This document shows positions 1-64,000 of a stretch of DNA of 64,000 bases, piece after piece; within the stretch, counting starts at the first letter, position 1; every line of letters starts with the position of its first letter. The DNA is from a virus, in IMG/VR virus record IMGVR_UViG_3300042311_000920, positions 9,440 through 73,439 of that record. The stretch is one strand, 5' to 3'. The notes under the pieces are model-generated. The model worked only from the letters and a program-made list of their open reading frames with translations. It did no database searches and was not told the DNA's origin. The position numbers and the translations under genes were made by a program.

Positions 1-2
1 TC

Positions 3-455
3 CAGGAACGTGCAAAAGCAAAAGCCGAAAGATACCAAAATTGGGCAAACTCCGCCGAAAATCGCAGCACTGAATACTGGAAAGCTTCACACGAAGGAGC
101 GGACTTTTTAAAACTTGCCGAGCCGATCAAAATAGGACACCACAGCGAAAAGCGACACAGAGCGTTAATAGACCGTAATTGGAACAGAATGTCAAAATGT
201 GTTGAAGAAAGCAAAAAAGCCGAACAGCACGAAAGCAAAGCGGAATACTGGACACGTAAAGCCGACACTATTAATTTATCAATGCCAGAAAGTTTAGAGT
301 TTTACGAATACAAATTAGAGGAAGCAAAAGCGAAGCACGAAAATTTAAAAAATAACCCTTCGGAGCGTTCGCACTCGTATTCGCTGACGTACGCAAAAAA
401 AGCAGTTAACGAAGCCGAAAAGAATTTGCAAACAGCAAAAAAACTTTGGGAATAA
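3..455 (+). CDS. DUF3560-like phage protein, 5'-truncated by window edge
   Basis: Frame is open from base 3 and contains EPIKIGHHSEKRHR, the motif typical of DUF3560; the ORF track shows only the part from 189. Confidence 0.75.
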   Translation, partial: QERAKAKAERYQNWANSAENRSTEYWKASHEGADFLKLAEPIKIGHHSEKRHRALIDRNWNRMSKCVEESKKAEQHESKAEYWTRKADTINLSMPESLEFYEYKLEEAKAKHENLKNNPSERSHSYSLTYAKKAVNEAEKNLQTAKKLWE

Positions 456-683
456 TTACTAACCAACCGCCTCACAAGGGTGGTTTTTAATTTCAAAACA
501 TAATGACAAATTTAAACGGATTTTTTTACTGGTTTATCAGTTTAGGCGGAGATACTGCCAAAGCCAATTTCAAAGAGGTACACGACAACGTTAACGCGAT
601 TAGCTTACAATTTAGCACGCTGAAAAATAGAGCTGCAGAAATCAAAGAAAAGTACAATTATAAATTTATAAAAAACTAAAACC

Positions 684-926
684 ATGAAAACAAGATACCT
701 CATTTTAGCATTTTTAGGCGTTTTAATAGCTTCTTATTTATTCCTTCGCATTATTTGTAATTCTATAGAAATATATGAATTAAAACAAAAAATAGCACTA
801 ATTGAAAGAGTTGATTATTTGATGATTGAGGAGGGATATACTAGAGACGCGGCCGAGCACATCGCAAAAGTAGAATTAAAAATAATTCCAGAGGATGCTG
901 AGTATATAGCGTTAATGGAAGATTAA
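684..926 (+). CDS. hypothetical protein with N-terminal TM segment
   Basis: 80-aa ORF, hydrophobic N-terminus, A-rich AACCATG start context. Confidence 0.6.
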   Translation: MKTRYLILAFLGVLIASYLFLRIICNSIEIYELKQKIALIERVDYLMIEEGYTRDAAEHIAKVELKIIPEDAEYIALMED

Positions 927-1048
927 AAAAAAGCCGTTCGCTAAAGGCGTGAAATTCGATTTTAAAACGGCACAAATTTTTTTATTATATTTACAAACAT
1001 TATTCATTTTACGGACGAGCCGACCGAGACAAACGGGCAATTATTATC

Positions 1049-1690
1049 ATGGTTTACAATATCAACAAAAAAGGGTACATTTTGAACAATCGCGGGCAAA
1101 TTGAAACAATTAGTTACAGAGATTATTTGCAGGAATTTGGAAGCGACGAAACAACAACACCAAGAGGTGTTGCGCCTAGGTTATACGTTGCAGGAAATAC
1201 GATAATGACATGGGGCGTTCGCGGAAATAACCATGCTTTTTATGCTAGTTTTGCAAACAAAAGAGAAGCAATAGCAAGTCTTTACGAAATTTGGGAAAGA
1301 AACATTGATCAAGAATGCAATGTGCGAAGATTTTACGGAACCAAGAAAGAAATGTTTCAACACCTTGCGGATGTTTACGAAAAAGAAACAGCAGTAATAA
1401 AACGATATTTTAGACTGCAAAAATTCAACCTTGAAAGAGCGCAACAAGCAAAAATAAAACACGACAACCGCCCGAGCTTCACAAAGGAAATGATGATTAA
1501 TTTTATTAATCAAAACAAGGAAATAGTACTTTCTTCACTTAAAGAATTAGACGAGCTAAAACAAGCCGAAAACAAGGAAATTTGGCAAGTAAAAGCAAAT
1601 TCGTTAATTCAGAAAGTCAGTAACAACGACTTTAGAGTTTTGAACTGGAAAGAAATTTATAGTTTAATTCGAGAAAGTGCAAATTTGTAA
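1049..1690 (+). CDS. hypothetical phage protein
   Basis: 213-aa ORF followed by a terminator. Confidence 0.7.
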   Translation: MVYNINKKGYILNNRGQIETISYRDYLQEFGSDETTTPRGVAPRLYVAGNTIMTWGVRGNNHAFYASFANKREAIASLYEIWERNIDQECNVRRFYGTKKEMFQHLADVYEKETAVIKRYFRLQKFNLERAQQAKIKHDNRPSFTKEMMINFINQNKEIVLSSLKELDELKQAENKEIWQVKANSLIQKVSNNDFRVLNWKEIYSLIRESANL

Positions 1691-1713
1691 GCAAATATTT
1701 TTTTTAATCACAT

Positions 1714-1740
1714 AAACCGCTAGAAATAGCGGTTTTTTTT
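1714..1740 (+). terminator. rho-independent terminator
   Basis: AAACCGCTA-GAAA-TAGCGGTTT followed by a T-run. Confidence 0.8.
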
Positions 1741-1810
1741 GTTGCAAAATTTCAAAAAGAAACAATGCCCAAAACGGGAATTCTATTTTAATCAATTATA
1801 AATTTTAAAA

Positions 1811-2086
1811 ATGAAAAACGCAGAATTAATGAATTTATCAATCGAAGAATTGAGAGATTTAAACACAAGACTTATTGAAGTCTTGAAACTTAAAAAACAA
1901 ACTATTGCTTTTGTTAATAAGGAAACACTAACAAAAGGAATGATTGCTGAATATGTAGGAACTTCTACTAATGTTCGGTATAAAGAGTTTGAGATTGTAA
2001 AAATCAATAGAACGAAAGCTGAGTGTAAGTGTGTGGTAACTGGTAAACTTTGGAATATCCAAATAGCAAACTTAAAACCATCATAG
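1811..2086 (+). CDS. hypothetical protein
   Basis: 91-aa ORF with A-rich leader. Confidence 0.65.
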   Translation: MKNAELMNLSIEELRDLNTRLIEVLKLKKQTIAFVNKETLTKGMIAEYVGTSTNVRYKEFEIVKINRTKAECKCVVTGKLWNIQIANLKPS

Positions 2087-2100
2087 TTAATTTTTATTTT

Positions 2101-2433
2101 ATGGACACAGCGACCAAACCCCAAGCCATTCAGTACAGTTTGGCTTTTTTTGACCCTCCAGACGCTCCGGACCGTGATCAAATTTTAACAAGCAAAGCCA
2201 ACGCATTGCTCGAAGCTCTCAACGACGGACTAAAAACGAAAGATCACTATTTACCACAATACACTTATCAAGAAGGAAATTTTATTATGCTAATCGCTTG
2301 CAACAAAGAAAAAGATATTATGCATAATATTCTGGACGTGGACGGAAATACACCGCCCGGAATGTCCGCTTGTTGGAGAAATGCGTCACAAATCAAGCAA
2401 GATTTAAAAGAATTACAAATGCTTAACACCTAA
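2101..2433 (+). CDS. hypothetical protein
   Basis: ATG at 2101 preferred over the overlapping TTG at 2050. Confidence 0.55.
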   Translation: MDTATKPQAIQYSLAFFDPPDAPDRDQILTSKANALLEALNDGLKTKDHYLPQYTYQEGNFIMLIACNKEKDIMHNILDVDGNTPPGMSACWRNASQIKQDLKELQMLNT

Positions 2434-2535
2434 ACCATGAAACGAATCATTTTAGAAAAGCCGATTATCATCGAGGCACGTTACGAAACTTATTTTCAAA
2501 TCAATTTTTATTTAAACTAATCATTTTTTACAATC

Positions 2536-2991
2536 ATGAAAAAACTTTTTTTATTACTGTTATTGCCTACTTTGGCAATTTCTCAAAACGTTGGAATCGG
2601 AACGAAAAACCCAACGGCTAAACTAGAAGTTAATGGAAACGTAAAACTAAAAGCGTCAATAGGTACGGTAAACGATACTATTTTAGTTATTCGAAATGGC
2701 GAAATAATGAAAGTGCCTGCATCTTTTTATCAATACACACCGCCTACAAATTGCCCCTTACTCGTTACGGGTCAAGGTCAAAGTAATGGTTACTATTTGA
2801 AATTTCAATCAAACGTCCCAATTGTTAACCCAAGCGCTACACTCGTAATTCAGGGCAAAACTTTTCAAGCAGCGGGAACGTGGGTAAGTAGCAATACCTA
2901 CTTCTACTCTTACACTAATACGAGTGGTTCTCCTTTAAATATTAACCAGCCTTTTACCGTTAATTTTACGGGGCAAATTTGTCAGTATTAA
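2536..2991 (+). CDS. secreted protein with Bacteroidota-type VGIGTxxP motif
   Basis: Signal peptide MKKLFLLLLLPTLAIS then QNVGIGTKNPTAKLEVNG; its TAA stop forms the left boundary of array 1. Confidence 0.7.
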   Translation: MKKLFLLLLLPTLAISQNVGIGTKNPTAKLEVNGNVKLKASIGTVNDTILVIRNGEIMKVPASFYQYTPPTNCPLLVTGQGQSNGYYLKFQSNVPIVNPSATLVIQGKTFQAAGTWVSSNTYFYSYTNTSGSPLNINQPFTVNFTGQICQY

Positions 2992-3206
2992 CAGCAAAGT
3001 ATATAAGCAGTAGCGGAGTGAGTAGCACAGCACGTAAGAGGGAAGGCTGGAATTTCAAATGTGCATTGTCATTTCGGTATAACCAAGCCCCGCCCGCTAT
3101 TTCTTATATTTATTGTTATAAAATCCTTTTAATGTTTTACAACGTTTGGTGCTTTCTGTCTGTAGCGGATTTCAGCACCAAGCCATTAAAACACAAAACC
3201 AAAATT

Positions 3207-3434
3207 ATGGAATCACTTGAAAAATTTATAGAAAAAAGAATGCAACAATCGGAATTTTCAGCAATGATGATCCCTAGATATTTAGAAAAGCCAAATGCTT
3301 TTTTAGGTTCAAAAAATTACACTTTGGAAAAAGCGGCAGAATTTAAAGCAGATGCTGAGAAATGCAAAGCATTAATGATGTTTTTAAAAGAATATAATAA
3401 ACTTTTGAAAACCAAGCGTAACAATGGAAACTAA
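3207..3434 (+). CDS. hypothetical protein in degenerate cassette unit
   Basis: ATG 3207 (MESLEKF...); TAA overlaps the AAC of the next hairpin. Confidence 0.55.
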   Translation: MESLEKFIEKRMQQSEFSAMMIPRYLEKPNAFLGSKNYTLEKAAEFKADAEKCKALMMFLKEYNKLLKTKRNNGN

Positions 3435-3484
3435 CGTTGAATTATTGTCGTCAGGTGGCGACAAACACAAAACAAAATATAAAA

Positions 3485-3817
3485 ATGAAAGTAATGACAA
3501 AACATTCAGAGAATACCCAAACCGCCACTTGCGACAATAATTTGTTAGTAGATTATCATCCTTTTGACCTTAAGCCTCAACATAGAGATTTAGGAGGAAA
3601 AATACCTTTTGTTCATAATAAGACAGGTTTTACAGAATTGTATCCAAAAGCTTATAGTTATCCGGCCAAAAGATGCGAAAATTGCTTGTTTTATAGAGTA
3701 GAGAGAAGTACTACTCCTGTTGCTTACTATTGTCGAATTGGTATGTTTTCAAGTTATGTACAGGCAACCGCAAAAAGAGATGAAGACAAACCAACTGAAT
3801 GTCAGGTTTATTGGTAA
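3485..3817 (+). CDS. cassette hypothetical protein, Cys-rich C-terminus
   Basis: ATG in the loop of hairpin 3433-3546; reads through GTT at 3544. Confidence 0.6.
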   Translation: MKVMTKHSENTQTATCDNNLLVDYHPFDLKPQHRDLGGKIPFVHNKTGFTELYPKAYSYPAKRCENCLFYRVERSTTPVAYYCRIGMFSSYVQATAKRDEDKPTECQVYW

Positions 3818-3825
3818 TATCTACT

Positions 3826-3950
3826 AACGGATTGCGGTTTTGTCTTGTTGCCGAAAATACAAGACCAATTTTAATTTAAAAAACTATGAATACAAGTACA
3901 AAAAATTCATCAAATGAAGCCGAAAATGGCAATAAGTCAAAACCGCTGTT
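3826..3950. repeat. attC-like hairpin, close relative of 6085-6209
   Basis: Arms GCGGTTTTGTCTTGTTGCC / GGCAATAAGTCAAAACCGC; shares TTTGTCTTGTTGCCGAAAATACAAGACCAA with 6085-6209. Confidence 0.85.
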
Positions 3951-4119
3951 ATATGATGGCATTTTCGTAGGGCAGAAAGTTATTGATGAAGATTGCGATA
4001 AAGGAACGATAACAGAAATAGAAAATATCTACAATGTTTATGTAAAATATGATAATGGCGGAAGTGGTATTTCTTGTTTAAATGGTTGTTGCAACGACAG
4101 GTTGTATGCTATCATATAA
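3886..4119 (+). CDS. cassette hypothetical protein
   Basis: Starts in hairpin loop (…EAENGNKSKPLL); TAA lies in the terminal TAAC. Confidence 0.6.
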   Translation: MNTSTKNSSNEAENGNKSKPLLYDGIFVGQKVIDEDCDKGTITEIENIYNVYVKYDNGGSGISCLNGCCNDRLYAII

Positions 4120-4255
4120 CGTTTTCGGGCTTGGCGAAGTGCCGCTAACCGAAACTTAATTTTTAGCACTAACTGTCCTGCGGCATTTTGCCAAACCCGT
4201 GTTATGGGATAGTTTTAAAAACCTTTTAGGGTGGGCATTTAAAAACAAAATTAAA

Positions 4256-4651
4256 ATGGGAATGTACACAGAATTAATTTTTGGTGCTGAATTAAAAAAA
4301 GACACACCAAACCAAGTAATTGAAGCCTTGAAATATATGATAGGTGAAACAAAAGAAAAGCCAAGTGATTTCCCGTTACCTGATGGAAGATGTGAATGGT
4401 TATTTCAAGGCGGTAGCTATTACTTCGCTATCAATAATTCAGTAACAAAAATGTGGCTTGATGATATTGATAAGCAATGGCATATTAGCACACGTTCAAA
4501 TATTAAGAATTACGAAAGTGAAATTGAAACATTTTTAGACTGGATAAAGCCATACATTGACGGTGGTTCTGGTGGTAGAGATTTATATGCCATTACCATT
4601 TATGAAGAACAAGACACACCAACTCTTTATTATTTGCACGATGCTGATTAG
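4256..4651 (+). CDS. cassette hypothetical protein
   Basis: ATG 4256 inside cassette 4201-4691. Confidence 0.7.
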   Translation: MGMYTELIFGAELKKDTPNQVIEALKYMIGETKEKPSDFPLPDGRCEWLFQGGSYYFAINNSVTKMWLDDIDKQWHISTRSNIKNYESEIETFLDWIKPYIDGGSGGRDLYAITIYEEQDTPTLYYLHDAD

Positions 4652-4688
4652 TACGGTGCGGTGGGAAAAGGTTTTTAAAATTTCCCAT

Positions 4689-4754
4689 AACGTTTTGCAG
4701 ATACACGCTGTGAGCGTTGAATTGAGGGAGGGGAAATAGCGTGTATCTGCTGTT
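4689..4754. repeat. short attC-like hairpin
   Basis: AAC-GTTTT-GCAGATACACGCT...AGCGTGTATCTGC-T-GTT, perfect 13-bp arms. Confidence 0.85.
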
Positions 4755-4795
4755 ATGCCTTCGTTGCGGATTATTAACTTAAAAACTAAAATATA

Positions 4796-5122
4796 ATGGA
4801 TAAATTTCCAAAATTCATCATAGAAGATGATAAATTAATACTAATGAAAGTAACATATCATAAAGAGATTGCTACTGATTTAACTAAAGTAAAAGGCGGT
4901 GGTTGGTTTAAATATTTGCAACATACCGATATGTTTGTTTTTAGCGGAGAAAGCCACGATTTTGGCAAAGCTAAATTTGAAGATATAAAACAATGTGTTG
5001 CAAATTGCCAAGTATATTCAGATAACCGCCTTTACCGAAATATCAGTAATAATCACAATTTTGGATATGATACAGGAACAGAAATTATCGAATTGAAAAC
5101 GGAATGTAGCAATGAGGCATAA
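4796..5122 (+). CDS. cassette hypothetical protein
   Basis: Fills cassette 4752-5123. Confidence 0.7.
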   Translation: MDKFPKFIIEDDKLILMKVTYHKEIATDLTKVKGGGWFKYLQHTDMFVFSGESHDFGKAKFEDIKQCVANCQVYSDNRLYRNISNNHNFGYDTGTEIIELKTECSNEA

Positions 5123-5261
5123 CGTTTTGCAGCTATATGTCTGTTGCCAAAAGTAAAAAACAATGCTTCGATTAAGCACAAATAATCACAAGTACAAAAC
5201 AAATTATAAATCAAGCCGAATGTGGCAATAAGTCAAAACCGCTGTTATAAGTAGTACGGAT

Positions 5262-5402
5262 ATGAAAATCACAAAAGAATTTTTAGAAAAAATAAAAAAA
5301 GAAAACAATATATTGATATTTAAACTAGCGTCGATTGAGGGTAAAATACCAAAAGAAATACAAGACACATTACCTAAAGAAGTAATTACAAACAGATTGT
5401 AG
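5262..5402 (+). CDS. cassette small hypothetical protein (46 aa)
   Basis: MKITKEFLEK...NRL*, fills cassette 5244-5415; below ORF-track cutoff. Confidence 0.5.
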   Translation: MKITKEFLEKIKKENNILIFKLASIEGKIPKEIQDTLPKEVITNRL

Positions 5403-5557
5403 TATTACTTATAACGTTTTGCAGGTAGGCGATAGTGCCGCTTACCACAAACTTTAAATCAAAGCACTCAGGCTCATAGCGGCATTTTGCCTACCTGCTG
5501 TTAGGTGTCTGTAAAAAATAAATTTAGCGTGGGCTTAAACTTTAAATAACAAACAAA

Positions 5558-6043
5558 ATGGAATTACAAGAATTAATTGAAAAGAACAAACTGCAATTAC
5601 GCACACAAGAAGATATTTCTGCAAAGTTTGACGAATTGCAAAATTCAGGTGGCTTTATGGATTTTCGACCAGAAGTATTGATTAACTTTTTATCATTTGA
5701 AAACGCAAAGCCACATTTGAAAGAAGACTACGTGAAAGAAGTTGAAGCAGGAACAAAGCAATGGGAGCAACATACTACGGTTGAAAAGGCTGCCGAAGAG
5801 TTTTTGGACTATATGAAATTTGCTTGGGGTAAAGCCGAAGATGAACGTGGAATTTCAGCAAGCCGTTCAGTTCAAAAACTAGGAATGTGGCTTTGGATTA
5901 TGAACCGAGATGATTTGCGTAGAGTTATTGAGGATGATGATTTGTACAATCCTTATGGCGCACCTGCTTTAATTGAAGTTTGCAATCAAATGGGTATAAA
6001 AGTTCCAAACTCATTAATCGAATTTGCTAAGATAAAATGCTAA
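5558..6043 (+). CDS. cassette hypothetical protein
   Basis: 161-aa ORF in cassette 5500-6087. Confidence 0.75.
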   Translation: MELQELIEKNKLQLRTQEDISAKFDELQNSGGFMDFRPEVLINFLSFENAKPHLKEDYVKEVEAGTKQWEQHTTVEKAAEEFLDYMKFAWGKAEDERGISASRSVQKLGMWLWIMNRDDLRRVIEDDDLYNPYGAPALIEVCNQMGIKVPNSLIEFAKIKC

Positions 6044-6084
6044 TTATGTTGGGTGCGGTGGGAAATTTATTTTTTATTGCACCT

Positions 6085-6209
6085 AACATTCTCGTGGCTT
6101 TGTCTTGTTGCCGAAAATACAAGACCAACTTTAAATTTATCACTATGAAAAATGACACAAAACCAGCATTACCCGAAGCCGAAAACGGCAATAAGTCAAA
6201 ACCACTGTT
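6085..6209. repeat. attC-like hairpin, close relative of 3826-3950
   Basis: Arms GTGGCTTTGTCTTGTTGCC / GGCAATAAGTCAAAACCAC. Confidence 0.85.
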
Positions 6210-6582
6210 ACAAGCAGTGTTTTTCGCTCCTTATTTGCCTTATTCGGTAAAAATAGCTTATGATTATTTTGGAGATACACAAGAAATAGCAACATTAATA
6301 GGTGTTGAAGATAGAAATGGAGAAACTAGATTGCAAATTAATACTGGCGGAAGTGCTTTGTTAAAATATTGCAAACTTGTTTTAAAACCTTTTTCAGATT
6401 ATACTGAAATATTAGAAATAACAGATGAAATGAATGATTATGAAATCCAAATGATTGAAGATAATCCTGATTTAATAAAACGACTACCTTATGATGTGGT
6501 TGAAAAAATGTTTAAAAATCACATTGATGTTTTCGGACTTATTAATTTCGGTTTAGCCGTTTCAATTCACGATGTTGTGTAA
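6145..6582 (+). CDS. cassette hypothetical protein
   Basis: ATG 6145 in hairpin loop; N-terminus …EAENGNKSKPLL as in 3886. Confidence 0.65.
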   Translation: MKNDTKPALPEAENGNKSKPLLQAVFFAPYLPYSVKIAYDYFGDTQEIATLIGVEDRNGETRLQINTGGSALLKYCKLVLKPFSDYTEILEITDEMNDYEIQMIEDNPDLIKRLPYDVVEKMFKNHIDVFGLINFGLAVSIHDVV

Positions 6583-6735
6583 CATTGCTTGTAACGTTCC
6601 GCAACTACACGTCTGTTGCGTAAAAGTACAAAATTACCTTTCAGTTTAACACGGAATTGAAAGGTACAAAAACATCACTAAATTAATCACAAATCTAGCA
6701 ATAGCGTGTAATTGCTGTTATCAAATCGGTTTATT

Positions 6736-7062
6736 ATGAAAAGATTACCTGTTATACACGATGTAAAAGTTTGGAGTAGATTTTGGCAAAATCTAACTAT
6801 CGAAGAAAAAAACTTTGAATTAAGAAAATTAGATAGAGATTATCAAGTAAATGATTATTTACGATTGAATTTCTATTCAGAAGATTTAAAAGAAATTATA
6901 GAAACTGAAAAGCCTAAAATTGCTAAAATTCAATACATTTTAAAAGATGCTGAAATGTTTGGATTGCAAAAAGATTACGGAATATTATCCTTAAAATATT
7001 ATAGTTCTTTTTCTTTTCAAGAAAGGGTAGAGTTTTTGAAAACGCAAACCCAAACTGTTTGA
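6736..7062 (+). CDS. ASCH/PUA-like DUF3850 protein (cassette)
   Basis: HDVK...KNFELRKLDRDYQVNDYLRL matches the DUF3850/ASCH pattern. Confidence 0.7.
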   Translation: MKRLPVIHDVKVWSRFWQNLTIEEKNFELRKLDRDYQVNDYLRLNFYSEDLKEIIETEKPKIAKIQYILKDAEMFGLQKDYGILSLKYYSSFSFQERVEFLKTQTQTV

Positions 7063-7134
7063 TAACGGCTACGCATATACGCAGTAGCGGATTTAAAACA
7101 CAAAAGTTTAATTAACAAATAAAAGTAAAATAGA

Positions 7135-7476
7135 ATGAAAAAGTTTAAAATTAGCACAGTAGCCGCTATTGCCGTATATGCGATGTTAGCGGTTGTTTTT
7201 ACTTCTTGTGATGATGCAGGGGTAACTTCAAAAAGATTAAATGGCGATGAACAAAATTTGCCTGATGAACTGAAAGGACTAAAAATTTATTCAGTTTCGA
7301 CAGGTAATGGGAATTATGTAAAAGTTGCCGTTTTAGACGGTAAGATAAACTCAACAACTTACCAAGTAGGTAAAGTTCAAGAATCGACAGTAATAGTAAA
7401 TAAACAAAACGGCAAACTTATAGAGGTTAGCCAAATTTTGGTTGAAAACGACAGCGTGATTGTCTGCCGAAAATAA
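7135..7476 (+). CDS. putative lipoprotein (cassette)
   Basis: MKK + hydrophobic stretch + lipobox FTSC. Confidence 0.7.
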   Translation: MKKFKISTVAAIAVYAMLAVVFTSCDDAGVTSKRLNGDEQNLPDELKGLKIYSVSTGNGNYVKVAVLDGKINSTTYQVGKVQESTVIVNKQNGKLIEVSQILVENDSVIVCRK

Positions 7477-7548
7477 CCGCTAACGGTTCTCGGCTTTGTC
7501 GTCGTTGCGACTTATGAAAACTAATATTAATATTTTAAACTAAACGAA

Positions 7549-7833
7549 ATGAAAAACGATAATTCAACTAAACAAAGCAATGCGTCAAAACCGATGTTAG
7601 CGGAAGGCTGGATTTCTGTTAACGATAGAAGACCAAATGAAAATCAAACAGTATGGTGTTATTCAGAAAACACATTTAACATATTTGTAGGAGTTTATAT
7701 TTACCTTACAAATGAAGGTTGGTTTTGGGCTTCAAGTAACGGTTGCTTTTATATTGAAGAGGGAAAAATAATAACAGAATGTGAGATTGATGATTTTGAT
7801 GTTACACATTGGTTTCCCGCTCCAGTTCTGTAG
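7549..7833 (+). CDS. DUF551-like protein (cassette)
   Basis: WISVNDRRP...VTHWFPAP signature. Confidence 0.75.
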   Translation: MKNDNSTKQSNASKPMLAEGWISVNDRRPNENQTVWCYSENTFNIFVGVYIYLTNEGWFWASSNGCFYIEEGKIITECEIDDFDVTHWFPAPVL

Positions 7834-8060
7834 CTTTCCGCTAACGTTTCTCGGCTTTGCTTTGTTGCGGAAAAGTAAGCCAAAACTTTAGATTTAAAAA
7901 CAAAATTAACAAATACAAACCAAACATTCAGTTAAGCCTAAAACCGCAATAGAGCAAAACCGATGTTATAAGTAGCTTTTATTATGGATGAAATAATTTT
8001 ATGTTTAGGAATGATTGTTGGATTAATATTATTTATAATTAGTATAAAACAAGAGTAAAA

Positions 8061-8333
8061 ATGGAAAGTAAAATAGAATATTTTAATAGATACAGTGATA
8101 CGCATTTGCCTGATAAAATGAATAGATGGGCAAGAATAGCTGTATTTAAAAACATTAGAATTGCTTGGATAAGTAAACATAAGATTAAAGAGCAAGATAC
8201 ATTTTGTGTAACGTGCCATTTTCCAACTATGCAAAATGATACAGCAAACGAAAGTAAAGTTTTCTTTAGTTTAGAAGATGCAAAAGATTTTGTTTCTGAA
8301 AGATGGAATTTTTTTTTAACCGCAGTTTCTTAA
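8061..8333 (+). CDS. cassette hypothetical protein
   Basis: In cassette 7965-8346, preceded by a 24-aa hydrophobic mini-ORF at 7984-8058. Confidence 0.65.
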   Translation: MESKIEYFNRYSDTHLPDKMNRWARIAVFKNIRIAWISKHKIKEQDTFCVTCHFPTMQNDTANESKVFFSLEDAKDFVSERWNFFLTAVS

Positions 8334-8464
8334 AGTTACTTATAACGTTCCCACGATAGGGGCTGTTTGCCTATTTACAAAGTTGCTTTCGGCAAATAGC
8401 ACTTATCGTGTGTTGTGCGATGGTGCTTTTAAATACAAATATTAACCAATTAAATTACAATAAA

Positions 8465-8680
8465 ATGTCAAAACGAAAATACTCAAAAATGTCGGACAAA
8501 GTTGAAATAACACATTATGAATGTACTAATAGAAAGTGCAAGTGGCAAGGAACTAATAAACAAAAAGGAACTCAATATTTAGATAATGGATTTACGGAAT
8601 TGATTTGCCCTAAATGCTGTAATAATGAATTTTACGGATTACTTCCGTCTTATGTAGATTCTATTTCTGCGGTTTCGTAG
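8465..8680 (+). CDS. small Zn-ribbon-like protein (cassette)
   Basis: CTNRKC...CPKC; ATG 8465. Confidence 0.6.
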   Translation: MSKRKYSKMSDKVEITHYECTNRKCKWQGTNKQKGTQYLDNGFTELICPKCCNNEFYGLLPSYVDSISAVS

Positions 8681-8846
8681 CATCTCGCACAACGTATCGG
8701 TGCTATACGATGTGGCGGATTTTCGGCAGAAAGCCCAATACGAAGCACCACAGTTGAATTAAATAAAAATGTTTAATCGAAGCACGTCAGCCGCCATATT
8801 GTATAGCACTTGTTAGCGGATGCCGTTTCTTCACAACAATTTTAAA

Positions 8847-9083
8847 ATGGAATATAAAGCACAAGAACTCAAAAAAGATTTAATAACAAAGCGTTGCATT
8901 GATAACGATATGACAATGGATGAAGCCTGTAAAGAAATAGGAATTTCAAAAGCCACTTTGTCAAGGTTGGAAAAGTCTAAACTGCCAGATGTTGAAACAT
9001 TAGGTAAGGTTTGCACTTGGTTAGGAACTGAACCAAATAAATACTTTGTCATTATTCGTAAGCGTCAAGACGGTTTCCGCTAA
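8847..9083 (+). CDS. XRE-family HTH regulator (cassette)
   Basis: MTMDEACKEIGISKATLSRLEKSKLPDVETL. Confidence 0.85.
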   Translation: MEYKAQELKKDLITKRCIDNDMTMDEACKEIGISKATLSRLEKSKLPDVETLGKVCTWLGTEPNKYFVIIRKRQDGFR

Positions 9084-9255
9084 CCGTTCGGGGCTTGTAG
9101 CAGTAGGGGATTAGAAGCACTACTGTTCAACCTACCACAAAAGCTGATTAGAAGTACACAGCTTAATTAAAGCACTTCTGCCCCTATTGCTACAAACCCT
9201 TGTTAGCAGAAGTGGCGGTTAATTTACAAGGGTGTCAATTTTAAAACGTAAAAAA

Positions 9256-9558
9256 ATGATTAAAAATTCAGAACAACCAATCAGTCCAATGCCTTACCAA
9301 AATCAAGATGGCTCTATTCAACACGATGTTTATTTTGGATTAACTAAAAGAGAACATATTGCTATTGAAGCAATGAAGGGCTTTTTAGCAAACCCATCTG
9401 AAACAGAAGTAAGTTCAACTTATGTATTGGAAGCAATCGGGTTGCCAAAAGAAACTAAGTATTCATTTGATGAGCATTACACAAAGTATGTTTCACAAAT
9501 AGCAGTCAAATATGCCGATGCCTTATTAAAGGAATTGTCAATCGGAGACGGTCGGTAG
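9256..9558 (+). CDS. phage hypothetical protein with GLTKRE motif (cassette)
   Basis: GLTKREHIAIEAMKG...AVKYADALLKEL pattern common in phage small proteins. Confidence 0.7.
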   Translation: MIKNSEQPISPMPYQNQDGSIQHDVYFGLTKREHIAIEAMKGFLANPSETEVSSTYVLEAIGLPKETKYSFDEHYTKYVSQIAVKYADALLKELSIGDGR

Positions 9559-9628
9559 CCATTTCTGCTAACGGCTACGGCTATGTGCAGTAGCGGATTT
9601 AAAACACTAAACTTTAAATATAGAACGA

Positions 9629-10420
9629 ATGATGATAGTAGAACAAATTTTGAATAACGCACCGAACCCGCTATTGCATATAGCCGATGTTAGTGGCGGT
9701 GCTTTGTTCAATGCTGATTGTATGGATATTTTACCTCTTATTCCTAATAAATCGGTTCAACTTATTTTGGCTGATTTGCCTTACGGAACAACAAGTTGTG
9801 CGTGGGATTGTATTATTCCATTTGACAAACTTTGGGCTGAATATGGTAGAATAATAAAAGACAATGGTGCAATAGTTTTAACGGCTTCACAACCATTTAC
9901 AAGTGCCTTAGTAAACAGTAAAATTGAATGGTTTAAATATGCTTTAGTTTGGGAAAAAGAAAGACCAAGCAACCCTGCACACGCAAAGATTAGATTTATG
10001 AAATGGCACGAAGATATTTTGATTTTTTCACCTAATAAAGAAAAGTTTAATCCACAAAAAGAAAAACGATTAGAGCAAAATAAAAGGAATAACAAACAAG
10101 GTGTATTTCATAAATCTGATGCTTATGGAGAACAAACAATACCACAAGGCGATGGGATGGCTGATGAAAAGTATTTGAGTAGCATATTAAAGGTAAATGT
10201 TGAAAGAGGGTTGCACCCAACGCAAAAGCCGTTAAAACTATTTAAAACATTGATTAGTGCCTTTACGGATGAAAATGATTATGTACTTGATAATACAATG
10301 GGAGTAGGCACAACTTGTTTAGGAGCAAAAGAGTTGAACCGTTCCTTTATTGGAATTGAAAAAGAGGTAAAATATTATGATTTGGCAGTTGGTCGGGTGT
10401 TCGGTCAGCATTGCCACTAA
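9629..10420 (+). CDS. N6-adenine/N4-cytosine DNA methyltransferase, beta class (cassette)
   Basis: DLPY catalytic motif, HPTQKP, VLDNTMGVGTT SAM motif. Confidence 0.92.
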   Translation: MMIVEQILNNAPNPLLHIADVSGGALFNADCMDILPLIPNKSVQLILADLPYGTTSCAWDCIIPFDKLWAEYGRIIKDNGAIVLTASQPFTSALVNSKIEWFKYALVWEKERPSNPAHAKIRFMKWHEDILIFSPNKEKFNPQKEKRLEQNKRNNKQGVFHKSDAYGEQTIPQGDGMADEKYLSSILKVNVERGLHPTQKPLKLFKTLISAFTDENDYVLDNTMGVGTTCLGAKELNRSFIGIEKEVKYYDLAVGRVFGQHCH

Positions 10421-10574
10421 CGGTTTCGGGCTTGGCGAAGGTGGGCTTGTAGGATGCTCAATTTTAGCAGAATGTTTCTGCCCACTTTTGCCAAACCCGT
10501 GTTATGTGTAGTTGCGGTTGTTTATCAGGAACTTAAATTGAAAACGAATAAAAAAGAATTAGAAAAAAGAAGCG

Positions 10575-11276
10575 ATGGAATTAAATAAAATATATAACGA
10601 AGATTGCATTGAAGGTATGAAGAAAATACCATCTGCGAGTATTGATATGGTTCTAACTGACCCACCATATACATCTCCAACTGTTCACGCATTCGGAAGG
10701 CAAAAAGTAAACCGATTATCAGATTTAGCAATACAAGAATTTTACTTTGCTGAAATCAAAAAGGAATGGGAACGAATACTGAAACCCAATGCACCTGTTT
10801 TGATTTTCTGCGATGATATTTATAGTGCTGTTTTGATGGGTTTGTTTTACGAATGGCAACAAAAGAATTTAGTTATTTGGGATAAGGGTAGAATTGGAAT
10901 GGGAAACCCGTTTAGAAAACAGCACGAACTTGTATTTTATGCAAACAGAGGAAGTATTGAATTGAATAAAACCAATATGAGCCACATTCCTACTGTAATA
11001 AAAGAAACGCTAACAAAAGAACATCACGGAGCAGAAAAGCCAGTAAAACTATTGATGAAACTGATTGACGGACTTACAAAAGAAAATGCAACAGTTTTGG
11101 ATTGCTTTATGGGAAGTGGCTCAACTGCGATTGCTTGTTTAGAAACGAAAAGAAACTATATCGGTTTTGAACTTGATAAAAGCTATTATGAAACTTCACA
11201 AAATCGTATTTCTTCCTTGTGCGGTGGGCTTTTTTCTAATTCTTTTTCAACGGAAAGTTCAATTGAAACGGGATGA
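10575..11276 (+). CDS. N6/N4 DNA methyltransferase, beta class (cassette)
   Basis: TDPPY, HGAEKP, VLDCFMGSGST. Confidence 0.92.
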   Translation: MELNKIYNEDCIEGMKKIPSASIDMVLTDPPYTSPTVHAFGRQKVNRLSDLAIQEFYFAEIKKEWERILKPNAPVLIFCDDIYSAVLMGLFYEWQQKNLVIWDKGRIGMGNPFRKQHELVFYANRGSIELNKTNMSHIPTVIKETLTKEHHGAEKPVKLLMKLIDGLTKENATVLDCFMGSGSTAIACLETKRNYIGFELDKSYYETSQNRISSLCGGLFSNSFSTESSIETG

Positions 11277-11290
11277 TAGCAATTACACAT

Positions 11291-11337
11291 AACGTTTTGC
11301 AGATTGGCGGTCGTTTTAATGCCGCCAATGTGCTGTT
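11291..11337. repeat. minimal attC-like hairpin (47 bp)
   Basis: AAC-GTTTT-GCAGATTGGCGG...CCGCCAATGTGC-T-GTT. Confidence 0.8.
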
Positions 11338-11400
11338 ACAGGTAGTAGGGATTTCTACCACAAAACTTAATTAGAAGTACAAACAAAAAAGAATTTAAAA

Positions 11401-12276
11401 ATGAGCGAGGGCAAAAAAAGAAAAATTAAAGTATTATCATTATTCGATGGTATGAGTTGCGGACAAATAGCTTTAAACAAGCAAGGGATTGAATATGATG
11501 AATATTTTGCTTCTGAAATTGACAAAGAAGCTATAAAGGTAACTATGAAAAACTACCCAAACACAAAACAATTAGGTAGTATTACGGAACTAAAAGGAAT
11601 TGATTTGCCAAAAATAGATTTGCTATTTGGCGGAAGCCCTTGTCAAAGTTTTAGTAGAGCAGGAGATAACAGTGGATTTGACGGAAGTAGTAAATTGTTT
11701 TGGGAATTTGTAAGAGTTTTGAATGAAGTAGAACCTACTTACTTTTTACTTGAAAATGTAATTATGAAAAAAGAATGGGAAGATGTAATTACGGAAGCGT
11801 TAGGAGTGAAACCTATTGAGATTACAAGTGCTAAATTTGTACCACAAGCAAGACGAAGATTATATTGGACTAATATACCCAATGTAACGCAACCGAAACA
11901 ATCTGAATACACTGTTTTAGACTTTATTGATGGTGATGGGTTTCCGACAAGTTGCGGAATTGATAGAGTTTTTAAACGCAAAGAAATATTTAATACTTTG
12001 ACGGCAACTTATTGGAAAGGAATTAGAGGAAGTTCAAGACCAGCAGTAAGTATTAGAGAAGGATTTTTAGATGCGGACAGAGAAGCACACCGTATGCTAA
12101 CACCAACAGAATGTGAACGACTACAAACAGTACCTATTGGATATACGGATTGTGTTGCTAAAACAAATAGATATAAGATGCTTGGTAATGGTTGGACAGT
12201 TGATGTGATTGCTCATATTTTTTCTTTTTTAAAGGAGGGGAAATTTTTAAATTCTTTTTCTGACGAAAATGTTTAA
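11401..12276 (+). CDS. C5-cytosine DNA methyltransferase (cassette)
   Basis: LSLFDG, GGSPCQ, LLENV, QARRRLYW, RMLTPTECERLQ, LGNGW. Confidence 0.93.
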   Translation: MSEGKKRKIKVLSLFDGMSCGQIALNKQGIEYDEYFASEIDKEAIKVTMKNYPNTKQLGSITELKGIDLPKIDLLFGGSPCQSFSRAGDNSGFDGSSKLFWEFVRVLNEVEPTYFLLENVIMKKEWEDVITEALGVKPIEITSAKFVPQARRRLYWTNIPNVTQPKQSEYTVLDFIDGDGFPTSCGIDRVFKRKEIFNTLTATYWKGIRGSSRPAVSIREGFLDADREAHRMLTPTECERLQTVPIGYTDCVAKTNRYKMLGNGWTVDVIAHIFSFLKEGKFLNSFSDENV

Positions 12277-12377
12277 TCAAAGCACTTCACCGCTATTACC
12301 TGTAACGGTTCTCGGCTTGGCGAAGTTGCCGAACACAAAACTTCATTAGAATTACAAATGTTTAAATCAAAGATAGA

Positions 12378-13022
12378 ATGTCAAACGAAGCACAAAACGG
12401 CAATTTTGCCAAACCGATGTTAGCACCAGTACGGGTTTTAAATCTATACGCTGGAATTGGAGGAAACCGAAAACATTGGGAAAATGTAGAAGTAACTGCA
12501 ATAGAATACAACGAAGAAATTGCAAATGTTTACAAGAAATTACATCCAAACGATAATGTGATAGTTACTGATGCACACGATTATTTGGCTAAAAATTGGA
12601 GAGAGTTTGATTTTATATGGAGTTCGCCACCATGTCAAAGTCATAGCAAAGTAAGAATGATGGCAAGTAAAAGCGGAAGTTATGATGCTGTAATGCCTGA
12701 TATGAAATTGTGGAGTGAAATAATTTTTTTACAGAACTTTACTAAAAACACAGATATAAAGTTTGTAGTTGAAAATGTAAAGCCTTATTACGAACCATTT
12801 GTAAAACCAACTGCAAAACTTGGTAGGCATTTATTTTGGGCAAACTTTGAAATACCTGAAGCCGAAATAAAAGATGGATTAACCCACAATGAAAGAGGAA
12901 GTTCTGAAAAAGGTTATTTTGACTTACGAGAATATAAAATAAAACACAGAAAAGACCAAATAATTCGTAATTGCGTTGACCCAAATGTAGGACAATATGT
13001 TCTCGGTTGTGCAGTTTCGTAG
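12378..13022 (+). CDS. short C5-methyltransferase-like protein (cassette)
   Basis: LYAGIGG, SPPCQ, ENV; no obvious TRD or motifs IX-X. Confidence 0.85.
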   Translation: MSNEAQNGNFAKPMLAPVRVLNLYAGIGGNRKHWENVEVTAIEYNEEIANVYKKLHPNDNVIVTDAHDYLAKNWREFDFIWSSPPCQSHSKVRMMASKSGSYDAVMPDMKLWSEIIFLQNFTKNTDIKFVVENVKPYYEPFVKPTAKLGRHLFWANFEIPEAEIKDGLTHNERGSSEKGYFDLREYKIKHRKDQIIRNCVDPNVGQYVLGCAVS

Positions 13023-13066
13023 TATTGGTGCTAACTAATCGCTAATCGCTATAAAACCAAATCAAA

Positions 13067-13291
13067 ATGAATACAATATCAGTAAGTTATGATTTGAAAT
13101 GGCAAATAAAAAGTAATGAAAAATACAAGTGGACAACTTGCAAGAAACTTTTCAACACTCAAACAGGTCGCCAAATAAAAAAGACAATGAATTGCAGAAG
13201 TATTGGCTACTGGATAGGAAAACAATTTGTCACTTTGGAAAATTTAAAAAATCAACTAGAATTAATCCCAAAAGAAAATACACCTTTTTAA
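13067..13291 (+). CDS. array-terminal small hypothetical protein
   Basis: 74 aa ending ELIPKENTPF*. Confidence 0.65.
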   Translation: MNTISVSYDLKWQIKSNEKYKWTTCKKLFNTQTGRQIKKTMNCRSIGYWIGKQFVTLENLKNQLELIPKENTPF

Positions 13292-13292
13292 A

Positions 13293-13751
13293 ATGAAAAA
13301 AATATTATTTTTGCTGTTAGTTGCTGGAGTAACGACAGCGCAGTACAACAATAAAATCAACTTCAATCTATTAGTTGATAAAACCGCTCATATGGTTGCA
13401 GAAATCGAGGGAATTGAAGGTAAGATGTATCTTAAACAATCTTTAGAATTTGCCCCAAACATCCAAGGAGGATATTTAGCAACCGGAACATCTGTTGGAT
13501 TCAGTACCGAATTAGGAATGTTTCAACAGTACCGACTATACACAGCCCCGAAGCTTCAATTTATTTCAAGAGGCGGGAATGTTTATCCTTCCGCCGGATT
13601 TGAATTAGGAATTGATAAAACTTTTGATTCAGGTTTAATTATTGGAGTTCGCGGTACCTATGACTACCGTAGCGATTTTGAGTATTGGGATAAATACGCA
13701 TCCGAATGGAGACCGTCAGGATTTATTAAAATCGGGTGGAGAATAAGATAA
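13293..13751 (+). CDS. putative small outer-membrane beta-barrel protein
   Basis: Signal peptide, alternating beta pattern, C-terminal GFIKIGWRIR. Confidence 0.6.
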   Translation: MKKILFLLLVAGVTTAQYNNKINFNLLVDKTAHMVAEIEGIEGKMYLKQSLEFAPNIQGGYLATGTSVGFSTELGMFQQYRLYTAPKLQFISRGGNVYPSAGFELGIDKTFDSGLIIGVRGTYDYRSDFEYWDKYASEWRPSGFIKIGWRIR

Positions 13752-13766
13752 AATAAACTAAAAAAA

Positions 13767-13988
13767 ATGGCACAAAAAAAGACACTCTCAGAAGAGTTTG
13801 CAACATTCCTAAAAGAAAAACGAATGCGACTAGGAATGACACAAGCCCAACTTTCAGAATTAATTTACGGCGATCCTAAACGTGCCGAGTACATCGGACG
13901 AATCGAAAACGGTAAAAGAGAAATATCTGTTTCAACTATGGGGTTGATGCTTGAAAAAATGAACGCTTGGGTAGAATTTATTGAATAA
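13767..13988 (+). CDS. XRE-family HTH regulator
   Basis: RMRLGMTQAQLSE...IGRIENGKREIS. Confidence 0.85.
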   Translation: MAQKKTLSEEFATFLKEKRMRLGMTQAQLSELIYGDPKRAEYIGRIENGKREISVSTMGLMLEKMNAWVEFIE

Positions 13989-14032
13989 CTGTACAAAAAT
14001 AAATAGTCGGGAAAACTATTAAAAACTAAAAT

Positions 14033-15331
14033 ATGGCAACAATTAAATTTACCGTGCGAGGGAAGAAAAACCCGTCGCCCATCTACATCCGTTTTGCAGA
14101 GGGAAAAAATATAGACCTTCACGAAAAATCTGGACTTTATGTAAATCCAATTTTTTGGGACCAGAAAAAGCAACAGATCCGGAAAGTTCTCGAAGTAGCA
14201 AACAAAGACGATATCAATTCCAATCTTCGGAAACTTGAAATTTATTTGATTGATGAATTTAATCAATCATTTATGACCGGCCAAGTAATAAATAAGCAAT
14301 GGCTGTTGCAATCTATCCAAAAATTCTTTAATCGCCCTAAAAACGAAGAAAAACTACAAAATTTAAAGCATCACATTTATTTTTCAGATTACGCCCAACA
14401 CTGGATTGATAACAAGGCTAAAAAATTCAAAGTTGCCGCCAATAAATATATGGACGAAACAACGATAGGACATTATCAGCAAGTTTTGGATAACTTCAAA
14501 GATTTCGAAGGAAAAAACAAAGTAAAACTATGCGATTTAAGCAACTTAAAATTAGACGAGTTCTCTTTATACCTTTCAGATACTAAAAGCTATTCAGAAT
14601 CTACTAGCAAGCGTAAAGTTGGACGCGTTAAGTTCTTTTGCGCACGTGCCGAAAGCGACAATTTAGAAGTCAACAAACAATACAAAGAAAGAGTTTTCGT
14701 CAAAGAGCAAGAAATCGAATACAAGCAGCCTTATTTAAACGAAGATGAAATTAACAACATTTTTAAATTGAAACTAGAACCTAATTGTCCAATGGATCAT
14801 GTTCGAGATAATTTAATAATTGGATTATGGACTGGCTTAAGGGTGTCAGACTTTCTAACGAGATTAAACGTCTCCAATATTCAAGATGGTTTTATCAAAA
14901 TAAAAACAATGAAAACAAAAACATTTGTCAATATTCCGATACACTCACAAGTAGCTTTTATTTTGAATAAAAGAAACGGACAACTACCTAATAAAATATC
15001 AGAGCAAAAGTTTAACGACCACATAAAAACCTTGACGCAGATAGTAGGTATTGATGATTTAATGATTGGAGGAGTGATGAAAGTTGACGAAAAAACTAAA
15101 GTTAAAAGGAAAGTAATTGATACATATAAAAAGTGGGAGTTAATGACCTCTCACGTTGGGCGCAGATCATTTGCTACAAATTTGTTCGGAAAAGTATCTA
15201 ATAAAACCATTTGTGACGTATGCGGCTGGTCAAATGAAGATATGCTTTTTGCTTACAACAAAACCACGAACATGGAATCAGCGAATGTACTTAAGGATTA
15301 CTGGGATAAAAAATACGAATCAAAAATATAA
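14033..15331 (+). CDS. int: tyrosine recombinase / phage integrase (Bacteroidota type with arm-binding and SAM-like domains)
   Basis: TGLRVSD (R), KTMKT (K), SHVGRRSFATN (HxxR), CGWSNE, FAY (Y); 432 aa. Confidence 0.92.
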   Translation: MATIKFTVRGKKNPSPIYIRFAEGKNIDLHEKSGLYVNPIFWDQKKQQIRKVLEVANKDDINSNLRKLEIYLIDEFNQSFMTGQVINKQWLLQSIQKFFNRPKNEEKLQNLKHHIYFSDYAQHWIDNKAKKFKVAANKYMDETTIGHYQQVLDNFKDFEGKNKVKLCDLSNLKLDEFSLYLSDTKSYSESTSKRKVGRVKFFCARAESDNLEVNKQYKERVFVKEQEIEYKQPYLNEDEINNIFKLKLEPNCPMDHVRDNLIIGLWTGLRVSDFLTRLNVSNIQDGFIKIKTMKTKTFVNIPIHSQVAFILNKRNGQLPNKISEQKFNDHIKTLTQIVGIDDLMIGGVMKVDEKTKVKRKVIDTYKKWELMTSHVGRRSFATNLFGKVSNKTICDVCGWSNEDMLFAYNKTTNMESANVLKDYWDKKYESKI

Positions 15332-15333
15332 CC

Positions 15334-15588
15334 ATGAAAGAAATGAACGATATTGCGTTAAACAAAATGATAAATAAACTCCCTTTTGTTTTTGACTGGG
15401 TTAATTACAAAGGCGAAGATGTTGTGGCGCAGATTAATTTAGAAGCAACAAAAAAAGCAAAAAAACCGATGTTAGATATTAGCTACTGTATGACTAAAGC
15501 TATTAACCAGGTAATTATAGCCACGGTTCAATTTGACAAAAGTAAGTTTAAAAAATCTTCTCTTTCTGACACTAATTGGACTCAATAA
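15334..15588 (+). CDS. hypothetical protein
   Basis: 84-aa ORF directly after the integrase. Confidence 0.55.
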   Translation: MKEMNDIALNKMINKLPFVFDWVNYKGEDVVAQINLEATKKAKKPMLDISYCMTKAINQVIIATVQFDKSKFKKSSLSDTNWTQ

Positions 15589-15613
15589 AATACCCATAAA
15601 TTAAACTATAACT

Positions 15614-15814
15614 ATGGAAAAAGATATTGAAGACAAAGATATTCTCCGCAACGTGATAAATGCTCTCAACCTGAAACGAAAAGAGTTCCACGTAAAAATC
15701 GGGTACTGACAAACAATCATTTATAAAATTTTGAACGGAGACGCTCGCATATCAAATCAAAGAAAAAGTATAAAAAGTGAAATTATTTTTCACACAAGTG
15801 TTGTTTATGTGTAA
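15614..15814 (+). pseudogene. possible degenerate HTH regulator
   Basis: MEKDIEDKDILRNVINALNLKRKEFHVKIGY*QTIIYKILNG: HTH-like with in-frame TGA at 15707. Confidence 0.3.
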
Positions 15815-15830
15815 AATGTACTTATATTTG
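15801..15830 (+). promoter_or_regulatory. Bacteroidota primary-sigma promoter
   Basis: TTG-N19-TATATTTG matches the -33/-7 consensus (TAnnTTTG). Confidence 0.75.
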
Positions 15831-16004
15831 TCCTTGAATCAGTCTGGGTGGAATCAGATTTGATTATCTGACAATACACCAGTACTGATGCAAAAAAAGA
15901 TAATCCTTAATCAAGCTCCTCCACCCGGCAAGATTAAGGTTTTTTTTGTGCCTTATTTTAAACAAAAAGCTATATACTGAAGGGATTAAAAGAGTGAAGC
16001 GGTA

Positions 16005-16167
16005 TATTTCTAATGCGTTACTTCGGGGGTGGTTAAATAAAGCGCAGCTGTGACATAAAGGAAAGAGCAGTAGATTTAACAGGCAAGGTAATTTGTCTTA
16101 AAATAGATTCCACGTTTAACCGCATTACTGACGAGTTAAATAGTTCGACGAGCCGACGAAAACTCAC
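16005..16167 (+). ncRNA. hammerhead-ribozyme-like motif (type III topology)
   Basis: TTC|TAATGCG (16008-16017) pairs with CGCATTA just before CTGACGA (16128-16134); stem II GTT...GAC; GAAA at 16158; stem III weak. Confidence 0.45.
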
Positions 16168-16375
16168 TGCAGTTTTTTAAAGTAATCTGAGAATTAGATG
16201 CACCTGAAACGAAAGTTTTAGGGTGCTATATCACATCTAATTCTCAAATCCTCCTCATCCTCTTGCAGTTATAATTTATATAGTAATTGTATATATTATA
16301 ACAACAAATTTTAAAATTTTTTCACAAAAAAAACAAAAATGACCGAACTTAGGAATATTGAATTTATTTGGATTC

Positions 16376-16522
16376 CTATAGCTTACAATACGGTCGCAGA
16401 CGAATTGTTAAGATAACATTCACTTTGTCCAAAAAACCATTAGAAAATCCTACCATTTGGCAAAACTTACTCTTACTAATTCCTTTGTATTCAACTACTT
16501 GTAAAATTCTATCAATAATCAT
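16376..16522 (-). pseudogene. truncated CI-like repressor (HTH only, 48 aa)
   Basis: MIIDRILQVVEYKGISKSKFCQMVGFSNGFLDK resembles Bacteroidota phage repressor N-termini; divergent from promoter at 16554-16584. Confidence 0.55.
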
Positions 16523-16553
16523 AAAAATAATTGAGATTTAAATCTAAAATAAT

Positions 16554-16584
16554 TTGTTTATTTAGCCTATACTCTATATATTTG
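16554..16584 (+). promoter_or_regulatory. Bacteroidota promoter for the early operon
   Basis: TTG-N20-TATATTTG. Confidence 0.65.
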
Positions 16585-16591
16585 CCTTGTC

Positions 16592-16629
16592 TTGTTACAA
16601 AATAACAATTTAATGTTACACAATAACAA
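16592..16629. promoter_or_regulatory. tandem operator-like palindromes
   Basis: TGTTA-CAAAA-TAACA and TGTTA-CACAA-TAACA just downstream of the promoter. Confidence 0.55.
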
Positions 16630-16927
16630 TGCATTATGTTCTGGTATTTACTGAAAGTTAACGGGGCAGTCAGCCTTTGAGTGCGAAGCCTCCTAAACTT
16701 GTATTTAGGAGGAAGTCTTTACAGCTCATACGCCACCCAAGAAACGTTAATTAGCCACTGTGGGCCGAACGAATACACTGCGTTAAAAAATAAAAACAAA
16801 CTCTAAAACCCTAGTTTTAAAATGTTTGGCGACAGGAAAAACTAGGTCTTAACTTAACAAAGATATAAAATAAATTGTAACACTTGTAACATTTGTATTA
16901 AAACTTTGTTAATAAAAAGTAAATCAA

Positions 16928-17518
16928 ATGGATAAGTCTTTAAAACTTACCGATATAGCTACTATTAAAAGACATAAAAGGTCTTTAAGATTGTGGAAAT
17001 TGTGTGTTTTAGCAAACGCATACTACAAATACCAAATCTTCTATCTCAACGAATGTTTATTGAAACACGACACAGATTATAAGCAGGCCGAAAATACTTC
17101 AATGCTTATCAATTCAATTTTCAACGGAGAAACTGTTCCGGCTGATTTTGTAAAATCACAAGAAGAATCAGAAAACGAGTTAATTGAAAAACACCAAGAC
17201 TACCAAGATTATCTCAATCAAAGTATGTTAGATAAAGAAACTGTTGATGCGTTTTGCAAAGCTTCTGAACACGGTAAATCTTCGTTACTAAAAATCAATT
17301 CGATTATTTTCGTAAAGCAAATAGAAACTCTTTTAACTTACAACTTCGGCTTAATCACCAAAGAACAGGCAGAAAAAGGTATTTTAGATTATTGCATATT
17401 TTCTCGTAAGCCTAAAAAACTAAACACAAAACTTTTTAAAAATACAGTCTACTTTATTGAAAGGCTATACAATGAAATAGAATCTAAAAAAAATTTCAGA
17501 ACCCAAAATAAAACTTGA
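16928..17518 (+). CDS. hypothetical protein
   Basis: 196-aa ORF, first of the early operon. Confidence 0.7.
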   Translation: MDKSLKLTDIATIKRHKRSLRLWKLCVLANAYYKYQIFYLNECLLKHDTDYKQAENTSMLINSIFNGETVPADFVKSQEESENELIEKHQDYQDYLNQSMLDKETVDAFCKASEHGKSSLLKINSIIFVKQIETLLTYNFGLITKEQAEKGILDYCIFSRKPKKLNTKLFKNTVYFIERLYNEIESKKNFRTQNKT

Positions 17519-17519
17519 A

Positions 17520-18275
17520 ATGGGAAATCTAATAAGCAACAGTCAAGAGCAAGTTACAAGTTTAGAACTTGTAAAGCAAATAAATCTTTTCAGAGTAAAA
17601 GAAGGTAATCGTTCAGAGTTAGAACATAAAAACCTTTTAGCTATAATTCGTGATGAATTTGATGAAGAAATCTCACGGCTAAAAATTCAGCCGTCCTCTT
17701 ATAAAAATTCTCGAAACAAAGAACAACCAATGTTCGTTTTAACAATTTCCCAAGCCAAACAAGTTTTGGTCCGGGAGAGTAAGTTTGTCAGAAAAGCAAT
17801 TGTAAAGCATTTAGAATCGCTAGAGGAAAAATTAAATTCCACTCCAACACAACCACAACTACCACAAAACTACATTGAAGCATTAAAAGCCTTAGTTGTT
17901 AGTGAAGAAGAAAAAGTTGTACTTCAAAAACAAATCAAAAACAACGAAGTCAAAATTCAATTTATTGATCGTGTTACGCAATCCACCGATACAGTCGACA
18001 TCGGGCAATATGCCAAAATTTTAGAACTCAACTTCGGGCGTAATACCTTATTCAAAGAATTACGAGAGCGTGGCGTGTTTTTTAAGCAACGCAACGAACC
18101 AAAACAGAACTTCATCGACCGTGGTTATTTTAAACTCAAGGAAGAGTTTATTCAAACCAAAAATCACGGAACCAAGACAATCATCAAAGTATTAGTAACC
18201 CAAAGAGGACTAGGATATTTAAGCACTATTTTCGGTGTCGTTCCTGACCCTTCTAAACCCGCATTATTAGTATAA
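17520..18275 (+). CDS. phage antirepressor (Rha-like N-terminus, KilAC/ANT C-terminus)
   Basis: TSLELV...SYKNSRNKEQPMF; LPQNYIEALKAL; GRNTLFKELRE...VTQRGL. Confidence 0.85.
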   Translation: MGNLISNSQEQVTSLELVKQINLFRVKEGNRSELEHKNLLAIIRDEFDEEISRLKIQPSSYKNSRNKEQPMFVLTISQAKQVLVRESKFVRKAIVKHLESLEEKLNSTPTQPQLPQNYIEALKALVVSEEEKVVLQKQIKNNEVKIQFIDRVTQSTDTVDIGQYAKILELNFGRNTLFKELRERGVFFKQRNEPKQNFIDRGYFKLKEEFIQTKNHGTKTIIKVLVTQRGLGYLSTIFGVVPDPSKPALLV

Positions 18276-18502
18276 TGGAAGAAAATAAAATAAAAGTCGT
18301 AGCGACAAAAAAAGCATGCGAATTACTCGAATGCAGCCGTCAAGATTTTCACAGAAAATACCGCCCGAAATTAAAAGTACTGAAAGCCGAGAACGGATTC
18401 AATACTTTATATGAACTCCGACAAATTGAGGCCCTGGTCGAACAGAAACGTCTCAAGAAAGAAAATAGGCTGGAAAAAGGAACTTATGTAGAAGTTAAAT
18501 AA
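18275..18502 (+). CDS. small HTH-like DNA-binding protein
   Basis: TKKACELLECSRQ pattern. Confidence 0.55.
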   Translation: MEENKIKVVATKKACELLECSRQDFHRKYRPKLKVLKAENGFNTLYELRQIEALVEQKRLKKENRLEKGTYVEVK

Positions 18503-18662
18503 TGGAAGCCTATACTGTCCAAATCTGGTACCGATACGCTGGCGGAGACGAAAAAGATTTCTTTGAAACAGAAATTGAAGCCGAAACCATCGAAGAAGTA
18601 ATTACTAAAGCAAAATCATTAAGAAACAATGTAACGAGAATTTACATCAAAAAGAAAAACCA

Positions 18663-19982
18663 ATGGCAAAAGATAAATTAATTACGTTAGACGATTTCAA
18701 CGTAAACGCACTAGCCGAAATTCAAGGCAAAAAAGACCAACAACTTAAATTGGTAAAAGAAAATCCATTTGTCGAAATTACCGACAACGCAACATGGGAA
18801 GTTGCAAAAAAATCCAGAACCTTACTTCGTACCGGACGTACCGATCTTGAAAAAGAAAAAAAATCCGTTTTAAGTAAAATCAAAGAAGTCATTACGGAGC
18901 CGGTCAGTAAAACTTACGATTCCTTCATTGAAATCTCAAAGCCACACGAAGACAAGCAACAGGAAGAAGTTAAACGTTACGAGGACATCAAGGAAAACGA
19001 GCGTAAAGAACGAGAACGCATCGACAACGAACGTAAAGAAAAGCACCGAACAACAATCGATGCTTTTTTTGTTTCTACAAAACAGCAAATTGAATCGTTG
19101 ACTTTTGAAACAGCGAAAACCTTTGAGTTTAAAATTAAAGTTGACAGCGAAAACGTAACCGCAGAACATTTCGAAGAGTTCCAAGATTTATTTGAAGGTA
19201 AATTAGAAGTCTTGAAAATGCAATTGCACGAAAAGCGAACAATGCTTCAAGAGCGAGAAGATATTCGTGTAGAGCAAGAAAAAATTGTTGCAGCGCAAGC
19301 GGAACAAGAACGTGTTGAAAATATTAAAAAATCAATTGATGTATTTTTTACTCGTTGGAGTAATGGAATATCGCAGTTGACTTTTGGAAATATATCTTCA
19401 TTTGAAAAGAGTTTTAGATGTGAATACGCAGAAGATTTGCAAGAATTTCAACCGCTTTTTACCGAAAAACGTGCCGAACTACAAAAACAAATTGAAGCAA
19501 AAGTTCAGTTTCTACAAGACCAAGAACAACTTCGAATCGACCGTGAAGCCGTAGCAAAGCAAAAACAAGAAAATCTTATCGCTTCCAGAACAAACGAACT
19601 GATTTCGTTAGGATTTGATAAAGACGGAACCTACGAGACACCTGTATTCAAAATGATTGTATCAGAAGATGATTTGCTTTGCGAAGAATCAGAATGGATC
19701 AACTTTATTTCTGAAACTAAAGAACGTATCAGAATCGCAAATATCCCCGTTATCGAAGAAGAAGTTGTAGAAGTAGAAGTTCCTAGTACAGAACCTGAAA
19801 CCGTTAGTACAGAAGTTGAAGTTGTTACTACAGAACCTACCGTTTCCGAAGTCGATTACGAAGGAAATATTCCAGAACCTACCAAAGAAGAACTTCAAGA
19901 ATTACTCACAAAATGGATTGCGGAATCTTCTAAAAAGCAATTGCTACAGTTGTGCCGTGATTTATTTTTAATCAAAGAGTAA
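18663..19982 (+). CDS. coiled-coil phage protein
   Basis: 439 aa, E/K/Q-rich, acidic PT/VE-rich tail. Confidence 0.75.
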   Translation: MAKDKLITLDDFNVNALAEIQGKKDQQLKLVKENPFVEITDNATWEVAKKSRTLLRTGRTDLEKEKKSVLSKIKEVITEPVSKTYDSFIEISKPHEDKQQEEVKRYEDIKENERKERERIDNERKEKHRTTIDAFFVSTKQQIESLTFETAKTFEFKIKVDSENVTAEHFEEFQDLFEGKLEVLKMQLHEKRTMLQEREDIRVEQEKIVAAQAEQERVENIKKSIDVFFTRWSNGISQLTFGNISSFEKSFRCEYAEDLQEFQPLFTEKRAELQKQIEAKVQFLQDQEQLRIDREAVAKQKQENLIASRTNELISLGFDKDGTYETPVFKMIVSEDDLLCEESEWINFISETKERIRIANIPVIEEEVVEVEVPSTEPETVSTEVEVVTTEPTVSEVDYEGNIPEPTKEELQELLTKWIAESSKKQLLQLCRDLFLIKE

Positions 19983-19984
19983 CC

Positions 19985-20260
19985 ATGGAACACATGCCAA
20001 GACTACACCCCGACGACCTCAAGGAACTCGGGGAAATGGTTTCAAATAACCTTTCAATCGTATTTAACGAGCTACATTCCAAAAAAGAGACACTATCAAA
20101 AGCCTCTACTTTCAACGTACAAGAAGTGGCCAACATCGTAGGAAAGCACCCGACAACCATTCTACATCACATCAAGAACAATATTTTAAAAGCAACAAAA
20201 CCAGGCAAAAGTTGGATTGTTTCCCAAAAAGCCTTAAACGACTACACCAATGGAAAATAA
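19985..20260 (+). CDS. excisionase-like HTH protein
   Basis: FNVQEVANIVGKHPTTILHHIKNNILKATKPGKSWIV. Confidence 0.75.
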   Translation: MEHMPRLHPDDLKELGEMVSNNLSIVFNELHSKKETLSKASTFNVQEVANIVGKHPTTILHHIKNNILKATKPGKSWIVSQKALNDYTNGK

Positions 20261-20504
20261 AATGTATTCCGCACCCGTAGAGCAAGAAATAATCGACCGC
20301 TTAGCAAGTATAGGATTCGATCAATTAGAAGACAGCATCGAGGACGAACTAGAAGATTTCTGCATCATCATCAATGCCGAAGAAAAGCTCTTTTGGATTT
20401 CAGACCAAACCAATCTTGAAATGACCGATGAAATTTGCCAAGAAAGATACGACCAATCAATTTTACAAACCAATTTTAAAACCATATCATCATGGCTGAA
20501 TTAA
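20250..20504 (+). CDS. acidic hypothetical protein
   Basis: 84 aa, overlapping both neighbours. Confidence 0.6.
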   Translation: MENKMYSAPVEQEIIDRLASIGFDQLEDSIEDELEDFCIIINAEEKLFWISDQTNLEMTDEICQERYDQSILQTNFKTISSWLN

Positions 20505-21403
20505 GCACAATATCACAAGACCAAGAATTAGTTTCTCAGGAATTAAACAACCAAGTTTTAGCAGTGCTAAGCAACAAGGTAGAAGGGTTCCAAAAAGCAT
20601 TTATAATGGCAAGCGCTATTCAAGTCCTAAAAGACAGACTGTCTCCTGAATTCATGAAGCCAATTATGGCTTTACAAGGTTCAAATCTTGGATTTAAAAC
20701 TGACAAAGACAAATCTAGCGGTTATCCGGAAGTAGAAGTAAAAGCGTGTTTAATTGACGCAGTGCTTTTAGGGCTACAACCCACGGGAAACGAATTTAAC
20801 ATTATAGCGGGTAATATGTACCCTACTAGACAAGGTTTTGGGTCATTATTGAAAAAGATAAATGGATTGAAATACTCAATTTCGTATTCAAATCCAATCT
20901 TCACTCAAGACAAGTCTTCTGCAACGTGCGTAACCACAATCAAATGGGAATTAAACGGAGAGAAAAACCAACAAGAAGTTGAGTTCGCGATTAAATCAAA
21001 TGCCTACGCTACCGCTGATGCTATTTTAGGAAAAGCAGAAAGGAAAGCCAGAAGATGGCTTTTTAATACGGTTGAAGGAACTGATATTCCTGACGGTGAC
21101 GTTACTGATATCCCACACACGGAAGTAAAATCAACCATTAACCCCGAAAGAATCGCCAAGGAAAAAGAACGTGAGCGTGTTATAAAACACATCACTAATT
21201 CCAAAAACGTTTCCGAACTAGAACGTTGTGTTTCGAAAATAGACAAAGACGACACTGAATTAGTAGAACAATACGTTACCAAGCACGTAGAACTTTCAAC
21301 GTCCCTAGATGAACTTCAGAAATGCTTGTCATTAATTCCAGAAGACGATCACAACCTTACTATTCTGTACGCTGATAAGAAACGAGAACTTGCAAAATCG
21401 TAA
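20492..21403 (+). CDS. putative ssDNA-annealing/recombination protein (RecT-like)
   Basis: AVLLGLQP motif, size and context; family assignment is inference. Confidence 0.45.
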   Translation: MAELSTISQDQELVSQELNNQVLAVLSNKVEGFQKAFIMASAIQVLKDRLSPEFMKPIMALQGSNLGFKTDKDKSSGYPEVEVKACLIDAVLLGLQPTGNEFNIIAGNMYPTRQGFGSLLKKINGLKYSISYSNPIFTQDKSSATCVTTIKWELNGEKNQQEVEFAIKSNAYATADAILGKAERKARRWLFNTVEGTDIPDGDVTDIPHTEVKSTINPERIAKEKERERVIKHITNSKNVSELERCVSKIDKDDTELVEQYVTKHVELSTSLDELQKCLSLIPEDDHNLTILYADKKRELAKS

Positions 21404-21406
21404 TCA

Positions 21407-21850
21407 ATGAATTTCGCTTTAAAAACCTGCAAAGTTTCAGGAGCTCTATGGAAGCAATACAATAGTCTTCAAAAATGTCCTTGCGTAATTTGCGTAAAAA
21501 GACGTGAAAAGCGACCAAATCTAAAACTGAAATCGCTATACAAACCTATCAATCGGGTAAGTAAAAAAAGGCAAGTTCAGGAACTGCAATACGCAGCCGA
21601 CCGCATCATATTCCTAGCAAAACCCGAAAATAAAATTTGTCCAATAACAGGACAACCAACAACAGAAATACACCACGTCCGTAAAAGACGTGGTTTTGCT
21701 GATGAATGGGCAAGGCTAAATAACATTCCATTACTTTTAGACCAACGTTATTGGCTTGCTGTTTCCAGAATTGGTCATCAAAAAATCGAAGAAAATCCAA
21801 CGTGGGCGTACGAAAAAGGTTACTCCCAAAAAAACAACACAACATTATGA
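21407..21850 (+). CDS. NinG/HNH-like nuclease
   Basis: CPITG...TEIHH...AVSRIGHQKIE. Confidence 0.5.
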   Translation: MNFALKTCKVSGALWKQYNSLQKCPCVICVKRREKRPNLKLKSLYKPINRVSKKRQVQELQYAADRIIFLAKPENKICPITGQPTTEIHHVRKRRGFADEWARLNNIPLLLDQRYWLAVSRIGHQKIEENPTWAYEKGYSQKNNTTL

Positions 21851-22007
21851 AAAACAATCTATCATTTTTAGAGTTCAGTCGCTACTTATACGGCTACAAC
21901 GTTTACAGTAAAAAAACAGAACAAGTAATCCCAAGGTATCAATTGTATTGGGCAGGCTACACGATCGAGAGAATCAAACAGAATTTTAACCTTAAGCCAA
22001 GAGTAAA

Positions 22008-22187
22008 ATGACAACTTACGGACAAATAGTTGACGGTAAAAGAATAACACTAAATGACTTTGAAAAACAAGTTCGAGAAGGCGTTTCTGGCATCGTAACT
22101 AACCTAACATCAGCGGAAATAGCCAAACGTTACCGTAAAGGCGAATCCGTGGATAATGCAGTGAGTTATTTTATAATGCACAAGTAA
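22008..22187 (+). CDS. small hypothetical protein (59 aa)
   Basis: MTTYGQIVDG...MHK*; its TAA forms the left boundary of array 2. Confidence 0.55.
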   Translation: MTTYGQIVDGKRITLNDFEKQVREGVSGIVTNLTSAEIAKRYRKGESVDNAVSYFIMHK

Positions 22188-22265
22188 CGTCCTGTGGCTT
22201 TGTCTAGTGGCGTTGAATTAAGACTAGACACAACAAAAATACACTAATTATTAAATTTAAAAATT

Positions 22266-22586
22266 ATGATTTCAGATAACACCCAATCCAAGCCATTAAA
22301 CAAAACGACTGTTAGCGGTTCGGTTACTGACAATATGACCTTTAAAGACGCTTTAAAGTCATTAGGAATAGAAGATTATGCTGAACGGATTTTTAATAGT
22401 AATTCACACGGAGAATTATTTCATATTCAACAGTATTTTACTTTAGCAAAGGTTCTAAAAGGAAATTCAGAGTGGTTTAGAGAATGGTTTGAAAAAGTTG
22501 TGAAATGGGCAGAAGAAAATTGGGAACGACCAGAATCAATTTTCCAACACATTAGTCAAATTTTAGTAGATAGTCGTTCTAACTGA
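22266..22586 (+). CDS. cassette hypothetical protein
   Basis: ATG in hairpin loop; an internal ATG is also possible. Confidence 0.65.
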   Translation: MISDNTQSKPLNKTTVSGSVTDNMTFKDALKSLGIEDYAERIFNSNSHGELFHIQQYFTLAKVLKGNSEWFREWFEKVVKWAEENWERPESIFQHISQILVDSRSN

Positions 22587-22874
22587 CGGCTAACTGATTT
22601 ACCTGATTACAACGGGAAAAGAGCTTTTGGATTAGGTTCGGTAGACGAAATTTGGATTATAGATGATTTTGAATATTGTACGGAATATCCTGATTTACCG
22701 ATGCGATAACATTACCACTAACGTTTTGCAACTTGCATTAGTGCCTTGCAAACAAGCGAGTAGTTTCGGATTAAGACTAAACACAACAAAGAAAAACAAA
22801 ATATAAATTAATAACCAAGCCAAAGGCATTGATGCAAATTGCTGTTATCACTTCGGCTTTTTATTCCAAAAAAT

Positions 22875-23117
22875 ATGACAACAGATGAAATGCTTATCGA
22901 AATTGTAAATTACAATTACAAATCCGCTGGTTTTCCTTATGTATTTTTAGACTACTCACAATCTTTTAAATATTGGGCAATTACTTGGCGAAATCCAGTT
23001 GATTTTTCAAATGAAAAACAAACTAATGCACCAACTCCAAATGAGGCGTGTAAAAAAGCACTCGAATTTATAAAAAGCAATCCGAGTATTTTTAGCCGTT
23101 CCAACCAAGCTGAGTGA
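22875..23117 (+). CDS. cassette hypothetical protein
   Basis: ATG 22875 within cassette 22844-23121. Confidence 0.65.
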   Translation: MTTDEMLIEIVNYNYKSAGFPYVFLDYSQSFKYWAITWRNPVDFSNEKQTNAPTPNEACKKALEFIKSNPSIFSRSNQAE

Positions 23118-23278
23118 TAACGTTTCCACGCTTGGCGAAGGTGGCGATTTTAACCACAAATACTGATGCGTAGAACGAAATTTGAATATAGCAATAATTG
23201 TCAAGCGGAGTACTGCACCGCCACTTTTGCCAAACGTGTGTTATGCGTTCGGCTTTTTTGGAACTTAAAAATTTGATT

Positions 23279-23668
23279 ATGAAAGAAAGTATTATTAGAT
23301 GTCCAATTTGCAGTAAGATTACAGCGTTGGAAAAAAATGGACGAACTCAAAAAATAGAGCAAGTTCACGGAATTTGTTGGGATAAAATTGGCTATTCGAT
23401 TGGTGGGTGGGGAAGCCGAAGAGATTTTATTCACGGATTTTCTGGCGAAGTTTGTAATGATTGTTTCACAGCTTTAAAAACAAAAATCAATGAATTTAAA
23501 GAAGTTGTTAACCAAAGAACAAACTCCTGCGAAGAAGGGGTATGTATTTACAAAACATCAAAAGACAAATCAACAGGGGATAACCTGTCTGACCTGCAAC
23601 AAGACGAGTTACAATCCAAACGACATAAAACACCTTTATTGCGGTTGCTGTCATCGTTTTCACGATAG
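23279..23668 (+). CDS. cassette Zn-finger-like protein
   Basis: CPIC...CNDC; ATG 23279. Confidence 0.55.
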   Translation: MKESIIRCPICSKITALEKNGRTQKIEQVHGICWDKIGYSIGGWGSRRDFIHGFSGEVCNDCFTALKTKINEFKEVVNQRTNSCEEGVCIYKTSKDKSTGDNLSDLQQDELQSKRHKTPLLRLLSSFSR

Positions 23669-23681
23669 CGTTGTAAGCTGA
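23490..23681 (+). CDS. overlapping small Zn-finger protein
   Basis: CLTC-NKTSYNPND-IKHLYCGCCH; stop falls in the cassette end. Confidence 0.5.
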   Translation: MNLKKLLTKEQTPAKKGYVFTKHQKTNQQGITCLTCNKTSYNPNDIKHLYCGCCHRFHDSVVS

Positions 23682-23748
23682 CGCATAACGTTTCGCGGCT
23701 ACACGAGGTTTGGGACTAAATTAGCAATAATTTTTAAATTTAATACAA

Positions 23749-24582
23749 ATGATAGAGATACAAAACCAACTTGAAATTAAGCCTGAAACGGCAATAGCAC
23801 AAAACCGATGTTACCAGCAGTGTTTTTTGTCGGACAATTTGGATTTAATGAAAACAATAGAAAGCAATACCATTGATTTGATTTACTGCGATATTCTTTA
23901 CGGAACTGGCAGAAACTTTAGCGACTACCAAGACTTAAAACCGATTAGAAGTGAAATTGAAGCACATTATTTACCACGATTAAAAGAAATGTATCGAATA
24001 CTAAAACCAACAGGGAGTATTTATTTACAAATGGATACAAGAATAAACCATTGGATGCGAATTTTAATGGATGATATTTTTGGCTATGATAGAATGTTGA
24101 ATGAAATTGTAGTTTGTATTAGTAAAGGAAATCAAACAAACAAACACTTTGCAAAAAGGCACGATATTTTACTTTATTACACAAAAACAAAAGAATGGAT
24201 TTATAATTTAGATGCTGTTTCAAAAGAAAATCCTGAACATAAAAGGTATAAATACCAAGATGAAAAAGGAATGTATAGATGGCATATTGAAAGCATCAAA
24301 GATTATAAAATGTATCTTAAAAAACAAAATATAAACGATGTTTGGAGTGATGTAGGAATTGTTCAAGGCAACTCAATAGAAAATACAGGTTATTCTACAC
24401 AAAAACCAAAATCATTGATTGAACGAATTATAAAAGCAAGTAGTAACGAAGGAGATTTAGTTGCTGATTTCTATGCTGGAAGTTTTACAACAGCAGTGGT
24501 TTGTAAAGAACTAAATAGGAATTTTATCGGATGCGATATTAATCCTTTGGCTTTGGAGATTTCAAAACAACGATTGGCTTAA
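23749..24582 (+). CDS. N6/N4 DNA methyltransferase, beta class (cassette)
   Basis: DLIYCDILY (variant DPPY), YSTQKP, VADFYAGSFTT. Confidence 0.88.
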   Translation: MIEIQNQLEIKPETAIAQNRCYQQCFLSDNLDLMKTIESNTIDLIYCDILYGTGRNFSDYQDLKPIRSEIEAHYLPRLKEMYRILKPTGSIYLQMDTRINHWMRILMDDIFGYDRMLNEIVVCISKGNQTNKHFAKRHDILLYYTKTKEWIYNLDAVSKENPEHKRYKYQDEKGMYRWHIESIKDYKMYLKKQNINDVWSDVGIVQGNSIENTGYSTQKPKSLIERIIKASSNEGDLVADFYAGSFTTAVVCKELNRNFIGCDINPLALEISKQRLA

Positions 24583-24731
24583 CATTGCTGGTAACGTTTG
24601 TGGCTTTGCTTAGTGGCTGAAAAGCAAGCCTAAATTATTGAATTAAAAACAAATTTTACAAACACAAAACAGTGTTGAAATTTTGCCCGAAACAGCCATT
24701 GAGCAAAACCACTGTTATAAACAGGCTTTTT

Positions 24732-25346
24732 ATGAAAATACTTAATTTATATTGTGGTATTGGTGGAAATAGAAAACTTTGGGGAAACGAACACGAAATA
24801 ACTGCTGTTGAATTTGAACCAAAAATAGCTGAAAAATACAAAACTTTATTTCCAAATGATACGGTAATAGTTGCAGATGCACATCAGTATTTACTTGACC
24901 ATTATTCAGAGTTTGACTTTATATGGACTTCTCCACCTTGCCAAACACATAGCCGAGCAAATTATTTTATAAATTATATTACTAATTCTCGTTACCCAAA
25001 AATGGAATTATGGCAAGAAATAATATTCTTAAAATCATTTTTTAAAGGCAAATTTTGTGTTGAAAATGTAGTTAGTTATTATGAATTTTTTATACCACCG
25101 ACTGCTGAAATAGGAAGGCATTATTTATGGTCTAATTTTAAAATACCAAAAATACCATTGCCAAAAGATGAAGTAGGAACTATGATGAAAGAATATGTAG
25201 GCAAAAAAAATCACGCACATAGTAAGAAATTAGAAGATAGAAACGCTGTTAATTCAGATTTAGGACTTCATATTTTAAATTGCGCAACAGAAAGTTATAA
25301 TCAAAATAATGTTGAACAGATAGGTTTGTTCAAAGCTTGTTTATAA
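24732..25346 (+). CDS. short C5-methyltransferase-like protein (cassette)
   Basis: LYCGIGG, SPPCQ, ENV; paralogue of 12378-13022. Confidence 0.85.
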   Translation: MKILNLYCGIGGNRKLWGNEHEITAVEFEPKIAEKYKTLFPNDTVIVADAHQYLLDHYSEFDFIWTSPPCQTHSRANYFINYITNSRYPKMELWQEIIFLKSFFKGKFCVENVVSYYEFFIPPTAEIGRHYLWSNFKIPKIPLPKDEVGTMMKEYVGKKNHAHSKKLEDRNAVNSDLGLHILNCATESYNQNNVEQIGLFKACL

Positions 25347-25378
25347 CTAATTTATAACCGCTATAAATGTATTACAAA

Positions 25379-25564
25379 ATGACAAAAATACTAACAAAAA
25401 CAAAGGTTATAAGAGTTTCATAAACGCAACACAAAACTTTGCAAAAAATGAAATCTTATAACGTAGATGTAGGTAAATTCATCAGAGATGCAATAGCTGA
25501 AAAAATTAAAAAAGAGTATTCGGAATTAGTGCCAAAACCTAAAAAATCAGATTGTCCATTTTAA
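25379..25564 (+). pseudogene. array-terminal small ORF with internal stop (RHH-like)
   Basis: MTKILTKTKVIRVS*TQHKTLQKMKSYNVDVGKFIRDAIAEKI...DCPF*; TAA at 25421. Confidence 0.5.
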
Positions 25565-25576
25565 TAAAAACCACCC

Positions 25577-25810
25577 ATGGGAAGACTAGACCACGCTCGT
25601 CAAATAAAATTAGAGCCAGAAAGAATAAACTTCGCACTTCAACAAGTAAGAAGTCTCGGCTATGTAATAACGCACCAAGACCGTACTAAAATAGAATTTG
25701 AATTCAACGGAGATACGGTACAATACTATCCATATTCAGGATGGCATTCAGGAAAAACAATCACCGACGGTCGTGGTTGGAACAAACTCAAAAAACAAAT
25801 TGAACCATGA
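25577..25810 (+). CDS. hypothetical protein
   Basis: 77-aa ORF, YPYSGW...GRG. Confidence 0.65.
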   Translation: MGRLDHARQIKLEPERINFALQQVRSLGYVITHQDRTKIEFEFNGDTVQYYPYSGWHSGKTITDGRGWNKLKKQIEP

Positions 25811-26586
25811 ACGAAATTCAAAAATTTCAGCAAGAGGAAGTCAGGCAAGACTTACCCGCACAGCAAGAAATCTGGAAAGATATCCCCGGCTACAGAAAAT
25901 ATTACCAGGCTAGTAATTTAGGAAGGATAAGAAGTTTACCTCGTATGATTAAAAATACTAGCAAAAGCAGTCACTTATCTAAGCTAAGAGTATTAAAAGC
26001 GCACCCATCAACAAAAGGATATCTCACTGTTGTTTTATGTAAAAATAGTAAAACTAAAAGTTTCGGGGTTCATAGGTTGGTCGCTTGTGCTTTTTTAGGA
26101 CACAAGTTAAATCTAGGTTTCTCGGTTGTTGTCGATCATATAAATAACATAAATACAGATAACAGACTAGAAAATCTTCAACTAGTATCAGTTAGAACCA
26201 ACACAACGAAAGATAAACCTGTTAATTCTAGCGGATATCTTGGTGTTGTAAAACGGGAAACCCGATACTACGCAGTTATTGTCATTGATGGAAAATCTAA
26301 AAAACTAGGCTCGTATAAAACTCCATTAGAAGCACATAAAATGTACTTAAAAGCCGTAAATGCTTTAAAAAACAAAGAAGAAGTAGTTTTTCAAAAAAAA
26401 GTTTATACCTCTAAATACAAAGGAATTAGTTACGCTAAGCACGTAAATAAATGGGTCGCCTATCATTACTACAAAAAATCCCAAACGTTGGTAGGTTATT
26501 TCGAACACGAAGAACAAGCGTATCAGGAATTATTAAAATATAAAAACAAAATATCGAAAAAGTATAACCCTAAAATTATTGAGTAA
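25807..26586 (+). CDS. NUMOD4-HNH homing endonuclease with AP2-like domains
   Basis: EIWKDIPGY..YQASNLGRIRS, VHRLVA, DHINNINTDNRLENL. Confidence 0.9.
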   Translation: MNEIQKFQQEEVRQDLPAQQEIWKDIPGYRKYYQASNLGRIRSLPRMIKNTSKSSHLSKLRVLKAHPSTKGYLTVVLCKNSKTKSFGVHRLVACAFLGHKLNLGFSVVVDHINNINTDNRLENLQLVSVRTNTTKDKPVNSSGYLGVVKRETRYYAVIVIDGKSKKLGSYKTPLEAHKMYLKAVNALKNKEEVVFQKKVYTSKYKGISYAKHVNKWVAYHYYKKSQTLVGYFEHEEQAYQELLKYKNKISKKYNPKIIE

Positions 26587-27122
26587 TGGAAGAAGAAATT
26601 TGGAAAGATATTCCTAATTACGAAGGTATATATCAAGTAAGTAATATGGGAAATGTTAAAAGCTTAAAAAGAGTGTTATTAAATCACGGTAAGCATCCAT
26701 TTTTTAGCAAAGAAATGATATTAAAATCAGCCATCGATAGCACAGGTTATAAATCGGTAAGGCTATGTAAAGATTCAAAGCCAAAGTCTCTTAAAGTTCA
26801 TCAACTTGTGGCAGTGACATTCTTAAATCACATTCCCGATGGATATAAAATAGTTGTTGATCATATTAATACAAATAAGTTAGATAATCGTGTTGAAAAT
26901 CTCCAATTAATAACTCATAGAGAAAACTGCTCAAAAGACCGAACAGGTTCTAGTAAATATACTGGCGTATGTTTAGATAGAAACTGTGGTAAATGGCGTT
27001 CTTCTATAAGAATAAACGGAAAAATAAAAAATCTCGGACGATTTTCTAAAGAACAAGACGCGTCTTTAGCTTACCAAAATGCTTTAAAAAGTTTACTTCA
27101 AAATAATTTAAAACATCAATAA
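26586..27122 (+). CDS. NUMOD4-HNH homing endonuclease with AP2-like domain
   Basis: EIWKDIPNYEGIYQVSNMGNVKS, DHINTNKLDNRVENL, SKYTGV. Confidence 0.9.
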   Translation: MEEEIWKDIPNYEGIYQVSNMGNVKSLKRVLLNHGKHPFFSKEMILKSAIDSTGYKSVRLCKDSKPKSLKVHQLVAVTFLNHIPDGYKIVVDHINTNKLDNRVENLQLITHRENCSKDRTGSSKYTGVCLDRNCGKWRSSIRINGKIKNLGRFSKEQDASLAYQNALKSLLQNNLKHQ

Positions 27123-27124
27123 CC

Positions 27125-28057
27125 ATGGACAGTTTATTCACAGATTGGCGCCCACGCGCGTCGTCGTTTGGCTTATTACTTACAAACCTTCCCGAACCGT
27201 TCACAAATGAAGACGAAAAACGTCTCAAAGAAATTCAGTACGAAAAAGAAACGGGAATAATGCCAAGCGGAAGTAAAAACCGTGGATGGTCCGAAACAAA
27301 ACAAACTGAACTTGACAAGTACCTTAAAAAGAAAGACGGCAAAGATTCACTTCCCGATGGAGCCATCACAAAACTTGAAGAAATCTTCGATGATATTTTC
27401 TGGAAACGTAAAAAACTTCTCAATAACAAGTACCTCGAAAAAGGTTTAATAGTTGAGGAAGATTCCCTTGAATTACTTTCAGAAATTGACGACGTTACCT
27501 ATTGGAAAAACGACGAGCAAATTGAAAATGAGTTCGCGCAAGGTTGCCCTGATAATATCGACGGTCGCGTTCGTGATGCTAAATCAAATTACGATTACTT
27601 CACGTTCAAAAATGCGGAACTTTCAAATCTATACGCTTGGCAAATCAAGTGTTATATATGGATTTTACTTTCGCTAGGTCGAAAAATCGACCGCACCGGA
27701 GAACTTTGTTATTGCCTTGTAAACAGCCCGGCACATCGTATTGAAGCCGAGAAGAAATCAATCTACTTTTCAATGGGTCAACCTGATTACGAAGAGGAAC
27801 GTTTTATCAAAGCTGCATCACAACTTGAACGCAACCACATTTTTGACATTCAGAAATTCAAAGAAGATTATCCGAACGTTGATTTAATCAATACACATTG
27901 GCGCGACGTTCCGAAGCATATGCGTTTAAAAAGATTCGAGGTAACGTTGGAAGACAAAGACATCGAACACATGACACGTCGTTCAAAAATGGCTAAGAAG
28001 TGGTTATTAGAAAGAGAGCAAAAAGAGTTAGAAGTAATCAACAGTAAAGAATGGTAA
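27125..28057 (+). CDS. putative lambda-exonuclease/YqaJ-like nuclease
   Basis: RASS, KGLIVEE, GCPD...DAK, YAWQ..CY: PD-(D/E)xK pattern. Confidence 0.65.
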   Translation: MDSLFTDWRPRASSFGLLLTNLPEPFTNEDEKRLKEIQYEKETGIMPSGSKNRGWSETKQTELDKYLKKKDGKDSLPDGAITKLEEIFDDIFWKRKKLLNNKYLEKGLIVEEDSLELLSEIDDVTYWKNDEQIENEFAQGCPDNIDGRVRDAKSNYDYFTFKNAELSNLYAWQIKCYIWILLSLGRKIDRTGELCYCLVNSPAHRIEAEKKSIYFSMGQPDYEEERFIKAASQLERNHIFDIQKFKEDYPNVDLINTHWRDVPKHMRLKRFEVTLEDKDIEHMTRRSKMAKKWLLEREQKELEVINSKEW

Positions 28058-28266
28058 CCATGGAACAATTAGAATTTTTAGAGCAAGAATTAAACATGAT
28101 GCTTGAAAACATCAAACGCATCAAAGAGTACCAAAAGTCAGAAGAAAATATACAGTGGCGTCCGTGTTCTTCTAGAGTTATGGGAGAACTAAAACACCGT
28201 GCCGTTTCTTTAAAACAAAGATTAACATTAGTATCAAGCATAACCACTAACGATTTATTTAGATAA
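28051..28266 (+). CDS. hypothetical protein
   Basis: 71-aa coupled ORF. Confidence 0.55.
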   Translation: MVTMEQLEFLEQELNMMLENIKRIKEYQKSEENIQWRPCSSRVMGELKHRAVSLKQRLTLVSSITTNDLFR

Positions 28267-28268
28267 TC

Positions 28269-28544
28269 ATGCAAATATCAGGAAATTTAAAATTAGTAAA
28301 GTCAGTACAGCAAATTACCGAGAAATTCTCTAAAAGAGAATTTGTAATAGTCACGAACGAACAATACGCTCAAACGATTCTACTTGAATTACAAGGACAG
28401 AATTGTGATATCATTGATGCTTATGCAGAAGGTCAGGGAATCATTTGTAACATAGAATTTAAAGGTCGAGTTTGGACAAATCCACAGGGCGAAGACAAGT
28501 ATTTCAACACAATCGTATGTACGGGTATTCAACCTACTAATTAG
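28269..28544 (+). CDS. DUF3127 family OB-fold (SSB-like) protein
   Basis: FSKREFVIVTNEQYAQTI...GRVWTNPQGEDKYFNTI. Confidence 0.85.
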   Translation: MQISGNLKLVKSVQQITEKFSKREFVIVTNEQYAQTILLELQGQNCDIIDAYAEGQGIICNIEFKGRVWTNPQGEDKYFNTIVCTGIQPTN

Positions 28545-28633
28545 CAATCGTAAGCCAAAAAAATTTTCATTAATCTAGTGTAAAAAGTGTAGTTTTGACG
28601 CTGTACTTTTTACACTTTTACAACAGTTTTAAT

Positions 28634-29035
28634 ATGAACAAGCAACTTAAAGAACTGTACGACTGGCTTGACATTCCGCAACAGTTAACACGTAAGATTA
28701 TAAAAGACAAGATAGTTGAGATTGACAACAGCCTCAAAAAAACCAGAGCACCACGTTCACTTTTTACACCGCCAACCGTTGTTGATATTTCAGAGTACTG
28801 CACTTTGAGAAACAACGGGATTAACGCAGACCATTTTTACGACCATTATCAAGCCAAAGGTTGGGTTGTAGGACGCGTCAAAATGAAAGATTGGCAAGCA
28901 GCAGTCCGCACGTGGGAGAAAAACAACATCAATAAACCAAACCAACAATCAGATGGAAGACAACAACCACTACTTGGTCGACAGACAGCAGATACAGTTA
29001 GAGCAAATGCAACAGGCTGGGACAGTCTTGGATGA
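28634..29035 (+). CDS. replication-initiator-like protein (C-terminal-type domain)
   Basis: FTPPT...FYDHYQAKGWVVGRVKMKDWQAAVRTWEKN. Confidence 0.7.
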   Translation: MNKQLKELYDWLDIPQQLTRKIIKDKIVEIDNSLKKTRAPRSLFTPPTVVDISEYCTLRNNGINADHFYDHYQAKGWVVGRVKMKDWQAAVRTWEKNNINKPNQQSDGRQQPLLGRQTADTVRANATGWDSLG

Positions 29036-29879
29036 AATCTCCAAAAAAACCGAACTGCCCACCTTAACGTTTCTCAAAGAAAATTACGATTTTGAAACCA
29101 TTCGCAAACGACAATTCCAACCCAATTTCACACAGTTGATCGGGGTAATGATTACGAAGCTTTCAATTTTAGCGGGAATAAAAAACGAAATTGATTTTGC
29201 AAATAAGTCCGACTTGCTTCGTTTTGTAAAAACCCGATGTAGCGCACTCACGCTCGAAGAATTTTACAAAGCTTTTGAACTCGAAAGATTTGGACTGTAC
29301 GAAACCAAAACAGAGCATTACGGATTATTTAACGCTGAATATTGTGCAGCAATCATAAACAAGTACCTAAAATGGAAAAAAACCTCGCTAATCGACCACA
29401 ATATAACGAGGAACATTAATAACGTACTTCCAGAAGTAACCCCATCGGCACAAAAAGAAGTAATGAATAATGCGCTCGTTCGGGTATTCAATGAATTCAA
29501 AGAAACAAAGCAAATTCCAAGACCCAACAATTACATTTTTGACGAACTCGTTGAACGTGAAATTATTCTCCTTGGCGTGACAGATAAACTCGTGGCTTAC
29601 TACGAAAAAACAACCCGAATAGCAAGGTCGCAATTATTACGTGAACTTGAAGCTACTAAAAAATCAGCACTAGACAAAGCTGAAAACCGGTCAATCAAAG
29701 AGCAAATCGAAAAAATCCAAAAAGGCGGCTCCAATTCTGTTTACGCCCGAGTAAAAGAAATTGTCTTGACAGAATTTTTTCAGAAACTCATACTTCAAGA
29801 AAAGGACATTCAAGAAATAATCCTAGAAAACGATGAAACACGGCAAAATATACCATCAGCTGGAAATAATCCGACCTAA
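28953..29879 (+). CDS. hypothetical replication-module protein
   Basis: 308-aa ORF overlapping the initiator-like gene. Confidence 0.65.
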   Translation: MEDNNHYLVDRQQIQLEQMQQAGTVLDEISKKTELPTLTFLKENYDFETIRKRQFQPNFTQLIGVMITKLSILAGIKNEIDFANKSDLLRFVKTRCSALTLEEFYKAFELERFGLYETKTEHYGLFNAEYCAAIINKYLKWKKTSLIDHNITRNINNVLPEVTPSAQKEVMNNALVRVFNEFKETKQIPRPNNYIFDELVEREIILLGVTDKLVAYYEKTTRIARSQLLRELEATKKSALDKAENRSIKEQIEKIQKGGSNSVYARVKEIVLTEFFQKLILQEKDIQEIILENDETRQNIPSAGNNPT

Positions 29880-30195
29880 AAAAGACCAATTTGTAACTAT
29901 GGAACATTTCGAAATATACAACAGTCAATTAAACTACCTAGAAATAACAGAAGAAGATATGGCATTATTTAAACACCGTGAACCGGAAACAGAAATTCAA
30001 GAAAAAGAAAAAGCTTCTATAAGTGAATTCATAAAAGCAGTAAAAGAGGAATTGAAATTCCTTGGCTACACAATAGACGAGCTTGCATCATCTACCTACA
30101 TCAACAACGAAAGATTGCGATCATTGCTTCAAGGAAAAATGAAATTCACTCCCGAGGAAATCAAAGAAATCAAGAAAAAATTATACATGGATTAA
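29833..30195 (+). CDS. protein with C-terminal HTH
   Basis: GYTIDELASSTYINNERLRSLLQGK. Confidence 0.6.
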   Translation: MKHGKIYHQLEIIRPKKDQFVTMEHFEIYNSQLNYLEITEEDMALFKHREPETEIQEKEKASISEFIKAVKEELKFLGYTIDELASSTYINNERLRSLLQGKMKFTPEEIKEIKKKLYMD

Positions 30196-30283
30196 AACAA
30201 TCAAAAATGACTATCGAAGCTTACAATACGGACCCAAAAGCTATCGAAGAAATTGTAAAAAAAGTTTTAAAAAATAAGCAACT

Positions 30284-30655
30284 ATGAAAATAAACGAACT
30301 AGCAAAACAAGAGATTGACGCTATCGACCAATCTAAAAACTTCGACCAAGAAGTAGAAAAAACACTCGACCGCGTTCGTGAATTGCTAATTACAAAAGGT
30401 AAAGAATACCGACGTAACAACGACCCTTTTCACAACTTCGAAGTAGGTGCTTCAATGACAGGAAAAACCCGAGAAGAAGTACTGTACGGTTTTCTATTAA
30501 AGCACCTTATTTCAGCCCAAGACATCAGAAACGATATTGCTAACGGAACACTGCCAAGCCGTGAAAAAGTAAAAGAAAAATGGGATGACATCATCACGTA
30601 TTTCACAATCGAAAAAGCCAGTATTCTGGATAGAATTTCAAAACTAAAAATTTAA
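30284..30655 (+). CDS. nucleotide-modification-associated-like small helical protein
   Basis: KGKEY...DPFHNF...KH...DDIITY pattern. Confidence 0.5.
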   Translation: MKINELAKQEIDAIDQSKNFDQEVEKTLDRVRELLITKGKEYRRNNDPFHNFEVGASMTGKTREEVLYGFLLKHLISAQDIRNDIANGTLPSREKVKEKWDDIITYFTIEKASILDRISKLKI

Positions 30656-30693
30656 CTTAAGACCCCTCGACGGAGGCAAAACGTAAAATTATC

Positions 30694-30945
30694 ATGTACA
30701 TGAAAGATTTAGTAGAGGTTGTAGCAAACAACACAAACGTTTCAAAAAAGCAAGCTAAAGATAACGTTACGGCTGTTATCGAAGCAATTCAACAAGGACT
30801 TGCAAAGGAAGGAAAAGTTCAAATCCGTGAATTCGGCACGTTCAAAGTTGTAACTCGTAAAGCAAGAGAAGGTCGAAATCCACAAACAGGTGTGGCTATT
30901 CAAATCGCAGAAAAGCAAGTAGTGAAATTCACGCCTGCAAAGTAA
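30694..30945 (+). CDS. hup: HU/IHF-family DNA-binding protein
   Basis: FGTFKVVTRKAREGRNPQTG. Confidence 0.92.
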   Translation: MYMKDLVEVVANNTNVSKKQAKDNVTAVIEAIQQGLAKEGKVQIREFGTFKVVTRKAREGRNPQTGVAIQIAEKQVVKFTPAK

Positions 30946-30950
30946 AAATT

Positions 30951-30981
30951 TTGGGTCGGCATACGTCGGCCCAATTTTTTT
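30951..30981 (+). terminator. rho-independent terminator
   Basis: TTGGGTCGGC-ATAC-GTCGGCCCAA plus T-run. Confidence 0.75.
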
Positions 30982-31118
30982 AAATAAAAAATCAATTAAT
31001 ATGGAAATTTTAAAAACAATCGGCCACGTACTGATCATTTGCACAGGAATAGGATTTATAACAACAGTAATTTACGTGATTACTGTTTTTATAGTCCAAA
31101 ATAAAAAATAACAAAACA

Positions 31119-31535
31119 ATGAAAGTAAAAATCAAAAAATTATCAGAGAACGCAGTAATCCCGACTTATTCAAAAGAAGGCGATGCAGCAATGGATTTAA
31201 CCGTAACATCAATGGAAATTGTAGATTACGAACATATTAAGTACGGATTTGGTATCGCAATTGAAATTCCAATCGGGTACGTAGGTTTTGTATTTCCTAG
31301 ATCAAGTTGCTACAAGCAAAGACAAATATTAAGTAATGCCGTAGGGGTAATTGACAGCGGATATCGTGGCGAAATTTCAGCAGTAATGATAGGTACTTCA
31401 TCACATAGTTATAAAGTCGGGGAACGTGCAGCACAATTAATAATCTTGCCTTATCCTAAAATCGAATTCGAGGAAGTATCTGAATTGTCAGAAACCGAAC
31501 GAGGCGAAGGTGGATATGGAAGTACAGGAAAATAA
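31119..31535 (+). CDS. dut: dUTPase (trimeric)
   Basis: AAMDL, PRSS, GVIDSGYRGEI, AQL, RGEGGYGSTG. Confidence 0.95.
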   Translation: MKVKIKKLSENAVIPTYSKEGDAAMDLTVTSMEIVDYEHIKYGFGIAIEIPIGYVGFVFPRSSCYKQRQILSNAVGVIDSGYRGEISAVMIGTSSHSYKVGERAAQLIILPYPKIEFEEVSELSETERGEGGYGSTGK

Positions 31536-31549
31536 AGCAAACATCAACC

Positions 31550-31577
31550 AACCCGGCACGTAATTGTCGGGTTTTTT
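31550..31577 (+). terminator. rho-independent terminator
   Basis: AACCCGGCA...TGTCGGGTT plus T-run. Confidence 0.7.
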
Positions 31578-31592
31578 AATACCTAAAAACCA

Positions 31593-31865
31593 ATGGCAAT
31601 AAATGTACACAACAGTTGCGACGGAAAAATAAGATATGAAAACGAAATAGCAGTTCAGTACCATTTACATTCAAATAACATTGAAGGAATAGAAGATTAT
31701 TACGTTTGTCAATTCTGCGGTGGATTTCACGCTTATACCATTCCAGGCAAAAAGACTTTGAGTTCAAAAAAAACCGTCCGAAACTATCAGTTGAAAAACA
31801 AGACCGAGCCACGAAAAATGAAAATGAGCAAAAGTAAAAGCGGTAGAAAAGGAAGAAAAAATTAA
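31593..31865 (+). CDS. small Zn-binding phage protein
   Basis: CDGKIRY...YVCQFCGGFH. Confidence 0.6.
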   Translation: MAINVHNSCDGKIRYENEIAVQYHLHSNNIEGIEDYYVCQFCGGFHAYTIPGKKTLSSKKTVRNYQLKNKTEPRKMKMSKSKSGRKGRKN

Positions 31866-31877
31866 TATATTTACATT

Positions 31878-32084
31878 ATGAATAAAAGAAAATTATTAAA
31901 AATAATCGCAAGATTTACTGTATTTTTTAGAATGACAATTATCCGAGATTGTAGAGTAGCTTTGATTGAGTATAAATATCAAACATTAAAAAATTGTTAC
32001 TATCAAATTGACACGGATATTTCTCAACAAAAACAAATACTTGAAAAACAAGATTTAAAATTAAAACAACTTAATATTAAATAA
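31878..32084 (+). CDS. hypothetical protein
   Basis: 68 aa, last + strand ORF. Confidence 0.45.
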   Translation: MNKRKLLKIIARFTVFFRMTIIRDCRVALIEYKYQTLKNCYYQIDTDISQQKQILEKQDLKLKQLNIK

Positions 32085-32117
32085 CAAAAAACCCTCTTTA
32101 ATTAGAGGGTTTGTTAT
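32081..32117. terminator. bidirectional terminator between convergent halves
   Basis: AAACCCTCT-TTAATT-AGAGGGTTT with flanking A/T runs. Confidence 0.7.
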
Positions 32118-35100
32118 TTATTTTATTATATTTTTCAATTTCTTTTTTAAATAACTCTTTATTTTTATAAAAATTAACTAATATCTTTTTAATATTCTTA
32201 TCTCCTTTATAGTTTATGGCTATTTTTTGTTTAAATTGTTTTATACTTTGAGTTGATAACGGAGTTAATTCAGGTATTTTATTTTTCAACAAATCGTTAA
32301 TTGCTTTATTTGATAATTTAGAAGACTTTAAACTAACTTCAATATCATCATCAGTCATACCCATCTTTTTTCCTGCGTTAACAATATTAAGCATCTTTTT
32401 ATAGTTTACTTCGTGATATTTAGCATAATCTTTAACAATGCTTTCTACTTCATCTTTCTCAAGTAATTTTGATGTTTTTACTAATTTTGAAGCGCTACTT
32501 TTGTCTGCGGATTCTGAATCTTTAACTTGATATGCAAAACTTGACATTGCTGCACTGTAATTAATTACCGATAACCTCATTCCGAATAAACCCAATAAAG
32601 CTTCTTGGTTTGTATATTCTTTACCATAAGAACTAAATTTATCGCCTACATATTGAGAGCCTATTTCATTGGCTCTCATAAATTCAGTTGCATTATTATA
32701 AACACCAGGGCCAGCTTGTTTCATTAAAAAATTAATAATCTTATTCGGTTCGTTAATTATTGCGTCAAATAAATTATTACTTTGATATATTTTTTGATTA
32801 TACTCATTTTCATTTTCACTTACACTTATTAGTGTTTTAAATGAAATATCCTGTGAAATATAAGGAGAAAGTATTTCGTTTAATGATTGTTTTAATTTGT
32901 TATCAAAATCTCTTCCTGCTCTTTGTTCAAACAATGTAGATATTGGTTTCATTAGTGTTTCGCTTGCGAAAAAAGCCGTTCCGTCTATAAACATAGGTTT
33001 TCCGTTTTTAGTTCCTATGTATATTAATTTTGAATTTATTTGCCATTCTGGAAGCATATCTCTAATAGCATCATCATCTTCATCACTAATTCCTAACATA
33101 GACATTGTTAACATACTCAAACCGCTTAAAGTAGCATTTGCAACAATCATTCCTGTAGCTCTTTGAAATGCCATTTTATTTCGACCCGCTTCAATATCTT
33201 CTTTAACAAACAAAAGATTGTTTTTAGTGGTTCTAATCGCTTCATAAGGAAAAGAAACAAACGTTCCTACTAATGGAACTCTTCTTAATCTTTGCATGTT
33301 TTTTGGTAAATAGGAATAAGTTGGATAACCGTTATTTATTCTGTAGGCTGCTTTTTTTTCTGCCTCTGCTTTACTCATTCCTGACTTTATAAAATTATCG
33401 GTTTCAATGTAAAAACCCGCTACTTTATAAAAATCATCGCCAAAAGCATATAGTTTTTTAGCAAAATCAAAAACTTTTTCAGTAGTGTTTTTACTTATCA
33501 TTCTATCTACTTCTTTACTGAAATCATTTAATACAGCCATTAACTCCCCAGAATTTGCTCCATCACCCAAAACCCCTAGTTTAATTAATTTCTGACGTTC
33601 ATCAAATAATTGTGTTTGAGATATTTTCGTGGTTAAGGCTTGGTTAAAAGCTTCTGCAATACGTTCTGGTTTCATTAAGAATAAATGTCCTGAATTTGCT
33701 CCTAAAAAAACACCGCTTATTAAATTTCTCGCTGTGGTTGTTGGAGACAAAACAGTTTTATTTAATTTTACATAACCTGCAATTTTTATCCACGCTTTGT
33801 AAAAACCACTTTCGATAGTTTTCAAAGGTTGCATATCCTCAAACGCCTCTTTAAACTCAACAGGAACATAAATGTCGTTTAATATCTTCCATCCATCTCC
33901 ATCTGCTAATTTAACATATCCTAATTTCGCTTCGGTGCTTGCAATATTGTTGGCTATTAAATTTTCTCTTAATTTTGACTGATACTCTATATTGCCTAAA
34001 TATTGACTTATTTTATATACGGTATTTACGTAGTTATAAACAGGGTCTTTACTTTCTCCGAGCAACTCTCTAAATTCTAAAGGGATATTTTTCCTCTTTT
34101 TAAAGAAGTTAGAAACTGCATTTCCGTTTGAACTAAGTTGAAAATCGCTTTTACCTTTTCTTATATCTGCAAGATATTCAGCAACGGCTTCGGTAGCTTC
34201 GTTTCTACTCATCCCTTCTTCTCGTATCAAAAAGTTTATAGCATTTCTGATACGTAGCTGCCCTTCTTTGCTGATATTTTTAAAATCCCCAGTAATAATA
34301 TCACGATAATTATCATCAGAAAATATCTGATAATTTCTGGTGATGTAAGTATCCATGTTTGCTTTAATAGTGTCAATAAGGTTTTGAGTTGAATCAATAC
34401 TATTTTGGTTTTTCATTTTAGATAAATTATCTTCCAAAATATCAACCAACGCAGTAGACAAACCATTTATTCGTTCTCTAAAATAATCTAATTGGTTTAT
34501 TTGTTCTTGGGATAAAAAAGAAACATCAGCTCCTTTTTCACCGGCCAAATAATCATTTATTGACAACAAATTATTGTTAATATTATTTTTGTCTAAATTT
34601 TTTACTGCTTTTATTATTTTATGAAAAGCATTAACTTCACTGTTTATATGGTCTGAAAACGCAGCTATTGTTCTGTTTCTGCTTCTAACAACTTCGGCTG
34701 TTGTATTATTTAATCCGCTGTTACTTTTAAAAGTATTAGCCCAAACTCTTTTAAAATATCTTTGAAAAGGAAAACGAAACTTAACAGGCCCATTATCTGA
34801 CAACAGTAAGTCTCTTTGATTTTGATTGCTACTTCCTAAAAAACCTTGCGATATCGCTTCGGAATCGTCTTCTAAATCCGAATTATCAAATTCATTGTTG
34901 TCTTCTATACTTGGTCCTACTTCTTCGTTTGGTTTTTCAACATCTTCTTGATTGGGTTGTTGCTCGATGACTTCTCCTTCAATAACTCCATTTTCTGGTC
35001 CATCTTCTTTTGCATCGACAACGGCATCGCTTCGTAAATTGTTTGGAACTTGCTTTTTTCGGTCGCTGATTGTTTCATTTGATTTATCTCTTTTAGTCGT

Positions 35101-38100
35101 TATTCCTTCGTCTTCAACTTTAAATATATCGGGTTGACCAACATTGTTATTATAATTTTGCAACCATTTTTTAAATCCAGCATCTGAAATAGCTAGTATT
35201 ACTGCATACTCATCAATATTTGGAGTAAATTTTTCTCCAAAAATATCAGGTTGATCTAAATATTCTTCAATTGTTTGCTTTGTAGTTTTTAACTGATAGA
35301 TAACTTCAATCGCTTTTGCAATTTCATTACCTAACTGGTAAGCGGAATCTAATTTACCATTATTTATTAAACCAACAAGGCTTTGAAGAATTTTATTTCT
35401 AATATCTCCCATTCCTTGAATTGACAAAGTATTAATTGTTTTTTCATTAAATACGCTTCCTAATGCAATATTTTCCATTAAAGAAACACCTTCTTTGGTC
35501 ATTACGTTTTTATCAACATCAAAATATCTCGGTATTTCATTACTTTGAATTATATTATCGTTAAGCAAAATATCTCTCAATTGCTTTACTGATTTTGGGT
35601 CAGAAGTAACATCGGACGGACGTTCTGCGGAATCGTAAACTTCTGCGATTTGTCTTTTGGTTTTATCGCTTAATGTCTTGCTGTATTCTACTGCTTTTCC
35701 AGCACTTGATTTTTCTTTTTTATCTTGCTTATTAAACTTGGATAAAGTTTCAGTAGTATATGGTAGATTTCTTTCTGCTTCAAAAACCATAATTGGATTT
35801 TTAATAGCAGAAATAGCATCAGGGTCAATGCCATACATATCCGCATCTTGTATAAGAGCTTCTTTGTATTTAGTATCAGTTCCTTTTTTTGCAGCCAACT
35901 TTCTACTCATTACACGATTATTGCCATCAACAGCAATACCATCAGTAGTAACTACAGGTGTTTGCTGAATTGCTCTTCCGTCATAATCTTGAGCAATTTT
36001 AACCACTTCCACTTGAGCGTTTTTATCTTTTTCGTAATCACGGTCGTTAATGGTTTCTCCTCGTTCGTTAACCGGATAACCGTTAGTTTTAGAGAAATTA
36101 TCCTCATTATGCGAGGCTAAAATATCATCAGCCGAAACAACTTTGTATTGTCCTTTAATTTTAGAACCATCAGCAATTGTTATCTCTCGTTTTCTACCTA
36201 CTACTTGTGATTTTTTATTTTTGTAATTTTCAGTACCTATTCCGCTTACGTCAATTTTCGCTTCAACATTTTCTACTGCAACACTTTCAGATTGAGTAGT
36301 AGGTGTAGGTTGTTCTTTAGATAGTAGGGATTCTGATTTTGATTTTTCAATTATGAATATTGATTCAGGATTAAAAACAACATAATTATACGCTTCCCCT
36401 TTCCCTGCATTTGATTTAAACCTTACACCATCAATTCCAACTTCTACCATTATACGGGTTGCTTCTTTTTGTCCAAAGGCATCAGCTAAATCAGAATAAA
36501 CTGCCCCAGCTTGTAAAGGTCTTTCGTCTATGACTAAGTCTTCGTTAAATAATGATTCCGCTGCCCCTGTATGTGATTTGTCATTTTCTGTTTCAGATAA
36601 ATATTTTTCGTACTCTGCTTTTTTACTTGCGACTACTTTTGATATTTTTTCTGCTTGACTATTATCTAAAGCATCTCTCCATTCAAGCCAATCCTTAGTC
36701 CTGCCGTCTTTTACTGTTACTTTGTAAACCTTCCCTTCTTTATCAGTAGATAATTTTTCGGCATATTGTTTTGCGATTTTATTTGATTCGGTAAAATATA
36801 ATCCCCAACCAAATGCTTGATTGCCTTCTCCCGTACCAATCTTATCTAATTGAAACTTATCAAAGTCGTGCGGTGTACCATGCTCTAAAATCAAATCCTT
36901 ATTGTTACTTCTAAAATCGGATAAATCCTTATCTGCCGCATCCAACTCTTTCTTTGCGGCATTATATTCGTTACTTGACTTATCCATTTTACTAACCTTC
37001 CCATTCAAGTCCTTCCATTTATTATACAGTTCACCGTCTATTCTATTGTAGTCAGCATTTGAATTTACATCTCTTAATGCATTACTAGTTGATTCTACAT
37101 CCATTAATGGGTTTTTTATTTGACTAGGATTTGGAATTGTCTCGTTATTCTCTTCTAAAACCGCATTATCATTGACTTCGTTTATTTGACGGTTATTTGA
37201 TTCACGAACCTCGCTGTTGTAAATCTGCACGGCACGTTTTACAATTTCAGCATCTTCAATCTTTACGGTTTTCGTGCCGTCAGGATTTTTCTCTTTCATT
37301 AATTCACGCGAAGCCAAATTTTTCAATCGAACTACTTCTTTGTCTGATAATTCTGTCAATGAATTATAACCACCTTCAAGTGTAGAGTTTCGTTTTTCTT
37401 CAAGCGAATTAAATTCGTTTTCAAGTTCTTTTATTTTCGCTTTTTTAATGGATTCAGAAAAATTTGAATTCGAAACTTCCTTCGCTTTTGCTTTTAAATC
37501 GGTTTGTCGTTGGTTTACTTCAACTAAAAATGATTTTGCCTGAATAGGTAATTCAATCCCTTTTTTGGCGTTCTTTTCAACGATTGCAAACGCTTCGTTA
37601 TTTAACTTGTTATTTTGTTGGTAAAGGTCTTTACGTTCTGCATCAGTTAAATTTTGATTATTTTCAATCTCGTCGTTGATCGCGTTTATTTGCGAGAATA
37701 TTTTTTGAACTTCTGCAATATCTTTTTTGTCGGAATATAGTTTGGATTGCGTAACGCCTAAACCTATCAATCCGCCCGTCATTGTCATCACACCACCCAT
37801 TAATCCACCTGCAACTCCACTTTCAAAACGCATTTCGTTCTTTTCGGCTTGCGTACGAACCACGCCAAGTAATTCTTGGTCAATGGTAATTTGTCCTTCG
37901 GCTGTAATTAATTCTGTACCGCCTTCAAGTCCTACATTGTAAGCGGTTTTGCCTAGGCCTTTGTAAGTAGTTTTCAAAAAGCTATCAGTAAACATTCTTC
38001 TCGAAGCTGTAGATGCAGCCGAAACTGTTTTTTCAAGGTCTTTTAAAATTCTTGCCGTACCAAATACCCCTGGGAAATATTCGGCACCGGCGTATAACAA

Positions 38101-39591
38101 TCCGGCCAATAGTTTTTCGCCATCGGAATACACTCTTCCAAAAGGTTTTTTGGCATCTTCCTCAAGTTGATTTATTTTTTGACCTCCTGACGAAGCACTT
38201 ACCGCGACAAGCCCTGTTGTTCCGCCAAGATAAATAGAAGCAAGTATTGGTATTTGTTCGGCACCTAATTGAAAAACGAATGAACCAAGATCAGACCAAC
38301 TGTTTATTTGAGAAGCTTTGTAGCGGTAAAATTGCGTATTATCTTTTTCGGCTTCGTTCATAAGTTCGCTACCGATTTCAGACATAGCGTTTAAAGGCGT
38401 TGACATTTCCTCTTGATTGAGATTATTTGCTGCAAACTTTAATCCTTCCGAAGCTAGTTTTACAGTTCCTCCTACAATATATTTAGCACTGTTTTTAAGT
38501 AATGAGGTTTCTTTTTCGAAGTCATTGTAATTGTACTTAAATAACTCAAGTTTTTCTTGGTCGGTATTTGCTTTTTGTAAATAATTGTCGAAGTTTTTGG
38601 CAAGGTATTCTAGTCCTTTGATTGCTTGTTTTGCCTTTTCTCTTACATCTTCCAATTCCTTAAATCTATCTCCTGATACGCCATTTTTCTTCTCTTCTGG
38701 AGTAAGGCTTGCGTAAAAATTATCAAGTTCTTGCATTTGTGCTTTATAAACTTCGGCACTTGCTACTGCGGAGCGTAACGCGTCGTTACTTCGTAATGAT
38801 TCTAGTTTCAATTCTTTCCAAACGCCTTCTCTGTCGTAACCACTTGGTAAAGCTTCGTCGATAAGTTGAATCATTTGCTCTTGCATGTCTTTTTCAATAA
38901 AAAGTTGCTTGGCACGTTCAGATATTATTTCGTCATTTATAACAACGCTTTTGTCTGATTTTTTTTCTTGCTCTAAATCTTTTAAGGCTTGTTTTTTTTC
39001 GCGTTCAAGAGGAACGTATTTTTTAGCACGAAAATCCTTGTTGCCACCCAATAACGTATTAACCAAAGTTAATGGAGTACCTACCGAAGTATTGTAGGCG
39101 TTTTTAAATCCTTGAGCAATCTTATCAGTCCATTGATTATTATCAACTTCGTCGTTTATTTTTTTAAGAGAATTTTCTTTACTGACGTTTTGCTTGGCGT
39201 ATTCAAAAGCTTTATTGGCTACTTCAAGGTTTTTATTTTGAGCAGAAGTAGGTTTTAAGGTTTTTGTTTTTCCATCAATGGTTTTGTATTCGTTCTTGAA
39301 AACATTTGGTTGAGTAATTTGTTCTGTGAAGGTATCACGTTTTGCACCAACCGAAGAACCATTTTGAGGTGCCGATTCCGATTTTGTTTTTGGAACAGCA
39401 GAAACGGATTCGTCTTTTTTTTTTATATCGCCAAAAACTACCTGGTTTTTATATTCAGGATATTTTTCAATCATTTTTTGAGCCAACAAAACATCGTCCA
39501 CATCTTTATATTGTGGATATTTTTCTTTAACTTTTTTAGAAAATTCTTGTGGCGAAATTGGATTTTTGCCTTGTGGTTCGTTTTCTTGCAT
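32098..39591 (-). CDS. giant polyvalent virion/DNA-ejection protein (2497 aa)
   Basis: Last of the internal virion genes; HGTPHDFDKF...GEGNQAFGWGLYFT (ART-like polyvalent domain); YKVVSADDILASH...NDRDY...VDGNNR (ParB/DdrB-like). Confidence 0.75.
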   Translation of the reverse strand: MQENEPQGKNPISPQEFSKKVKEKYPQYKDVDDVLLAQKMIEKYPEYKNQVVFGDIKKKDESVSAVPKTKSESAPQNGSSVGAKRDTFTEQITQPNVFKNEYKTIDGKTKTLKPTSAQNKNLEVANKAFEYAKQNVSKENSLKKINDEVDNNQWTDKIAQGFKNAYNTSVGTPLTLVNTLLGGNKDFRAKKYVPLEREKKQALKDLEQEKKSDKSVVINDEIISERAKQLFIEKDMQEQMIQLIDEALPSGYDREGVWKELKLESLRSNDALRSAVASAEVYKAQMQELDNFYASLTPEEKKNGVSGDRFKELEDVREKAKQAIKGLEYLAKNFDNYLQKANTDQEKLELFKYNYNDFEKETSLLKNSAKYIVGGTVKLASEGLKFAANNLNQEEMSTPLNAMSEIGSELMNEAEKDNTQFYRYKASQINSWSDLGSFVFQLGAEQIPILASIYLGGTTGLVAVSASSGGQKINQLEEDAKKPFGRVYSDGEKLLAGLLYAGAEYFPGVFGTARILKDLEKTVSAASTASRRMFTDSFLKTTYKGLGKTAYNVGLEGGTELITAEGQITIDQELLGVVRTQAEKNEMRFESGVAGGLMGGVMTMTGGLIGLGVTQSKLYSDKKDIAEVQKIFSQINAINDEIENNQNLTDAERKDLYQQNNKLNNEAFAIVEKNAKKGIELPIQAKSFLVEVNQRQTDLKAKAKEVSNSNFSESIKKAKIKELENEFNSLEEKRNSTLEGGYNSLTELSDKEVVRLKNLASRELMKEKNPDGTKTVKIEDAEIVKRAVQIYNSEVRESNNRQINEVNDNAVLEENNETIPNPSQIKNPLMDVESTSNALRDVNSNADYNRIDGELYNKWKDLNGKVSKMDKSSNEYNAAKKELDAADKDLSDFRSNNKDLILEHGTPHDFDKFQLDKIGTGEGNQAFGWGLYFTESNKIAKQYAEKLSTDKEGKVYKVTVKDGRTKDWLEWRDALDNSQAEKISKVVASKKAEYEKYLSETENDKSHTGAAESLFNEDLVIDERPLQAGAVYSDLADAFGQKEATRIMVEVGIDGVRFKSNAGKGEAYNYVVFNPESIFIIEKSKSESLLSKEQPTPTTQSESVAVENVEAKIDVSGIGTENYKNKKSQVVGRKREITIADGSKIKGQYKVVSADDILASHNEDNFSKTNGYPVNERGETINDRDYEKDKNAQVEVVKIAQDYDGRAIQQTPVVTTDGIAVDGNNRVMSRKLAAKKGTDTKYKEALIQDADMYGIDPDAISAIKNPIMVFEAERNLPYTTETLSKFNKQDKKEKSSAGKAVEYSKTLSDKTKRQIAEVYDSAERPSDVTSDPKSVKQLRDILLNDNIIQSNEIPRYFDVDKNVMTKEGVSLMENIALGSVFNEKTINTLSIQGMGDIRNKILQSLVGLINNGKLDSAYQLGNEIAKAIEVIYQLKTTKQTIEEYLDQPDIFGEKFTPNIDEYAVILAISDAGFKKWLQNYNNNVGQPDIFKVEDEGITTKRDKSNETISDRKKQVPNNLRSDAVVDAKEDGPENGVIEGEVIEQQPNQEDVEKPNEEVGPSIEDNNEFDNSDLEDDSEAISQGFLGSSNQNQRDLLLSDNGPVKFRFPFQRYFKRVWANTFKSNSGLNNTTAEVVRSRNRTIAAFSDHINSEVNAFHKIIKAVKNLDKNNINNNLLSINDYLAGEKGADVSFLSQEQINQLDYFRERINGLSTALVDILEDNLSKMKNQNSIDSTQNLIDTIKANMDTYITRNYQIFSDDNYRDIITGDFKNISKEGQLRIRNAINFLIREEGMSRNEATEAVAEYLADIRKGKSDFQLSSNGNAVSNFFKKRKNIPLEFRELLGESKDPVYNYVNTVYKISQYLGNIEYQSKLRENLIANNIASTEAKLGYVKLADGDGWKILNDIYVPVEFKEAFEDMQPLKTIESGFYKAWIKIAGYVKLNKTVLSPTTTARNLISGVFLGANSGHLFLMKPERIAEAFNQALTTKISQTQLFDERQKLIKLGVLGDGANSGELMAVLNDFSKEVDRMISKNTTEKVFDFAKKLYAFGDDFYKVAGFYIETDNFIKSGMSKAEAEKKAAYRINNGYPTYSYLPKNMQRLRRVPLVGTFVSFPYEAIRTTKNNLLFVKEDIEAGRNKMAFQRATGMIVANATLSGLSMLTMSMLGISDEDDDAIRDMLPEWQINSKLIYIGTKNGKPMFIDGTAFFASETLMKPISTLFEQRAGRDFDNKLKQSLNEILSPYISQDISFKTLISVSENENEYNQKIYQSNNLFDAIINEPNKIINFLMKQAGPGVYNNATEFMRANEIGSQYVGDKFSSYGKEYTNQEALLGLFGMRLSVINYSAAMSSFAYQVKDSESADKSSASKLVKTSKLLEKDEVESIVKDYAKYHEVNYKKMLNIVNAGKKMGMTDDDIEVSLKSSKLSNKAINDLLKNKIPELTPLSTQSIKQFKQKIAINYKGDKNIKKILVNFYKNKELFKKEIEKYNKINNKPSN

Positions 39592-39600
39592 GGTTATTTC

Positions 39601-41043
39601 TTATAATCCCAACCCTAAAGGGTCGTTGTTATTTGTAGTTGTGTTTTTTTTAAAACCTCCTAGTTTATCCCTAAATTCATCAATAGTTTTTACAAATTCC
39701 CCTGTTTCTGGGTCTTTAAATCTTTGAACAAAATAAGCTACTTCGTCAGCTTCCTTTTTTGAATTATATGTTTTTTTGACAATTCTATTATTTCCAGTTT
39801 CATCTTTTTCAGAAATATCTACTGTAACATTGACAGATCCATCTTTTGAAATAGAGAACGATCTTAAACTTTCTTTTGCTGTACCTGTTTCTCTAACTAT
39901 TTTTATATTTCCTTGATACACTTGTTCTTTTACATCGCCTTTTTTTATTACGTTGCCTTTAGAGTCTTTAGTTACATCACGTTTTACGGCTGTCTGTTTT
40001 AAGTCTGACATAGAAAAATCTTTTGACTTACCGCTTCCTGTTTTTTCTTTGTTGTCTTTGGCTTGTTTTCTCGCTCTTTCTGCTGCTGCATTTATAGCGG
40101 AGTTATCAACCTTCGTAGTGTTTTCAGTGTCTTTGGTGTCAAGCATTATTCTAGTAGCCTTAGCTTCCATTTCGTCAAGAACTGCTTGTGGAACGTTTTT
40201 CCAATCCGATATTCTTTTGTTTTCGTAAATCCAAGATTTTGCTATGGGTGTCAAATTTCCGCTTGGGTCGTATAAACTAGCCTTTGCGGTTCTTTGTGCA
40301 AATTCAATTGGCGTGAATTTTTTAGTATTTTCTACAAAGTTCCTGTCAGTACCTATTTTAGTTGAACCTAATTTTTCTCCTAATCCCTGAAATGTAGTAG
40401 TGAAATTTACTTTTGGAATAAGTTCCCCTAGCATTTGTCCCGAAATTATTTTATCGTAGGATAGAATATCTGGCTTACCGTCGCCTTTACCATCAACACC
40501 GTCTTTGTCCCATAATCCAATCATAGGCATCATGTCGTCGTCAAGCTCAAATGATGAATAACCTTCTGAAAGGCTATGAAGCATTTTTAATTGTTTTTCT
40601 GTTGGCTGAATTTCTCCTTTCGCTACTTTGTCTTGAAACGCTGTCATTTCAGCCACAAAAGCTTCGTTAGACATTTTTATGTAATCAGCAAGGTTGTCTA
40701 GTTTTTTATCCTGAATCATAAGGCTAGCATATTCCTCATTTGAAATTCCAGGCTTAAGTTTTTTGTAGATTTCTAATTTTTTGTCTTTTCCTTTCATCAA
40801 CAACTGTGCGTTTATTTCGTCAACAGAGCGCACCTTAGTTGTAGCGATATCAAAATCTTTAATTTTGCTTAGTCTTTTTTCATACTCTAACTGCTCTTTC
40901 TCTTTTTTTGCGTCTTGAATTTTAGCGATTTCCCTTTGCTCGGTTCTGTAATCAAAATCCATTTTTTCCTGACCAGCTACCCAATCAGAAACATTACCTT
41001 GAAGTGGTTGTGCGCCTGCAAAAACATTGTTACTATTTGCCAT
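39601..41043 (-). CDS. putative internal virion/ejection protein
   Basis: 480 aa, position between pilot-like and giant protein genes. Confidence 0.55.
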   Translation of the reverse strand: MANSNNVFAGAQPLQGNVSDWVAGQEKMDFDYRTEQREIAKIQDAKKEKEQLEYEKRLSKIKDFDIATTKVRSVDEINAQLLMKGKDKKLEIYKKLKPGISNEEYASLMIQDKKLDNLADYIKMSNEAFVAEMTAFQDKVAKGEIQPTEKQLKMLHSLSEGYSSFELDDDMMPMIGLWDKDGVDGKGDGKPDILSYDKIISGQMLGELIPKVNFTTTFQGLGEKLGSTKIGTDRNFVENTKKFTPIEFAQRTAKASLYDPSGNLTPIAKSWIYENKRISDWKNVPQAVLDEMEAKATRIMLDTKDTENTTKVDNSAINAAAERARKQAKDNKEKTGSGKSKDFSMSDLKQTAVKRDVTKDSKGNVIKKGDVKEQVYQGNIKIVRETGTAKESLRSFSISKDGSVNVTVDISEKDETGNNRIVKKTYNSKKEADEVAYFVQRFKDPETGEFVKTIDEFRDKLGGFKKNTTTNNNDPLGLGL

Positions 41044-41762
41044 TAGAAATTGATTTGATTAGTTACCATATCTTTACGTCTCAATTGATTTCTAAATGTA
41101 TCTTCATCAAAAATACTACTTAATGCAGAGTAAGGCGTACTGCTTGCAAATGGAACGCTCGCAGTTGGTAGTGGCGCATCAAATGGTACAACTACAACTC
41201 CGTTTGGATTCGTAGTGGCAGTTCCTTCTAATTGCATTCGTTCTGCAGGAGTGCCTTTAGCTGAATTAATATTTCTATTCGCATAAGCTAAACTACTTGC
41301 AACACCCATCATTCCGCTCCACATATCTTGATTTCCTGCTTGGATTTTAGAGCCAATAGCATTGATGTTTTGAATATCTCTGTTTTCGGTAATTCCTTCG
41401 ATACGTGAGTTATCTCCCGCAATAGCGTATTCACGATTAATAGCCTGGTCGTCGATAAGTTTAGCTGCTTGTTGGTTGATTTGATTTGTAGCACCTACTA
41501 CTTTTGGAATAGCACCGATTATTGAACGTGAACCGCCTTGACGTGCCACATCAATAAGTCCTGCTGATGTACGTGCGTTTTCTTCACGAAGTAAATCTGA
41601 GCCATAAGTACTTAAGGAAATTTCTTTGAAAGCATTGTCAAGTTCTTGACGCTCGTATTCGCTTAGTTCTCGCTGACCTTCTTTTTTTTGCTTGGATCCT
41701 TGGTAGATTTGATACCCCGCCATCCCAACACCTAAAGCCGCCGATGTAATTGCTGCACACAT
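41043..41762 (-). CDS. putative pilot/ejection protein
   Basis: Ala/Gly-rich hydrophobic N-terminus followed by Q-rich helical region. Confidence 0.55.
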   Translation of the reverse strand: MCAAITSAALGVGMAGYQIYQGSKQKKEGQRELSEYERQELDNAFKEISLSTYGSDLLREENARTSAGLIDVARQGGSRSIIGAIPKVVGATNQINQQAAKLIDDQAINREYAIAGDNSRIEGITENRDIQNINAIGSKIQAGNQDMWSGMMGVASSLAYANRNINSAKGTPAERMQLEGTATTNPNGVVVVPFDAPLPTASVPFASSTPYSALSSIFDEDTFRNQLRRKDMVTNQINF

Positions 41763-41840
41763 AATTTTATAATTTTCCGTGATTCACATCACTGATTAAT
41801 AGCTAAGTACTATTGTATTCTACAAATGTATAAATAAAAT

Positions 41841-42242
41841 CTATAACTTGATTATCATTTCGGTTGTATTATTACTTCCTTTAGAATATCCGCACGCTTC
41901 GTAGTGTTTTATTAACCCTTGATGTTTTACTGATGTAAACACTGCCGAAAACCCCTTACGTTTTGCAATCTCGGTTAATTCTGAAATCAAAAATACAATT
42001 GCGTCTTTTCGGTCGCTCTCTCGGTAGTCAGGATTTGATACGATAAATTCCAGCCATGCTAGTTTTGAATTGGTAAAATATAAAAATCCCGCACAAATAT
42101 CAATGCCGTCTTTCGTTACCATAATTCCACCAAGTCCGTCGTTAGGTAAATACTCTTTTTCGGGTGCAGAAAATCTAAAAAATTTCCACCACTTGCATAA
42201 TTCAGGGTAATCGTTTTCGGTCAATGCTCTAATATTAAACAT
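41841..42242 (-). CDS. GNAT-fold virion-assembly-associated protein
   Basis: WLEFIVSNPDYR...AKRKGF...HYEACGY. Confidence 0.65.
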   Translation of the reverse strand: MFNIRALTENDYPELCKWWKFFRFSAPEKEYLPNDGLGGIMVTKDGIDICAGFLYFTNSKLAWLEFIVSNPDYRESDRKDAIVFLISELTEIAKRKGFSAVFTSVKHQGLIKHYEACGYSKGSNNTTEMIIKL

Positions 42243-42966
42243 AACTTTTCACTGAATTGGTTGATACTGCAAATAATTCTCCTGCCTCGGTATTAGTATT
42301 TGATAGTTCCACTTCCAAATAATAACCTCTCACTTCCTCGCCTTCAATACGGCTGTCTTTTTTAGCGAAAAAGTAAAAACCTACTTCGGGGTCGGTAACG
42401 ATAATATCTACCGTTATTGTATTGTTTGTAGTGTTAATCGCTGTAATTTCTCCAATCTCTTCTTGTGCTTGTCCATTTAATTGAAATAAGATGTCGCCCA
42501 CGGAAATTAAACTTGGAATAGTACTGAATGATACCAAGTTAGAAGCCGCCGCAGAAGCAACACCAATTCCTTGTGCAGCATTACCCGTCAACGCTCCCGA
42601 CCGTTCATTTCCTCTAATAAAAGAAAATTGCCGACTTTCACGCGTATTGAAATTTGATGTTGTCAAACTGCTTTCGGTTAAGTTCGTAACGAGTGTAGCG
42701 TTCCATTTTTGATTTGATTCCAATACCAATGTTTTGAAAATCTTATCTTCGGTCATAGCGTCGTTAATCACTGTTTTTACAGAAGAGGCATATTGCGTTC
42801 CGTATAAGTTATTACGAACTGGATTTTCAACATCGTTATGAATCCAAAGTTGTCCGTTTTTAATTGTGAAAAATCGGTTGTTTAATCTCAAAAACAAATC
42901 AGGAATGTAGGACCAAAAACTATTCCAACCTTTATTTTTTTCGCTATGGCTAATTGTGTACTGCAT
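42235..42966 (-). CDS. tail stabilisation protein, C-terminal part
   Basis: TISHSEKNKGWNSFWSYIP...NNLYG...KIFKTL...RGYYLEVEL. Confidence 0.6.
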   Translation of the reverse strand: MQYTISHSEKNKGWNSFWSYIPDLFLRLNNRFFTIKNGQLWIHNDVENPVRNNLYGTQYASSVKTVINDAMTEDKIFKTLVLESNQKWNATLVTNLTESSLTTSNFNTRESRQFSFIRGNERSGALTGNAAQGIGVASAAASNLVSFSTIPSLISVGDILFQLNGQAQEEIGEITAINTTNNTITVDIIVTDPEVGFYFFAKKDSRIEGEEVRGYYLEVELSNTNTEAGELFAVSTNSVKSYV

Positions 42967-42976
42967 ATCCTTGTTT

Positions 42977-45900
42977 TTAAATTGTTCCTGTGCTTAATAT
43001 TGTTCCGTCTGAATCTATTTTCCACCACGTCACGCCGTCGTTGATAAATTTATTTGTTGAAGTCCATCCGTAGACTGTAAAATTCACATTGCCCAAAAAG
43101 TTTGTATAGAATTTTGCAGGTGAAGTCCCTAAAAACAAACCAATCGATTTTGTCGTTAAATCCTTGTCTGCATCAACAAAAAATCCATAAACAAATTTAT
43201 CTACACCGTCAAGTAATTCTTCTTCTGGAATAGGGCAAATGCCAGTAATAGACCATCCTGTCATTTCAAAAGGACCTGTTACAACTACTTTTATAGCTGT
43301 GGGTAGCGCAGTAGTTTTATTAAAATAAAGCACTCCGTTTCCGTCAGTCGGCTCTGTTAAGTTATCAGCAATATCATCTTGAATAACATCAATAGCTACC
43401 GTATCGCCCGTAGGCACAAAATCAGTTCCGTTGTAAGAAAGTACATCTAAGGTTCTTGGACCTAATAAACCTCCAAAAGCAGGCGGTATTCCCGTAATGC
43501 CGTCGCCAACATATTTACTATCAGCGACCAATACATCATCGTAATACATTTGGAATCTATCAGGAATGTTTTCTGCGTTGTATTTTATTCCGGTGCGACC
43601 TACAGCGGTTCCTACATTTAATAAAAATTCATAAATACCCATTCCGCCACCAGCGTCTAGACCTTCTGAACAAGACACTCCGATACTTATAATAACTTTC
43701 GCTACTGACGAGCACCCGTTATCAGTAACTTGATAAGTAAATTCATCATCAAAATTAGCAGTTCCGTCGTGTGTGTATGTAACGATTTGATCAAGATTTA
43801 CGACAGCAGTTCCGTGTAATGGTTGTACGGTAATTTCTACAGTAGCATCTACTGAAACTTCATCATTAGCCAACACATCAATTACAACCTCTCCACCTAC
43901 TGTAACCGAAGCCGAATCGTTTGTAAGAACTGGATTTCTATCTGTATAATCCCAAATCAAATATAATTTTTCTGACGTGGACGTTCGGTTGAAAATAAAA
44001 TTACCTGATACGGTAGAAGAAAAATCTTCTTCGCCTGTTTCTGTTACTGTAATGAATTGCGTATCGGCATCGTTTATAATATCCAAGTAATCCGCCTCTT
44101 CGTAATCTGCATCACTGATTAAAAATCCAAGTCGGTTGCATTTGGTTAAATCAAGTTTTCCGCTGTTAGAACTATCTTTGAATGACTGAATTATCATTAT
44201 GTCGTCGTTCGTAGGGAATGAGCCAACACCTTCTGTACCAATAATACTTTGAAATCTCGTAACTGGACCTTCATTAAAAATATCATCATTTGAAATAAAT
44301 GACGAAGACAATCTCCTAAATCGGTTTGTTATGGTTTGTTCGTTGTCTAAATTATCATTCAATACCACCATTACAATTTCTAATTCCGTACCAATAGGAC
44401 AAGTATTAAAAATAGAATAAGTAATTGGACCACCAATAGGAGTTACGATAATAGTTGCAATATTTTCAACCAAACTATTTCTAACAACTACAATATTTCC
44501 CGTACCTGTAACATTAGAAACCACGGTAGTTGCTTCATTAAATACTACTTGAATTGTAGCGTTTCCTGAAGTAATATTGTAGCTTAAAATAATATCTCCG
44601 CCAAGGTTATTCAATAGTAAATTATAACTAAACGGTACGTCCTGATTTGTTTTGATTACTTCATTTGAGCAATTAAACAGCGGTATTCTTTCAGGTTCAT
44701 TTCCGATTGAAAATACGGTTTGTTCCAAAAACGGATCGAAGCCTGAAATAATTCTTGCGTTAGGTTGAGCAATGAATAAATCTCGAAAGAAAGATTTTAC
44801 ACCATAAACAATATCTTCGATACCATCAAGTGAAAGTCTACTTATTGAGCCATTTCTTATTGATGCAAATTTAATTCGTCCATCGTCGTCAACTGAAAAG
44901 CTTTCAGGGTTTTTTCCAATACCCCTATTCCCTTGATACGGCACCCATTGACCAAGTACTCCTGGAACAGAAGTTAATGCTGCATTACCGTCAGCTGTGA
45001 ATATAGCGTCTTTGTCAAATAATACTTTTCCAGCCTTCTCTTCTTGCAGTACCACAATATCATTTTGACGTGAATGTAACTTCTGAACACTTCCGTATTG
45101 CTTATCAAGGTCGTCTTTAAAATTAGCAGTTGATAAATTAAATACATTCAAACCATTAATACTTGAACTTTCTACAAATGATTCGCTGTAAGTTAAATCT
45201 GCGGCACGTCTAATTTCTTTATACTCTTCAATCGAAGTAGAAGTTGGTTTTGTGTCAATGTTTAAATAATTTTTATTCAATCCGTCTTTCACACGGTAAC
45301 TTTCGGCACCGTTTCCTTGAACGTAGCAATTAAAAAAATCTAATTCAAATTCAGCGGGAAGTAAATCAGTTTGGTTTTGTAAATTACCTAAGTGTTTGCC
45401 GTCAACAATGTCGTAAGACTGTTCGGTCTCGTAGTAAATTTCGTCTTCACTTTGTTTCGGTTCGGTTTCGAATATTACAAAGCCATCTACTAAACGTATG
45501 GTAACTGTACTTGTGAGAAAACCATTTCTACGACCTCCATTACCTGGAGTGATACCTTCTGAAATCATATATAAATAACCATCAGGGTCTGGAGTGTAGT
45601 CGTTTGCTCCTATCGGAATACCTCTAATTACAAAAACGTTGCTATACGCCTCCACTTCGTTTTCTTTAATAGATAAAGGCATATTTGGCAATACATTAGC
45701 ATCAAACCATAGCTTAAAATTATCATAGTCAGAATCAGAAATATAAGTTTTTTCAAAAGTTTTTTTACCTCGACTACGTCCGTCGCTCTCTAGTTTAATT
45801 GTGATAACCGAACCTTGTGGTATTTTTAAGTCAACAATAGTAGTTCCGACTAATTTTGAAAAACCTTCATTCCTGACTACTGGACGACCTACCGGAGTGT

Positions 45901-48025
45901 ATCTATTTTTTTCATTAAAGAAAAATTCATCAAGGGAGTAATCTATAAAAATTCCTTGTGGTTTAATTTTAATATACGTGCCGAGTGGCTCGATTATTTC
46001 GGCTCCGTCCTCGTCATTGTTACCGGTAATAAAATCTGTGTCTTGAACTTTCTTTTCGAGTACGTTTACTTTAATTACATCTTGCAACGCTCCTTGAATA
46101 TCTTTTTTTACAATAAGAACATCGCCTTCTTTTACTTTGTCTTTATTATCGCCTTCAAGTTTTATCCATCGGTACAATCCGTCTTCAAAGAAAACAGATG
46201 CGTAAATAGTTTGGTACGTCAACGGAGTTTGCTTGATTACAAATTTAAAACTCTTGGCCCAATATGGAGGCAAACTATCGAGCGATACTTTGATTGTATT
46301 CTTATTAATGCTGAATGTTTGCGGAATGTAAATCGTGTTTTTCTTACTTGTAATGACTGTTGTTTTTCTTTTGAATTCATCCATATAAAGCAATCCAACA
46401 TCGTAACTTCTATTCGATTTTACTGAACTTGACACTGCAAAATTTCTGTAAAACACAGTCGATTGGCTTTTAAAAAACCAATTATATGCTCTAGTTCCAA
46501 AAGAATCATCTAATGGGTCAGCAGGAGTTGCATCTATTTCATAAACAAAAACGGGCGCGGTAATAGTAAGTACGTTTCCTACACTAGAAAACCCAAAAGG
46601 AGTACTACTTGTTAATACGCTATTGTCAGGTGGCGTAAATTCTACTTTTGAATTAAAGTTTGTAGTTAGTGTATCTGTAAGAAAAGTAATGAATTCTGGA
46701 TCTGCAACAAAAGCATCTAAGTCGGTATAATCTTGAGCCAAAACATAATCAATTGTCCAACTGTAACTTCCTGTTTTTACTAATATACCAAGAAAACCTT
46801 CGTAAGCTGATTCCATTTCAAAACCAAAACGAATGCTATTTCCTTTTTTGAATGAAATTCCCGTAAAATCAATATTTACAACACGTCCTCCTTCGCTATA
46901 TGGCGTAGTGAGTGTATAATCTAAATTACTTCCTGTAATATCCCTTGAGATTATTGAAAGTGTATAATTCGCATTTATTTTTTTTAAATTCTCGTCAAGT
47001 AAATTATAGCCTTCAAGGTAATTCCCAAATACAACTTTGTTTCCAATAATAGTTTGAGCCAATGATTTTCTAGGAACATTATCGAACGTTCTGAAAAGTT
47101 CGCGTTCTGGCAATGCTTGGTATATTTTTTCGTTCGCAAATACAAAACTTTGATTCGTGTCGTCTCCCCATTGCTCGTCCTCTTTATTGAATGTTTCAAT
47201 AAGGTACGGAACGTTTGAGTTTGTTTTTTTGAGTATTAATTGAATATCAGTAACGCGTTTATCTCCGGTATTGAAAGTAATTCGAACGGCATTGAAACGG
47301 TTTATCATTCCAATATTTTCCATACTTTGCAAATCCAATTCAAATTCCCCAGGTGCAAACTGATAATTTGTAAAATCCGAAAATGCGGAATACTCTCCGT
47401 CAAGGTATTTGTATCGGTAGCCGAATAATTGGAAAGTTTCTTCCATGTAATTTTCAAGGCCACCCGTGTAAGTCAAAGAAACATTTGGATGATTTTTTGG
47501 CGGACTTTTAATCAAGTAAATATCTTCTTTCTCAAAGCCGTTTTCTCCGTATGTTTTTGCTCTGGAAATATTAATACACAACGGCTCCATATTGTTTTCC
47601 GTCAATAATATTAATTCTTTATTCGGGTCCTCGTGAGCGATGATATTTATAGCAGTACAAGGAAAGTCTTTTTTTAAATCAAATACTCTTGAACCGATAG
47701 CACGTGTTTCTTTTAAAAGAAACGAGGTAGTATTTGAATTTGCATCGTATTCAATTAAGAACGATCCGCTATCAGAAAGCACAAGCCAATAGATTCGATT
47801 TCTGGCATTATAAGTAAAGCCGCCTAATGTAATTGGATTGACGCCAAGGTTTAAGTTTGTGAGCCGTTTGTTGCTGTATGATTTCGTAATACCTCCTTCT
47901 TCTCCAATCTCGTTATTAATTACAATTACGTTGGTCGCTTCACGGTATTCGCCATCAGGCAACAAACGATTATCGACGTCGAGTTGCATTCTACCTGAAC
48001 TAAATGTTTTTCTGAATATTGGCAT
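42977..48025 (-). CDS. tail stabilisation/nozzle protein with C-terminal Ig-like region
   Basis: GRMQLDVDNRLLPDGEYREATN start; VPRKSLAQTIIGNKVVFGNYLEGY; IDVLAND...QPLHGT...FTYQVTD cadherin-like repeat. Confidence 0.7.
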   Translation of the reverse strand: MPIFRKTFSSGRMQLDVDNRLLPDGEYREATNVIVINNEIGEEGGITKSYSNKRLTNLNLGVNPITLGGFTYNARNRIYWLVLSDSGSFLIEYDANSNTTSFLLKETRAIGSRVFDLKKDFPCTAINIIAHEDPNKELILLTENNMEPLCINISRAKTYGENGFEKEDIYLIKSPPKNHPNVSLTYTGGLENYMEETFQLFGYRYKYLDGEYSAFSDFTNYQFAPGEFELDLQSMENIGMINRFNAVRITFNTGDKRVTDIQLILKKTNSNVPYLIETFNKEDEQWGDDTNQSFVFANEKIYQALPERELFRTFDNVPRKSLAQTIIGNKVVFGNYLEGYNLLDENLKKINANYTLSIISRDITGSNLDYTLTTPYSEGGRVVNIDFTGISFKKGNSIRFGFEMESAYEGFLGILVKTGSYSWTIDYVLAQDYTDLDAFVADPEFITFLTDTLTTNFNSKVEFTPPDNSVLTSSTPFGFSSVGNVLTITAPVFVYEIDATPADPLDDSFGTRAYNWFFKSQSTVFYRNFAVSSSVKSNRSYDVGLLYMDEFKRKTTVITSKKNTIYIPQTFSINKNTIKVSLDSLPPYWAKSFKFVIKQTPLTYQTIYASVFFEDGLYRWIKLEGDNKDKVKEGDVLIVKKDIQGALQDVIKVNVLEKKVQDTDFITGNNDEDGAEIIEPLGTYIKIKPQGIFIDYSLDEFFFNEKNRYTPVGRPVVRNEGFSKLVGTTIVDLKIPQGSVITIKLESDGRSRGKKTFEKTYISDSDYDNFKLWFDANVLPNMPLSIKENEVEAYSNVFVIRGIPIGANDYTPDPDGYLYMISEGITPGNGGRRNGFLTSTVTIRLVDGFVIFETEPKQSEDEIYYETEQSYDIVDGKHLGNLQNQTDLLPAEFELDFFNCYVQGNGAESYRVKDGLNKNYLNIDTKPTSTSIEEYKEIRRAADLTYSESFVESSSINGLNVFNLSTANFKDDLDKQYGSVQKLHSRQNDIVVLQEEKAGKVLFDKDAIFTADGNAALTSVPGVLGQWVPYQGNRGIGKNPESFSVDDDGRIKFASIRNGSISRLSLDGIEDIVYGVKSFFRDLFIAQPNARIISGFDPFLEQTVFSIGNEPERIPLFNCSNEVIKTNQDVPFSYNLLLNNLGGDIILSYNITSGNATIQVVFNEATTVVSNVTGTGNIVVVRNSLVENIATIIVTPIGGPITYSIFNTCPIGTELEIVMVVLNDNLDNEQTITNRFRRLSSSFISNDDIFNEGPVTRFQSIIGTEGVGSFPTNDDIMIIQSFKDSSNSGKLDLTKCNRLGFLISDADYEEADYLDIINDADTQFITVTETGEEDFSSTVSGNFIFNRTSTSEKLYLIWDYTDRNPVLTNDSASVTVGGEVVIDVLANDEVSVDATVEITVQPLHGTAVVNLDQIVTYTHDGTANFDDEFTYQVTDNGCSSVAKVIISIGVSCSEGLDAGGGMGIYEFLLNVGTAVGRTGIKYNAENIPDRFQMYYDDVLVADSKYVGDGITGIPPAFGGLLGPRTLDVLSYNGTDFVPTGDTVAIDVIQDDIADNLTEPTDGNGVLYFNKTTALPTAIKVVVTGPFEMTGWSITGICPIPEEELLDGVDKFVYGFFVDADKDLTTKSIGLFLGTSPAKFYTNFLGNVNFTVYGWTSTNKFINDGVTWWKIDSDGTILSTGTI

Positions 48026-48924
48026 TACAAAGTCATAGTATTAGCACGAAGTGTACGTGCGATTCGTAATAAATCAAAGTTTGCTAAAGCCATTTTTGCT
48101 TGATGCAATGTTGTTTTGTACCTTCTCAAAGCACGGTCTTTTTCATTTTGTGGCACGTTTCTTCTACGTTCAATGCACGAAAAGTAAACCCAATTTTCAA
48201 TAGTATCTCGCAAGTATTTATGTACTGTAATTTCCTCGTCAAGAAATCCTGCTTGCAATCCGTCTGAAACGTATTCAATTACAATTTCTCTATCGGATAA
48301 ATCCGAACTAAACAAAAACATTCCGCGTCGTTCATCGGGTGTAAATTCCCCAAACTGACTCAACTTAGAGGTATTTAAAGTAGGTTGGTATTCGGTTGAA
48401 AAATTATATTTTTTGTAAGGTTTTGCGTAACCGTTGGAACTGTCTGCGGTAATAATCAATCCATCTTCGTCGAAAATAATATCAGCATTATTATCTTGAA
48501 GATAACCAATTGCTGTGTTTATTTTGTAGTTTACGTCCAATGGTTGCAGTCGTAAACTTCCCGTAACGCTATCGTATTCAACAACTGAGACTCTAGCGTA
48601 ATTCACATAATCTTGTGGCATTGGCCAACACAAAGAACCTGGAACTGTAACTTCAATTGCAATTACGTCATTAGCAACTTGTCGTGTTACTTCTCGAATA
48701 GCTTGTTTTGCGTGACGTATCAGTTTACTTCTTGGCGTATTCTTTAAAAAACTGTCGTCGTCCTGTGCTTCCAAAAGCATAGAATCTATAATATCTTTCA
48801 GGTTCGTATATTGGTACGATCCGAAATTATCTTCATTGCTGTAATATTGCTCGGGAGTTTGTGGTAATCCCGAATCAATATTATTTTGCTGAATGAAATT
48901 ATATGTGTTTGAAAGTATTACCAT
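48025..48924 (-). CDS. tail ring/tubular protein
   Basis: PQDYVNYARVS...IEYVSDGL; position. Confidence 0.6.
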   Translation of the reverse strand: MVILSNTYNFIQQNNIDSGLPQTPEQYYSNEDNFGSYQYTNLKDIIDSMLLEAQDDDSFLKNTPRSKLIRHAKQAIREVTRQVANDVIAIEVTVPGSLCWPMPQDYVNYARVSVVEYDSVTGSLRLQPLDVNYKINTAIGYLQDNNADIIFDEDGLIITADSSNGYAKPYKKYNFSTEYQPTLNTSKLSQFGEFTPDERRGMFLFSSDLSDREIVIEYVSDGLQAGFLDEEITVHKYLRDTIENWVYFSCIERRRNVPQNEKDRALRRYKTTLHQAKMALANFDLLRIARTLRANTMTL

Positions 48925-48930
48925 GGCTTT

Positions 48931-49374
48931 TTATATTAATTCAGCTTTCCAATACCCAGCAATACCTACATATGTAAATCGATATGTTTCATTGTTTGCT
49001 AATGTTACTTTTGTTAAAAAAGTACCCATTGTTATAAAGATTTTTGCTTCGTTTGCTTCGTTAGACCAGATATCAATATTAGCAGATAAAGCCGTTACGA
49101 AAATTTCTTTTCCTATTACCGGTGTTGGAGGTAAAAAAGCTTGCCCTCCACCAAAGTTACAGAAATTAAAATCCGAAGTAAGTACTTGCTGAGTTCCTGT
49201 TAACGTATAAGCAGAGCTTGTTTTTACCCCTATTGGTAGATTTTCAATTTGCTCGTCAACATAGTCGACTATTTTTTTTCTGTTAGCACCATCAACAGTA
49301 GGTGTTATACTCGCTGCGGTTGTTTTATTTGTGATATCAGCATCAATCTGAGTATTTAATTCTGCTCTTGTCAT
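48931..49374 (-). CDS. putative structural protein
   Basis: 147 aa in the virion module. Confidence 0.6.
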   Translation of the reverse strand: MTRAELNTQIDADITNKTTAASITPTVDGANRKKIVDYVDEQIENLPIGVKTSSAYTLTGTQQVLTSDFNFCNFGGGQAFLPPTPVIGKEIFVTALSANIDIWSNEANEAKIFITMGTFLTKVTLANNETYRFTYVGIAGYWKAELI

Positions 49375-49388
49375 TTTTTTTTGTTTTA

Positions 49389-49655
49389 TTAGTTGTAAAC
49401 GGGACTGTAAACGCTTGTGTATATTCTTGCGTCAGTTTCGGTGTAATCTGTACCAAGTCTGATAAAGAAATTCCCGTATGTAATTCCATTGACTGTAATA
49501 GGACTTGTGAAATTATTTAAAGCCACCGGCGAATTCCAATTCACATTATCAAGTGATGTTTGGTAAAACAAATTCTCTAAGTTAAAATCAGCAGTAAAAG
49601 ATACTTCGTGACTAGATCCTACTTTTTGAACATTGGTAATGATTATCTGTGGCAT
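49389..49655 (-). CDS. putative structural protein
   Basis: 88 aa, beta-rich. Confidence 0.55.
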   Translation of the reverse strand: MPQIIITNVQKVGSSHEVSFTADFNLENLFYQTSLDNVNWNSPVALNNFTSPITVNGITYGNFFIRLGTDYTETDARIYTSVYSPVYN

Positions 49656-49657
49656 AA

Positions 49658-50368
49658 TTACGAAGCGTTTTCTTGGTTAAAGTCTTGTGCCGTTTCGTTT
49701 GTCGTCACGGCAACTAGGTCGTTTTCTTTTAGATTTATTCCAAATCTTTTCAGTGTCCGAAGCACTACGTTTGATTCCTCGCTTGGGTGCAAATCAATGT
49801 CCTGAAAATCGGATGCGGAAGGATTAAAAAGTTCTACTCCGTCAATTACTGTAAAAGTCCAATTTGCAAACTTTGGTTTTCGTAAATAAGATACGGTAAC
49901 GCTGTTGTTTATTGACGCAGGAGCGATTTTAATCTTATCCCCTACAAGTAATCCAATTGGATAATTTATTGTTGGTTTAGTGTCAGCGTAATTCGCTATA
50001 AGTTTAAATTCTTTGTTGTCTTTACAAAATTCAACCTCGTTGTTGCTTTGGTAAAATACACTATCAATAAATTGCAAGTCTGTTGGTAGTTTAAAGTAAG
50101 GCGTTTCAAATACTAAAACCACGTCTTCTTTTAGGAAGTGTAAAATTTTTTCTCTCGTTCGGTCGGGCAAGTTTACCAATCCACCGCTGATTAGACCTCT
50201 GTTCTCCCGATTAATCAATCTATTTACGTCAGCGAAGTATTCATCTATAATCTCGTGAACTACGTCGTCAATCGCTAAACGTGCGTCACTAGGCTTTACA
50301 TTACCTCGAATATCGCTGTTAGTGAACGTTAATACTTTTTTATATACTTTGTCGATTGAGATAGCCAT
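49658..50368 (-). CDS. head-tail adaptor/ring protein
   Basis: VSYLRKPK..W...DIDLHPSE pattern; position after the capsid genes. Confidence 0.6.
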   Translation of the reverse strand: MAISIDKVYKKVLTFTNSDIRGNVKPSDARLAIDDVVHEIIDEYFADVNRLINRENRGLISGGLVNLPDRTREKILHFLKEDVVLVFETPYFKLPTDLQFIDSVFYQSNNEVEFCKDNKEFKLIANYADTKPTINYPIGLLVGDKIKIAPASINNSVTVSYLRKPKFANWTFTVIDGVELFNPSASDFQDIDLHPSEESNVVLRTLKRFGINLKENDLVAVTTNETAQDFNQENAS

Positions 50369-50380
50369 AATTCATATTTT

Positions 50381-50409
50381 AAAAAAAAGCCTTGCCATAA
50401 GACAAGGCA
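50381..50409 (-). terminator. rho-independent terminator
   Basis: GCCTTG...CAAGGC hairpin preceded by an A-run on +. Confidence 0.6.
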
Positions 50410-50458
50410 TTTTCACTTCGGGAAAAAATTGCACTAAAAACTAAAAATAGTGGTTCTG

Positions 50459-51448
50459 TTACTCTTGAAGTTTTTTATTAATCCATTCAAGATTTGTTTT
50501 ATATGGGGCTGGTAGTTGCTTGTTAAATTTCGCTACGTACTGCTCTTGAGCTTCTTTTAGCACGTCCAAATCAGTTGCTTCTTCATTAGCGAATGTTGCG
50601 GTTGGCGCAATGTTTCCATAATTAACAAGCATTGCTTTTAACTCGGCAATTTCTCTGTCTTTTTCAGATAGTTTGCTTTGAATCTCATTATCCTTTGCAG
50701 CTTTATTCAATTTAGTATCAAGCCTTTCTTGAAACTCTTGCATCAATATCAAAGATTCTGGCGATTGTTTCCGTAAGAACTCGGAAAGTTTATCCAATCC
50801 GTTCTCTCCTTGCGCAACGTGAACGATAACTCCTTCGCTGTCCGACCATACGATTGCCGTGTGTGTCTGATTAATTTTTACGATACCAGAAACCAATGCT
50901 AATCCGGCTACGAATTTTGTTTCGTACGTATCGGCTTCTATAGTGTCGATAATCTCTTTTGGACTACTGACAGCTTTTGCTTTTAATTCTGCGGAACATT
51001 GTGTATTTGATTTATAGAAATACGTCAATCCAAATATCGCCATTGCAATAGCTTTAATCTTATCTTCGTCTGATTGTTTAATGTATTCAAGCGCTTTTTC
51101 AACATCGTCGAATTTCATCAAACTCTCTTTAGCCTCAAGTTCTTTACTGAAAATTTTCCATTTTCTGTTTGCCCAAGGATGTTGTTTTGTTAAATAATTA
51201 AACAAAGAAATATCAGAATCGTCAAATGTCAATTCAGTTGCTTTTGCAAGCGCATTGTAAGTAAAATCAGGAACCTTTGATGGCTTAATGTCTTTATTGG
51301 TAATATCTTCCGTAAAGTTAGAATCTTGACCTGGATAGTAATTTATGTACTTTTTTCCCTTGTTTTCTTTGGTAGCCATTACGCCTTCTTGCGGAACAGA
51401 CCACGTAAGAGGAGTATCTTGACCTGTTAATCTTAAAGTAACTTTCAT
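50459..51448 (-). CDS. hypothetical protein downstream of the capsid gene
   Basis: 329-aa ORF. Confidence 0.7.
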   Translation of the reverse strand: MKVTLRLTGQDTPLTWSVPQEGVMATKENKGKKYINYYPGQDSNFTEDITNKDIKPSKVPDFTYNALAKATELTFDDSDISLFNYLTKQHPWANRKWKIFSKELEAKESLMKFDDVEKALEYIKQSDEDKIKAIAMAIFGLTYFYKSNTQCSAELKAKAVSSPKEIIDTIEADTYETKFVAGLALVSGIVKINQTHTAIVWSDSEGVIVHVAQGENGLDKLSEFLRKQSPESLILMQEFQERLDTKLNKAAKDNEIQSKLSEKDREIAELKAMLVNYGNIAPTATFANEEATDLDVLKEAQEQYVAKFNKQLPAPYKTNLEWINKKLQE

Positions 51449-51473
51449 TTTTTTTAGTTTTTTAATTTTAAGT

Positions 51474-51504
51474 AAAAAATGCCGAGACTTTGAAATCTCG
51501 GCAT
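51474..51504 (-). terminator. terminator after the major capsid gene
   Basis: ATGCCGAGA-CTTTGAAA-TCTCGGCAT with A-run. Confidence 0.75.
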
Positions 51505-51515
51505 CAATCTATTTA

Positions 51516-52877
51516 TTAATAAAATTCAGTTTTTCTACCCACGAAGAAGGCGTTTACACCTGCCATGTCAACTGTAAGTTCTGACAAAAGCTGTACGTGA
51601 GAAGCGTCTCTTGTAACTGGAGTTCCAAGAACACCAAAAGCTTTCATTTGACGCTTACGATTAACAGTACCGCTAGTTCTGTAACGTAGGTTGATGTATG
51701 GTTTAGAAGATGTAACTCCATTTTCCATTACTGCAGAATTTCCTGTTGGAATCAACACATACGCAATAGAAGTAGTATCAAACAATTCAGCAGCCATAAG
51801 TGTAGGGTCATCCAACAAAGCCCATGATGCAAAGTGAAATTGAACACCATCAATAAATACAGATACGAAATCCAAGTTCAAAGCCATGTCTTTACTGTTA
51901 TTGAACGCTCCGTAGTGAGATCCATTCATAAATGAAGAGTTCAAACCAGCACAAAGGATTCGCAATCTAGCCATTTGGTCGTGACCACACCACATTGTGT
52001 ATTCTCTACAAGAAGTCCCTTGTCTTTTGATTCTTTTCGCTAAATCGGAAAGATCGTCCTGAGTAGTAATAAAATCATTAGAAATATTTCCTCGACTTTC
52101 AATTGTAGGAATTACACCGTTCAAACCTTGAGCATTACCAGCTACTGTAGAAGGCGCGTTGTCAGCAGCTCTCTTATGGAAAATAGCAGTCAATTCGATT
52201 TTATTGTCAAACTTTGTGTAAGTTCTGTCCAATTCGAAATTCCACCACATAGGTCCTGCACCAGTCTGTACCCAAGTTTTTTGCGCCAAGTCTGAATCGG
52301 AAATTTCATAGAATTCCTGAACGATTTGCGGGTGAAACTTGTAAGTCAACATACTTTGTTTTTTACCTTCTGTAAAAGCATCATCACCTTTAAGGAATCT
52401 ACTTGAGAAGTCAGCTTGAACACTCACAGGAGTAGCTGAAAAAGCAAATGCAACACCGTCAGAAAGAGCGGTAAATACAGTTCCAGAATTAATAGCAGAT
52501 ACAATACCTTGGTATTCATCAGTACCATCAGAAATTCTAACAACATCTTTTACTCGCAATCCGTGAGCCTCGCCACAAGTAAAAACATTATTTGTAGCGC
52601 TAACGCCAGTAAGGATTTTGTGAAGTCTGTTTACTTCGGCGTGTTGTACGTAATCACTTTCAAAAGTGCTTTCTGTACCGTTTGTAACAGCTCTCATAAA
52701 TCCAAGAATACTTCCCTTTCCGTTTGCATACATTAATTCAGGAACAAGTTCCGGAACGTTTTGTGACAAATAATCAAATGAAGACGCAAAGTTTTCTGGC
52801 AATGCGCGAAGGGAGCTTAAATTGTCTGTAATAACGGCTACTCCAGAGCCATTAAAATCTTTTAAATCAAATGCCAT
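51516..52877 (-). CDS. major capsid protein
   Basis: 453 aa after portal and scaffold; GLNGVIPTIESRGN, ALNLDF. Confidence 0.75.
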   Translation of the reverse strand: MAFDLKDFNGSGVAVITDNLSSLRALPENFASSFDYLSQNVPELVPELMYANGKGSILGFMRAVTNGTESTFESDYVQHAEVNRLHKILTGVSATNNVFTCGEAHGLRVKDVVRISDGTDEYQGIVSAINSGTVFTALSDGVAFAFSATPVSVQADFSSRFLKGDDAFTEGKKQSMLTYKFHPQIVQEFYEISDSDLAQKTWVQTGAGPMWWNFELDRTYTKFDNKIELTAIFHKRAADNAPSTVAGNAQGLNGVIPTIESRGNISNDFITTQDDLSDLAKRIKRQGTSCREYTMWCGHDQMARLRILCAGLNSSFMNGSHYGAFNNSKDMALNLDFVSVFIDGVQFHFASWALLDDPTLMAAELFDTTSIAYVLIPTGNSAVMENGVTSSKPYINLRYRTSGTVNRKRQMKAFGVLGTPVTRDASHVQLLSELTVDMAGVNAFFVGRKTEFY

Positions 52878-52896
52878 GATTGTAGTTTTTTATAAA

Positions 52897-53970
52897 TTAT
52901 CTTAATCCGAATACCTCGTGTATCGGCTTAACAACAACACCATCAATTTTTTGTTTTTCGAGCGTTCTATGGGTTTCGTAATTTACGTTCCCTCTCTGCT
53001 TCAAAATCTCTTCTGTGTTCTTGGCTACTGCCTTGTGAACAATGGAAGCAATTGCTTTTTCCCTGTTGTTTTTGTTTCTCCAAAACATATCCTCACCGAA
53101 TTGTTTATGGTTGAAACTTTCTTTCGGTCCGTAATCTTTTAGAATTTCAGCATCAATATTTGACACGTTTGACAACATACTATGCTTGTCTTTTTCGTCA
53201 AAATCATAACTAAAAACTTCTTTTCTTTCGGTTCCGTTATCGTCAAATACTACTTCAAAAGCGGAAGCGGCAACACTGTTCACTGCTTCTTTTGCAATCT
53301 CAATAGTTTTTTGACTTTCTTTCTCCAAAATTTCTAAATCAGATTTAAGCATCACGGAACCATTTGGTAATCGCACATACTCGTTTTTTTCTTGATTTTG
53401 ATTTTCTGGTTTATTTTCAATTGGCTTGCGGTATTTCTCCTGCTCGGCTTTTTTTTCTTCTAAAATGGATTTGGTGTATTGAGCCAATTTGATTTGGTCA
53501 GACCCACTCATGTCTTCAATGTCAATACCTAAAGTATCTGCAAGGTATTCATCGGCTTGTTCGTCAGTAAGTGTAGTTAAACCACTTTCTTTTCTAACTT
53601 TTTCACGTGCCAAGTTGATTCTAGGAAGTTCATCAAGATTTGAATTTAAAGCTTCAAAATCTTTACGACCTCGACCCGTTTCTTTTTTGTAAGTCAAATA
53701 AGCTTTATCATCGTCATCAAGAATATCCTCATACGGATTCACTTCTTTTGTTTCAATGATTTTTTCGGGAACGCGTTTTAAGTCTTCAATGGTTTCAAAT
53801 TCGAAGCCTTGCTCTTTTAGGTAAGCCGTGGCGATTTCAGCCTGTGTAGGCTGTGTAGTTTCTTGGGAGTTCTGATTCTCTTGAGAAGCATCAAGATTAT
53901 TTGATAAATCTTGAGTTTGATTCTCTTGGTTTTCAGCCCCTGTCATCTCGACGTTGGCATTATTTTCCAT
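52897..53970 (-). CDS. putative scaffolding protein
   Basis: Acidic, low-complexity N-terminus; between portal and capsid. Confidence 0.65.
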   Translation of the reverse strand: MENNANVEMTGAENQENQTQDLSNNLDASQENQNSQETTQPTQAEIATAYLKEQGFEFETIEDLKRVPEKIIETKEVNPYEDILDDDDKAYLTYKKETGRGRKDFEALNSNLDELPRINLAREKVRKESGLTTLTDEQADEYLADTLGIDIEDMSGSDQIKLAQYTKSILEEKKAEQEKYRKPIENKPENQNQEKNEYVRLPNGSVMLKSDLEILEKESQKTIEIAKEAVNSVAASAFEVVFDDNGTERKEVFSYDFDEKDKHSMLSNVSNIDAEILKDYGPKESFNHKQFGEDMFWRNKNNREKAIASIVHKAVAKNTEEILKQRGNVNYETHRTLEKQKIDGVVVKPIHEVFGLR

Positions 53971-53991
53971 ACTGTATTTAGTTTTCGATTA

Positions 53992-53999
53992 CAAATATA
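53992..53999 (-). promoter_or_regulatory. -7 promoter element upstream of scaffold/capsid genes
   Basis: TATATTTG on the minus strand, 22 bp before the ATG. Confidence 0.5.
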
Positions 54000-54047
54000 A
54001 TTGTTTTTATCTATTGTAATGCAATTTGTTATAAATTTTATTTATTG

Positions 54048-56447
54048 TTAGCTCATAAACCAATCTTCTTCGGCTTCAAAATCAATAGGCTCGTCATTTT
54101 CATTAGCTTGCTTCATTTTACTTTGTTGGCTTGCTTGAATTTTTGTCCTATCGTCCTTTCTCGATTCCTTAAATTCCTCTTTATCTAACGAAGTCATTGA
54201 TTCGATTTTTTTCAAGTAAACTTCTTGCTCGAATTCACGTTGTTCTTTTGGTACGGCTAATTGCTGTAAAGCTTGTGCTTTGGTTAATTCAATGCTTGTA
54301 GCTCTTTCAAGGAATTTTAAATCAATCTCCTTCATAGCTTGGTAAGATTGCAATTTTGCCATTTCAGCTGCTTGATTAGACATAGCGTCGTTCTTGCTTT
54401 TTTCTTGAGCTAACATTACTTGTTCTTCCTGACGTTGCTTCATTCGTTTTCTTCGGTGGTACATCAAATATTCAGTTGCTTTTTTGATGTTTACCTTGGC
54501 GATTTGTTTTGCTTGGTAAGCTACTTCTACGTCGATGGTTTGTTCTTGAACCGCAAGAGTAAGTAAATCTGCAAAATCTTTTATCTCTTGCGAAGTAGGG
54601 TTCATTTCGAATGTAAATCCGAACTCGTGCAAGTGACGGTCTTTTAGAATTTCCATAAAGTCAATCATTTGACGACCGACCACGTTGGCGTAAATCTCTT
54701 TGATTTTTTTAGCTTCTGAATAACTGAAAATACTGTGAATACGTGTGGAAATATTCTCGCTTAATTTTTTCTTGAAAAGCACGGCTGTCTCAACGATGTT
54801 TGCGGTAACTGTATTGCTTGCAAGTTCAGCCATTTGATTTACACCCACTAATGAATCGGCCGACATAGATCCGTCACGCGCTGGATTTACGCCCGTGTTT
54901 TCTCGGATGAAATTGTAGTACTGAGCCCATGTATTTAAAAGAATAGTTAGTGCAGAACCTTGTTGACTTCCATAAGGACGAACTGCAGGCGCGTCTTTTA
55001 GTCCCGTTTCGCCCATATCAATTCGTTTCTTGAAAACAACCCCTTTGGCGCTCATAAGCGATAAAGCCGTTTGCCAAACTTCTTTCTTAACACCTCCTTT
55101 GCCATCGTCAAGTTCGGCCAACATATCCAAATCGACTTCTTTTAAATCTGGAGTAAGTTCAGAAACTAACTGCTGAATTTTTAATGAAATCTTTTGCAGT
55201 TGACGTGAAGCTGCTTCGATGTTGTCAGTGAACGAACGCAATCTATTTTCGTAAATATCATAAGCGAATGTTACGAATGGCGACATTGCTTTATTCATCA
55301 CGTCGTCGTACTGATTTTCGCATTCTTTGTAACCGTAAATGTAATTTGTACCTACAATGTGGTTACCTTCAAACCATACATCAAAAGTGTTTGAAATCAT
55401 ACCAACGTCCTTTCTGTCGGGAGCTATGTAGTTATCATCTTTACGGCTTGCTTTTACAGTTTCTCCGTTACGAATTTTCTTTTTGTAAGTAATGGTTTTG
55501 GTAGTTTTGTAAGCAAAACGGCAAACGTTTACTTTGTAATTGATGATGTCTTCAATCTTACAGTTAGAATAATCAATTCCCATATTGGAATTACTCGCTC
55601 CGTATGATTTTGCTATTTTTCGCAATGTAGCATCATCAAATCCTGATTCTCTTTTAATGTCGCTAATAGAAACCGTTTCCACAACACCTTCATAAGTTTT
55701 GTCGAAAAAGTCGTTTCTCGTTACTCGGCTGTGGATATAGTTTTCGGGATCAACGTATGCAAGTTTTACACCGTCACTTTTATTGGTATAAATACGGCCA
55801 ACAATAAGTCCTACGTCAACCAGGTCTTTTGCGAATTGGCCTTCAAGGAATGACCATTCATTTGTATTAAAAACGTAGTCAATTAGAATTTCTTCGGCAA
55901 TTTCAATACGAGGACGCTCCTTAATTTCCATATAAAGATTCATTTCTTCCTCGTCTTCTGGAACAAAACCTTTTGGCATAAGGTCGATACCAAGTTCTTT
56001 TTTGGCTTTTAAAAGCATATTCTTGGACTTCATTTCTTTCAAGTAATAATCTTGCTGCTTTTCTTTTTTCATTGCAGAAAGCTTATCAGTTGCCCGAACG
56101 TCAAGTTTATAATTCTTATCTGAAAGCCCATTGGAAACGATACGGCAAAATTTCTCAGCCCAATTGATGTTGGACCAATCAATATTTATGTAGTCCAAAT
56201 CATTGTCGCCTTTAGCCATTTGATTTTTGAAATAGCCTGCATCGTGTTCACCACGGACAAATAGTCTTTTTTTACGGACGTATTCTTTCCTATTCATAAA
56301 TTCACATCCTGTGGTAATCATACCTCCGCTACCGAACCATTCGGACGAAATTAATTGTGCAATAGAAAGTCCGTAAGTATCTGTCTTTTTTTCTGAAAAC
56401 GGAGCTAATGGATCCGGGAATGAAATTGATTTTTTAACTGTGTCCAT
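54048..56447 (-). CDS. portal protein
   Basis: 799 aa after terminase; YVDPEN, TGVNPARDGS, coiled-coil C-terminus. Confidence 0.8.
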   Translation of the reverse strand: MDTVKKSISFPDPLAPFSEKKTDTYGLSIAQLISSEWFGSGGMITTGCEFMNRKEYVRKKRLFVRGEHDAGYFKNQMAKGDNDLDYINIDWSNINWAEKFCRIVSNGLSDKNYKLDVRATDKLSAMKKEKQQDYYLKEMKSKNMLLKAKKELGIDLMPKGFVPEDEEEMNLYMEIKERPRIEIAEEILIDYVFNTNEWSFLEGQFAKDLVDVGLIVGRIYTNKSDGVKLAYVDPENYIHSRVTRNDFFDKTYEGVVETVSISDIKRESGFDDATLRKIAKSYGASNSNMGIDYSNCKIEDIINYKVNVCRFAYKTTKTITYKKKIRNGETVKASRKDDNYIAPDRKDVGMISNTFDVWFEGNHIVGTNYIYGYKECENQYDDVMNKAMSPFVTFAYDIYENRLRSFTDNIEAASRQLQKISLKIQQLVSELTPDLKEVDLDMLAELDDGKGGVKKEVWQTALSLMSAKGVVFKKRIDMGETGLKDAPAVRPYGSQQGSALTILLNTWAQYYNFIRENTGVNPARDGSMSADSLVGVNQMAELASNTVTANIVETAVLFKKKLSENISTRIHSIFSYSEAKKIKEIYANVVGRQMIDFMEILKDRHLHEFGFTFEMNPTSQEIKDFADLLTLAVQEQTIDVEVAYQAKQIAKVNIKKATEYLMYHRRKRMKQRQEEQVMLAQEKSKNDAMSNQAAEMAKLQSYQAMKEIDLKFLERATSIELTKAQALQQLAVPKEQREFEQEVYLKKIESMTSLDKEEFKESRKDDRTKIQASQQSKMKQANENDEPIDFEAEEDWFMS

Positions 56448-56449
56448 GG

Positions 56450-58693
56450 TTATATTGCTTTAGAAATTGCACCTGTGTTATCGTATTTTTTAAAAGGAAT
56501 TCTCATTATTTTTTTCTCTGGTGGTGGAGCGGTCATTCTCGACTGTGTTCCTATTTTGGCTAAACTTGAACTGATGTAAGCGTCAAATTTTCCTCTCTTA
56601 CTTGGGTCGGTATTTTTCCATTGCCGTAATGTTCTTGAAAATGGCATATAACCTATTTCTTCTTTTGGTCTATAAGTATCGTCTCTGGCAATCCCTACGT
56701 GGTCGTTTATGTGTGAATTTATTGCGTGAAACTGTCTGTCGATTATTTTACCATTTTGAGCATTTACACCTCCGCATCGTTGTTCTTCTTTACTTAATTC
56801 ATTCCAAGGCACAAAAGGATTGTTTCTTACAAAGTGACGATAACCTCTATCTAAAATAAATTGAGAAAACTTGTCACTTGAAAACTCAGGCAACATTGGT
56901 AATGAATAATAAACCATTGACATAATCACATCTTCGTAGAATGTTTCAATAATTGACGGTCTGTCAATGTATTCTAAAATGTAACTGTTGTTTGGATAGC
57001 CCAAAGTACTCATAGGAATATACAAATGAATTGAACCTTTTGAACCTCTACCGTCAACCGTAGTACTTCTGTTAAAAGGGTCAACTCCAAAACAACCTTC
57101 TTCCGAACCAAATAATGGCGTCCACGCTTCTACACCGTGTTTTGTTTGTTTAGATTTTTTATTTCTGTGTTCTGGTTTTGGGTGGTATTTTTTAGCAATC
57201 CAAAATCGTCCATTATCAGGGTCGGGTCGCCAAATTACCTCACTGTCTTGAATCCCGTCTTTCCAATAGAAATTACCACGTTCAACTTCGTCATTACCGC
57301 AGTCGTTATCTTGTAGCTCGTGTTTATTATGGTCTAATTGTTCTAACAAATTTTCCAAAGCAAAAGCGCAAGTATCTGCTGAATCTCTAAAAGCATCATC
57401 AATACTATCAGGAAATTGTCTGAGTTGCTCGTTGTAATCTCCAGGTTTTCCACTTTTCTTTTTGGCGTCCAATTCGTTATTCAACCAAGTAACAGAACCT
57501 TTGGTTACATAAGTTCCTTCATCAGTAAGTATTCTTTCTGTTGGATCATCTACAATACTGAAACCGTAAGAATCAAAGAAACCTTCTAAACAATATCTTG
57601 ATCGAATAAAAATTCTGTACAATCCAGATTTAGTATTTCCGTTGTCGTTACGGTCGGTCGGGTCGCTGTTATTCCAAACATCAAAATATTCTTGTCCTCC
57701 GTCTTCCATTGGGTTTACGGTAGAAACAATCATTGCTTTACCGAATATTACACGTCCTTTTTGGTGCGAAGTACGAACTACATTCCAATATCTATCAAAT
57801 GGAACATCTTTTGGGAATTTACCCGCTTCATCAATTAACGAGCGAAAAATTCGTTTTCCGTCCATTGAGTTTTTAGCGGTGGCATACCACTTGATACTCG
57901 TGTTATTACTTTCTCCATCCTCGTCGTCCTCATCGTTTTTAAGTTTACCACGTTTGGATTGTTCTTTAAATGAAAGTTCTTTTTTAGGTGTATTTGAACC
58001 TTCTGTTTCGGGTTTGAAAAATGGTGGCAAACGCTTAAACGCTGTAACAATTCTTTCGAAAATCTCTCCCGCATCTTCACCCGTTTTGGAGATTATACCA
58101 AGTTTTTTATTTTCGTAAATCGTTCCTGTTTCAAGCATTTCGGCTACAGCCATTGACGAAGCACCCATACGTCTGTTCTTTACGTATTGCATTCCGTAGC
58201 ATCGATTGTCGGCTTTACACGCTTCCCAAAATATCATTAATTCGTTTTGAATTAATCGTAGGGTAGGGTAACCTTCTTCGATTTTTACCCATTGAATAAA
58301 AAACCAATACGTGCCGGTAAGATAAACTGGTTTGTTTTTTAGGTAAACCCAAACGCCTTCGTCACGCTTTCTAAATTGTTCGGTTATGTAATCTTGGAAT
58401 CTTGCGTGTTTTACCGTTTTGCTATTTAATCCTTCTGGAAGTTTTTCTCGGCTCCACTTTTGATTTGCAACGGTTTTATCAAAATTGATAATTTCGTTGT
58501 GTTCAGGTTTTTCAGGTAATCCGATATTTAATCCGCAAACATTGTAGATTTCTCCAAGCGTGCCGTCTTTGGAAATAATGACTGTATCGATTTGCTCGTT
58601 ATAGCCATATTTCCATTGCTTCGATTTATTACGCATTTTTCGTACGTTTTCATCGACTTGGTCAGAAACTATGTTACCTAAATAAAATATCAA
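56450..58693 (-). CDS. terL: terminase large subunit
   Basis: KNRRMGAS (Walker A-like), LIDEAGK (Walker B), VSTVN, FGVDPF nuclease. Confidence 0.88.
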   Translation of the reverse strand: MIFYLGNIVSDQVDENVRKMRNKSKQWKYGYNEQIDTVIISKDGTLGEIYNVCGLNIGLPEKPEHNEIINFDKTVANQKWSREKLPEGLNSKTVKHARFQDYITEQFRKRDEGVWVYLKNKPVYLTGTYWFFIQWVKIEEGYPTLRLIQNELMIFWEACKADNRCYGMQYVKNRRMGASSMAVAEMLETGTIYENKKLGIISKTGEDAGEIFERIVTAFKRLPPFFKPETEGSNTPKKELSFKEQSKRGKLKNDEDDEDGESNNTSIKWYATAKNSMDGKRIFRSLIDEAGKFPKDVPFDRYWNVVRTSHQKGRVIFGKAMIVSTVNPMEDGGQEYFDVWNNSDPTDRNDNGNTKSGLYRIFIRSRYCLEGFFDSYGFSIVDDPTERILTDEGTYVTKGSVTWLNNELDAKKKSGKPGDYNEQLRQFPDSIDDAFRDSADTCAFALENLLEQLDHNKHELQDNDCGNDEVERGNFYWKDGIQDSEVIWRPDPDNGRFWIAKKYHPKPEHRNKKSKQTKHGVEAWTPLFGSEEGCFGVDPFNRSTTVDGRGSKGSIHLYIPMSTLGYPNNSYILEYIDRPSIIETFYEDVIMSMVYYSLPMLPEFSSDKFSQFILDRGYRHFVRNNPFVPWNELSKEEQRCGGVNAQNGKIIDRQFHAINSHINDHVGIARDDTYRPKEEIGYMPFSRTLRQWKNTDPSKRGKFDAYISSSLAKIGTQSRMTAPPPEKKIMRIPFKKYDNTGAISKAI

Positions 58694-58697
58694 TTTG

Positions 58698-58970
58698 TTA
58701 TTGTTTTGAGAATTTCTTTGTTACGTTTCCTTCAATTTCTATTTCTTTGCCGTCAATAGGCTTTCCTGATAATTCCGCTTCAAGTAAATCAACTTCCTTT
58801 GCGTAAAATTTTACGTCGTCCGTAGCCATTCGTTTTGCTTTTAAAACAGCATGCAGTTTATCGTCGGTTATTTCGCTATCAATCGGCTGTGATATAATTA
58901 CCATACATTGATTTATAGCTGTTTTTAGGCTTTCAATTATCTCTGGTATCTGTTCTTTATAGTAGCTCAT
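58698..58970 (-). CDS. putative terminase small subunit
   Basis: Small helical ORF directly upstream of terL; positional inference. Confidence 0.4.
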   Translation of the reverse strand: MSYYKEQIPEIIESLKTAINQCMVIISQPIDSEITDDKLHAVLKAKRMATDDVKFYAKEVDLLEAELSGKPIDGKEIEIEGNVTKKFSKQ

Positions 58971-58971
58971 A

Positions 58972-59574
58972 TTAATTTATTTTAGCGATTACGTGTCTAT
59001 TCTGAATCCAGAAATATTCTTTTCCTTCAATCCAAAATTTCACTCCCAAGTTTGGTTTAATAAAAATCTTGTCACCGTTGGTTACTCCTTCGTTTTCCAA
59101 ATCGGTATTCGAGAATAAAACTTTGGCAAAAACTTCTGATTTTTTTGTTTTTTCTTGCTCGATAACAATGGCTCCCATTTTTACTTCTGGAATAATTTCT
59201 TTTTCCATTTCCGCAAGTAAACTTTGATCAAACCCTTTCCATTCGGCTCGCTCGTTTTCACGGTACAGAACAATCATATCAGGCGATATTTTGAATATTC
59301 CATTGATACGGTCTATCATAAAATTATTCTCCGTTACACCTCCGATTACATAATCTTGCTGATAGAAAATAGTAGGGTCAACCATTACTTGATACCCTGA
59401 TTTTATTTCGCAATCTTCCAAAGCCAATGGCAATTCTAAAACTGTTGCAATTCTATTCGCTAATCGTTCTGCAGAAAACCGAACGTCGGCATGTAATTCT
59501 AAACCGCCTTCTGTTACGAAAGTCTTGGCGAACTCAAAATCTGATTTAATTATAAAGTCGTGAACTCCTATCAT
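58972..59574 (-). CDS. GroES-like (tandem) co-chaperonin-like protein
   Basis: TEGGLEL...GYQVMV; GVTNGDKIF...IEGKEYF. Confidence 0.5.
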   Translation of the reverse strand: MIGVHDFIIKSDFEFAKTFVTEGGLELHADVRFSAERLANRIATVLELPLALEDCEIKSGYQVMVDPTIFYQQDYVIGGVTENNFMIDRINGIFKISPDMIVLYRENERAEWKGFDQSLLAEMEKEIIPEVKMGAIVIEQEKTKKSEVFAKVLFSNTDLENEGVTNGDKIFIKPNLGVKFWIEGKEYFWIQNRHVIAKIN

Positions 59575-59579
59575 ATTTT

Positions 59580-59616
59580 TTACACTTTTACTACACTTTT
59601 ACTACACTTTTTACAC
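59580..59616. repeat. three tandem 11-bp repeats (CTACACTTTTA)
   Basis: Intergenic, directly upstream of 58972-59574. Confidence 0.8.
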
Positions 59617-59634
59617 ACAATTAGGTAAAAAAAA

Positions 59635-59982
59635 TCAACGTACTGCAAAGAACACCGCTGTGCCTAATGATGCGAAAGTGCCTATTTTCCAAAACGTTTT
59701 TTTTCTATTGGCACTTTTGATGCTTTTTTCTTGTTCGCTAATTAATTGTTGCTGCTTACTGATTAGATTTTCAGAAGTCAATAACAATACTTCTTGAATG
59801 GTTAATTTTTGTTCCGTAAGTACTAATACTTTTTTCGTTTCAGTCAATTCTTTTTTACAATAATCCCCTTCAATCAAATCTTTGATTACTTTTTTTGCCG
59901 TAATGCTATCTAGGATAACGTTCTGCGAAAAACTGCTGATACTCACTAACAGTAAGAGTATCAATGCTAAGTATTTTTTCAT
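59635..59982 (-). CDS. spanin-like/lysis accessory protein
   Basis: Signal peptide, coiled coil, C-terminal hydrophobic tail; lysis module. Confidence 0.5.
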   Translation of the reverse strand: MKKYLALILLLLVSISSFSQNVILDSITAKKVIKDLIEGDYCKKELTETKKVLVLTEQKLTIQEVLLLTSENLISKQQQLISEQEKSIKSANRKKTFWKIGTFASLGTAVFFAVR

Positions 59983-60235
59983 TTTTTTCTCTATTAATAA
60001 TGACTATATTTCCCTTTTTGTTTTCAATTTCAGCCGTTAAACTGTCGGCTATTTTTGCAAGTTCTAAACTCATTTGAGATAGCTGATGAATTTTGTTTTT
60101 TAATTCGGCTTCTTTAGAATTATTAGGCCCAGGATTGCATTTCCATAAAAACAATAATATAGCAATCGCTACGACCCAACCCAACCATTTGAATACCTCT
60201 TTATAATTTACGGCGTAAAGATTTATTTGTTTCAT
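59906..60235 (-). CDS. spanin-like membrane protein
   Basis: N-terminal TM and coiled coil; overlaps the next gene. Confidence 0.5.
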   Translation of the reverse strand: MKQINLYAVNYKEVFKWLGWVVAIAILLFLWKCNPGPNNSKEAELKNKIHQLSQMSLELAKIADSLTAEIENKKGNIVIINREKNEKILSIDTLTVSEYQQFFAERYPR

Positions 60236-60753
60236 TACTCTTCGTTTTTACTGATAAAACCATTTGCATTTACAAACACTTGCTTTACGTTCGCCGGTTG
60301 AGCAATTTGCCAAGCGGTACGTCTAATACCTGATAAACGGCTTTTTTCAATTCGGGTAATGTTTACCATATTAGATTGATTTCCGCCTAAAATATGGTAG
60401 CAAACAGAATCTTCGCCAACATAGATGCCTACGTGTCCACCTGACTGACGTTTGAAAGTGATAACATCCCCGAGCATAGCTGTTTTTTGACGTGTCCCGA
60501 ATTTATTCCAATTCAACGCCCAAAGAGGTTTTTCGGGAAATTCTAATCCTGCACGCTTGCATACGATCGCCATAAATAAACCACACCAAGGGATTTCATC
60601 GGCTGTGTACGTTTTTTCAATTCCGAGTTCTTTAGCCCAACCCATTATTTCAGCATTGTGTTTTACTCCTACGATTTCCTTTGTTCCAATCAATCGCAAA
60701 GCTTGAACTAAAATTTGTGGCGAACGTACTTTTTTTAGATAGTCGTAATTCAT
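60235..60753 (-). CDS. endolysin, TIGR02594/NlpC-P60-like
   Basis: DEIPWCGLF, GGHVGIYVG, LGGNQSNMV. Confidence 0.85.
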   Translation of the reverse strand: MNYDYLKKVRSPQILVQALRLIGTKEIVGVKHNAEIMGWAKELGIEKTYTADEIPWCGLFMAIVCKRAGLEFPEKPLWALNWNKFGTRQKTAMLGDVITFKRQSGGHVGIYVGEDSVCYHILGGNQSNMVNITRIEKSRLSGIRRTAWQIAQPANVKQVFVNANGFISKNEE

Positions 60754-60755
60754 AA

Positions 60756-61187
60756 TTATTCGTTTAAATCGTTAATATCCTTTTTCAAATCCTTTGTCTT
60801 ACTAATCAATTCTTTCAAAATTACCCAAAAAGACTTGTTTCCTAGTTTCATCGAGGTTTCGTCAATGGATTTTATTTCAATGTAAATCCAAACAAAAGTA
60901 ATCGTTTTGGAGATTATATTTTTCACATTGAAAATACTTCCCTCTATAATGTGTTGGTCGATTAAATATGCGAGTAAAATAGTACTCATATAAAAAAAAG
61001 TCTTAACAACTATATTGAATAGTTTTGTTGAGCTAAAAGAACGCCAGCCCTTTAGTTTTACATTCATATAAATTGCAAAAAAAGTATCGAAAATCACGGC
61101 TGTTGATACTAGAATTAATAACCCATGTATAGGCGTTACGAATAGTAAGAAAGTGAAACAGACGTATTTTAAAAAAGAGGTAATCAT
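60756..61187 (-). CDS. holin
   Basis: Multiple TM segments, D-T-F-F..., IEIKSIDE; adjacent to the endolysin. Confidence 0.75.
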   Translation of the reverse strand: MITSFLKYVCFTFLLFVTPIHGLLILVSTAVIFDTFFAIYMNVKLKGWRSFSSTKLFNIVVKTFFYMSTILLAYLIDQHIIEGSIFNVKNIISKTITFVWIYIEIKSIDETSMKLGNKSFWVILKELISKTKDLKKDINDLNE

Positions 61188-61242
61188 ATTGAAAAAATTA
61201 AATGATTATAAAACGGTTACGGCAAATTCTGTTCTTTTGCCA

Positions 61243-61542
61243 TTACAATATATTTTTAATGATGTAAATAGCCAAAGGAATTGCAAAGGTCGCAATTGCA
61301 TCAAAGAAATTTCCCGTGCCTTTTTTTCTAAACTCCGACAAAAACTCGACAAAAAAAGCAATAATTACTACGCTTGCAAATGCGAAGTCTTCGGGAATAA
61401 AAAAAGATAATCCAAAATAAATAACAGTTCCAAAAAAAGCGTGTAAAATGTATTCGGCATATTTCAAGTCCTTAAACCATTCAGGCATTAAGTTGAAAAA
61501 TGTTATCTTAAAATCGTTGATTTGTTCTAGTATTTCTTTCAT
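61243..61542 (-). CDS. small membrane protein
   Basis: Three hydrophobic segments. Confidence 0.6.
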   Translation of the reverse strand: MKEILEQINDFKITFFNLMPEWFKDLKYAEYILHAFFGTVIYFGLSFFIPEDFAFASVVIIAFFVEFLSEFRKKGTGNFFDAIATFAIPLAIYIIKNIL

Positions 61543-61589
61543 TGTGGTTTGTTTAGTGGCATTTTGCCAATGGATATTAAGTATTAAAA

Positions 61590-61616
61590 TAACCCTCTAG
61601 TTAAAGAGGGTATTTG
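61590..61616 (-). terminator. terminator-like hairpin
   Basis: ACCCTCT-AGTTAA-AGAGGGT. Confidence 0.55.
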
Positions 61617-62111
61617 TTACACGATGTTCTTTGATGTTTTAATTTCTTTTATTGTCAAAACGCTTCCTTTTCTTACCAAAATAGGCAATTCAGCATAGTT
61701 TACATCAAAAGATAATGCTGGAGTAATTAAAACCGAATCCTTAGCCTTAAAAGTTCCTTTGATGTTGAAAAAAGGATAAGCCTCGTTAAAGTACGGAAAT
61801 TCTTTTGGCTCAAAGCTATTATGGTTAAAATATTTAACGCCATACGCCGTGTTATTTTCGTCCGATTCTAGTTTTGTATTGCAAGAATAATTATAAATAA
61901 CTTCGTCACAATTCTCATGCCCGATAAACCCAAAATGGAATCTATCTCCGCCTCCTAAAACTGTAAAGTCTGCAAATAAATTTACTTCAAACTCGTAAGT
62001 TTTTCCCGCTGTAATTGGCACACTTCCTGACCCTACGTTAAAAATTTTTTTTAACGAACCGTCTATTTCAATTTGATAATCGCATAGACTAATAATTTTA
62101 CTTCCCTTCAT
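61617..62111 (-). CDS. putative tail-fibre-associated protein
   Basis: 164 aa, beta-rich. Confidence 0.55.
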   Translation of the reverse strand: MKGSKIISLCDYQIEIDGSLKKIFNVGSGSVPITAGKTYEFEVNLFADFTVLGGGDRFHFGFIGHENCDEVIYNYSCNTKLESDENNTAYGVKYFNHNSFEPKEFPYFNEAYPFFNIKGTFKAKDSVLITPALSFDVNYAELPILVRKGSVLTIKEIKTSKNIV

Positions 62112-62133
62112 TTTTATAAAAATTTAATTAATA

Positions 62134-62898
62134 TTATTTGTATAGTTTTATCGTAATTCCTCGACTAGTGATTGTTTCAGTTAACTGAGGATTAATATAC
62201 ATATCTAGCGCGTATTCTTGACCAGCTACATAAGATTCTAAAGAAATTGCAACCGCCCCAGTGTTAACCCCAACGTCAGTAGATGTGAATTGTGATACTG
62301 CCAAGTTATCGGGACCGACGTGCATTTTTTTCTCTATATATTGATTTGCATCACCCCCTGAGTATATGTGAAATTCGGAACTATCGACTAAATTTCTAAA
62401 CCTTAGCTCAATCGCTTGCGTGATATTTCCATCGTCACTAATTGTTTCAGCATCAATTTTTATTTTTTTATAATCGCTAATTTTTCCGATATTAATTGAC
62501 CTTGCTAAAATTTGCGTACTATTCGTGCTTACTAGATTATTTTGAATTATAGTTATAGGTAAGTCGCTTTTTTTCGCATACTCAACACTACTCCAAACCG
62601 TACCGTTGTAAAATCTATAAACTAAAGCACCAGATGTATAACCTACACCGTCTATTGTGGTTGTTCCGCCTACTACGTGAACAATATAACCCTTGTTTGT
62701 TTCGGGCGTTGGGTCGGTAATTGTTAAAGTTCCATTTGTGGAATAAGCTACTAAATTAACCGCTGTGAAATTTGATGTTTGGATGTTAGCGAAGGGAATA
62801 TATCCCGTTTCATTTTCATGAACTAACAACTTAACCATTTCAGTAGTTACTTCCGCGCCTTTAGGTTTGTTTTCTAATATGTATGTTCTTTTATTCAT
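62134..62898 (-). CDS. putative tail-fibre-associated protein
   Basis: 254 aa, T/G/V-rich. Confidence 0.55.
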   Translation of the reverse strand: MNKRTYILENKPKGAEVTTEMVKLLVHENETGYIPFANIQTSNFTAVNLVAYSTNGTLTITDPTPETNKGYIVHVVGGTTTIDGVGYTSGALVYRFYNGTVWSSVEYAKKSDLPITIIQNNLVSTNSTQILARSINIGKISDYKKIKIDAETISDDGNITQAIELRFRNLVDSSEFHIYSGGDANQYIEKKMHVGPDNLAVSQFTSTDVGVNTGAVAISLESYVAGQEYALDMYINPQLTETITSRGITIKLYK

Positions 62899-63998
62899 TA
62901 GTCAGTAATGTTGGCGTTTTTAGTAAATAAAATAGTTTCGAATCCAGTGCCAAATGCAGTATCAATATTTAAGTTTGTTTCTAACCCGCATCCAGGATCA
63001 AATAATGGCTGAGCTGATGCCCAAGATTCCGAGGCAACCCAACCAGCACTATCAATTTGATTACTAGCAATTGTAAACTGCCATACTGAAGGAGGCAATA
63101 CGTTTTCTGGACTTAAAAAGCTTAAATTATTACCATCTAAAAAAACACGCTCTAGACTTGTAAGTCCGCTAAGATTTAAATTAAAAATTTCTATTAGGTT
63201 ACCGCTTAAATTTAATTTTAACAAGGTTAATGGTAAATTATTAAATCCGAATTGAACTATTAAGTTTCCCACTAAGCTTAATTCAGTCAACATAGGCAAT
63301 TGCAGATCCGGGTTAAAATCAACTATTTGATTATTATCTATAAATAATTTAGTTAAAGTGTCAGGCAAAGGTTTTGAAGGATTAAAAACAAGTAAATTAT
63401 TATCGCTTAAGTCTAACTCTAAAATACCCTCATATGAAAAAATATTGATATTTGTAACGCCTAAATTATTAAGATAAATATATTCATTTGAAGTCTGAAT
63501 ATTGCATCTTAACCTCCCTTCAACTAAACTAAAATCGCTTACCGTTGCCGAAATATAATTTTCAAATACACTTTGATTTGTAATTTCATTTCCTTCCCAA
63601 TCAGCTGTTACATCAAAGTTATAACTAAGTTCATCCGTAACTTCAAAATAATAAATCTCATTATCATTTTCGACAATTTCCAAAGTCTCAATCCAATCTT
63701 TTACAATTTCGTTTGTGAGTTCGTCAAATGTGGATAATCCTAAATCTGATAGCGTTGTTGTGAAAAATATATTTTTCTTAAAACTGCCACCACCGCTAGG
63801 TGTTCCATTAGCTAATAAGTGGTTGACGCTCCAATATTCCACATCATCAACAACTTCAATTAATTTTAAAATTGCAAGTCCGTTGGTTGGGATTAGAGGA
63901 GAGCCTATAAATTCAATGTCTGTATCAAATAAAACCTCTCTAGGTGTAGGCGAAGTATTTTTAATCCAAAATTCCGTATTAGCTGTAAATCCTAAACT
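62898..63998 (-). CDS. leucine-rich-repeat protein, 5' end beyond the window
   Basis: Repeats LxxLxLxxNxI (LELDLSDNNL, LTKLFIDNNQI, LLKLNLSGNLI); frame stays open to the window edge. Confidence 0.8.
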   Translation of the reverse strand, partial: SLGFTANTEFWIKNTSPTPREVLFDTDIEFIGSPLIPTNGLAILKLIEVVDDVEYWSVNHLLANGTPSGGGSFKKNIFFTTTLSDLGLSTFDELTNEIVKDWIETLEIVENDNEIYYFEVTDELSYNFDVTADWEGNEITNQSVFENYISATVSDFSLVEGRLRCNIQTSNEYIYLNNLGVTNINIFSYEGILELDLSDNNLLVFNPSKPLPDTLTKLFIDNNQIVDFNPDLQLPMLTELSLVGNLIVQFGFNNLPLTLLKLNLSGNLIEIFNLNLSGLTSLERVFLDGNNLSFLSPENVLPPSVWQFTIASNQIDSAGWVASESWASAQPLFDPGCGLETNLNIDTAFGTGFETILFTKNANITD

Positions 63999-64000
63999 TA

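Follow-up and report, generated by a model that had tools for sequence, protein, structure and literature searches.

Probable integron-type cassettes in a lake phage, with the recombination hairpin ahead of the gene and often holding its start

When a gene lies between two recombination hairpins, with which of them does it travel? The question is raised by a 73-kb phage genome from a lake-water assembly, of which we analysed 64,000 nt (the window, meaning that whole stretch). A sequence-only reading had noticed ORFs that start inside the upstream hairpin and had proposed that the mobile unit is this hairpin plus the gene downstream of it. Our results make it likely that the phage carries swappable single-gene cassettes whose recombination hairpin often holds the gene start, the reverse of the bacterial integron layout.

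Layout of the arrays

The genome contains two integron-type cassette arrays, with 19 and 5 cassettes (Table 1). On the coding strand, a cassette consists of an imperfect hairpin of 49-130 nt (TAAC...GTTA), one ORF, and a short flank, ending in TAA, whose sequence is reverse-complementary to the bases following GTTA. Each array opens with a hairpin and closes with an ORF and a TAAC that has no hairpin, and the sequence after the terminal TAAC of array 2 resembles that ending array 1. In 19 of the 22 window cassettes, the 6 nt after GTTA are complementary (match of at least 5/6) to the last 6 nt ahead of the following TAAC; the hairpin's own upstream flank shows the same complementarity in 1 of 24. 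Such complementary flanks round each ORF are as expected of a circular intermediate. Single cassettes have features of their own: the gene behind H4 (ORF 4256-4651) has a homologue in Cellulophaga phage phi17:1 that lacks a hairpin there, H6 combines a loop and right arm from the H3 family with a left arm from another family, and the C5 methyltransferase ORF 11401-12276 (H18) has a 14-nt inverted repeat on both sides.

Table 1. Coordinates (in the window) of hairpins, cassette ORFs, array ends and the nearby recombinase
Feature	Position	Strand	Remarks
Hairpin H1	2989..3118	+	opens array 1; abuts TAA stop of gene 2536-2991; model score 53.3 bits
H1 cassette ORF	about 3132/3207-3434	+	
Hairpin H2	3432..3547	+	ORF 3485-3817, start in loop
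Hairpin H3	3825..3951	+	leader ..GNKSKPLL; ORF 3886-4119, start in loop
Hairpin H4	4117..4204	+	ORF 4256-4651, start 3' of hairpin
Hairpin H5	4688..4755	+	short, 68 nt; ORF 4796-5122
Hairpin H6	5120..5247	+	chimeric, poorly paired; ORF 5262-5402
Hairpin H7	5412..5503	+	ORF 5558-6043
Hairpin H8	6084..6210	+	leader ..GNKSKPLL; ORF 6145-6582, start in loop
Hairpin H9	6592..6720	+	ORF 6736-7062
Hairpin H10	7063..7188	+	ORF 7135-7476, start in loop
Hairpin H11	7481..7599	+	ORF 7549-7833, start in loop; second ATG 7594 overlaps GTTA
Hairpin H12	7842..7968	+	ORF 8061-8333
Hairpin H13	8343..8415	+	3' end GTTG; ORF 8420/8465-8680
Hairpin H14	8690..8815	+	5' end CAAC; ORF 8820/8847-9083
Hairpin H15	9081..9205	+	ORF 9256-9558
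Hairpin H16	9569..9692	+	N6/N4 DNA methyltransferase ORF 9629-10420, start in loop
Hairpin H17	10418..10504	+	methyltransferase ORF 10575-11276
Hairpin H18	11290..11338	+	49 nt; C5 methyltransferase ORF 11401-12276
Hairpin H19	12303..12422	+	short C5-like methyltransferase ORF 12378 (or 12417)-13022; closes array 1
Array 1 end	13024..13055	+	flank complementary to post-H19 sequence, then TAAC (13032-13035), then non-hairpin sequence
Tyrosine recombinase	14033..15331	+	432 aa; arm-binding, SAM_5 and catalytic domains; 1 kb after array 1
Hairpin H20	22185..22314	+	opens array 2; abuts TAA stop of gene 22008-22187
H20 cassette ORF	22266-22586	+	start in loop; alternative ATG 22335
Hairpin H21	22719..22847	+	ORF 22875-23117
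Hairpin H22	23118..23243	+	ORF 23243/23279-23668
Hairpin H23	23686..23813	+	weakly paired; N6/N4 methyltransferase ORF 23749-24582, start in loop
Hairpin H24	24592..24717	+	short C5-like methyltransferase ORF 24732-25346; closes array 2
Array 2 end	25337..25367	+	complementary flank, then TAAC (25343-25346), then non-hairpin sequence

Hairpin fold

Structure and covariation were observed directly: the 24 window hairpins share one consensus fold of 23 pairs, with compensatory changes at 16 of these. A 5-nt bulge in the 5' arm, together with C.A and G.T positions that are conserved, sets the fold apart from the sites of classical integrons, and the loops are A-rich (48% A). Canonical attC sites feature a spacer and extrahelical bases. 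A covariance model built from the 24 hairpins found no extra site across the 73-kb genome, and its best score on the minus strand was 20 bits; in 30 related virus loci it matched 60 further sites, of which 59 lie on the strand of the genes.

Linkage and junctions

From a set of about 200 related hairpins on virus contigs, we paired similar ones between different contigs and compared the 100 nt downstream and the 100 nt upstream of them. At the stricter threshold, 221 pairs shared the downstream sequence only, 134 neither, 9 both and 0 the upstream sequence only; for a second family of 985 pairs, the respective numbers were 5, 976, 4 and 0, these counts coming mostly from two families and the H19 family having been collected via its downstream gene. 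The check proposed by the sequence-only reading, whether a given ORF co-occurs with the same upstream or the same downstream hairpin, thus favours the upstream one (221 vs. 0 pairs). Among the 134 pairs sharing only the hairpin, at least 8 of the 10 nt after GTTA matched in 54, but at least 8 of the 10 nt before TAAC in only 5 (background about 3%).

Comparison of related loci points to TAAC as the junction. The unit that opens with the TAAC of H19 and runs to the one behind the short methyltransferase is 92-97% identical in the window and in seven loci (L003, L004, L005, L007, L008, L012 and L013), with unrelated sequence on either side of it. Homology to H10 begins exactly at TAAC in L033 and L034, and homology spans TAAC to the next TAAC in L115/L121, L123/L132 and L134/L143. 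The pair of H16 and its methyltransferase occurs in about 20 virus contigs; its end (flank and TAAC) is identical in 14 of 17 copies and is followed by at least 11 different continuations, and the upstream 12-mers are all different. Homology bounded by TAAC, together with the downstream linkage, places the crossover at the AAC side of the coding strand, as had been supposed for cassettes carrying their own start; this is the classical integron junction read on the opposite strand.

Linkage with the gene downstream is not absolute. The same methyltransferase follows a different hairpin in L011 (gene 91% identical) and in L014-L018 (about 86%), and L027 combines a hairpin 93% identical with a gene just 74-78% identical. 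Bodies 89-97% identical have hairpins only 65-90% identical, which suggests that hairpins are also exchanged or diverge faster, and in cassettes that are otherwise identical the loop centre is a mosaic. In one related contig, the leader found behind H12 in the window stands behind an H24-like hairpin, which implies a break near GTTA. Among the 24 of 272 loose ends listed for four lake metagenomes, contigs stop or branch off on the TAAC side (12303, 11289 and about 10407-10410) but also on the GTTA side (12423, 4200 and 8411).

Translation starts

In nine ORFs (3485, 3886, 6145, 7135, 7549, 9629, 12378, 22266 and 23749), the first ATG of the cassette's main open frame lies in the loop, 44-65 nt 5' of the GTTA end (H2, H3, H8, H10, H11, H16, H19, H20 and H23), and all nine read on through the right arm and GTT as had been described; right arm, GTTA and flank together encode the first 15-25 residues. 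The N-termini quoted earlier are present (NGNKSKPLL in 3886 and 6145, SKPML in 7549, AKPML in 12378, HIADVS in 9629), and all three frames across GTT are indeed used, with the G third in its codon in six ORFs, first in 9629 and 22266, and second in 23749. Early ATGs are missing from several bodies, again in agreement with the sequence-only reading: the loop ATG is the sole ATG of 3886, and the next ATG lies 95 codons away in 6145, 86 in 3485, 31 in 9629 and 33 in 23749. The frames of 3485 and 6145 extend further upstream (TTG at 3437 and ATG at 6037, respectively), and 12378, 7549 and 22266 could really start at a further ATG located at GTTA or shortly past it. The first ATG of the remaining 15 of 24 cassettes lies 0-93 nt past the hairpin end, and ATG 23243 (H22 cassette) overlaps the final base of GTTA.

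A loop ATG whose frame stays open for at least 60 nt beyond GTTA was found in 10 of the 24 window hairpins. Shuffling the loops gave 2.7 +/- 1.5 such hairpins (500 shuffles; maximum 8, never 10), and a loop ATG with an open frame was found in 0/24 on the minus strand. In the window and the 30 related loci together, 38 of 65 hairpins of at least 90 nt have a loop ATG with an open frame.

The hairpin-coded N-termini (lipoprotein signal peptide, methyltransferase N-terminus and 22-residue leader) are conserved as protein. The H10 right arm encodes the hydrophobic core of the signal peptide of ORF 7135-7476, which is common to five cassettes whose mature parts have no detectable likeness. NCBIfam methyltransferase profiles match from residue 26 of 9629 and residue 23 of 23749, 5' of the next ATG. 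The loop ATG is in frame in 19/19 unique H16 sequences, in which variable sites per codon position number 2/2/6 (loop) and 12/3/22 (body). In the H3/H8 family, an in-frame ORF extends at least 30 codons beyond GTTA at 42 of 47 sites, the other five being out of frame or without ATG; the 22-residue leader is joined in frame to 38 distinct bodies, 32 of which lack an ATG within the first 20 codons. A TTTAAA-like motif precedes 7/9 loop starts, 7/15 other starts and 21/275 other ATGs by 3-28 nt, and GenBank CDS starts fall inside model matches in Flavobacterium phage sniff9-1 and Polaribacter phage P12002S. All this is consistent with translation initiation at the loop ATG. As for the earlier suggestion that shuffling swaps N-termini and switches genes by frame, the same N-terminus does occur on many unrelated bodies, but there is no evidence of frame change, since a TAAC junction never parts the hairpin from its body.

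Polarity and recombinases

In the phages, 57 of 60 cassettes have the gene sense to the hairpin. In chromosomal arrays of Bacteroidota with sites of this family, the gene is antisense to it in 19 of 24 cassettes; these arrays keep the classical polarity of gene, then site. The phage cassette is an integron-type cassette viewed from the other strand, with its gene inverted, and involves no new kind of crossover.

In related phages, a Xer-like recombinase (not IntI) follows the terminal TAAC at a distance of 40-65 nt in 7/7 occurrences on 6 contigs, and the chromosomal arrays adjoin homologues of it. This enzyme has 265 aa and scores 140.5 bits against the IntI model (cut-off 265), which matches it in two stretches; the two-stretch match and the length suggest that it may lack the IntI-specific insertion. 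No Xer-like recombinase was found in this phage genome, and no integrase of the IntI or Xer-like kind beside the window arrays; the arrays are thus orphans that would need the enzyme in trans. The tyrosine recombinase after array 1 resembles neither IntI nor the Xer-like enzyme of the related phages.

Proposed and alternative explanations

The explanation that we consider probable is that of hairpin-first integron-type cassettes with their junction in TAAC, every cassette supplying its own translation start in the loop or just past the hairpin, and the hairpin travelling with the downstream gene. Cassettes would join within the four bases TAAC, so that the hairpin would move with the gene 3' of it. 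The coding strand would be the counterpart of the strand that is folded and cleaved in classical attC, the genes being inverted relative to the site, and the likely enzyme would be the compact Xer-like tyrosine recombinase of the related phages.

Under classical polarity, the ORF would instead move with the downstream hairpin by crossover at G|TTA, and upstream loop ATGs would provide exchangeable N-termini and frame-based on/off switching. We judge this quite unlikely, even though it accommodates one leader on 38 bodies, one signal peptide on five unrelated mature proteins, the H24-like hairpin with an H12-type leader, the GTTA-side loose ends (12423, 4200, 8411) and the other hairpin on the same gene in L011: upstream-only sharing was seen in 0/364 and 0/985 similar-hairpin pairs, homology of hairpin-only pairs is not above background left of TAAC and is present right of GTTA in 40%, both arrays open with a hairpin and close without one, and 5/47 H3/H8 sites out of frame or without ATG are too few for free assortment over three frames. 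Regulatory hairpins (translation-initiation platforms or terminators) like the PeSLs of T4-type phages, with genes shuffled by homologous recombination at repeats rather than site-specifically, are improbable given breakpoints at one four-base word with unrelated sequence beyond, flanks as for a circular intermediate, a recombinase abutting the terminal TAAC in all relatives' occurrences with homologues beside chromosomal arrays, and 0 Bacteroidetes -7 promoter motifs in the hairpins against 1.7 expected. IntI1 is also reported to have recombined a predicted attC of Polaribacter phage P12002L (PMC9892861), probably of the same family judging by model matches in the sister phage P12002S only. 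What speaks for regulatory hairpins is the PeSL precedent (PMC2839356, PMC4122927), the absence of a matching recombinase from this genome, the chimeric or poorly paired H6 and H23, the mosaic loop centres and the metagenome contig breaks at both sides.

There is very little probability, in our view, that the loop ATGs are unused and the open right-arm frames a by-product of A-rich loops, with internal or non-ATG starts. A stable stem might impede ribosomes, 15/24 cassettes start past the hairpin, and three loop-start ORFs (12378, 7549 and 22266) offer another ATG near GTTA; however, the signal peptide requires the loop start, conserved methyltransferase motifs precede any other ATG, most bodies behind the 22-residue leader (32/38) lack an early ATG, the H16 ATG stays in frame despite changes close by, open frames are in clear excess over shuffled loops, and the TTTAAA-like motif marks loop starts more often than other starts or other ATGs.

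Comparison with known systems

The hairpin-first cassettes share with classical and sedentary chromosomal integrons the single-gene arrays, the imperfect AAC...GTT hairpins with a variable loop between, the junction at the AAC/GTT triplet, the complementary flanks bracketing cassettes and, in relatives, a tyrosine recombinase beside a non-hairpin terminal site. They differ in that the phage gene is inverted relative to the site, the hairpin being 5' of the ORF and partly translated, and in that the relatives' recombinase is Xer-like and below IntI cut-offs. PeSLs (PMC2839356, PMC4122927) likewise are repeated stem-loops that flank small accessory genes in hyperplastic regions and mark shuffling breakpoints, but presumably use homologous recombination and carry promoters; the phage hairpins yielded no promoter motif and have a junction of one four-base word, flanks that are cassette-specific inverted repeats and, in relatives, an associated recombinase.

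A start codon within the recombination site itself has a parallel in ORF-11/ORF-18 of attI1 and in short ORFs of attC, where the start codon is reported to span the crossover and to aid translation of a cassette without its own initiation region (PMC8876359). These short ORFs stand apart from the cassette gene and, according to the same account, work through translational coupling (at attI) or reinitiation, whereas the phage cassette protein is fused in frame to a leader coded by the site of the same cassette.

The closest paper that we found is on phage CALINs, attC clusters without integrase (Qi et al. 2023, PMC9892861). It describes attC-like sites round orphan DNA methyltransferases in virulent phages, e.g., Polaribacter phage P12002L, with two sites per phage and "divergent directions"; its passages on these sites give no account of in-site gene starts, reversed cassette polarity or a Xer-like recombinase. 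Our covariance model matches P12002S four to five times round two methyltransferases.

Hairpin architecture and detection

We found 24 plus-strand elements by reading the region and aligning ends picked by eye, nineteen in array 1 (H1–H19) and five in array 2 (H20–H24). All 24 attC-like sites (attC is the cassette site of integrons) fit one design in the alignment. TAAC and about 5 unpaired bases lead into a 4-bp stem; past a single unpaired position, a second stem (about 14 bp, with a G.T pair in 22/24 sites) leads to a loop of very variable length, and the element closes with TGTTA. AAC and TGTT are invariant (24/24), and site length ranges from 49 to 130 nt. The RNAalifold consensus fold has 23 pairs with compensatory changes at 16, a 5-nt bulge on the 5′ arm, and a single unpaired C/A position. 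Canonical attC has an unpaired central spacer and two extrahelical bases that determine strand choice.

A covariance model made from the 24-site alignment returned only these 24 sites from the entire phage genome (top minus-strand score: 20 bits), and none of the Rfam families reached threshold within the window. Exact-arm search, constrained folding of every AAC...GTT pair, and anchored arm alignment missed most sites or gave many false ones; the covariance model was used instead. H6 and H23 pair poorly (−9 kcal/mol) and look like chimeras that join the left arm of one family to the loop and right arm of another. The C5 methyltransferase cassette sits behind a minimal hairpin of 49 nt and is bracketed by a 14-nt inverted repeat and pieces resembling the H15 loop. 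One related virus contig (L089) carries hairpin arrays in opposite, facing orientations.

Coordinates of array features in the window and in related loci (L-numbers: other virus contigs or Bacteroidota chromosomes)
Source	Position	Strand	Feature	Remark
Window	2989-12422	+	Array 1, nineteen hairpins	
Window	22185-24717	+	Array 2, five hairpins	
Window	2989-2991		TAA of TAAC	Stop of resident gene before array
Window	22185-22187		TAA of TAAC	Stop of resident gene before array
Window	3432-3434		TAA of TAAC	Stop of preceding ORF
Window	4117-4119		TAA of TAAC	Stop of preceding ORF
Window	5120-5122		TAA of TAAC	Stop of preceding ORF
Window	9081-9083		TAA of TAAC	Stop of preceding ORF
Window	10418-10420		TAA of TAAC	Stop of preceding ORF
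Window	3825-3951	+	H3	
Window	5120-5247	+	H6	Poorly paired
Window	23686-23813	+	H23	Poorly paired
Window	3485		Loop start	
Window	3886		Loop start	TTTAAA-like word upstream
Window	6145		Loop start	TTTAAA-like word upstream
Window	7135		Loop start	
Window	7549		Loop start	
Window	9629		Loop start	TTTAAA-like word upstream
Window	12378		Loop start	
Window	22266		Loop start	
Window	23749		Loop start	
Window	4256		Cassette start	TTTAAA-like word upstream
Window	5558		Cassette start	TTTAAA-like word upstream
Window	23243		Cassette start	Overlaps final base of GTTA
Window	11339-12306		C5 methyltransferase cassette	
Window	25807-27122		Two HNH-type endonuclease genes	NUMOD4/HNH_3; PHROG HNH families
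L089	879-1871	+	Hairpin array	
L089	3368-6213	-	Hairpin array	
L005	10675-10809		Xer-like recombinase remnant	45 codons
L210	7665-8792		Chromosomal recombinase homologue	
L191	7680-8804		Chromosomal recombinase homologue	

Association of hairpins with downstream genes

The last array 1 cassette (a short methyltransferase behind H19) retrieved 30 virus loci. Across eight distinct contexts, the unit is 92–97% identical from the TAAC opening H19 to the TAAC 13 nt past the stop codon, and both outer sides are unrelated. For the H16 cassette, 14 of 17 copies close with the same conserved flank and TAAC. Beyond this TAAC, the sequence continues in at least 11 different ways, and the upstream 12-mers are all different. 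H10 is common to the related loci L033 and L034 from exactly TAAC, and three further cassettes show homology from TAAC to TAAC.

We then compared the 100-nt flanks of similar hairpins in different loci, using 201 model-defined hairpins. Flank similarity was downstream only in 221 pairs, on neither side in 134, on both sides in 9, and upstream only in 0; the corresponding counts for the H3/H8 family were 5, 976, 4, and 0. The downstream gene was the query for the H19 set, which is biased; the hairpin itself was the query for the H16/H10 and H3/H8 sets, which are not. In the 134 pairs sharing only the hairpin, the ten nucleotides after GTTA match in 54 and the ten before TAAC in 5, the latter being background. 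The sequence-only reading had assigned each hairpin to its downstream gene, with each cassette carrying its own translation start, and this holds on both the pair counts and the TAAC-to-TAAC homology. ORFs moving with the downstream hairpin were not seen in this co-occurrence check. ORF 7135 had three loci, of which L033 and L034 were informative and L035 aligned without shared hairpin homology; relatives of ORF 6145 were not found among virus contigs. A reverse association test, in which flanks were clustered first, was dropped because A-rich flanks chained into large clusters.

The association has exceptions. The same methyltransferase has other hairpins upstream in L011 and L014–L018, a 93% identical hairpin precedes a gene only 74–78% identical in L027, and on one contig an H24-like hairpin is joined to the leader found behind H12 in the window. 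Metagenome contigs diverge both at TAAC and at GTTA, with loose ends on both hairpin sides among those listed; only loose ends were used, since these contigs are short and the shorter side of their joints spans 19–40 nt inside repeats. Together with loop mosaics and the chimeras, these cases point to exchange or conversion between hairpins as well. The boundary at TAAC is sharp; the one on the right-hand side is not.

In two loci of the H3 family (L115 and L121), the bodies are 97% identical and the hairpin arms identical, and the middle of the loop-coded leader differs at about one-third of positions, so that the loop centre looks like a separate exchange or hypervariable patch. The H16 methyltransferase cassettes of L071 and L072 are interrupted by stop codons at 150 and 133 codons, respectively, and may be decayed.

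Probable translation starts in the hairpin loop

For each hairpin, we took the frame covering most of the cassette body and located its first ATG. This ATG lies in the loop of H2, H3, H8, H10, H11, H16, H19, H20, and H23, exactly the nine ORFs that had been proposed from sequence alone to start there; the N-termini quoted for them were correct, as was the use of all three phases across GTT. In the remaining 15 cassettes, the first ATG lies 0–93 nt past the hairpin end. A loop ATG with its frame open for 60 nt past GTTA occurs in 10/24 hairpins, compared with 2.7 ± 1.5 after loop shuffling (10 was reached in none of 500 shuffles) and zero on the minus strand. The loop-ATG pattern is therefore real and well above chance.

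Several lines of comparison suggest that the loop ATGs are used in vivo. The first residues of ORF 7135 form a typical lipoprotein signal peptide, and the right arm of the hairpin encodes its hydrophobic core. A DNA pattern for the H10 left arm retrieved 31 virus loci, in which the same hairpin-coded signal peptide stands on five different cassettes with mature parts unrelated by BLASTP (E above 0.09). The same pattern retrieved the H16 subtype, found ahead of the N6/N4 methyltransferase; here the loop ATG is in frame in all 19 unique sequences, even where the neighbouring codon is altered, and variable sites at the first, second, and third codon positions number 2/2/6 in the loop-coded part, 0/0/1 in the arm, and 12/3/22 in the body. 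Curated methyltransferase profiles start matching at residue 26 of ORF 9629 and residue 23 of ORF 23749, before any alternative ATG. The H3/H8 right-arm pattern retrieved 48 loci, and 42/47 sites have an ATG, 63–84 nt (mostly 63–66) ahead of the GTTA end, that opens a frame of at least 30 codons into the body. One 22-residue H3/H8 leader is joined to 38 distinct bodies; in 32 of these, the first 20 codons contain no ATG. In two cultured phages, Flavobacterium phage vB_FspS_sniff9-1 and Polaribacter phage P12002S, GenBank CDS starts fall within model matches. For ORFs 12378, 7549, and 22266, the real start is possibly a second ATG at or near GTTA. RNA runs contained at most 0.11 of the sampled words of the stretch.

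A TTTAAA-like word lies 3–28 nt upstream of 7/9 loop starts and 7/15 ordinary starts (14/24 together), compared with 21 of the 275 remaining array ATGs, and may serve as a signal for translation or transcription.

Array ends, recombinases, and polarity

In 19/22 window cassettes and 56/64 overall, the hexamer behind GTTA and the hexamer ahead of the next TAAC are complementary, compared with 1/24 for a hairpin's own upstream flank. Such complementary flanks would be the signature of a site split when a circular cassette is linearised. Each array opens with a hairpin abutting the stop codon of a resident gene and closes with an ORF, its flank, TAAC, and then nonhairpin sequence; the two ends are alike and lack a recombinase. 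In five cassettes, the preceding ORF likewise ends on the TAA of TAAC.

In relatives, a 265-aa tyrosine recombinase begins 40–65 nt past the terminal TAAC, preceded by a TAYTATAT-like word, in 7/7 occurrences on six contigs (one being a remnant). On the contig shared by L005 and L099, the remnant and the same terminal site follow the first array, and a full recombinase gene follows the second. On the archaeal XerA/integron-integrase model, the 265-aa enzyme reaches 180 bits; on the model of the integron integrase IntI (cut-off: 265), it reaches 140.5 bits, in two stretches. Among solved structures, the nearest are of XerA, and VchIntIA ranks third. On these comparisons, the array recombinase of related phages is Xer-like. 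No homologue of it was found in the window, and IntI is likewise absent from the 73-kb genome. The only tyrosine recombinase of the window (432 aa) scores 24 bits on a Xer model and does not match TIGR02249; a search in the flanks of 30 related loci did not return it, which says nothing either way about a role in the arrays. PF00589 matched in 2/5 related contigs. For the orphan arrays of this phage, we infer both the acting enzyme and the cut strand.

Many Bacteroidota genomes encode homologues about 40% identical to the array recombinase; these have an additional N-terminal domain and score 204–214 bits on the IntI model, below its cut-off. In Flavobacteriia, the chromosomal homologues are about 376–385 aa long (L210, L191, and similar loci), and the extra domain, absent from the 265-aa phage enzymes, has about 110 residues. 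Arrays called by the covariance model adjoin these chromosomal genes, and 46/46 minus-strand matches are located 3′ of the recombinase gene. Relative to the hairpin model, ORFs between hairpins are antisense in 19/24 chromosomal units, the classical order of gene then site, and sense in 57/60 phage cassettes. This opposite polarity suggests that the phage cassette is the same kind of unit with its gene turned round. The crossover at the AAC side, as read on the coding strand, is the classical junction between G and TT on the other strand.

Comparison with known cassette systems

Several features are those of integrons: an imperfect inverted repeat with AAC...GTT ends and a variable centre bounds each cassette, and cassettes carry one site each, are joined at a conserved triplet, and have flanks that close into one site in the circle. 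Two features differ. The site does not lie 3′ of its ORF, the hairpin being linked to the downstream gene (221 pairs vs. 0), and the window has no integrase of the IntI subfamily, marked by its specific insertion, beside an array, the enzyme of relatives and the chromosomal homologues falling below the IntI cut-off. Integrons also have attI, a nonhairpin primary site located between the integrase and the first cassette; the TAAC and TAYTATAT-like word ahead of the recombinase in relatives may be a counterpart. With 24 sites (called by our own covariance model) in two arrays and neither IntI nor a Xer-like enzyme in the 73-kb genome, the arrays qualify as CALINs, attC clusters lacking an integrase. 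The promoter-stem-loop (PeSL) cassettes of T4-type phages have a promoter plus a terminator stem-loop in each repeat, and the promoter part is not matched in the window hairpins. TAnnTTTG is the Bacteroidetes −7 promoter element; it occurs 0 times in the hairpins or the following 60 nt, compared with 1.7 expected.

CALINs have been described in virulent phages. In Polaribacter phage P12002L, two attC sites surround two methyltransferases, and IntI1 is reported to have recombined one of these sites, delivered as its bottom strand (PMC9892861). The passages of that paper available to us do not include starts inside sites, reversed polarity, or a Xer-like enzyme. ORF-11/ORF-18 in attI1 and short ORFs in attC aid translation by coupling (PMC8876359); of what our literature search returned, these come closest to the start signals seen here. 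No paper from that search describes phage genes with starts inside attC-like sites, phage cassettes of reversed polarity, or arrays of this kind with a Xer-like recombinase.

In the textbook integron, a cassette is a promoterless gene with its attC behind it, and a platform promoter drives expression. In this phage, a site of that kind precedes the gene and seems to be translated itself. We tentatively read the integron-like site of Flavobacteriia phages as a portable expression head, for which the host cassette system is run backwards with a Xer-like enzyme, and we rate this joint reading at slightly below even. The folded site would carry a start codon and a leader peptide, which in one family would be a complete lipoprotein export signal, and any captured body would become translatable, and in the lipoprotein family exported, without signals of its own. 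Genes would be inverted relative to the site, and the recombinase would be Xer-like rather than IntI. Translation of the site would mean that one recombination site can face structural and coding constraint simultaneously, and, since each cassette has its own start, position in the array should not shut down the translation of distal cassettes. The site-first, translated layout would also account for the starts that gene callers place within "intergenic repeats" of Flavobacterium, Polaribacter, and related phages, and integron-finding tools may call such sites in conflicting directions for the same cause.

The genome and its cargo

The window is 64 kb of one 73,439-bp contig. Its minus strand carries large structural genes, for which a near-identity search of phage records returned no match; relatives in phage records at the DNA level are limited to methyltransferase genes and one small gene (Flavobacterium, Cellulophaga, and Polaribacter phages). 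Public runs containing the stretch are lake-water and other metagenomes. The source is therefore a metagenome-assembled phage of a Flavobacteriia-type host. Orphan DNA methyltransferases are abundant in the cargo, with six in this window, so the arrays probably serve as an exchangeable toolkit against restriction. Two HNH-type endonuclease genes lie just past array 2.

Follow-up and report, generated by a model that had tools for sequence, protein, structure and literature searches.

In the DNA stretch analysed here (the window, 64,000 nt), small genes alternate with hairpins, and the two ends of a gene unit pair with each other save for a recurrent G·T at position 11. This raises the question of what could read a fixed irregularity within otherwise variable sequence. 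Integron attC sites, known from class 1 integrons and Vibrio chromosomal integrons, are recombined by IntI as folded single strands, and extrahelical bases set the choice of strand. We consider it probable that the regions 2990-13035 and 22186-25347 of this 73-kb phage of lake-water Bacteroidota type are two integron-like gene cassette arrays, whose coding strand would be recombined in folded form, with the wobbles as half-site and strand marks. The putative arrays and their hairpin sites are:

2990..13035, +, cassette array 1 (19 hairpin sites, 19 cassettes), bounded by the TAAC belonging to a non-cassette gene and by the AAC of the final cassette
22186..25347, +, cassette array 2 (5 hairpin sites, 5 cassettes)
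2990..3117, +, hairpin site (AAC...GTT); A instead of G at +1, inner T(-15) and A(-7) present
3433..3546, +, hairpin site
3826..3950, +, hairpin site; ATG (3886) of the downstream ORF in the loop
4118..4203, +, hairpin site; + strand fold with AACG/TGTT base, 4-nt bulge, one C·A and two G·T
4689..4754, +, hairpin site
5121..5246, +, hybrid hairpin site; basal stem unpaired, presumably because left and right arms come from different families
5413..5502, +, hairpin site; a contig departs from the window exactly at 5412
6085..6209, +, hairpin site; A at +1, ATG at 6145 in the loop
6593..6719, +, hairpin site; 82-90% identity to sites of Flavobacterium phage isolates
7064..7187, +, hairpin site; ATG at 7135 in the loop
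7482..7598, +, hairpin site; ATG at 7549 in the loop
7843..7967, +, hairpin site
8344..8414, +, hairpin site
8691..8814, +, hairpin site
9082..9204, +, hairpin site; C at +1
9570..9691, +, hairpin site; ATG at 9629 in the loop
10419..10503, +, hairpin site
11291..11337, +, minimal hairpin site; 41 nt from AAC to GTT, loop TCGTTTTAATG found again in many phages
12304..12421, +, hairpin site; other lake-metagenome contigs part just before 12303 and just after 12423
22186..22313, +, hairpin site, first of array 2
22720..22846, +, hairpin site
23119..23242, +, hairpin site
23687..23812, +, hairpin site
24593..24716, +, hairpin site

All 24 window hairpins carry T at -1, T at -15 and A at -7, G is found at +1 in 21 of them, and the inner half-site (see below) is intact in every one.

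According to the original prediction, the ends of at least twelve cassettes pair perfectly except for base 11. We checked the opening 15-30 nt of every cassette, counting from GTT, against its reverse-complemented final nucleotides (closing AAC) and find a start G facing a mirrored end T at position 11 in 12/12 of them (3948, 5244, 6207, 7185, 7596, 7965, 9202, 10501, 11335, 12419, 23810 and 24714), with Watson-Crick pairs at positions 1-10 and 12-14 in all twelve. Position 15 is paired in 8/12, being unpaired in 5244, 7596, 11335 and 12419. Likewise borne out is the predicted second subtype (4752, 6717, 22844, 23240), in which 9 bp are followed by TCG at the start against TG at the end (T·G, then C bulged out, then G·T) and by at least 4 bp. 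Other small irregularities, which also close in a G·T, are seen in five cassettes (4201, 5500, 8412, 8812, 9689). The mark is present in 21 of the 24 window cassettes, the exceptions being the first, second and twentieth in the list:

3115-3435, cassette; ends non-complementary, without G·T mark
3544-3828, cassette; 10 bp only, then T vs T, without G·T mark
3948..4120, +, cassette; G 3958 vs T 4110
4201..4691, +, cassette; start TAG vs end TT, G 4212 vs T 4681, distal helix 11 bp
4752..5123, +, cassette of subtype 2 (TCG/TG); G 4763 vs T 5113
5244..5415, +, cassette; G 5254 vs T 5405
5500..6087, +, cassette; irregular CTG/TT, G 5511 vs T 6077
6207..6595, +, cassette; G 6217 vs T 6585
6717..7066, +, cassette of subtype 2; G 6728 vs T 7056, DUF3850 protein
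7185..7484, +, cassette; G 7195 vs T 7474
7596..7845, +, cassette; G 7606 vs T 7835, DUF551 protein
7965..8346, +, cassette; G 7975 vs T 8336
8412..8693, +, cassette (GTTG start); TGG/TC irregularity, G 8423 vs T 8683
8812..9084, +, cassette; T·T at position 10, G 8822 vs T 9074, HTH protein
9202..9572, +, cassette; G 9212 vs T 9562
9689..10421, +, cassette; G·T at positions 10 and 11 (G 9699 vs T 10411), N6/N4 methyltransferase
10501..11293, +, cassette; G 10511 vs T 11283, N6/N4 methyltransferase
11335..12306, +, cassette; G 11345 vs T 12296, C5 methyltransferase
12419..13035, +, last cassette of array 1; G 12429 vs T 13025, short C5-methylase-like protein
22311-22722, cassette; without G·T mark
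22844..23121, +, cassette of subtype 2; G 22855 vs T 23111
23240..23689, +, cassette of subtype 2; G 23251 vs T 23679
23810..24595, +, cassette; G 23820 vs T 24585, N6/N4 methyltransferase
24714..25347, +, last cassette of array 2; G 24724 vs T 25337, short C5-methylase-like protein

The larger set comprised 370 unique cassettes at 95 loci of IMG/VR and isolate phages, defined solely by consecutive hairpins (the hairpin detector yields 647 hits on real DNA and 58 on shuffled DNA). Position 11 is G·T in 257 of the 370 and Watson-Crick in 27. The ends are non-complementary in 101/370 and an exact 4-bp distal helix is absent in 60 further cassettes; some of those excluded are compound or decayed units, or false hairpins. 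Among the remaining 209 well-formed cassettes the mismatch is not randomly placed: 202 show G·T, 2 a Watson-Crick pair, 5 another mismatch and none the opposite polarity. Across the 370 cassettes, cognate arms are Watson-Crick paired to ~80% at positions 5-9 and to ~69% at positions 12-15, compared to 26-50% in a control of non-cognate arm pairs, and cognate pairing falls to background at position 16; chance pairing of the ends is excluded. Position 11, in contrast, is still G·T in 69% of the non-cognate pairs. Hence the predicted covarying sequence with fixed irregularities resolves into variable end positions, which covary, and two fixed bases, G11 and T11. Such fixed bases within covarying arms are what a folded-strand recognition site predicts, and at the level of sequence this reading is supported.

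Start G and end T might instead mark two different double-stranded half-sites, as in XerC/XerD arms or transposon ends, without any folding. Xer enzymes normally act on duplex sites, the recombinase family linked to such arrays is Xer-like (see below), and G11 and T11 are fixed rather than covarying in the non-cognate control. However, positions 5-9 and 12-15 vary between cassettes yet are complementary within one, a pattern that a duplex-binding protein could not impose. Moreover, the bulge variants (TCG/TG, ATG/TT) keep the G·T and the distal helix in register, and the non-Watson-Crick pairs of the inner stem, described next, are polarised toward one-strand wobbles. We regard duplex half-sites as a very improbable explanation.

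The 12-nt box ATTnCnnnTAAC, with T at position 11, is found again, inverted, within every hairpin; a site thus contains a pair of half-sites, and each half-site has its own T·G wobble. The profiles of end arm and inner 3' arm agree best at register 0 (score 0.443, compared to at most 0.31 at ten other shifts). For 148 rebuilt sites, picked via an outer-arm G/A rule, so that only inner features are unselected, the inner T11 is present in 144/148 and its partner is G in 106/148. The recurrent G·T and C·A pairs noted earlier in the hairpin arms are recovered as G·T at inner-stem position 14 (106/148) and C·A at inner position 5 (35/148). Comparing the folding of top and bottom strands, the coding strand is more stable in 146/148 rebuilt sites, by 4.7 kcal/mol on average (DNA parameters), and in 8/8 in-situ window sites. 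Over 20 inner-stem positions of the rebuilt sites, 291 coding-strand wobbles stand against 55 C·A or A·C mismatches, a 5-fold excess.

The original prediction had inferred recognition of a folded single strand, ssDNA or RNA, by analogy to the extrahelical bases of attC. Recognition of a folded strand gains support from the fixed G11 and T11 amid covarying ends and from the strand asymmetry; since the folded strand is also the mRNA strand, sequence does not separate ssDNA from RNA. The analogy to attC may hold for function, whereas the G·T itself is not extrahelical but forms the 11th pair of a 12-nt half-site occurring twice per site.

The hairpins and the long-range end pairing could thus be viewed as mRNA structures with G·U pairs, acting in translation control, processing or stability, the modularity of the DNA being a by-product of homologous exchange between repeated hairpins. 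The wobbles sit on the coding strand, many ORF start codons lie inside hairpin loops, and in 61/308 cassettes the reading frame that stops at the TAA within TAAC extends back, uninterrupted, over GTT and into the hairpin upstream; wobbles of the G·U type would thus suit an RNA fold equally. Array-bearing phages without the recombinase exist as well. Against this, no T run was seen 3' of the hairpins, which are therefore not terminator-like, an Rfam search gave no match, and the layout, in which a short central region is flanked by inverted boxes that both end in AAC, is that of a recombinase core site. Two further observations, on breakpoints and on recombinase linkage, likewise argue against RNA folds, which we consider unlikely.

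First, swaps and shared units break exactly at TAAC and not within the repeated hairpins. Loci L130 and L135 have flanks of 97-99.99% identity and unrelated arrays, with both breakpoints directly 3' of TAAC. The cassette common to L033 and L088 brings its own upstream hairpin, and similarity ends at AAC on either side. Contigs of other lake metagenomes follow the window as far as 2989, 5412 or 8346 and diverge beyond, and one contig matches 7964-8346 before diverging.

Second, an Xer/IntI-like tyrosine recombinase adjoins the arrays of related phages with strict polarity. The gene is encoded at 80 loci, 62 of which have >1 kb of upstream sequence; in 59/62 of these, signature cassettes lie upstream on the same strand. 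Relative to the gene, 229 cassettes are upstream, 2 downstream and none on the other strand; the final AAC lies within 100 nt of it in 36 loci, and in recombinase-bearing arrays this AAC is followed by a conserved TATTATATAT. The enzyme is a small Xer-like tyrosine recombinase of 268-277 aa, nearest to XerA, XerD and XerC models and structures; it matches the integron-integrase model in two stretches with 151-164 bits, compared to a cut-off of 265. Related recombinases are common in Bacteroidota chromosomes. Recombinase adjacency and TAAC breakpoints together suggest, by comparison, that the sites are linked to recombination.

In the window phage, whose genome is estimated to be 100% complete, the array-linked recombinase was not found. 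Its only tyrosine recombinase was rejected as array-associated enzyme, being a lysogeny-type integrase of a different family. Complete genomes of array-bearing isolates, Flavobacterium phages 11b and lillamy9-1, gave no match to PF00589. The integrase and the sequences 3' of the two arrays are:

14033..15331, +, only tyrosine recombinase of the window phage; 432 aa, arm-binding, SAM_5 and catalytic domains
13036..13057, +, non-hairpin sequence 3' of the final AAC of array 1; candidate docking-site remnant, similar to 25348-25369 and to L088
25348..25369, +, non-hairpin sequence 3' of the final AAC of array 2

Without an array-linked Xer-like gene of its own, the window phage would have to rely on an enzyme supplied in trans, whether from its host or from a co-infecting phage, or its arrays would be recent imports. 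The imported arrays might also be inert relics that are no longer recombined, with the G·T inherited rather than maintained. Besides the missing recombinase, the hybrid hairpin at 5121-5246, three cassettes with imperfect or absent end pairing, and terminal sequences unlike the conserved one of recombinase-bearing arrays are compatible with such decay. Yet 21/24 cassettes and all 24 inner half-sites have stayed intact, other lake samples hold the same units in different contexts with breaks at unit borders, and the related chromosomal recombinases of Bacteroidota could act in trans; inert relics are distinctly unlikely.

From the anatomy, conservation, covariation, strand asymmetry, recombinase linkage and TAAC breakpoints, the following integron-like mechanism can be proposed. 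On the coding strand, the mobile unit begins directly after an AAC with G, a 3-4-nt bulge, an imperfect hairpin and T-GTTA, and continues with start arm, gene and end arm up to its own closing TAAC. In a circular unit, or where the ends meet in single-stranded DNA, end and start arms would close a 15-bp outer stem atop the hairpin. The closed fold would resemble a tyrosine-recombinase core site built from one folded strand, with two inverted 12-nt half-sites, the 5' one in the cassette end arm and the 3' one inside the hairpin, separated by an asymmetric central region. Within both half-sites, T at box position 11 faces a G, the wobble noted earlier being the outer of the two, and a third G·T (G+1 with T-1) would adjoin the crossover. 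We infer two roles: the recombinase may read the wobble as a half-site component, and the wobbles may restrict folding to the coding strand, because they turn into C·A mismatches on the complement. This would make them the functional counterpart of attC extrahelical bases. The small Xer-like recombinase encoded directly 3' of the arrays in related phages is most likely the enzyme involved; it would cut the folded strand at TAAC.

The proposed sites share with integron attC sites the imperfect hairpins of variable length bounded by AAC...GTT, the pairing of the cassette's first bases with the far end of the site, the location of the hairpin, which on the folded strand lies on the 5' side of the cassette body, the crossover at AAC, and outer (R-like) and inner (L-like) half-sites each ending in AAC; the folded-strand order of array, docking site and recombinase gene is that of integrons, too. 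In contrast, the recombinase of the relatives is Xer-like, short and under integron-integrase cut-offs, the outer stem measures 15 bp compared to 7 in attC, and strand asymmetry is due not to single extrahelical bases but to a 3-4-nt bulge and to G·T wobbles at fixed positions. Unlike in integrons, the phage cassette genes lie on the folded strand, many starting in the hairpin loop, and therefore face the recombinase gene.

Xer recombination acts at dif, and some mobile elements, the CTX phage among them, exploit Xer via a folded single-stranded site. Similarly, the phage enzyme would use half-sites of ~11-12 bp around a short central region, with a folded single strand as substrate. Unlike Xer/dif, the phage system has arrays of many sites with gene cassettes, a dedicated phage-borne enzyme, no chromosome-dimer role, and half-sites whose sequence varies freely save for a few fixed bases.

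Phage attC clusters have been reported by Qi et al. (2023, Front Microbiol, PMC9892861). In the passages concerned, the sites are treated as classical attC, found with HattCI and Infernal and tested with IntI1. Of the predicted attC sites of Polaribacter phage P12002L, IntI1 recombined one that was supplied in single-stranded form, which speaks for the integron-like reading, and the other site failed, which speaks against it; the 'divergent directions' of the P12002L sites are remarked upon. As described there, those phages resemble the window phage: their attC-like sites stand in rows that lack an integrase and include orphan DNA methyltransferase cassettes. We find that P12002L carries G·T-signature cassettes, one adjoining its methyltransferase genes, matched to that study by phage and not by site coordinates. 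A word search of its main text finds neither 'wobble' nor 'extrahelical', and neither an Xer-like partner enzyme nor a 15-bp cassette-end stem is described in those passages and section 3.4.

In conclusion, small genes of a lake-water phage appear to be cassettes that can be swapped and that form integron-like DNA hairpins with their ends; the fixed G·T looks like part of a code that lets a recombinase read one strand only.

The virus contig is estimated to be complete at 73,439 bp, of which the window covers bases 9440-73439 with a G+C content of 35%. Portal, large terminase and virion proteins are encoded in the minus-strand half, and within the two arrays every gene lies on the + strand, with 24 imperfect hairpins between the genes. 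The main features are as follows:

2990-13035, + strand: array 1
22186-25347, + strand: array 2
13036-13057: non-hairpin sequence at the end of array 1
25348-25369: non-hairpin sequence at the end of array 2
14033-15331: gene for a 432-aa integrase
32098-39591, - strand: very long ORF (2497 aa) of the structural module
42977-48025, - strand: very long ORF (1682 aa) of the structural module

Stretches of array 1 are also present in lake-water and other metagenomes, and individual hairpin sites of the window are 71-90% identical to sites of cultured Flavobacterium and Cellulophaga phages. A megablast search with 40000-60000 against phage records gave no match, and a tRNA scan of the window found none.

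A cassette is here taken to begin at a GTT and to run as far as the following AAC, and its ends were compared by setting the first bases against the reverse complement of the last. The original prediction had named 12 cassettes whose ends pair perfectly except for G opposite T at position 11. This holds for all 12, in which positions 1-10 and 12-14 are Watson-Crick paired; position 15 is paired in 8 of them. The second subtype, said to carry an extra T and C before the same G·T pair, is equally real: its four "TCG" cassettes have 9 bp, then T·G with a C bulged out ahead of the G·T pair, and more helix beyond. Five further cassettes show other small irregularities likewise ending in G·T. The G·T mark is thus present in 21 of the 24 window cassettes and missing from 3115-3435, 3544-3828 and 22311-22722; in 21/24 the outer box at the far end of the cassette is matched by complementary bases at its start. 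The ends of the first cassette (3115 and 3435) are unpaired. Here, the first hairpin is followed by a 29-nt stretch between GTTA and CAAC and then by a short degenerate hairpin (3140-3190); 3115-3190 is possibly a unit that is empty or has collapsed. A coding reason for T11 was considered and rejected, since only 78 of 308 cassettes have an ORF that stops at the TAA of TAAC and takes up 60% or more of their length.

For a larger set, IMG/VR was searched with a 14-nt motif (118 stretches, many matching by chance), and further loci were taken from the neighbourhoods of two genes; the 26 loci around a RecT-like gene held few cassettes. The first stem scans were noisy outside arrays, and an end-pairing scan and a stricter hairpin detector were used instead. 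To avoid circularity, this detector considered the hairpin only (AAC followed by G or T, a bulge of 2-6 nt, at least 12 of 14 stem pairs, and T before GTT); it gave 647 hits in real DNA versus 58 in shuffled DNA. Taking the sequence between consecutive hairpins as a cassette, we obtained 370 unique cassettes from 95 loci. An all-against-all comparison of 147 cassettes found only one pair common to different contigs.

In ungapped comparison of the 370 cassettes, positions 5-9 are Watson-Crick paired in 72-84%, against 26-49% in non-cognate arm pairs, and positions 12-15 in 64-71%, with background level from position 16 on; judged against this control, the end pairing reaches 15 bp. Position 11 is G·T in 257 cassettes and Watson-Crick in 27. 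Since it is still G·T in 69% of the non-cognate control, G11 and T11 are fixed bases, the neighbours of which covary. When small bulges are allowed, 209 cassettes are well formed, and 202 of these carry G·T directly before the distal helix, the others having a Watson-Crick pair (2) or another mismatch (5), with no case of opposite polarity. Random mismatch positions in a larger set, which would have spoken against the original prediction, are therefore not what is found. The less regular remainder of the 370 comprises 101 cassettes with unpaired ends and 60 without an exact 4-bp distal helix.

The hairpins themselves show where this wobble belongs. The window holds 24 attC-type sites, imperfect inverted repeats with AAC...GTT ends and 41-125 nt between AAC and GTT. 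To these we added 148 sites of other loci, rebuilt by a script that joins end arm, upstream hairpin and start arm and selected on the outer arms only; their lengths have modes at 40, about 80 and about 118 nt. AAC is followed by G in 143 of the 148 and GTT preceded by T in 146, and in the folds these two bases pair as a second G·T. A 5'-side bulge of 3-4 nt follows AAC-G in 134/148, and base -7 is A in 147/148. In line with the recurrent G·T pairs and C·A mismatch first noticed in the hairpin arms, 106/148 sites have G·T at position 14 of the inner stem and 35/148 have C·A at inner position 5. Recurrent single-base bulges of the extrahelical kind were not found in the folds, which have the 3-4-nt bulge and fixed G·T pairs instead.

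Aligning the end-arm profile with the inner 3' arm (-16 to -5) gives the best score, 0.443, at register 0, all other shifts scoring at most 0.31. At this register A12, T11, T10, C8, A5, T4, A3 and C1 are common to both boxes. The T11 of the inner box, which was not selected for, occurs in 144/148 rebuilt sites, and in all 24 window hairpins the bases at -15, -7 and -1 are T, A and T. The site thus consists of two inverted 12-nt half-sites, one in the cassette end arm and one inside the hairpin, each with T·G at position 11 and with an asymmetric centre between them; the position-11 wobble of the cassette ends is that of the outer half-site.

Two individual sites of the window deserve mention. 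The hairpin at 11291-11337 is a minimal site of about 40 nt with a near-constant loop, TCGTTTTAATG, the end of which is an ATG; similar minimal sites were seen at ten further loci and recur across many unrelated phage contigs, and the 40-nt length is found in 14 of the 148 rebuilt units. The hairpin at 5121-5246 is a hybrid, with a left arm like those of the 4689 and 6593 sites and the right arm of the 3826 site, in which the distal stem alone pairs. An exchange within two hairpins, instead of at TAAC, may have produced it.

The two strands fold differently. Under DNA parameters, the more stable fold is that of the coding strand rather than its complement in 146/148 rebuilt sites (mean difference 4.7 kcal/mol) and in 8/8 window sites folded in situ, where the AAC/GTT base of the hairpin is paired on the + strand only. 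Over 20 inner-stem positions, wobbles number 291 versus 55 C·A and A·C mismatches. A role of the hairpins as terminators was rejected, as no T run follows them. The main rival reading is that the folds act as RNA, and it is favored by the identity of the transcribed and the folding strand and by the many ORFs that start in loops; Rfam has no match in the window. One such ORF, at 7135-7476, starts in the upstream hairpin loop and by eye has a lipoprotein-like N-terminus (a hydrophobic run, then a cysteine), part of the run being encoded by the hairpin right arm and the cassette start arm. From the sequence and its predicted folds, we interpret the arrays as integron-like, with the folded coding strand as the one that would be recombined and the fixed wobbles serving as half-site marks and as a block on folding of the complementary strand. 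Both boxes point with their 3' ends towards the centre, and the crossover is seen at the end of the outer box, a polarity in keeping with what is known of tyrosine recombinases.

The extent of the mobile unit follows from breakpoints between related contigs. One cassette is common to loci L033 and L088 (93% identical); its upstream hairpin is shared from AAC on, and similarity is lost right after the terminal AAC. In a second pair, L130 (2832-4543) and L135 (384-3036), unrelated arrays of 1712 and 2653 nt lie between the same two TAAC borders, with both breakpoints directly 3' of TAAC; the flanks are 97.4% and 99.985% identical, and the recombinases, located in the 99.985% downstream DNA, are identical. 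Three records among contigs from other lake samples agree with the window as far as 2989, from 5412 onward and across 7964-8346, respectively, and diverge beyond. The metagenome comparison comprised four runs, all of them contigs, stretches left uncovered being uninformative; joints with 19-40-nt sides in hairpin arms common to many units, most of those listed, were excluded from the count. A further pair of loci, 99.3% identical over 5.6 kb, diverges at 5644 inside a helicase-like gene, off any cassette border, and was rejected as a cassette event in favor of a mosaic break. As the breaks lie at AAC or TAAC and the hairpin is shared together with the body, the mobile unit is a hairpin plus the body downstream of it, running from the break after one AAC to the break after the next. 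A classical integron cassette, read on its recombined strand, has the same topology.

Which enzyme might serve these sites? The only PF00589 match in the window genome is the 432-aa integrase (14033-15331), which has arm-binding and SAM_5 domains. We consider it an unlikely candidate: a search of viral contigs found no relatives, and the one other locus with a homologue showed no signature cassettes. Isolates 11b and lillamy9-1 carry arrays and have no PF00589 match. At L055, L130 and L135 a small Xer-like recombinase of 268-277 aa (Phage_int_SAM_4 plus catalytic domain), unrelated to the window's integrase, begins just past the array. An alignment of these three enzymes, used for a scan, brought up 197 viral relatives; the counts cover 80 of them, 62 with more than 1 kb upstream. 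Signature cassettes lie upstream on the same strand in 59 of these 62 loci, the last AAC being within 100 nt in 36; altogether 229 cassettes lie upstream and 2 downstream, with none on the other strand. After the last cassette the relatives have a conserved AAC followed directly by TATTATATAT, 27-90 nt before the recombinase gene, a candidate counterpart of the attI docking site that classical integrons have between array and integrase gene. The array-linked recombinase is absent from the window genome, where both arrays end in similar non-hairpin sequence with no cognate enzyme adjoining. These ends contain ATAACCGCTA-like or AATCGCTA-like letters, and the array end of L088 is of the same kind, compared with AAC-TATTATATAT in recombinase-bearing arrays.

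The best model for the array-linked enzyme is the archaeal XerA/integron integrase family (184-198 bits), below its cut-off of 220. XerD (156-175 bits, cut-off 330) and the integron-integrase models TIGR02249 (151-164 bits in two stretches, cut-off 265) and NF011946 (86-104 bits, cut-off 435) give lower scores still, and the nearest structures are XerA (4a8e, the closest), IntI4 and XerD. Relatives are common in Bacteroidota genomes (80 of 213 genomic loci examined). Some arrays there precede the gene on its own strand, others follow it with reversed polarity, and the G/A rule applies to 64 of 81 end-pairing hits at these loci. The downstream layout, in which the folding strand is opposite to the recombinase gene, was seen on eight bacterial contigs; it is frequent in Bacteroidota chromosomes, has larger cassettes (0.5-3.7 kb) and differs from the phage layout.

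With regard to cargo, N6/N4 methyltransferases are encoded in three cassettes and C5 or C5-like methyltransferases in three; other products are an HTH, a DUF3850 and a DUF551 protein, and Pfam had no match for eleven of the other ORFs tested. The six orphan methyltransferase cassettes lie at the distal ends of both arrays (9629-13022 and 23749-25346), and no restriction enzyme was recognised. Given these orphan methyltransferases and the many unknown small genes aboard, the arrays are likely a reservoir from which aquatic Bacteroidota phages can exchange anti-defence and accessory genes.

Compared with classical integrons, the window shares AAC...GTT attC-type sites of variable length and sequence, and first bases that pair with the far outer box, here over 15 bp rather than 7. 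In contrast to classical integrons, no IntI-type integrase adjoins the array, and the relatives' enzyme stays below the integron-integrase cut-offs. Where integrons have extrahelical inner-box bases that set the strand choice, the folds here show the 3-4-nt bulge and fixed G·T pairs. Whereas integron genes lie opposite the recombined strand and upstream of their own attC, here the coding strand folds better and the hairpin moves with the ORF downstream of it. By anatomy alone, the 24 sites fit a CALIN (at least 2 attC sites with no integron integrase nearby). In Xer/dif systems, a recombinase recognised by an Xer equivalog model acts on a duplex dif-like site of 28 bp; the array-linked enzyme scores below the XerA and XerD cut-offs. 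Attachment-site clusters (attC) without integrase in virulent phages, including Polaribacter phage P12002L, are described by Qi et al. 2023 (PMC9892861), according to whom IntI1 recombined one P12002L site supplied as ssDNA. P12002L carries cassettes with the G·T signature. The words "wobble" and "extrahelical" are absent from the main text of that paper, and its passages including section 3.4 describe neither a long cassette-end stem nor an Xer-like partner; excerpts of PMC7077304 and PMC8776804 do not mention hairpins, palindromes or cassettes. We found no paper on the G·T mark or an Xer-like partner, where subscription journals and the supplements of Qi et al. may hold more. Standard integron finders may miss or misorient such arrays, for which a search signature is available: GTTR and five paired bases, next a small irregularity that closes with G opposite T, and at least four further paired bases.

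To our knowledge, folded-strand recognition with free sequence has been worked out for one tyrosine recombinase family only, IntI, which relies on extrahelical bases. Judged from sequence, the sites described here carry another mark, wobble pairs set at constant distances from the cut, and their enzyme appears to be a shorter, Xer-like one. We see about even chances that the position-11 T·G wobbles of both half-sites, together with the cut-side G·T, are the code by which a separate folded-ssDNA recombinase lineage recognises its sites and chooses the strand. Its members would be short Xer-like enzymes without the IntI insertion, serving gene-cassette platforms of phages and chromosomes in the Bacteroidota. 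If true, what integrons achieve by extrahelical bases would have been solved independently a second time, and the wobble marks give a concrete, testable rule for folded-strand recognition.

Follow-up and report, generated by a model that had tools for sequence, protein, structure and literature searches.

A long-standing question in integron biology is how ordinary genes turn into mobile cassettes. The locus analyzed here raises it for the gene of a C5 cytosine DNA methyltransferase, which lies in a stretch of 64,000 nucleotides (the window; positions 9,440 to 73,439 of the IMG/VR virus record IMGVR_UViG_3300042311_000920) of a 73-kb phage genome. From the resemblance of the gene's flanks to parts of a hairpin, the original prediction held that the gene had been captured inside a hairpin-loop shell and that new cassettes may arise by insertion of DNA into a site-derived stem-loop. 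We ask what this shell consists of, how it is related to the hairpins, and whether the shell and the gene share one history.

Hairpin arrays and the pairing of cassette ends

A search with the covariance model R1 (cmsearch, filters off) identified 24 plus-strand matches at E<0.01 in the window, all of them co-oriented TAAC...GTTA hairpins that lie between single genes in two arrays (Table 1); read on the minus strand, the same sites score at most 24 bits. The last cassette of array 1 closes at the TAAC at 13033-13036, with no hairpin beyond it. The family has invariant TAAC and GTTA ends, stems of 4 bp and 10-15 bp, an asymmetric spacer and loops of 10-90 nt, with 15-17 of 23 pairs covarying. 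Compensatory changes were seen in 15 of the 23 pairs among 12 hairpin copies, and in an alignment of 127 distinct copies, which had been fitted to the R1 model, 93.2% of the cells were paired vs 67.4% after shuffling, with 644 vs 180 double-sided changes. Beyond the window, R1 has 355 matches in 76 viral loci and 122 matches in 30 bacterial loci, mostly Flavobacterium.

In 116 cassettes from 28 of the 76 viral loci, a biased sample since the loci were fetched with exact patterns from the window, every gene is closed by a GTTA...TAAC stem of about 15 bp. When the 18 nt from the GTTA of one hairpin were compared with the 18 nt up to the TAAC of the next, 12.3 positions on average formed Watson-Crick pairs, vs 8.1 for the two flanks of one hairpin (n=143) and 8.3 +/- 1.8 for random pairs. 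The pairing ends after position 15, and position 11 is G.T in 80, C.T in 23 and T.T in seven of the 116 cassettes. Such a universal stem is what recombination of the cassettes at conserved tetranucleotides, of the kind known from integrons, would be expected to leave. It would form the first layer of the shell, a stem of 15-16 bp present in every cassette of the family, and may represent the variable R arm of the recombination site in its folded form, with one half at each end of the linear cassette; the R arm would join the TAAC...GTTA core when the cassette is circular or its plus strand single-stranded.

Homology between genomes breaks at the same tetranucleotides. Between the window and locus L081 it begins between the G and the TTAC of GTTAC (11335) and stops directly after GTAAC (12306). 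Among 261 HSPs, 93 of 194 start at position 0 or -1 of TAAC; 91 of 193 run at least 7 nt beyond the 3' end of a core and 29 of 194 start at least 7 nt upstream of it, so that a core shares its inheritance three times as often with the flank downstream of it as with the one upstream. Breakpoints are thus present on both sides of the hairpin cores, at TAAC and at GTTA, which does not fit a single crossover point of the integron type. Contigs from other metagenome runs, which are short and break at repeats, diverge from the window at 11289, 11338, 12303 and 13035; uncovered stretches, a weak joint (10504 to 13059, side 23), joints inside hairpin loops and small-share runs were left out of this evidence. 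An all-against-all BLAST of 29 sequences gave 15 large HSPs and no near-identical pair of arrays differing by one cassette.

These breakpoints map the crossovers at or beside the conserved TAAC and GTTA. The enzyme responsible is most likely a compact, Xer-like tyrosine recombinase that acts in trans. We infer the chemistry of recombination, the strand that folds and an enzyme acting in trans, because the genome holds no such recombinase and neither a circular cassette nor an excision junction was seen. The sole PF00589 match in the 73-kb genome, the gene at 14033-15331, is probably the lysogeny integrase; it was set aside as cassette recombinase since it is of the arm-binding type and lies beside HTH repressor-like genes, unlike the compact enzyme of other arrays. 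No relatives of this integrase were found in viral contigs, hence there are no near relatives of the phage for a comparison of synteny. Six of the 46 records that underlie array loci contain a compact tyrosine recombinase (267-301 aa), in four of them within 2 kb beyond the array 3' end, and homologues lie 0.7-2.2 kb past the array 3' end in four of 26 bacterial loci. The compact enzyme scores higher on XerA/XerC/XerD models than on the integron-integrase model TIGR02249, to which its match reaches 138.7 bits, below the cut-off of 265, and is split into two stretches.

Anatomy of the shell and its likeness to hairpin loops

The flanks and the inner repeat of the C5-methyltransferase cassette lie where the original prediction had placed them, and an outer stem brackets the gene as well (Table 1). 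Of the 16 positions of the outer stem, 14 are Watson-Crick pairs, one is G.T and one G.G, and the TAAC of its 3' arm doubles as the first four bases of the next hairpin. The inner repeat is 17 nt long and 100% complementary. Comparison with relatives lacking the shell limits the cargo proper to approximately 11413-12233, so that about the first nine and the last 17 residues of the methyltransferase are extensions encoded by the shell. The two shell ends pair with each other (DNA MFE -25.5 kcal/mol, z = -7.3; closures of the two neighboring methyltransferase cassettes, -31.8 and -27.4 kcal/mol), whereas each half folded alone yields no structure (z = -0.4 and +0.2), which places the structure of the shell between its halves. 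A core with the same loop as the one leading this cassette precedes the same shell in L081, L216 and L218, and the stem sequence common to these three differs from that of the window.

Table 1. Positions of the cassette arrays, hairpins, shell elements and genes discussed in the text (numbering of the window).
Feature	Position	Strand	Remarks
Cassette array 1	2989..13036	+	19 TAAC...GTTA hairpins, one gene after each; R1 search
Hairpin with trailer motif in loop	8690..8815	+	AAATGTTTAATCGAAGCAC; R1 search and sequence comparison; same arrangement in L213
Compared hairpin	9081..9205	+	R1 95.8 bits; L stem and loop homologous to outer stem, leader and trailer of the C5 shell
Neighboring N6_N4 methyltransferase cassette	10501..11293	+	Three-tier closure as in the C5 cassette
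Short hairpin core leading the C5 cassette	11290..11338	+	Loop TCGTTTTAATG; R1 28.6 bits, E 1.9e-4
Outer stem, 5' arm (R' arm)	11335..11350	+	GTTA and variable extension, GTTACAGGTAGTAGGG; pairs with 12291-12306
Shell leader	11351..11385	+	Holds motif common to loops of hairpins 9081 and 12303
Inner inverted repeat, left arm	11386..11402	+	Overlaps first two bases of start codon 11401-11403; compensated variant in L008
C5 cytosine DNA methyltransferase, 291 aa	11401..12276	+	PF00145 6.9e-40; phrog_116
Inner inverted repeat, right arm	12243..12259	+	Within ORF; encodes part of tail KFLNSFS
Shell trailer	12260..12290	+	Last codons, stop codon 12274-12276, motif TTAATCAAAGCACTTCA
Outer stem, 3' arm (R'' arm)	12291..12306	+	Extension and TAAC, CGCTATTACCTGTAAC; pairs with 11335-11350
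Next hairpin core	12303..12422	+	R1 108.3 bits; leads C5-like methyltransferase 12378-13022
Tyrosine recombinase, about 432 aa	14033..15331	+	Arm-binding Bacteroidota integrase type; Pfam; no NCBIfam family
Cassette array 2	22185..24718	+	5 hairpins of the same family, then N6_N4 and C5-like methyltransferase genes

The predicted likeness of the flanks to hairpin 9081-9205 holds against shuffled controls. The left flank (11355-11381) agrees with the loop segment 9132-9158 at 24 of 27 positions, which was reached by none of 5000 dinucleotide shuffles of the hairpin; its local-alignment score is 39 (shuffles: mean 14.5, sd 2.5, maximum 28; none of 2000 as high). The right flank (12272-12297) agrees with 9163-9188 at 23 of 26 positions with one gap and scores 30 (shuffle mean 13.9; one of 2000 as high); aligned without the gap it matches at 18 of 27 positions only, a value reached in 11 of 5000 shuffles. 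Left and right matches run colinearly and correspond to consecutive parts of the hairpin. In a natural control, the flanks of those 22 of the 24 window hairpins for which both TAAC and GTTA were located were compared with every hairpin core in the window; those of the C5 cassette scored highest (40 and 30), the other flanks 17-30 and 15-25. Chance similarity was ruled out by the shuffles. The likeness extends to other hairpins: the motif of the left flank matches the loop of the next hairpin nearly equally (12330-12356, 23 of 27), the trailer motif is also present in the loop of hairpin 8690-8815, and the loop of hairpin 12303-12422, with ..TTAGAATTACAA directly followed by ATGTTTAAATCAAAG.., resembles the C5 shell minus its cargo.

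Inner repeats occur in other cassettes as well. Repeats of at least 12 nt were found in seven of 96 cassettes vs 0.28% of 1758 controls, and repeats of at least 14 nt in none of the 1758 pairs of these cross-cassette controls, which keep the composition. Their distance to the cassette ends is fixed (left, +22 to +38; right, 31-39), and one of them lies entirely in coding DNA (9726-9743 / 10358-10375). The tiers of the neighboring N6_N4 cassette are an outer stem, a palindromic middle motif and a perfect inner repeat of 19 nt (10551-10569 / 11229-11247).

Cargo exchange and the origin of the cassette

The shell recurs in other phages at 89-96% identity around three different methyltransferase families. 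Its left 68 nt, leader included, are identical at 64-65 positions in L081, L215, L216 and L218, and the right shell of L216 and L218 is identical to that of the window at 60 of 64 nt. The cargo of L216 and L218 is a 223-aa phrog_757 methyltransferase, of which the last 12 aa alone align to the window protein (10 of 12 identical), while L081 and L215 hold in the same shell a C5 cargo 49-51% identical to that of the window. L008 has the best shell-borne cargo (62%) in a more divergent shell (50 of 68 and 48 of 64) with a compensated inner repeat, and in L211 and L217 a variant shell surrounds an N6_N4 methyltransferase. The closest relatives of the cargo, in L003-L007 (76-82% at the amino acid level), lack leader, repeat, tail and stems, and align to the window over 11413-12233 only. 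The conservation of the shell around differing cargoes, together with the existence of shell-less relatives of the cargo, indicates that ORFs are exchanged inside a pre-formed cassette chassis. As judged from these alignments, the shell is older and more conserved than its pairing with the C5 gene. Alternatively, the tail common to these proteins may have a function of its own as a peptide and not just follow from the structure of the nucleic acid. In L081, L008, L216 and L212 the shell cassette stands at the array end, with no core following.

We therefore consider it probable (about 0.65) that this Flavobacterium-type phage carries an integron-like array lacking its own recombinase, in which the C5 gene is one cassette's replaceable cargo, its ORF having been swapped within the chassis of a two-layer shell. 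The second layer, inside the universal stem, would be a methyltransferase-specific chassis of leader, perfect inner inverted repeat and trailer, which also contributes a few residues at the N-terminus of the protein and about 14 aa of tail at its C-terminus, and may zip together the ends of a long (0.7-1 kb) cassette. This chassis is kept across phages while the ORF between the arms of the inner repeat is replaced, which suggests that such new cassettes arise by placing an ORF into an existing mobile chassis. Hairpins 9081, 12303 and 8690, with leader or trailer motifs in their loops, would be cargo-free relatives of the chassis, and either could derive from the other. An empty GTTA...TAAC shell of the C5 type was not found among the eight loci fetched with the trailer pattern, and the stage predicted by either direction is thus missing.

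These natural variants, in which core, terminal stem, leader, inner repeat, tail and trailer are kept and three methyltransferase families occupy the chassis, suggest how a ready-made mobile cassette takes up a new gene. The junctions (about 11413 and 12233) are defined and, like the structural elements, open to mutation tests. The same variants show phages of Flavobacteriia trading anti-restriction methyltransferases as units.

A stronger version, which we put forward tentatively, is that the shell is a dedicated capture chassis. The cargo would form the loop of the inner-repeat stem in the folded single strand, and template switching or recombination at the stem base would swap in any ORF, in frame with the shell-encoded tail and mobile at once; the long hairpins with leader and trailer loops would then be empty or spent chassis. 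If true, this would offer a concrete, testable route by which gene cassettes are born de novo in Bacteroidota and their phages, within a system that resembles integrons.

Literal capture, in which a site hairpin such as 9081 or 12303 took the gene into its loop to become a new cassette and the shell is the split site, appears unlikely. It would account for the matches of leader and trailer to hairpin loops and for the shell-less cargo relatives; the loop of 12303 corresponds to the shell with 11384-12268 deleted, the 27-nt trailer stands right before the 3' stem arm in L213 and hairpin 8690 as it does in shells, and the stem arms are placed alike relative to ATTT... and ...GCACTTCACC in both contexts. 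However, the shell has R-type ends (GTTA/TAAC), as have all 116 cassettes, whereas its gene-less look-alikes sit on the loop-closing L-type stems (CTTG/CAAA) nested in complete hairpins. The TAAC-spacer-CGGG base of a split hairpin is missing, and complete, different hairpins abut both ends. The 3' loop motif occurs in only nine of 141 cores and is thus not a general feature of the sites; one shell with three cargo families implies that most events were replacements within an existing cassette; and the reverse direction, in which the loops are remnants of cassettes after loss of cargo, fits the same data. What stands of the original prediction is a gene inside a hairpin-like shell, kept around other methyltransferases and homologous on its inside to the loops of intergenic hairpins. 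The outer stem, as an instance of the universal end-pairing, is not the trace of one capture, and no gene-split hairpin that keeps its own TAAC-spacer-CGGG base was found to illustrate the birth of a cassette by insertion into a site hairpin.

It is rather improbable that the structures act at the RNA level only, the hairpins being RNase III-like processing sites or coupling elements of an early polycistronic mRNA and the gene-enclosing stems closing the mRNA 5' to 3' or gating translation, with no DNA recombination. The arrays adjoin Xer-like recombinases in phages and bacteria, large chromosomal arrays exist, and homology between genomes breaks exactly at TAAC and GTTA. Almost invariant G.U pairs (123 of 127 and 121 of 127) and RNA two-strand MFE values of -40 to -54 kcal/mol would suit an RNA, but position 11 of the end stem is kept non-Watson-Crick, including C.T and T.T, with no stabilization of RNA. 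Similarly, the left inner-repeat arm spans the ribosome-binding region and the start codon in two of the three methyltransferase cassettes, yet one inner repeat is coding at both ends and is tied to the cassette ends, not to the start codon. A role in mRNA would also fit the orientation of the 24 hairpins, all of which run with the genes and are confined to the plus-strand gene arm, with none in the minus-strand structural arm, and the embedded codons: the TAA of TAAC is often a stop codon, and start codons lie in loops. A search of Rfam with positions 1-32000 gave one chance snoRNA-like match at E<=1 and no family for the hairpins. Qi et al. (2023, PMC9892861) report recombination by IntI1, on single-stranded DNA, of a hairpin site from the related Polaribacter phage P12002L that may or may not belong to the present family.

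A transposon-like unit, with a passenger gene between terminal inverted repeats and a transposase in trans, would explain the 16-position terminal and second inner repeats around a single gene but is highly improbable, since there is no target-site duplication at 11334/12307 or in L081, the terminal repeats vary between cassettes and match within one cassette only, and neither a Y1 transposase (PF01797) in the 73-kb genome nor any transposase family in a Pfam scan of the 54 plus-strand ORFs was found.

Relation to integrons and other exchange systems

The arrays share with integrons single-gene units of one orientation parted by imperfect hairpins, and these have the R''-L''...L'-R' architecture of attC sites, with conserved AAC...GTT ends, two stem boxes, an unpaired spacer, a variable loop and structure kept over sequence. 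The variable portion of the R box has its match at the far end of its own cassette and not in the opposite arm of its own hairpin, which is the classical mark of circular cassette intermediates. Unlike in integrons, where attC lies 3' of the ORF and the crossover falls between G and TT of R' on the bottom strand, the hairpin stands before its gene, cores go with the downstream flank, the gene start often lies in the loop, arrays end in TAAC with no core, strand asymmetry favors the sense strand, and breakpoints are seen at both TAAC and GTTA. The R arm has 15 bp with a fixed non-Watson-Crick position, vs 7 bp in integrons. The enzyme of related arrays, where present, is compact and Xer-like, lies at the array 3' end, lacks the IntI-specific insertion and scores below the TIGR02249 cut-off; the present phage has only the arm-type integrase. 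With a hairpin that leads the gene and no IntI, the cassettes of this array are not classical integron cassettes. To our knowledge, nothing in integrons corresponds to the conserved inner chassis that surrounds the cargo. A full-text literature search found no description of an integron-like system with a Xer-like enzyme in place of IntI, to which our analysis adds anatomy.

The PeSLs (promoter early stem-loops) of T4-type phages combine an early sigma-70 promoter with a terminator stem-loop and work by homologous recombination. In their modules, as outlined in parts of PMC2839356 and PMC4122927, short conserved stem-loop flanks also bracket accessory genes of the early region and whole genes are exchanged; the present flanks are instead variable stems, complementary to each other and ending in conserved tetranucleotides, and some arrays adjoin a tyrosine recombinase. 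The group IIC-attC intron model, as presented in a section of PMC3001079, likewise asks how an ORF and a recombination site come together and invokes an intron and reverse transcription, whereas no intron or reverse transcriptase was found among the 54 scanned ORFs and the ORF is set between the arms of an existing chassis. IS200/IS605 elements and REP/RAYT, which are marked by a Y1 HUH transposase and short subterminal hairpins, differ in that PF01797 is absent from the genome and the hairpins, of 50-130 nt, occur once per gene.

By structure and layout the arrays fit CALINs, attC clusters without an integrase, whose formal definition is at least two attC calls by IntegronFinder/HattCI models with no intI nearby. 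According to passages of Qi et al. (2023, PMC9892861), phage CALINs also carry methyltransferase cargo. Polaribacter phage P12002S holds hairpins of the present family (R1 68.5, 53.7, 51.3 and 33 bits), and P12002L has weak R1 matches (27.8-21.1 bits) between methyltransferase genes.

Shell and exchanged cargo of the C5 methyltransferase

The C5 methyltransferase gene within the unit 11335..12306 occupies a conserved, reusable methyltransferase chassis whose cargo is swapped. This shell consists of a leader, an inner repeat, an encoded tail and a trailer, enclosed by an outer stem of 14 Watson-Crick pairs, one G.T and one G.G; the ORF inside is the cargo. The original prediction that the gene's flanks resemble consecutive parts of hairpin 9081-9205 was borne out against shuffled controls. 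The left flank (11355-11381) is identical to 9132-9158 at 24/27 positions, equalled by none of 5000 dinucleotide shuffles, and its local score of 39 was reached in 0/2000 shuffles (mean 14.5 +/- 2.5, maximum 28). The right flank matches 9163-9188 at 23/26 positions with one gap (score 30, equalled in 1/2000 shuffles) and ungapped at 18/27 (equalled in 11/5000). In a natural control comprising the 22 of 24 window hairpins with both TAAC and GTTA located, the flanks of the C5 cassette were the most like hairpin cores. The inverted repeat predicted to bracket the gene is likewise present and perfect over 17 nt.

Coordinates of features in the window, unless another locus is named
Feature	Coordinates	Strand	Remark
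Outer stem of C5 shell	11335-11350 / 12291-12306		GTTA arm / TAAC arm
Leader	11351-11385
Inner repeat	11386-11402 / 12243-12259
Trailer	12260-12290
N6_N4 DNA methyltransferase genes	9629-10420, 10575-11276, 23749-24582	+
C5 or C5-like DNA methyltransferase genes	11401-12276, 12378-13022, 24672-25346	+
Tyrosine integrase gene	14033-15331	+	432 aa
Two HNH endonuclease genes			in plus-strand arm
Hairpin 3' arms read as N-termini	3886-3960, 6143-6218, 12378-12420
Short trailer-motif ORFs	8769-8816, 12365-12424		also L213, around 1597-1645

Eight viral loci matched a 19-letter trailer pattern and were compared together with L081 and L008 (L-numbers denote fetched viral or bacterial loci).

Shell matches to the window and cargo in other viral loci
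Locus	Left shell	Right shell	Cargo
L216, L218	64-65/68	60/64	223-aa phrog_757 methyltransferase, without Pfam match
L081	64/68	57/64	C5 methyltransferase, 51% identical to window's
L215	65/68	60/64	C5 methyltransferase, 49% identical to window's
L008	50/68	48/64	C5 methyltransferase, 62% identical
L211, L217	51/68	52/64	N6_N4 methyltransferase

The inner repeat of L008 is altered in both arms (AAAAAATTATTAAAAAT / ATTTTTAATAATTTTT), and the phrog_757 cargo aligns with the window enzyme in its last 12 residues alone (GGFLNSFSNENV vs GKFLNSFSDENV, 10/12). On inspection, the five closest relatives of the window cargo (L003-L007, 76-82% amino acid identity) lacked the leader, the repeat, the tail and the TAAC/GTTA stems, and they gave no hairpins at E<=0.01 with R1, the covariance model of the hairpin family; their proteins start with MNVLSLFDG and end a few residues past ...AHIF, and the part of the window to which their DNA aligns is confined to about 11413-12233. 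Since one shell holds unlike cargos and the nearest cargo relatives are shell-less, the histories of shell and cargo differ. On the same grounds, no fewer than two of the three cargo families must have been latecomers to a shell already in place. The window cargo seems to have been substituted from the pool of shell-less genes, the joins lying at motifs conserved at both termini of methyltransferases; the shell itself encodes about 9 residues at the N-terminus of the enzyme and about 17 at its C-terminus.

In four loci (L004, L006, L007 and L059), 3' of the match, shell-less relatives of the C5 methyltransferase are lined up as two to four tandem paralogues whose stop and start codons overlap and which have no hairpins. 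L081 (LR745206.1, 588290-595317) comes from a record of 634,780 bp that bears the label uncultured phage and has the same type of cassette array, where a Dam-like methyltransferase (2234-2959) is enclosed by an outer stem of its own and by an inner repeat that is perfect over 19 nt.

Hairpins 9081 and 12303 carry the leader motif in their loops; the trailer motif is present in these two loops, in those of 8690 and 5412, and in L213. These motifs adjoin the L stem exactly as the shell motifs adjoin the outer stem, and the 12303 loop reads ...TTAGAATTACAA followed directly by ATGTTTAAATCAAAG..., i.e. the C5 shell minus 11384-12268. Three observations speak against a simple insertion of a gene into a loop: the L stems have CTTG/CAAA ends and are nested in complete hairpins; the 3' motif occurs in only 9/141 cores, and both motifs lie inside the flanks in only one of 96 cassettes (the C5 one); and no split core was found, nor an empty shell among the eight loci with the trailer pattern. 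The stems of shells and loops are alike because R and L arms follow a common plan: they begin TT(A/G) and have, at a set distance, a position that is not Watson-Crick. To derive loops from shells, or shells from loops, would be conjectural. A full-text literature search found no description of a conserved cargo chassis, which does not in itself prove absence.

Hairpin family and pairing of cassette ends

Hairpin 9081-9205 belongs to a family of which 12 long copies were aligned; RNAalifold gave 23 pairs, 15 with compensatory changes, and the TAAC and GTTA ends and one G.U pair are invariant. Among 127 distinct copies, in an alignment that was fitted to the model and hence favours structure, 93.2% of cells were paired vs 67.4% after shuffling, and double-sided changes numbered 644 vs 180. 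At E<0.01 R1 identified 24 plus-strand sites in the window, 19 in 2989-12423 and five in 22185-24718, and a single minus-strand match, the reverse of one of them; reverse reads score at most 24 bits and forward ones up to 122. Each window hairpin has a gene on either side. The preceding gene often takes its stop codon from the TAA of TAAC, and the loop often holds the start of the next ORF.

An Rfam search of 1-32000 yielded no match to the family. R1 gave 355 matches in 76 viral loci, fetched by a 3'-arm pattern and in part overlapping, and 122 matches in 30 bacterial loci, mostly Flavobacterium, where single stretches of 15-16 kb hold 18-19 hairpins; matches are also present in Polaribacter phage P12002S and, weakly, in P12002L. 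The arrays of L243 (Flavobacterium wongokense contig, 1-15461) and L267 (a Bacteroidota chromosome), with 19 and 18 matches at E<=1e-4, continue off the fetched 15-16 kb and are very large bacterial chromosomal arrays. In several long hairpins the 3' arm is translated as the N-terminus of the next protein, with similar peptides, e.g. EAENGNKSKPLL in two; these residues may have a function or be a mere by-product of the stem. In three hairpins a short ORF of 15-21 codons runs from the ATG of the trailer motif (ATGTTTAAT...) to the TAG of the closing TGTTAG, with MFNRSTS...C in two of the three.

To assess end-pairing in cassettes (one gene plus the hairpin core leading it), 18 nt from the GTTA of one hairpin were compared with the 18 nt ending at the TAAC of the next, for 152 hairpins (128 from 28 viral loci and the window's 24). 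End-pairing is universal: the 116 cassettes have on average 12.3 Watson-Crick positions, most commonly 14-15, vs 8.1 for the flanks of one and the same hairpin (n=143), which is no better than random pairs (8.3 +/- 1.8). It spans positions 1-15 and ceases beyond, and position 11 hardly ever forms a Watson-Crick pair (G.T in 80/116, C.T in 23/116, T.T in 7/116, G-C in 2/116). Because it is found across these cassettes, the outer stem round the C5 gene is a family rule and not the trace of a single event. The idea of gene capture in a hairpin shell is partly borne out by the reusable chassis with exchanged cargo; the outer stem is ordinary for the family.

At 13023-13036 the final cassette of array 1 closes with a matching ...GTATTGGTGCTAAC, after which no hairpin comes, and the arrays of L081, L008, L216 and L212 likewise terminate without a following hairpin. 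In integrons the variable stretch of R' is likewise part of the following cassette, whose own R'' it matches, a textbook sign of circular cassette intermediates. We infer such intermediates, and the active (folded) strand, for this family as well. In L156 a gene-less mini hairpin (4094-4122; GTTATAGCA-TCGTTTTAATG-TGCTATAAC) with GTTA...TAAC ends and the loop of short cores lies between two cores and may be an emptied cassette.

Searching 110 nt inward from each arm of the outer stem gave perfect repeats of at least 12 nt between the cassette ends in 7/96 cassettes vs 0.28% of 1758 cross-cassette controls; six of these seven cassettes are 700-1000 nt long. The arms lie at fixed distances, +22 to +38 nt past the outer stem and 31-39 nt ahead of its other arm, and since both arms of cassette 9692-10418 are within coding DNA, this geometry is tied to the cassette ends and not to the start codon. 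The paired ends of the C5 shell have a DNA MFE of -25.5 kcal/mol (z = -7.3), and each half folded alone gave no structure; two adjacent methyltransferase cassettes reach -31.8 and -27.4, with three pairing tiers each. The inner repeat would zip together the ends of long cassettes.

Breakpoints and candidate recombinases

Homology between the window and L081 extends from between G and TTAC (11335) to just past GTAAC (12306). The short hairpin preceding the shared unit of L081 has the same loop as the window's and a different but compensated stem, and 3' of the unit nothing is alike. Among 261 HSPs from 29 sequences, 93/194 hairpin-near starts fall at 0 or -1 of TAAC, and 91/193 ends lie at least 7 nt past the core vs 29/194 starts at least 7 nt upstream of it, so that cores more often move together with the gene that follows. 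Contigs of other runs depart from the window at 11289, 11338, 12303 and 13035, evidence that is weak taken alone because the contigs are short. Breakpoints are located at both TAAC and GTTA, whereas integron crossover takes place at a single point between G and TT.

The sole tyrosine recombinase in the window's genome is the arm-type integrase, and a Y1 transposase was not found there. Seven of the 46 records behind array loci have a PF00589 match, in six of them to a compact enzyme of 267-301 aa, which in L087, L111, L088 and L103 lies 0.65-2 kb past the array 3' end on the same strand. The L087 protein scores best with XerA (183.8 bits, below the cut-off of 220), followed by XerC and XerD, and matches the integron-integrase model in two split stretches (138.7 bits vs a cut-off of 265). 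Bacterial homologues lie 0.7-2.2 kb past the array 3' end in 4/26 loci (L248, L253, L270, L290), many of the others stopping short of their array's end. The layout mirrors that of an integron: the hairpin leads, the gene is next and the enzyme is at the far end. The window's phage would rely on a trans-acting recombinase from its host or another phage.

Qi et al. 2023 (PMC9892861) found CALINs (attC clusters without an integrase) in 17 phages. One of these is Polaribacter phage P12002L, whose CALIN has two methyltransferase genes and where IntI1 recombines one of two tested sites as single-stranded DNA; the recombined site may or may not be among the R1 matches. The PeSL modules of T4-type phages, in which genes are shuffled between conserved flanks, are a functional analogue (PMC2839356, PMC4122927), and the group IIC-attC intron model is a standing proposal for how cassettes form (PMC3001079). 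No account of a Xer-linked hairpin-cassette system in Bacteroidota turned up in a full-text literature search, which again does not prove absence.

Genome context

The virus record (73,439 bp, rated 100% complete) ends with the window, its last 64 kb, which has 34% G+C. Its relatives at the DNA and protein levels are phages of Flavobacterium, Cellulophaga and Polaribacter, and the sequencing runs containing this stretch are described as lake-water metagenomes. Small plus-strand genes, including six DNA methyltransferase genes and HTH regulators, fill the arm 1-32000, and large minus-strand structural genes fill 32098-64000.

Starting 3' of the integrase gene, 1.3 kb (15589-16927) lack ORFs of at least 70 aa, are AT-rich (about 24-32% G+C) and contain overlapping palindromes at 16517-16562 and 16854-16912; this is a candidate attachment, origin or control region. 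Two neighbouring NUMOD4-HNH-AP2 homing-endonuclease-like genes (25807-27122) lie directly past array 2. The minus-strand structural arm is headed by an ORF of 2497 aa (32098-39591) and also holds one of 1682 aa (42977-48025).
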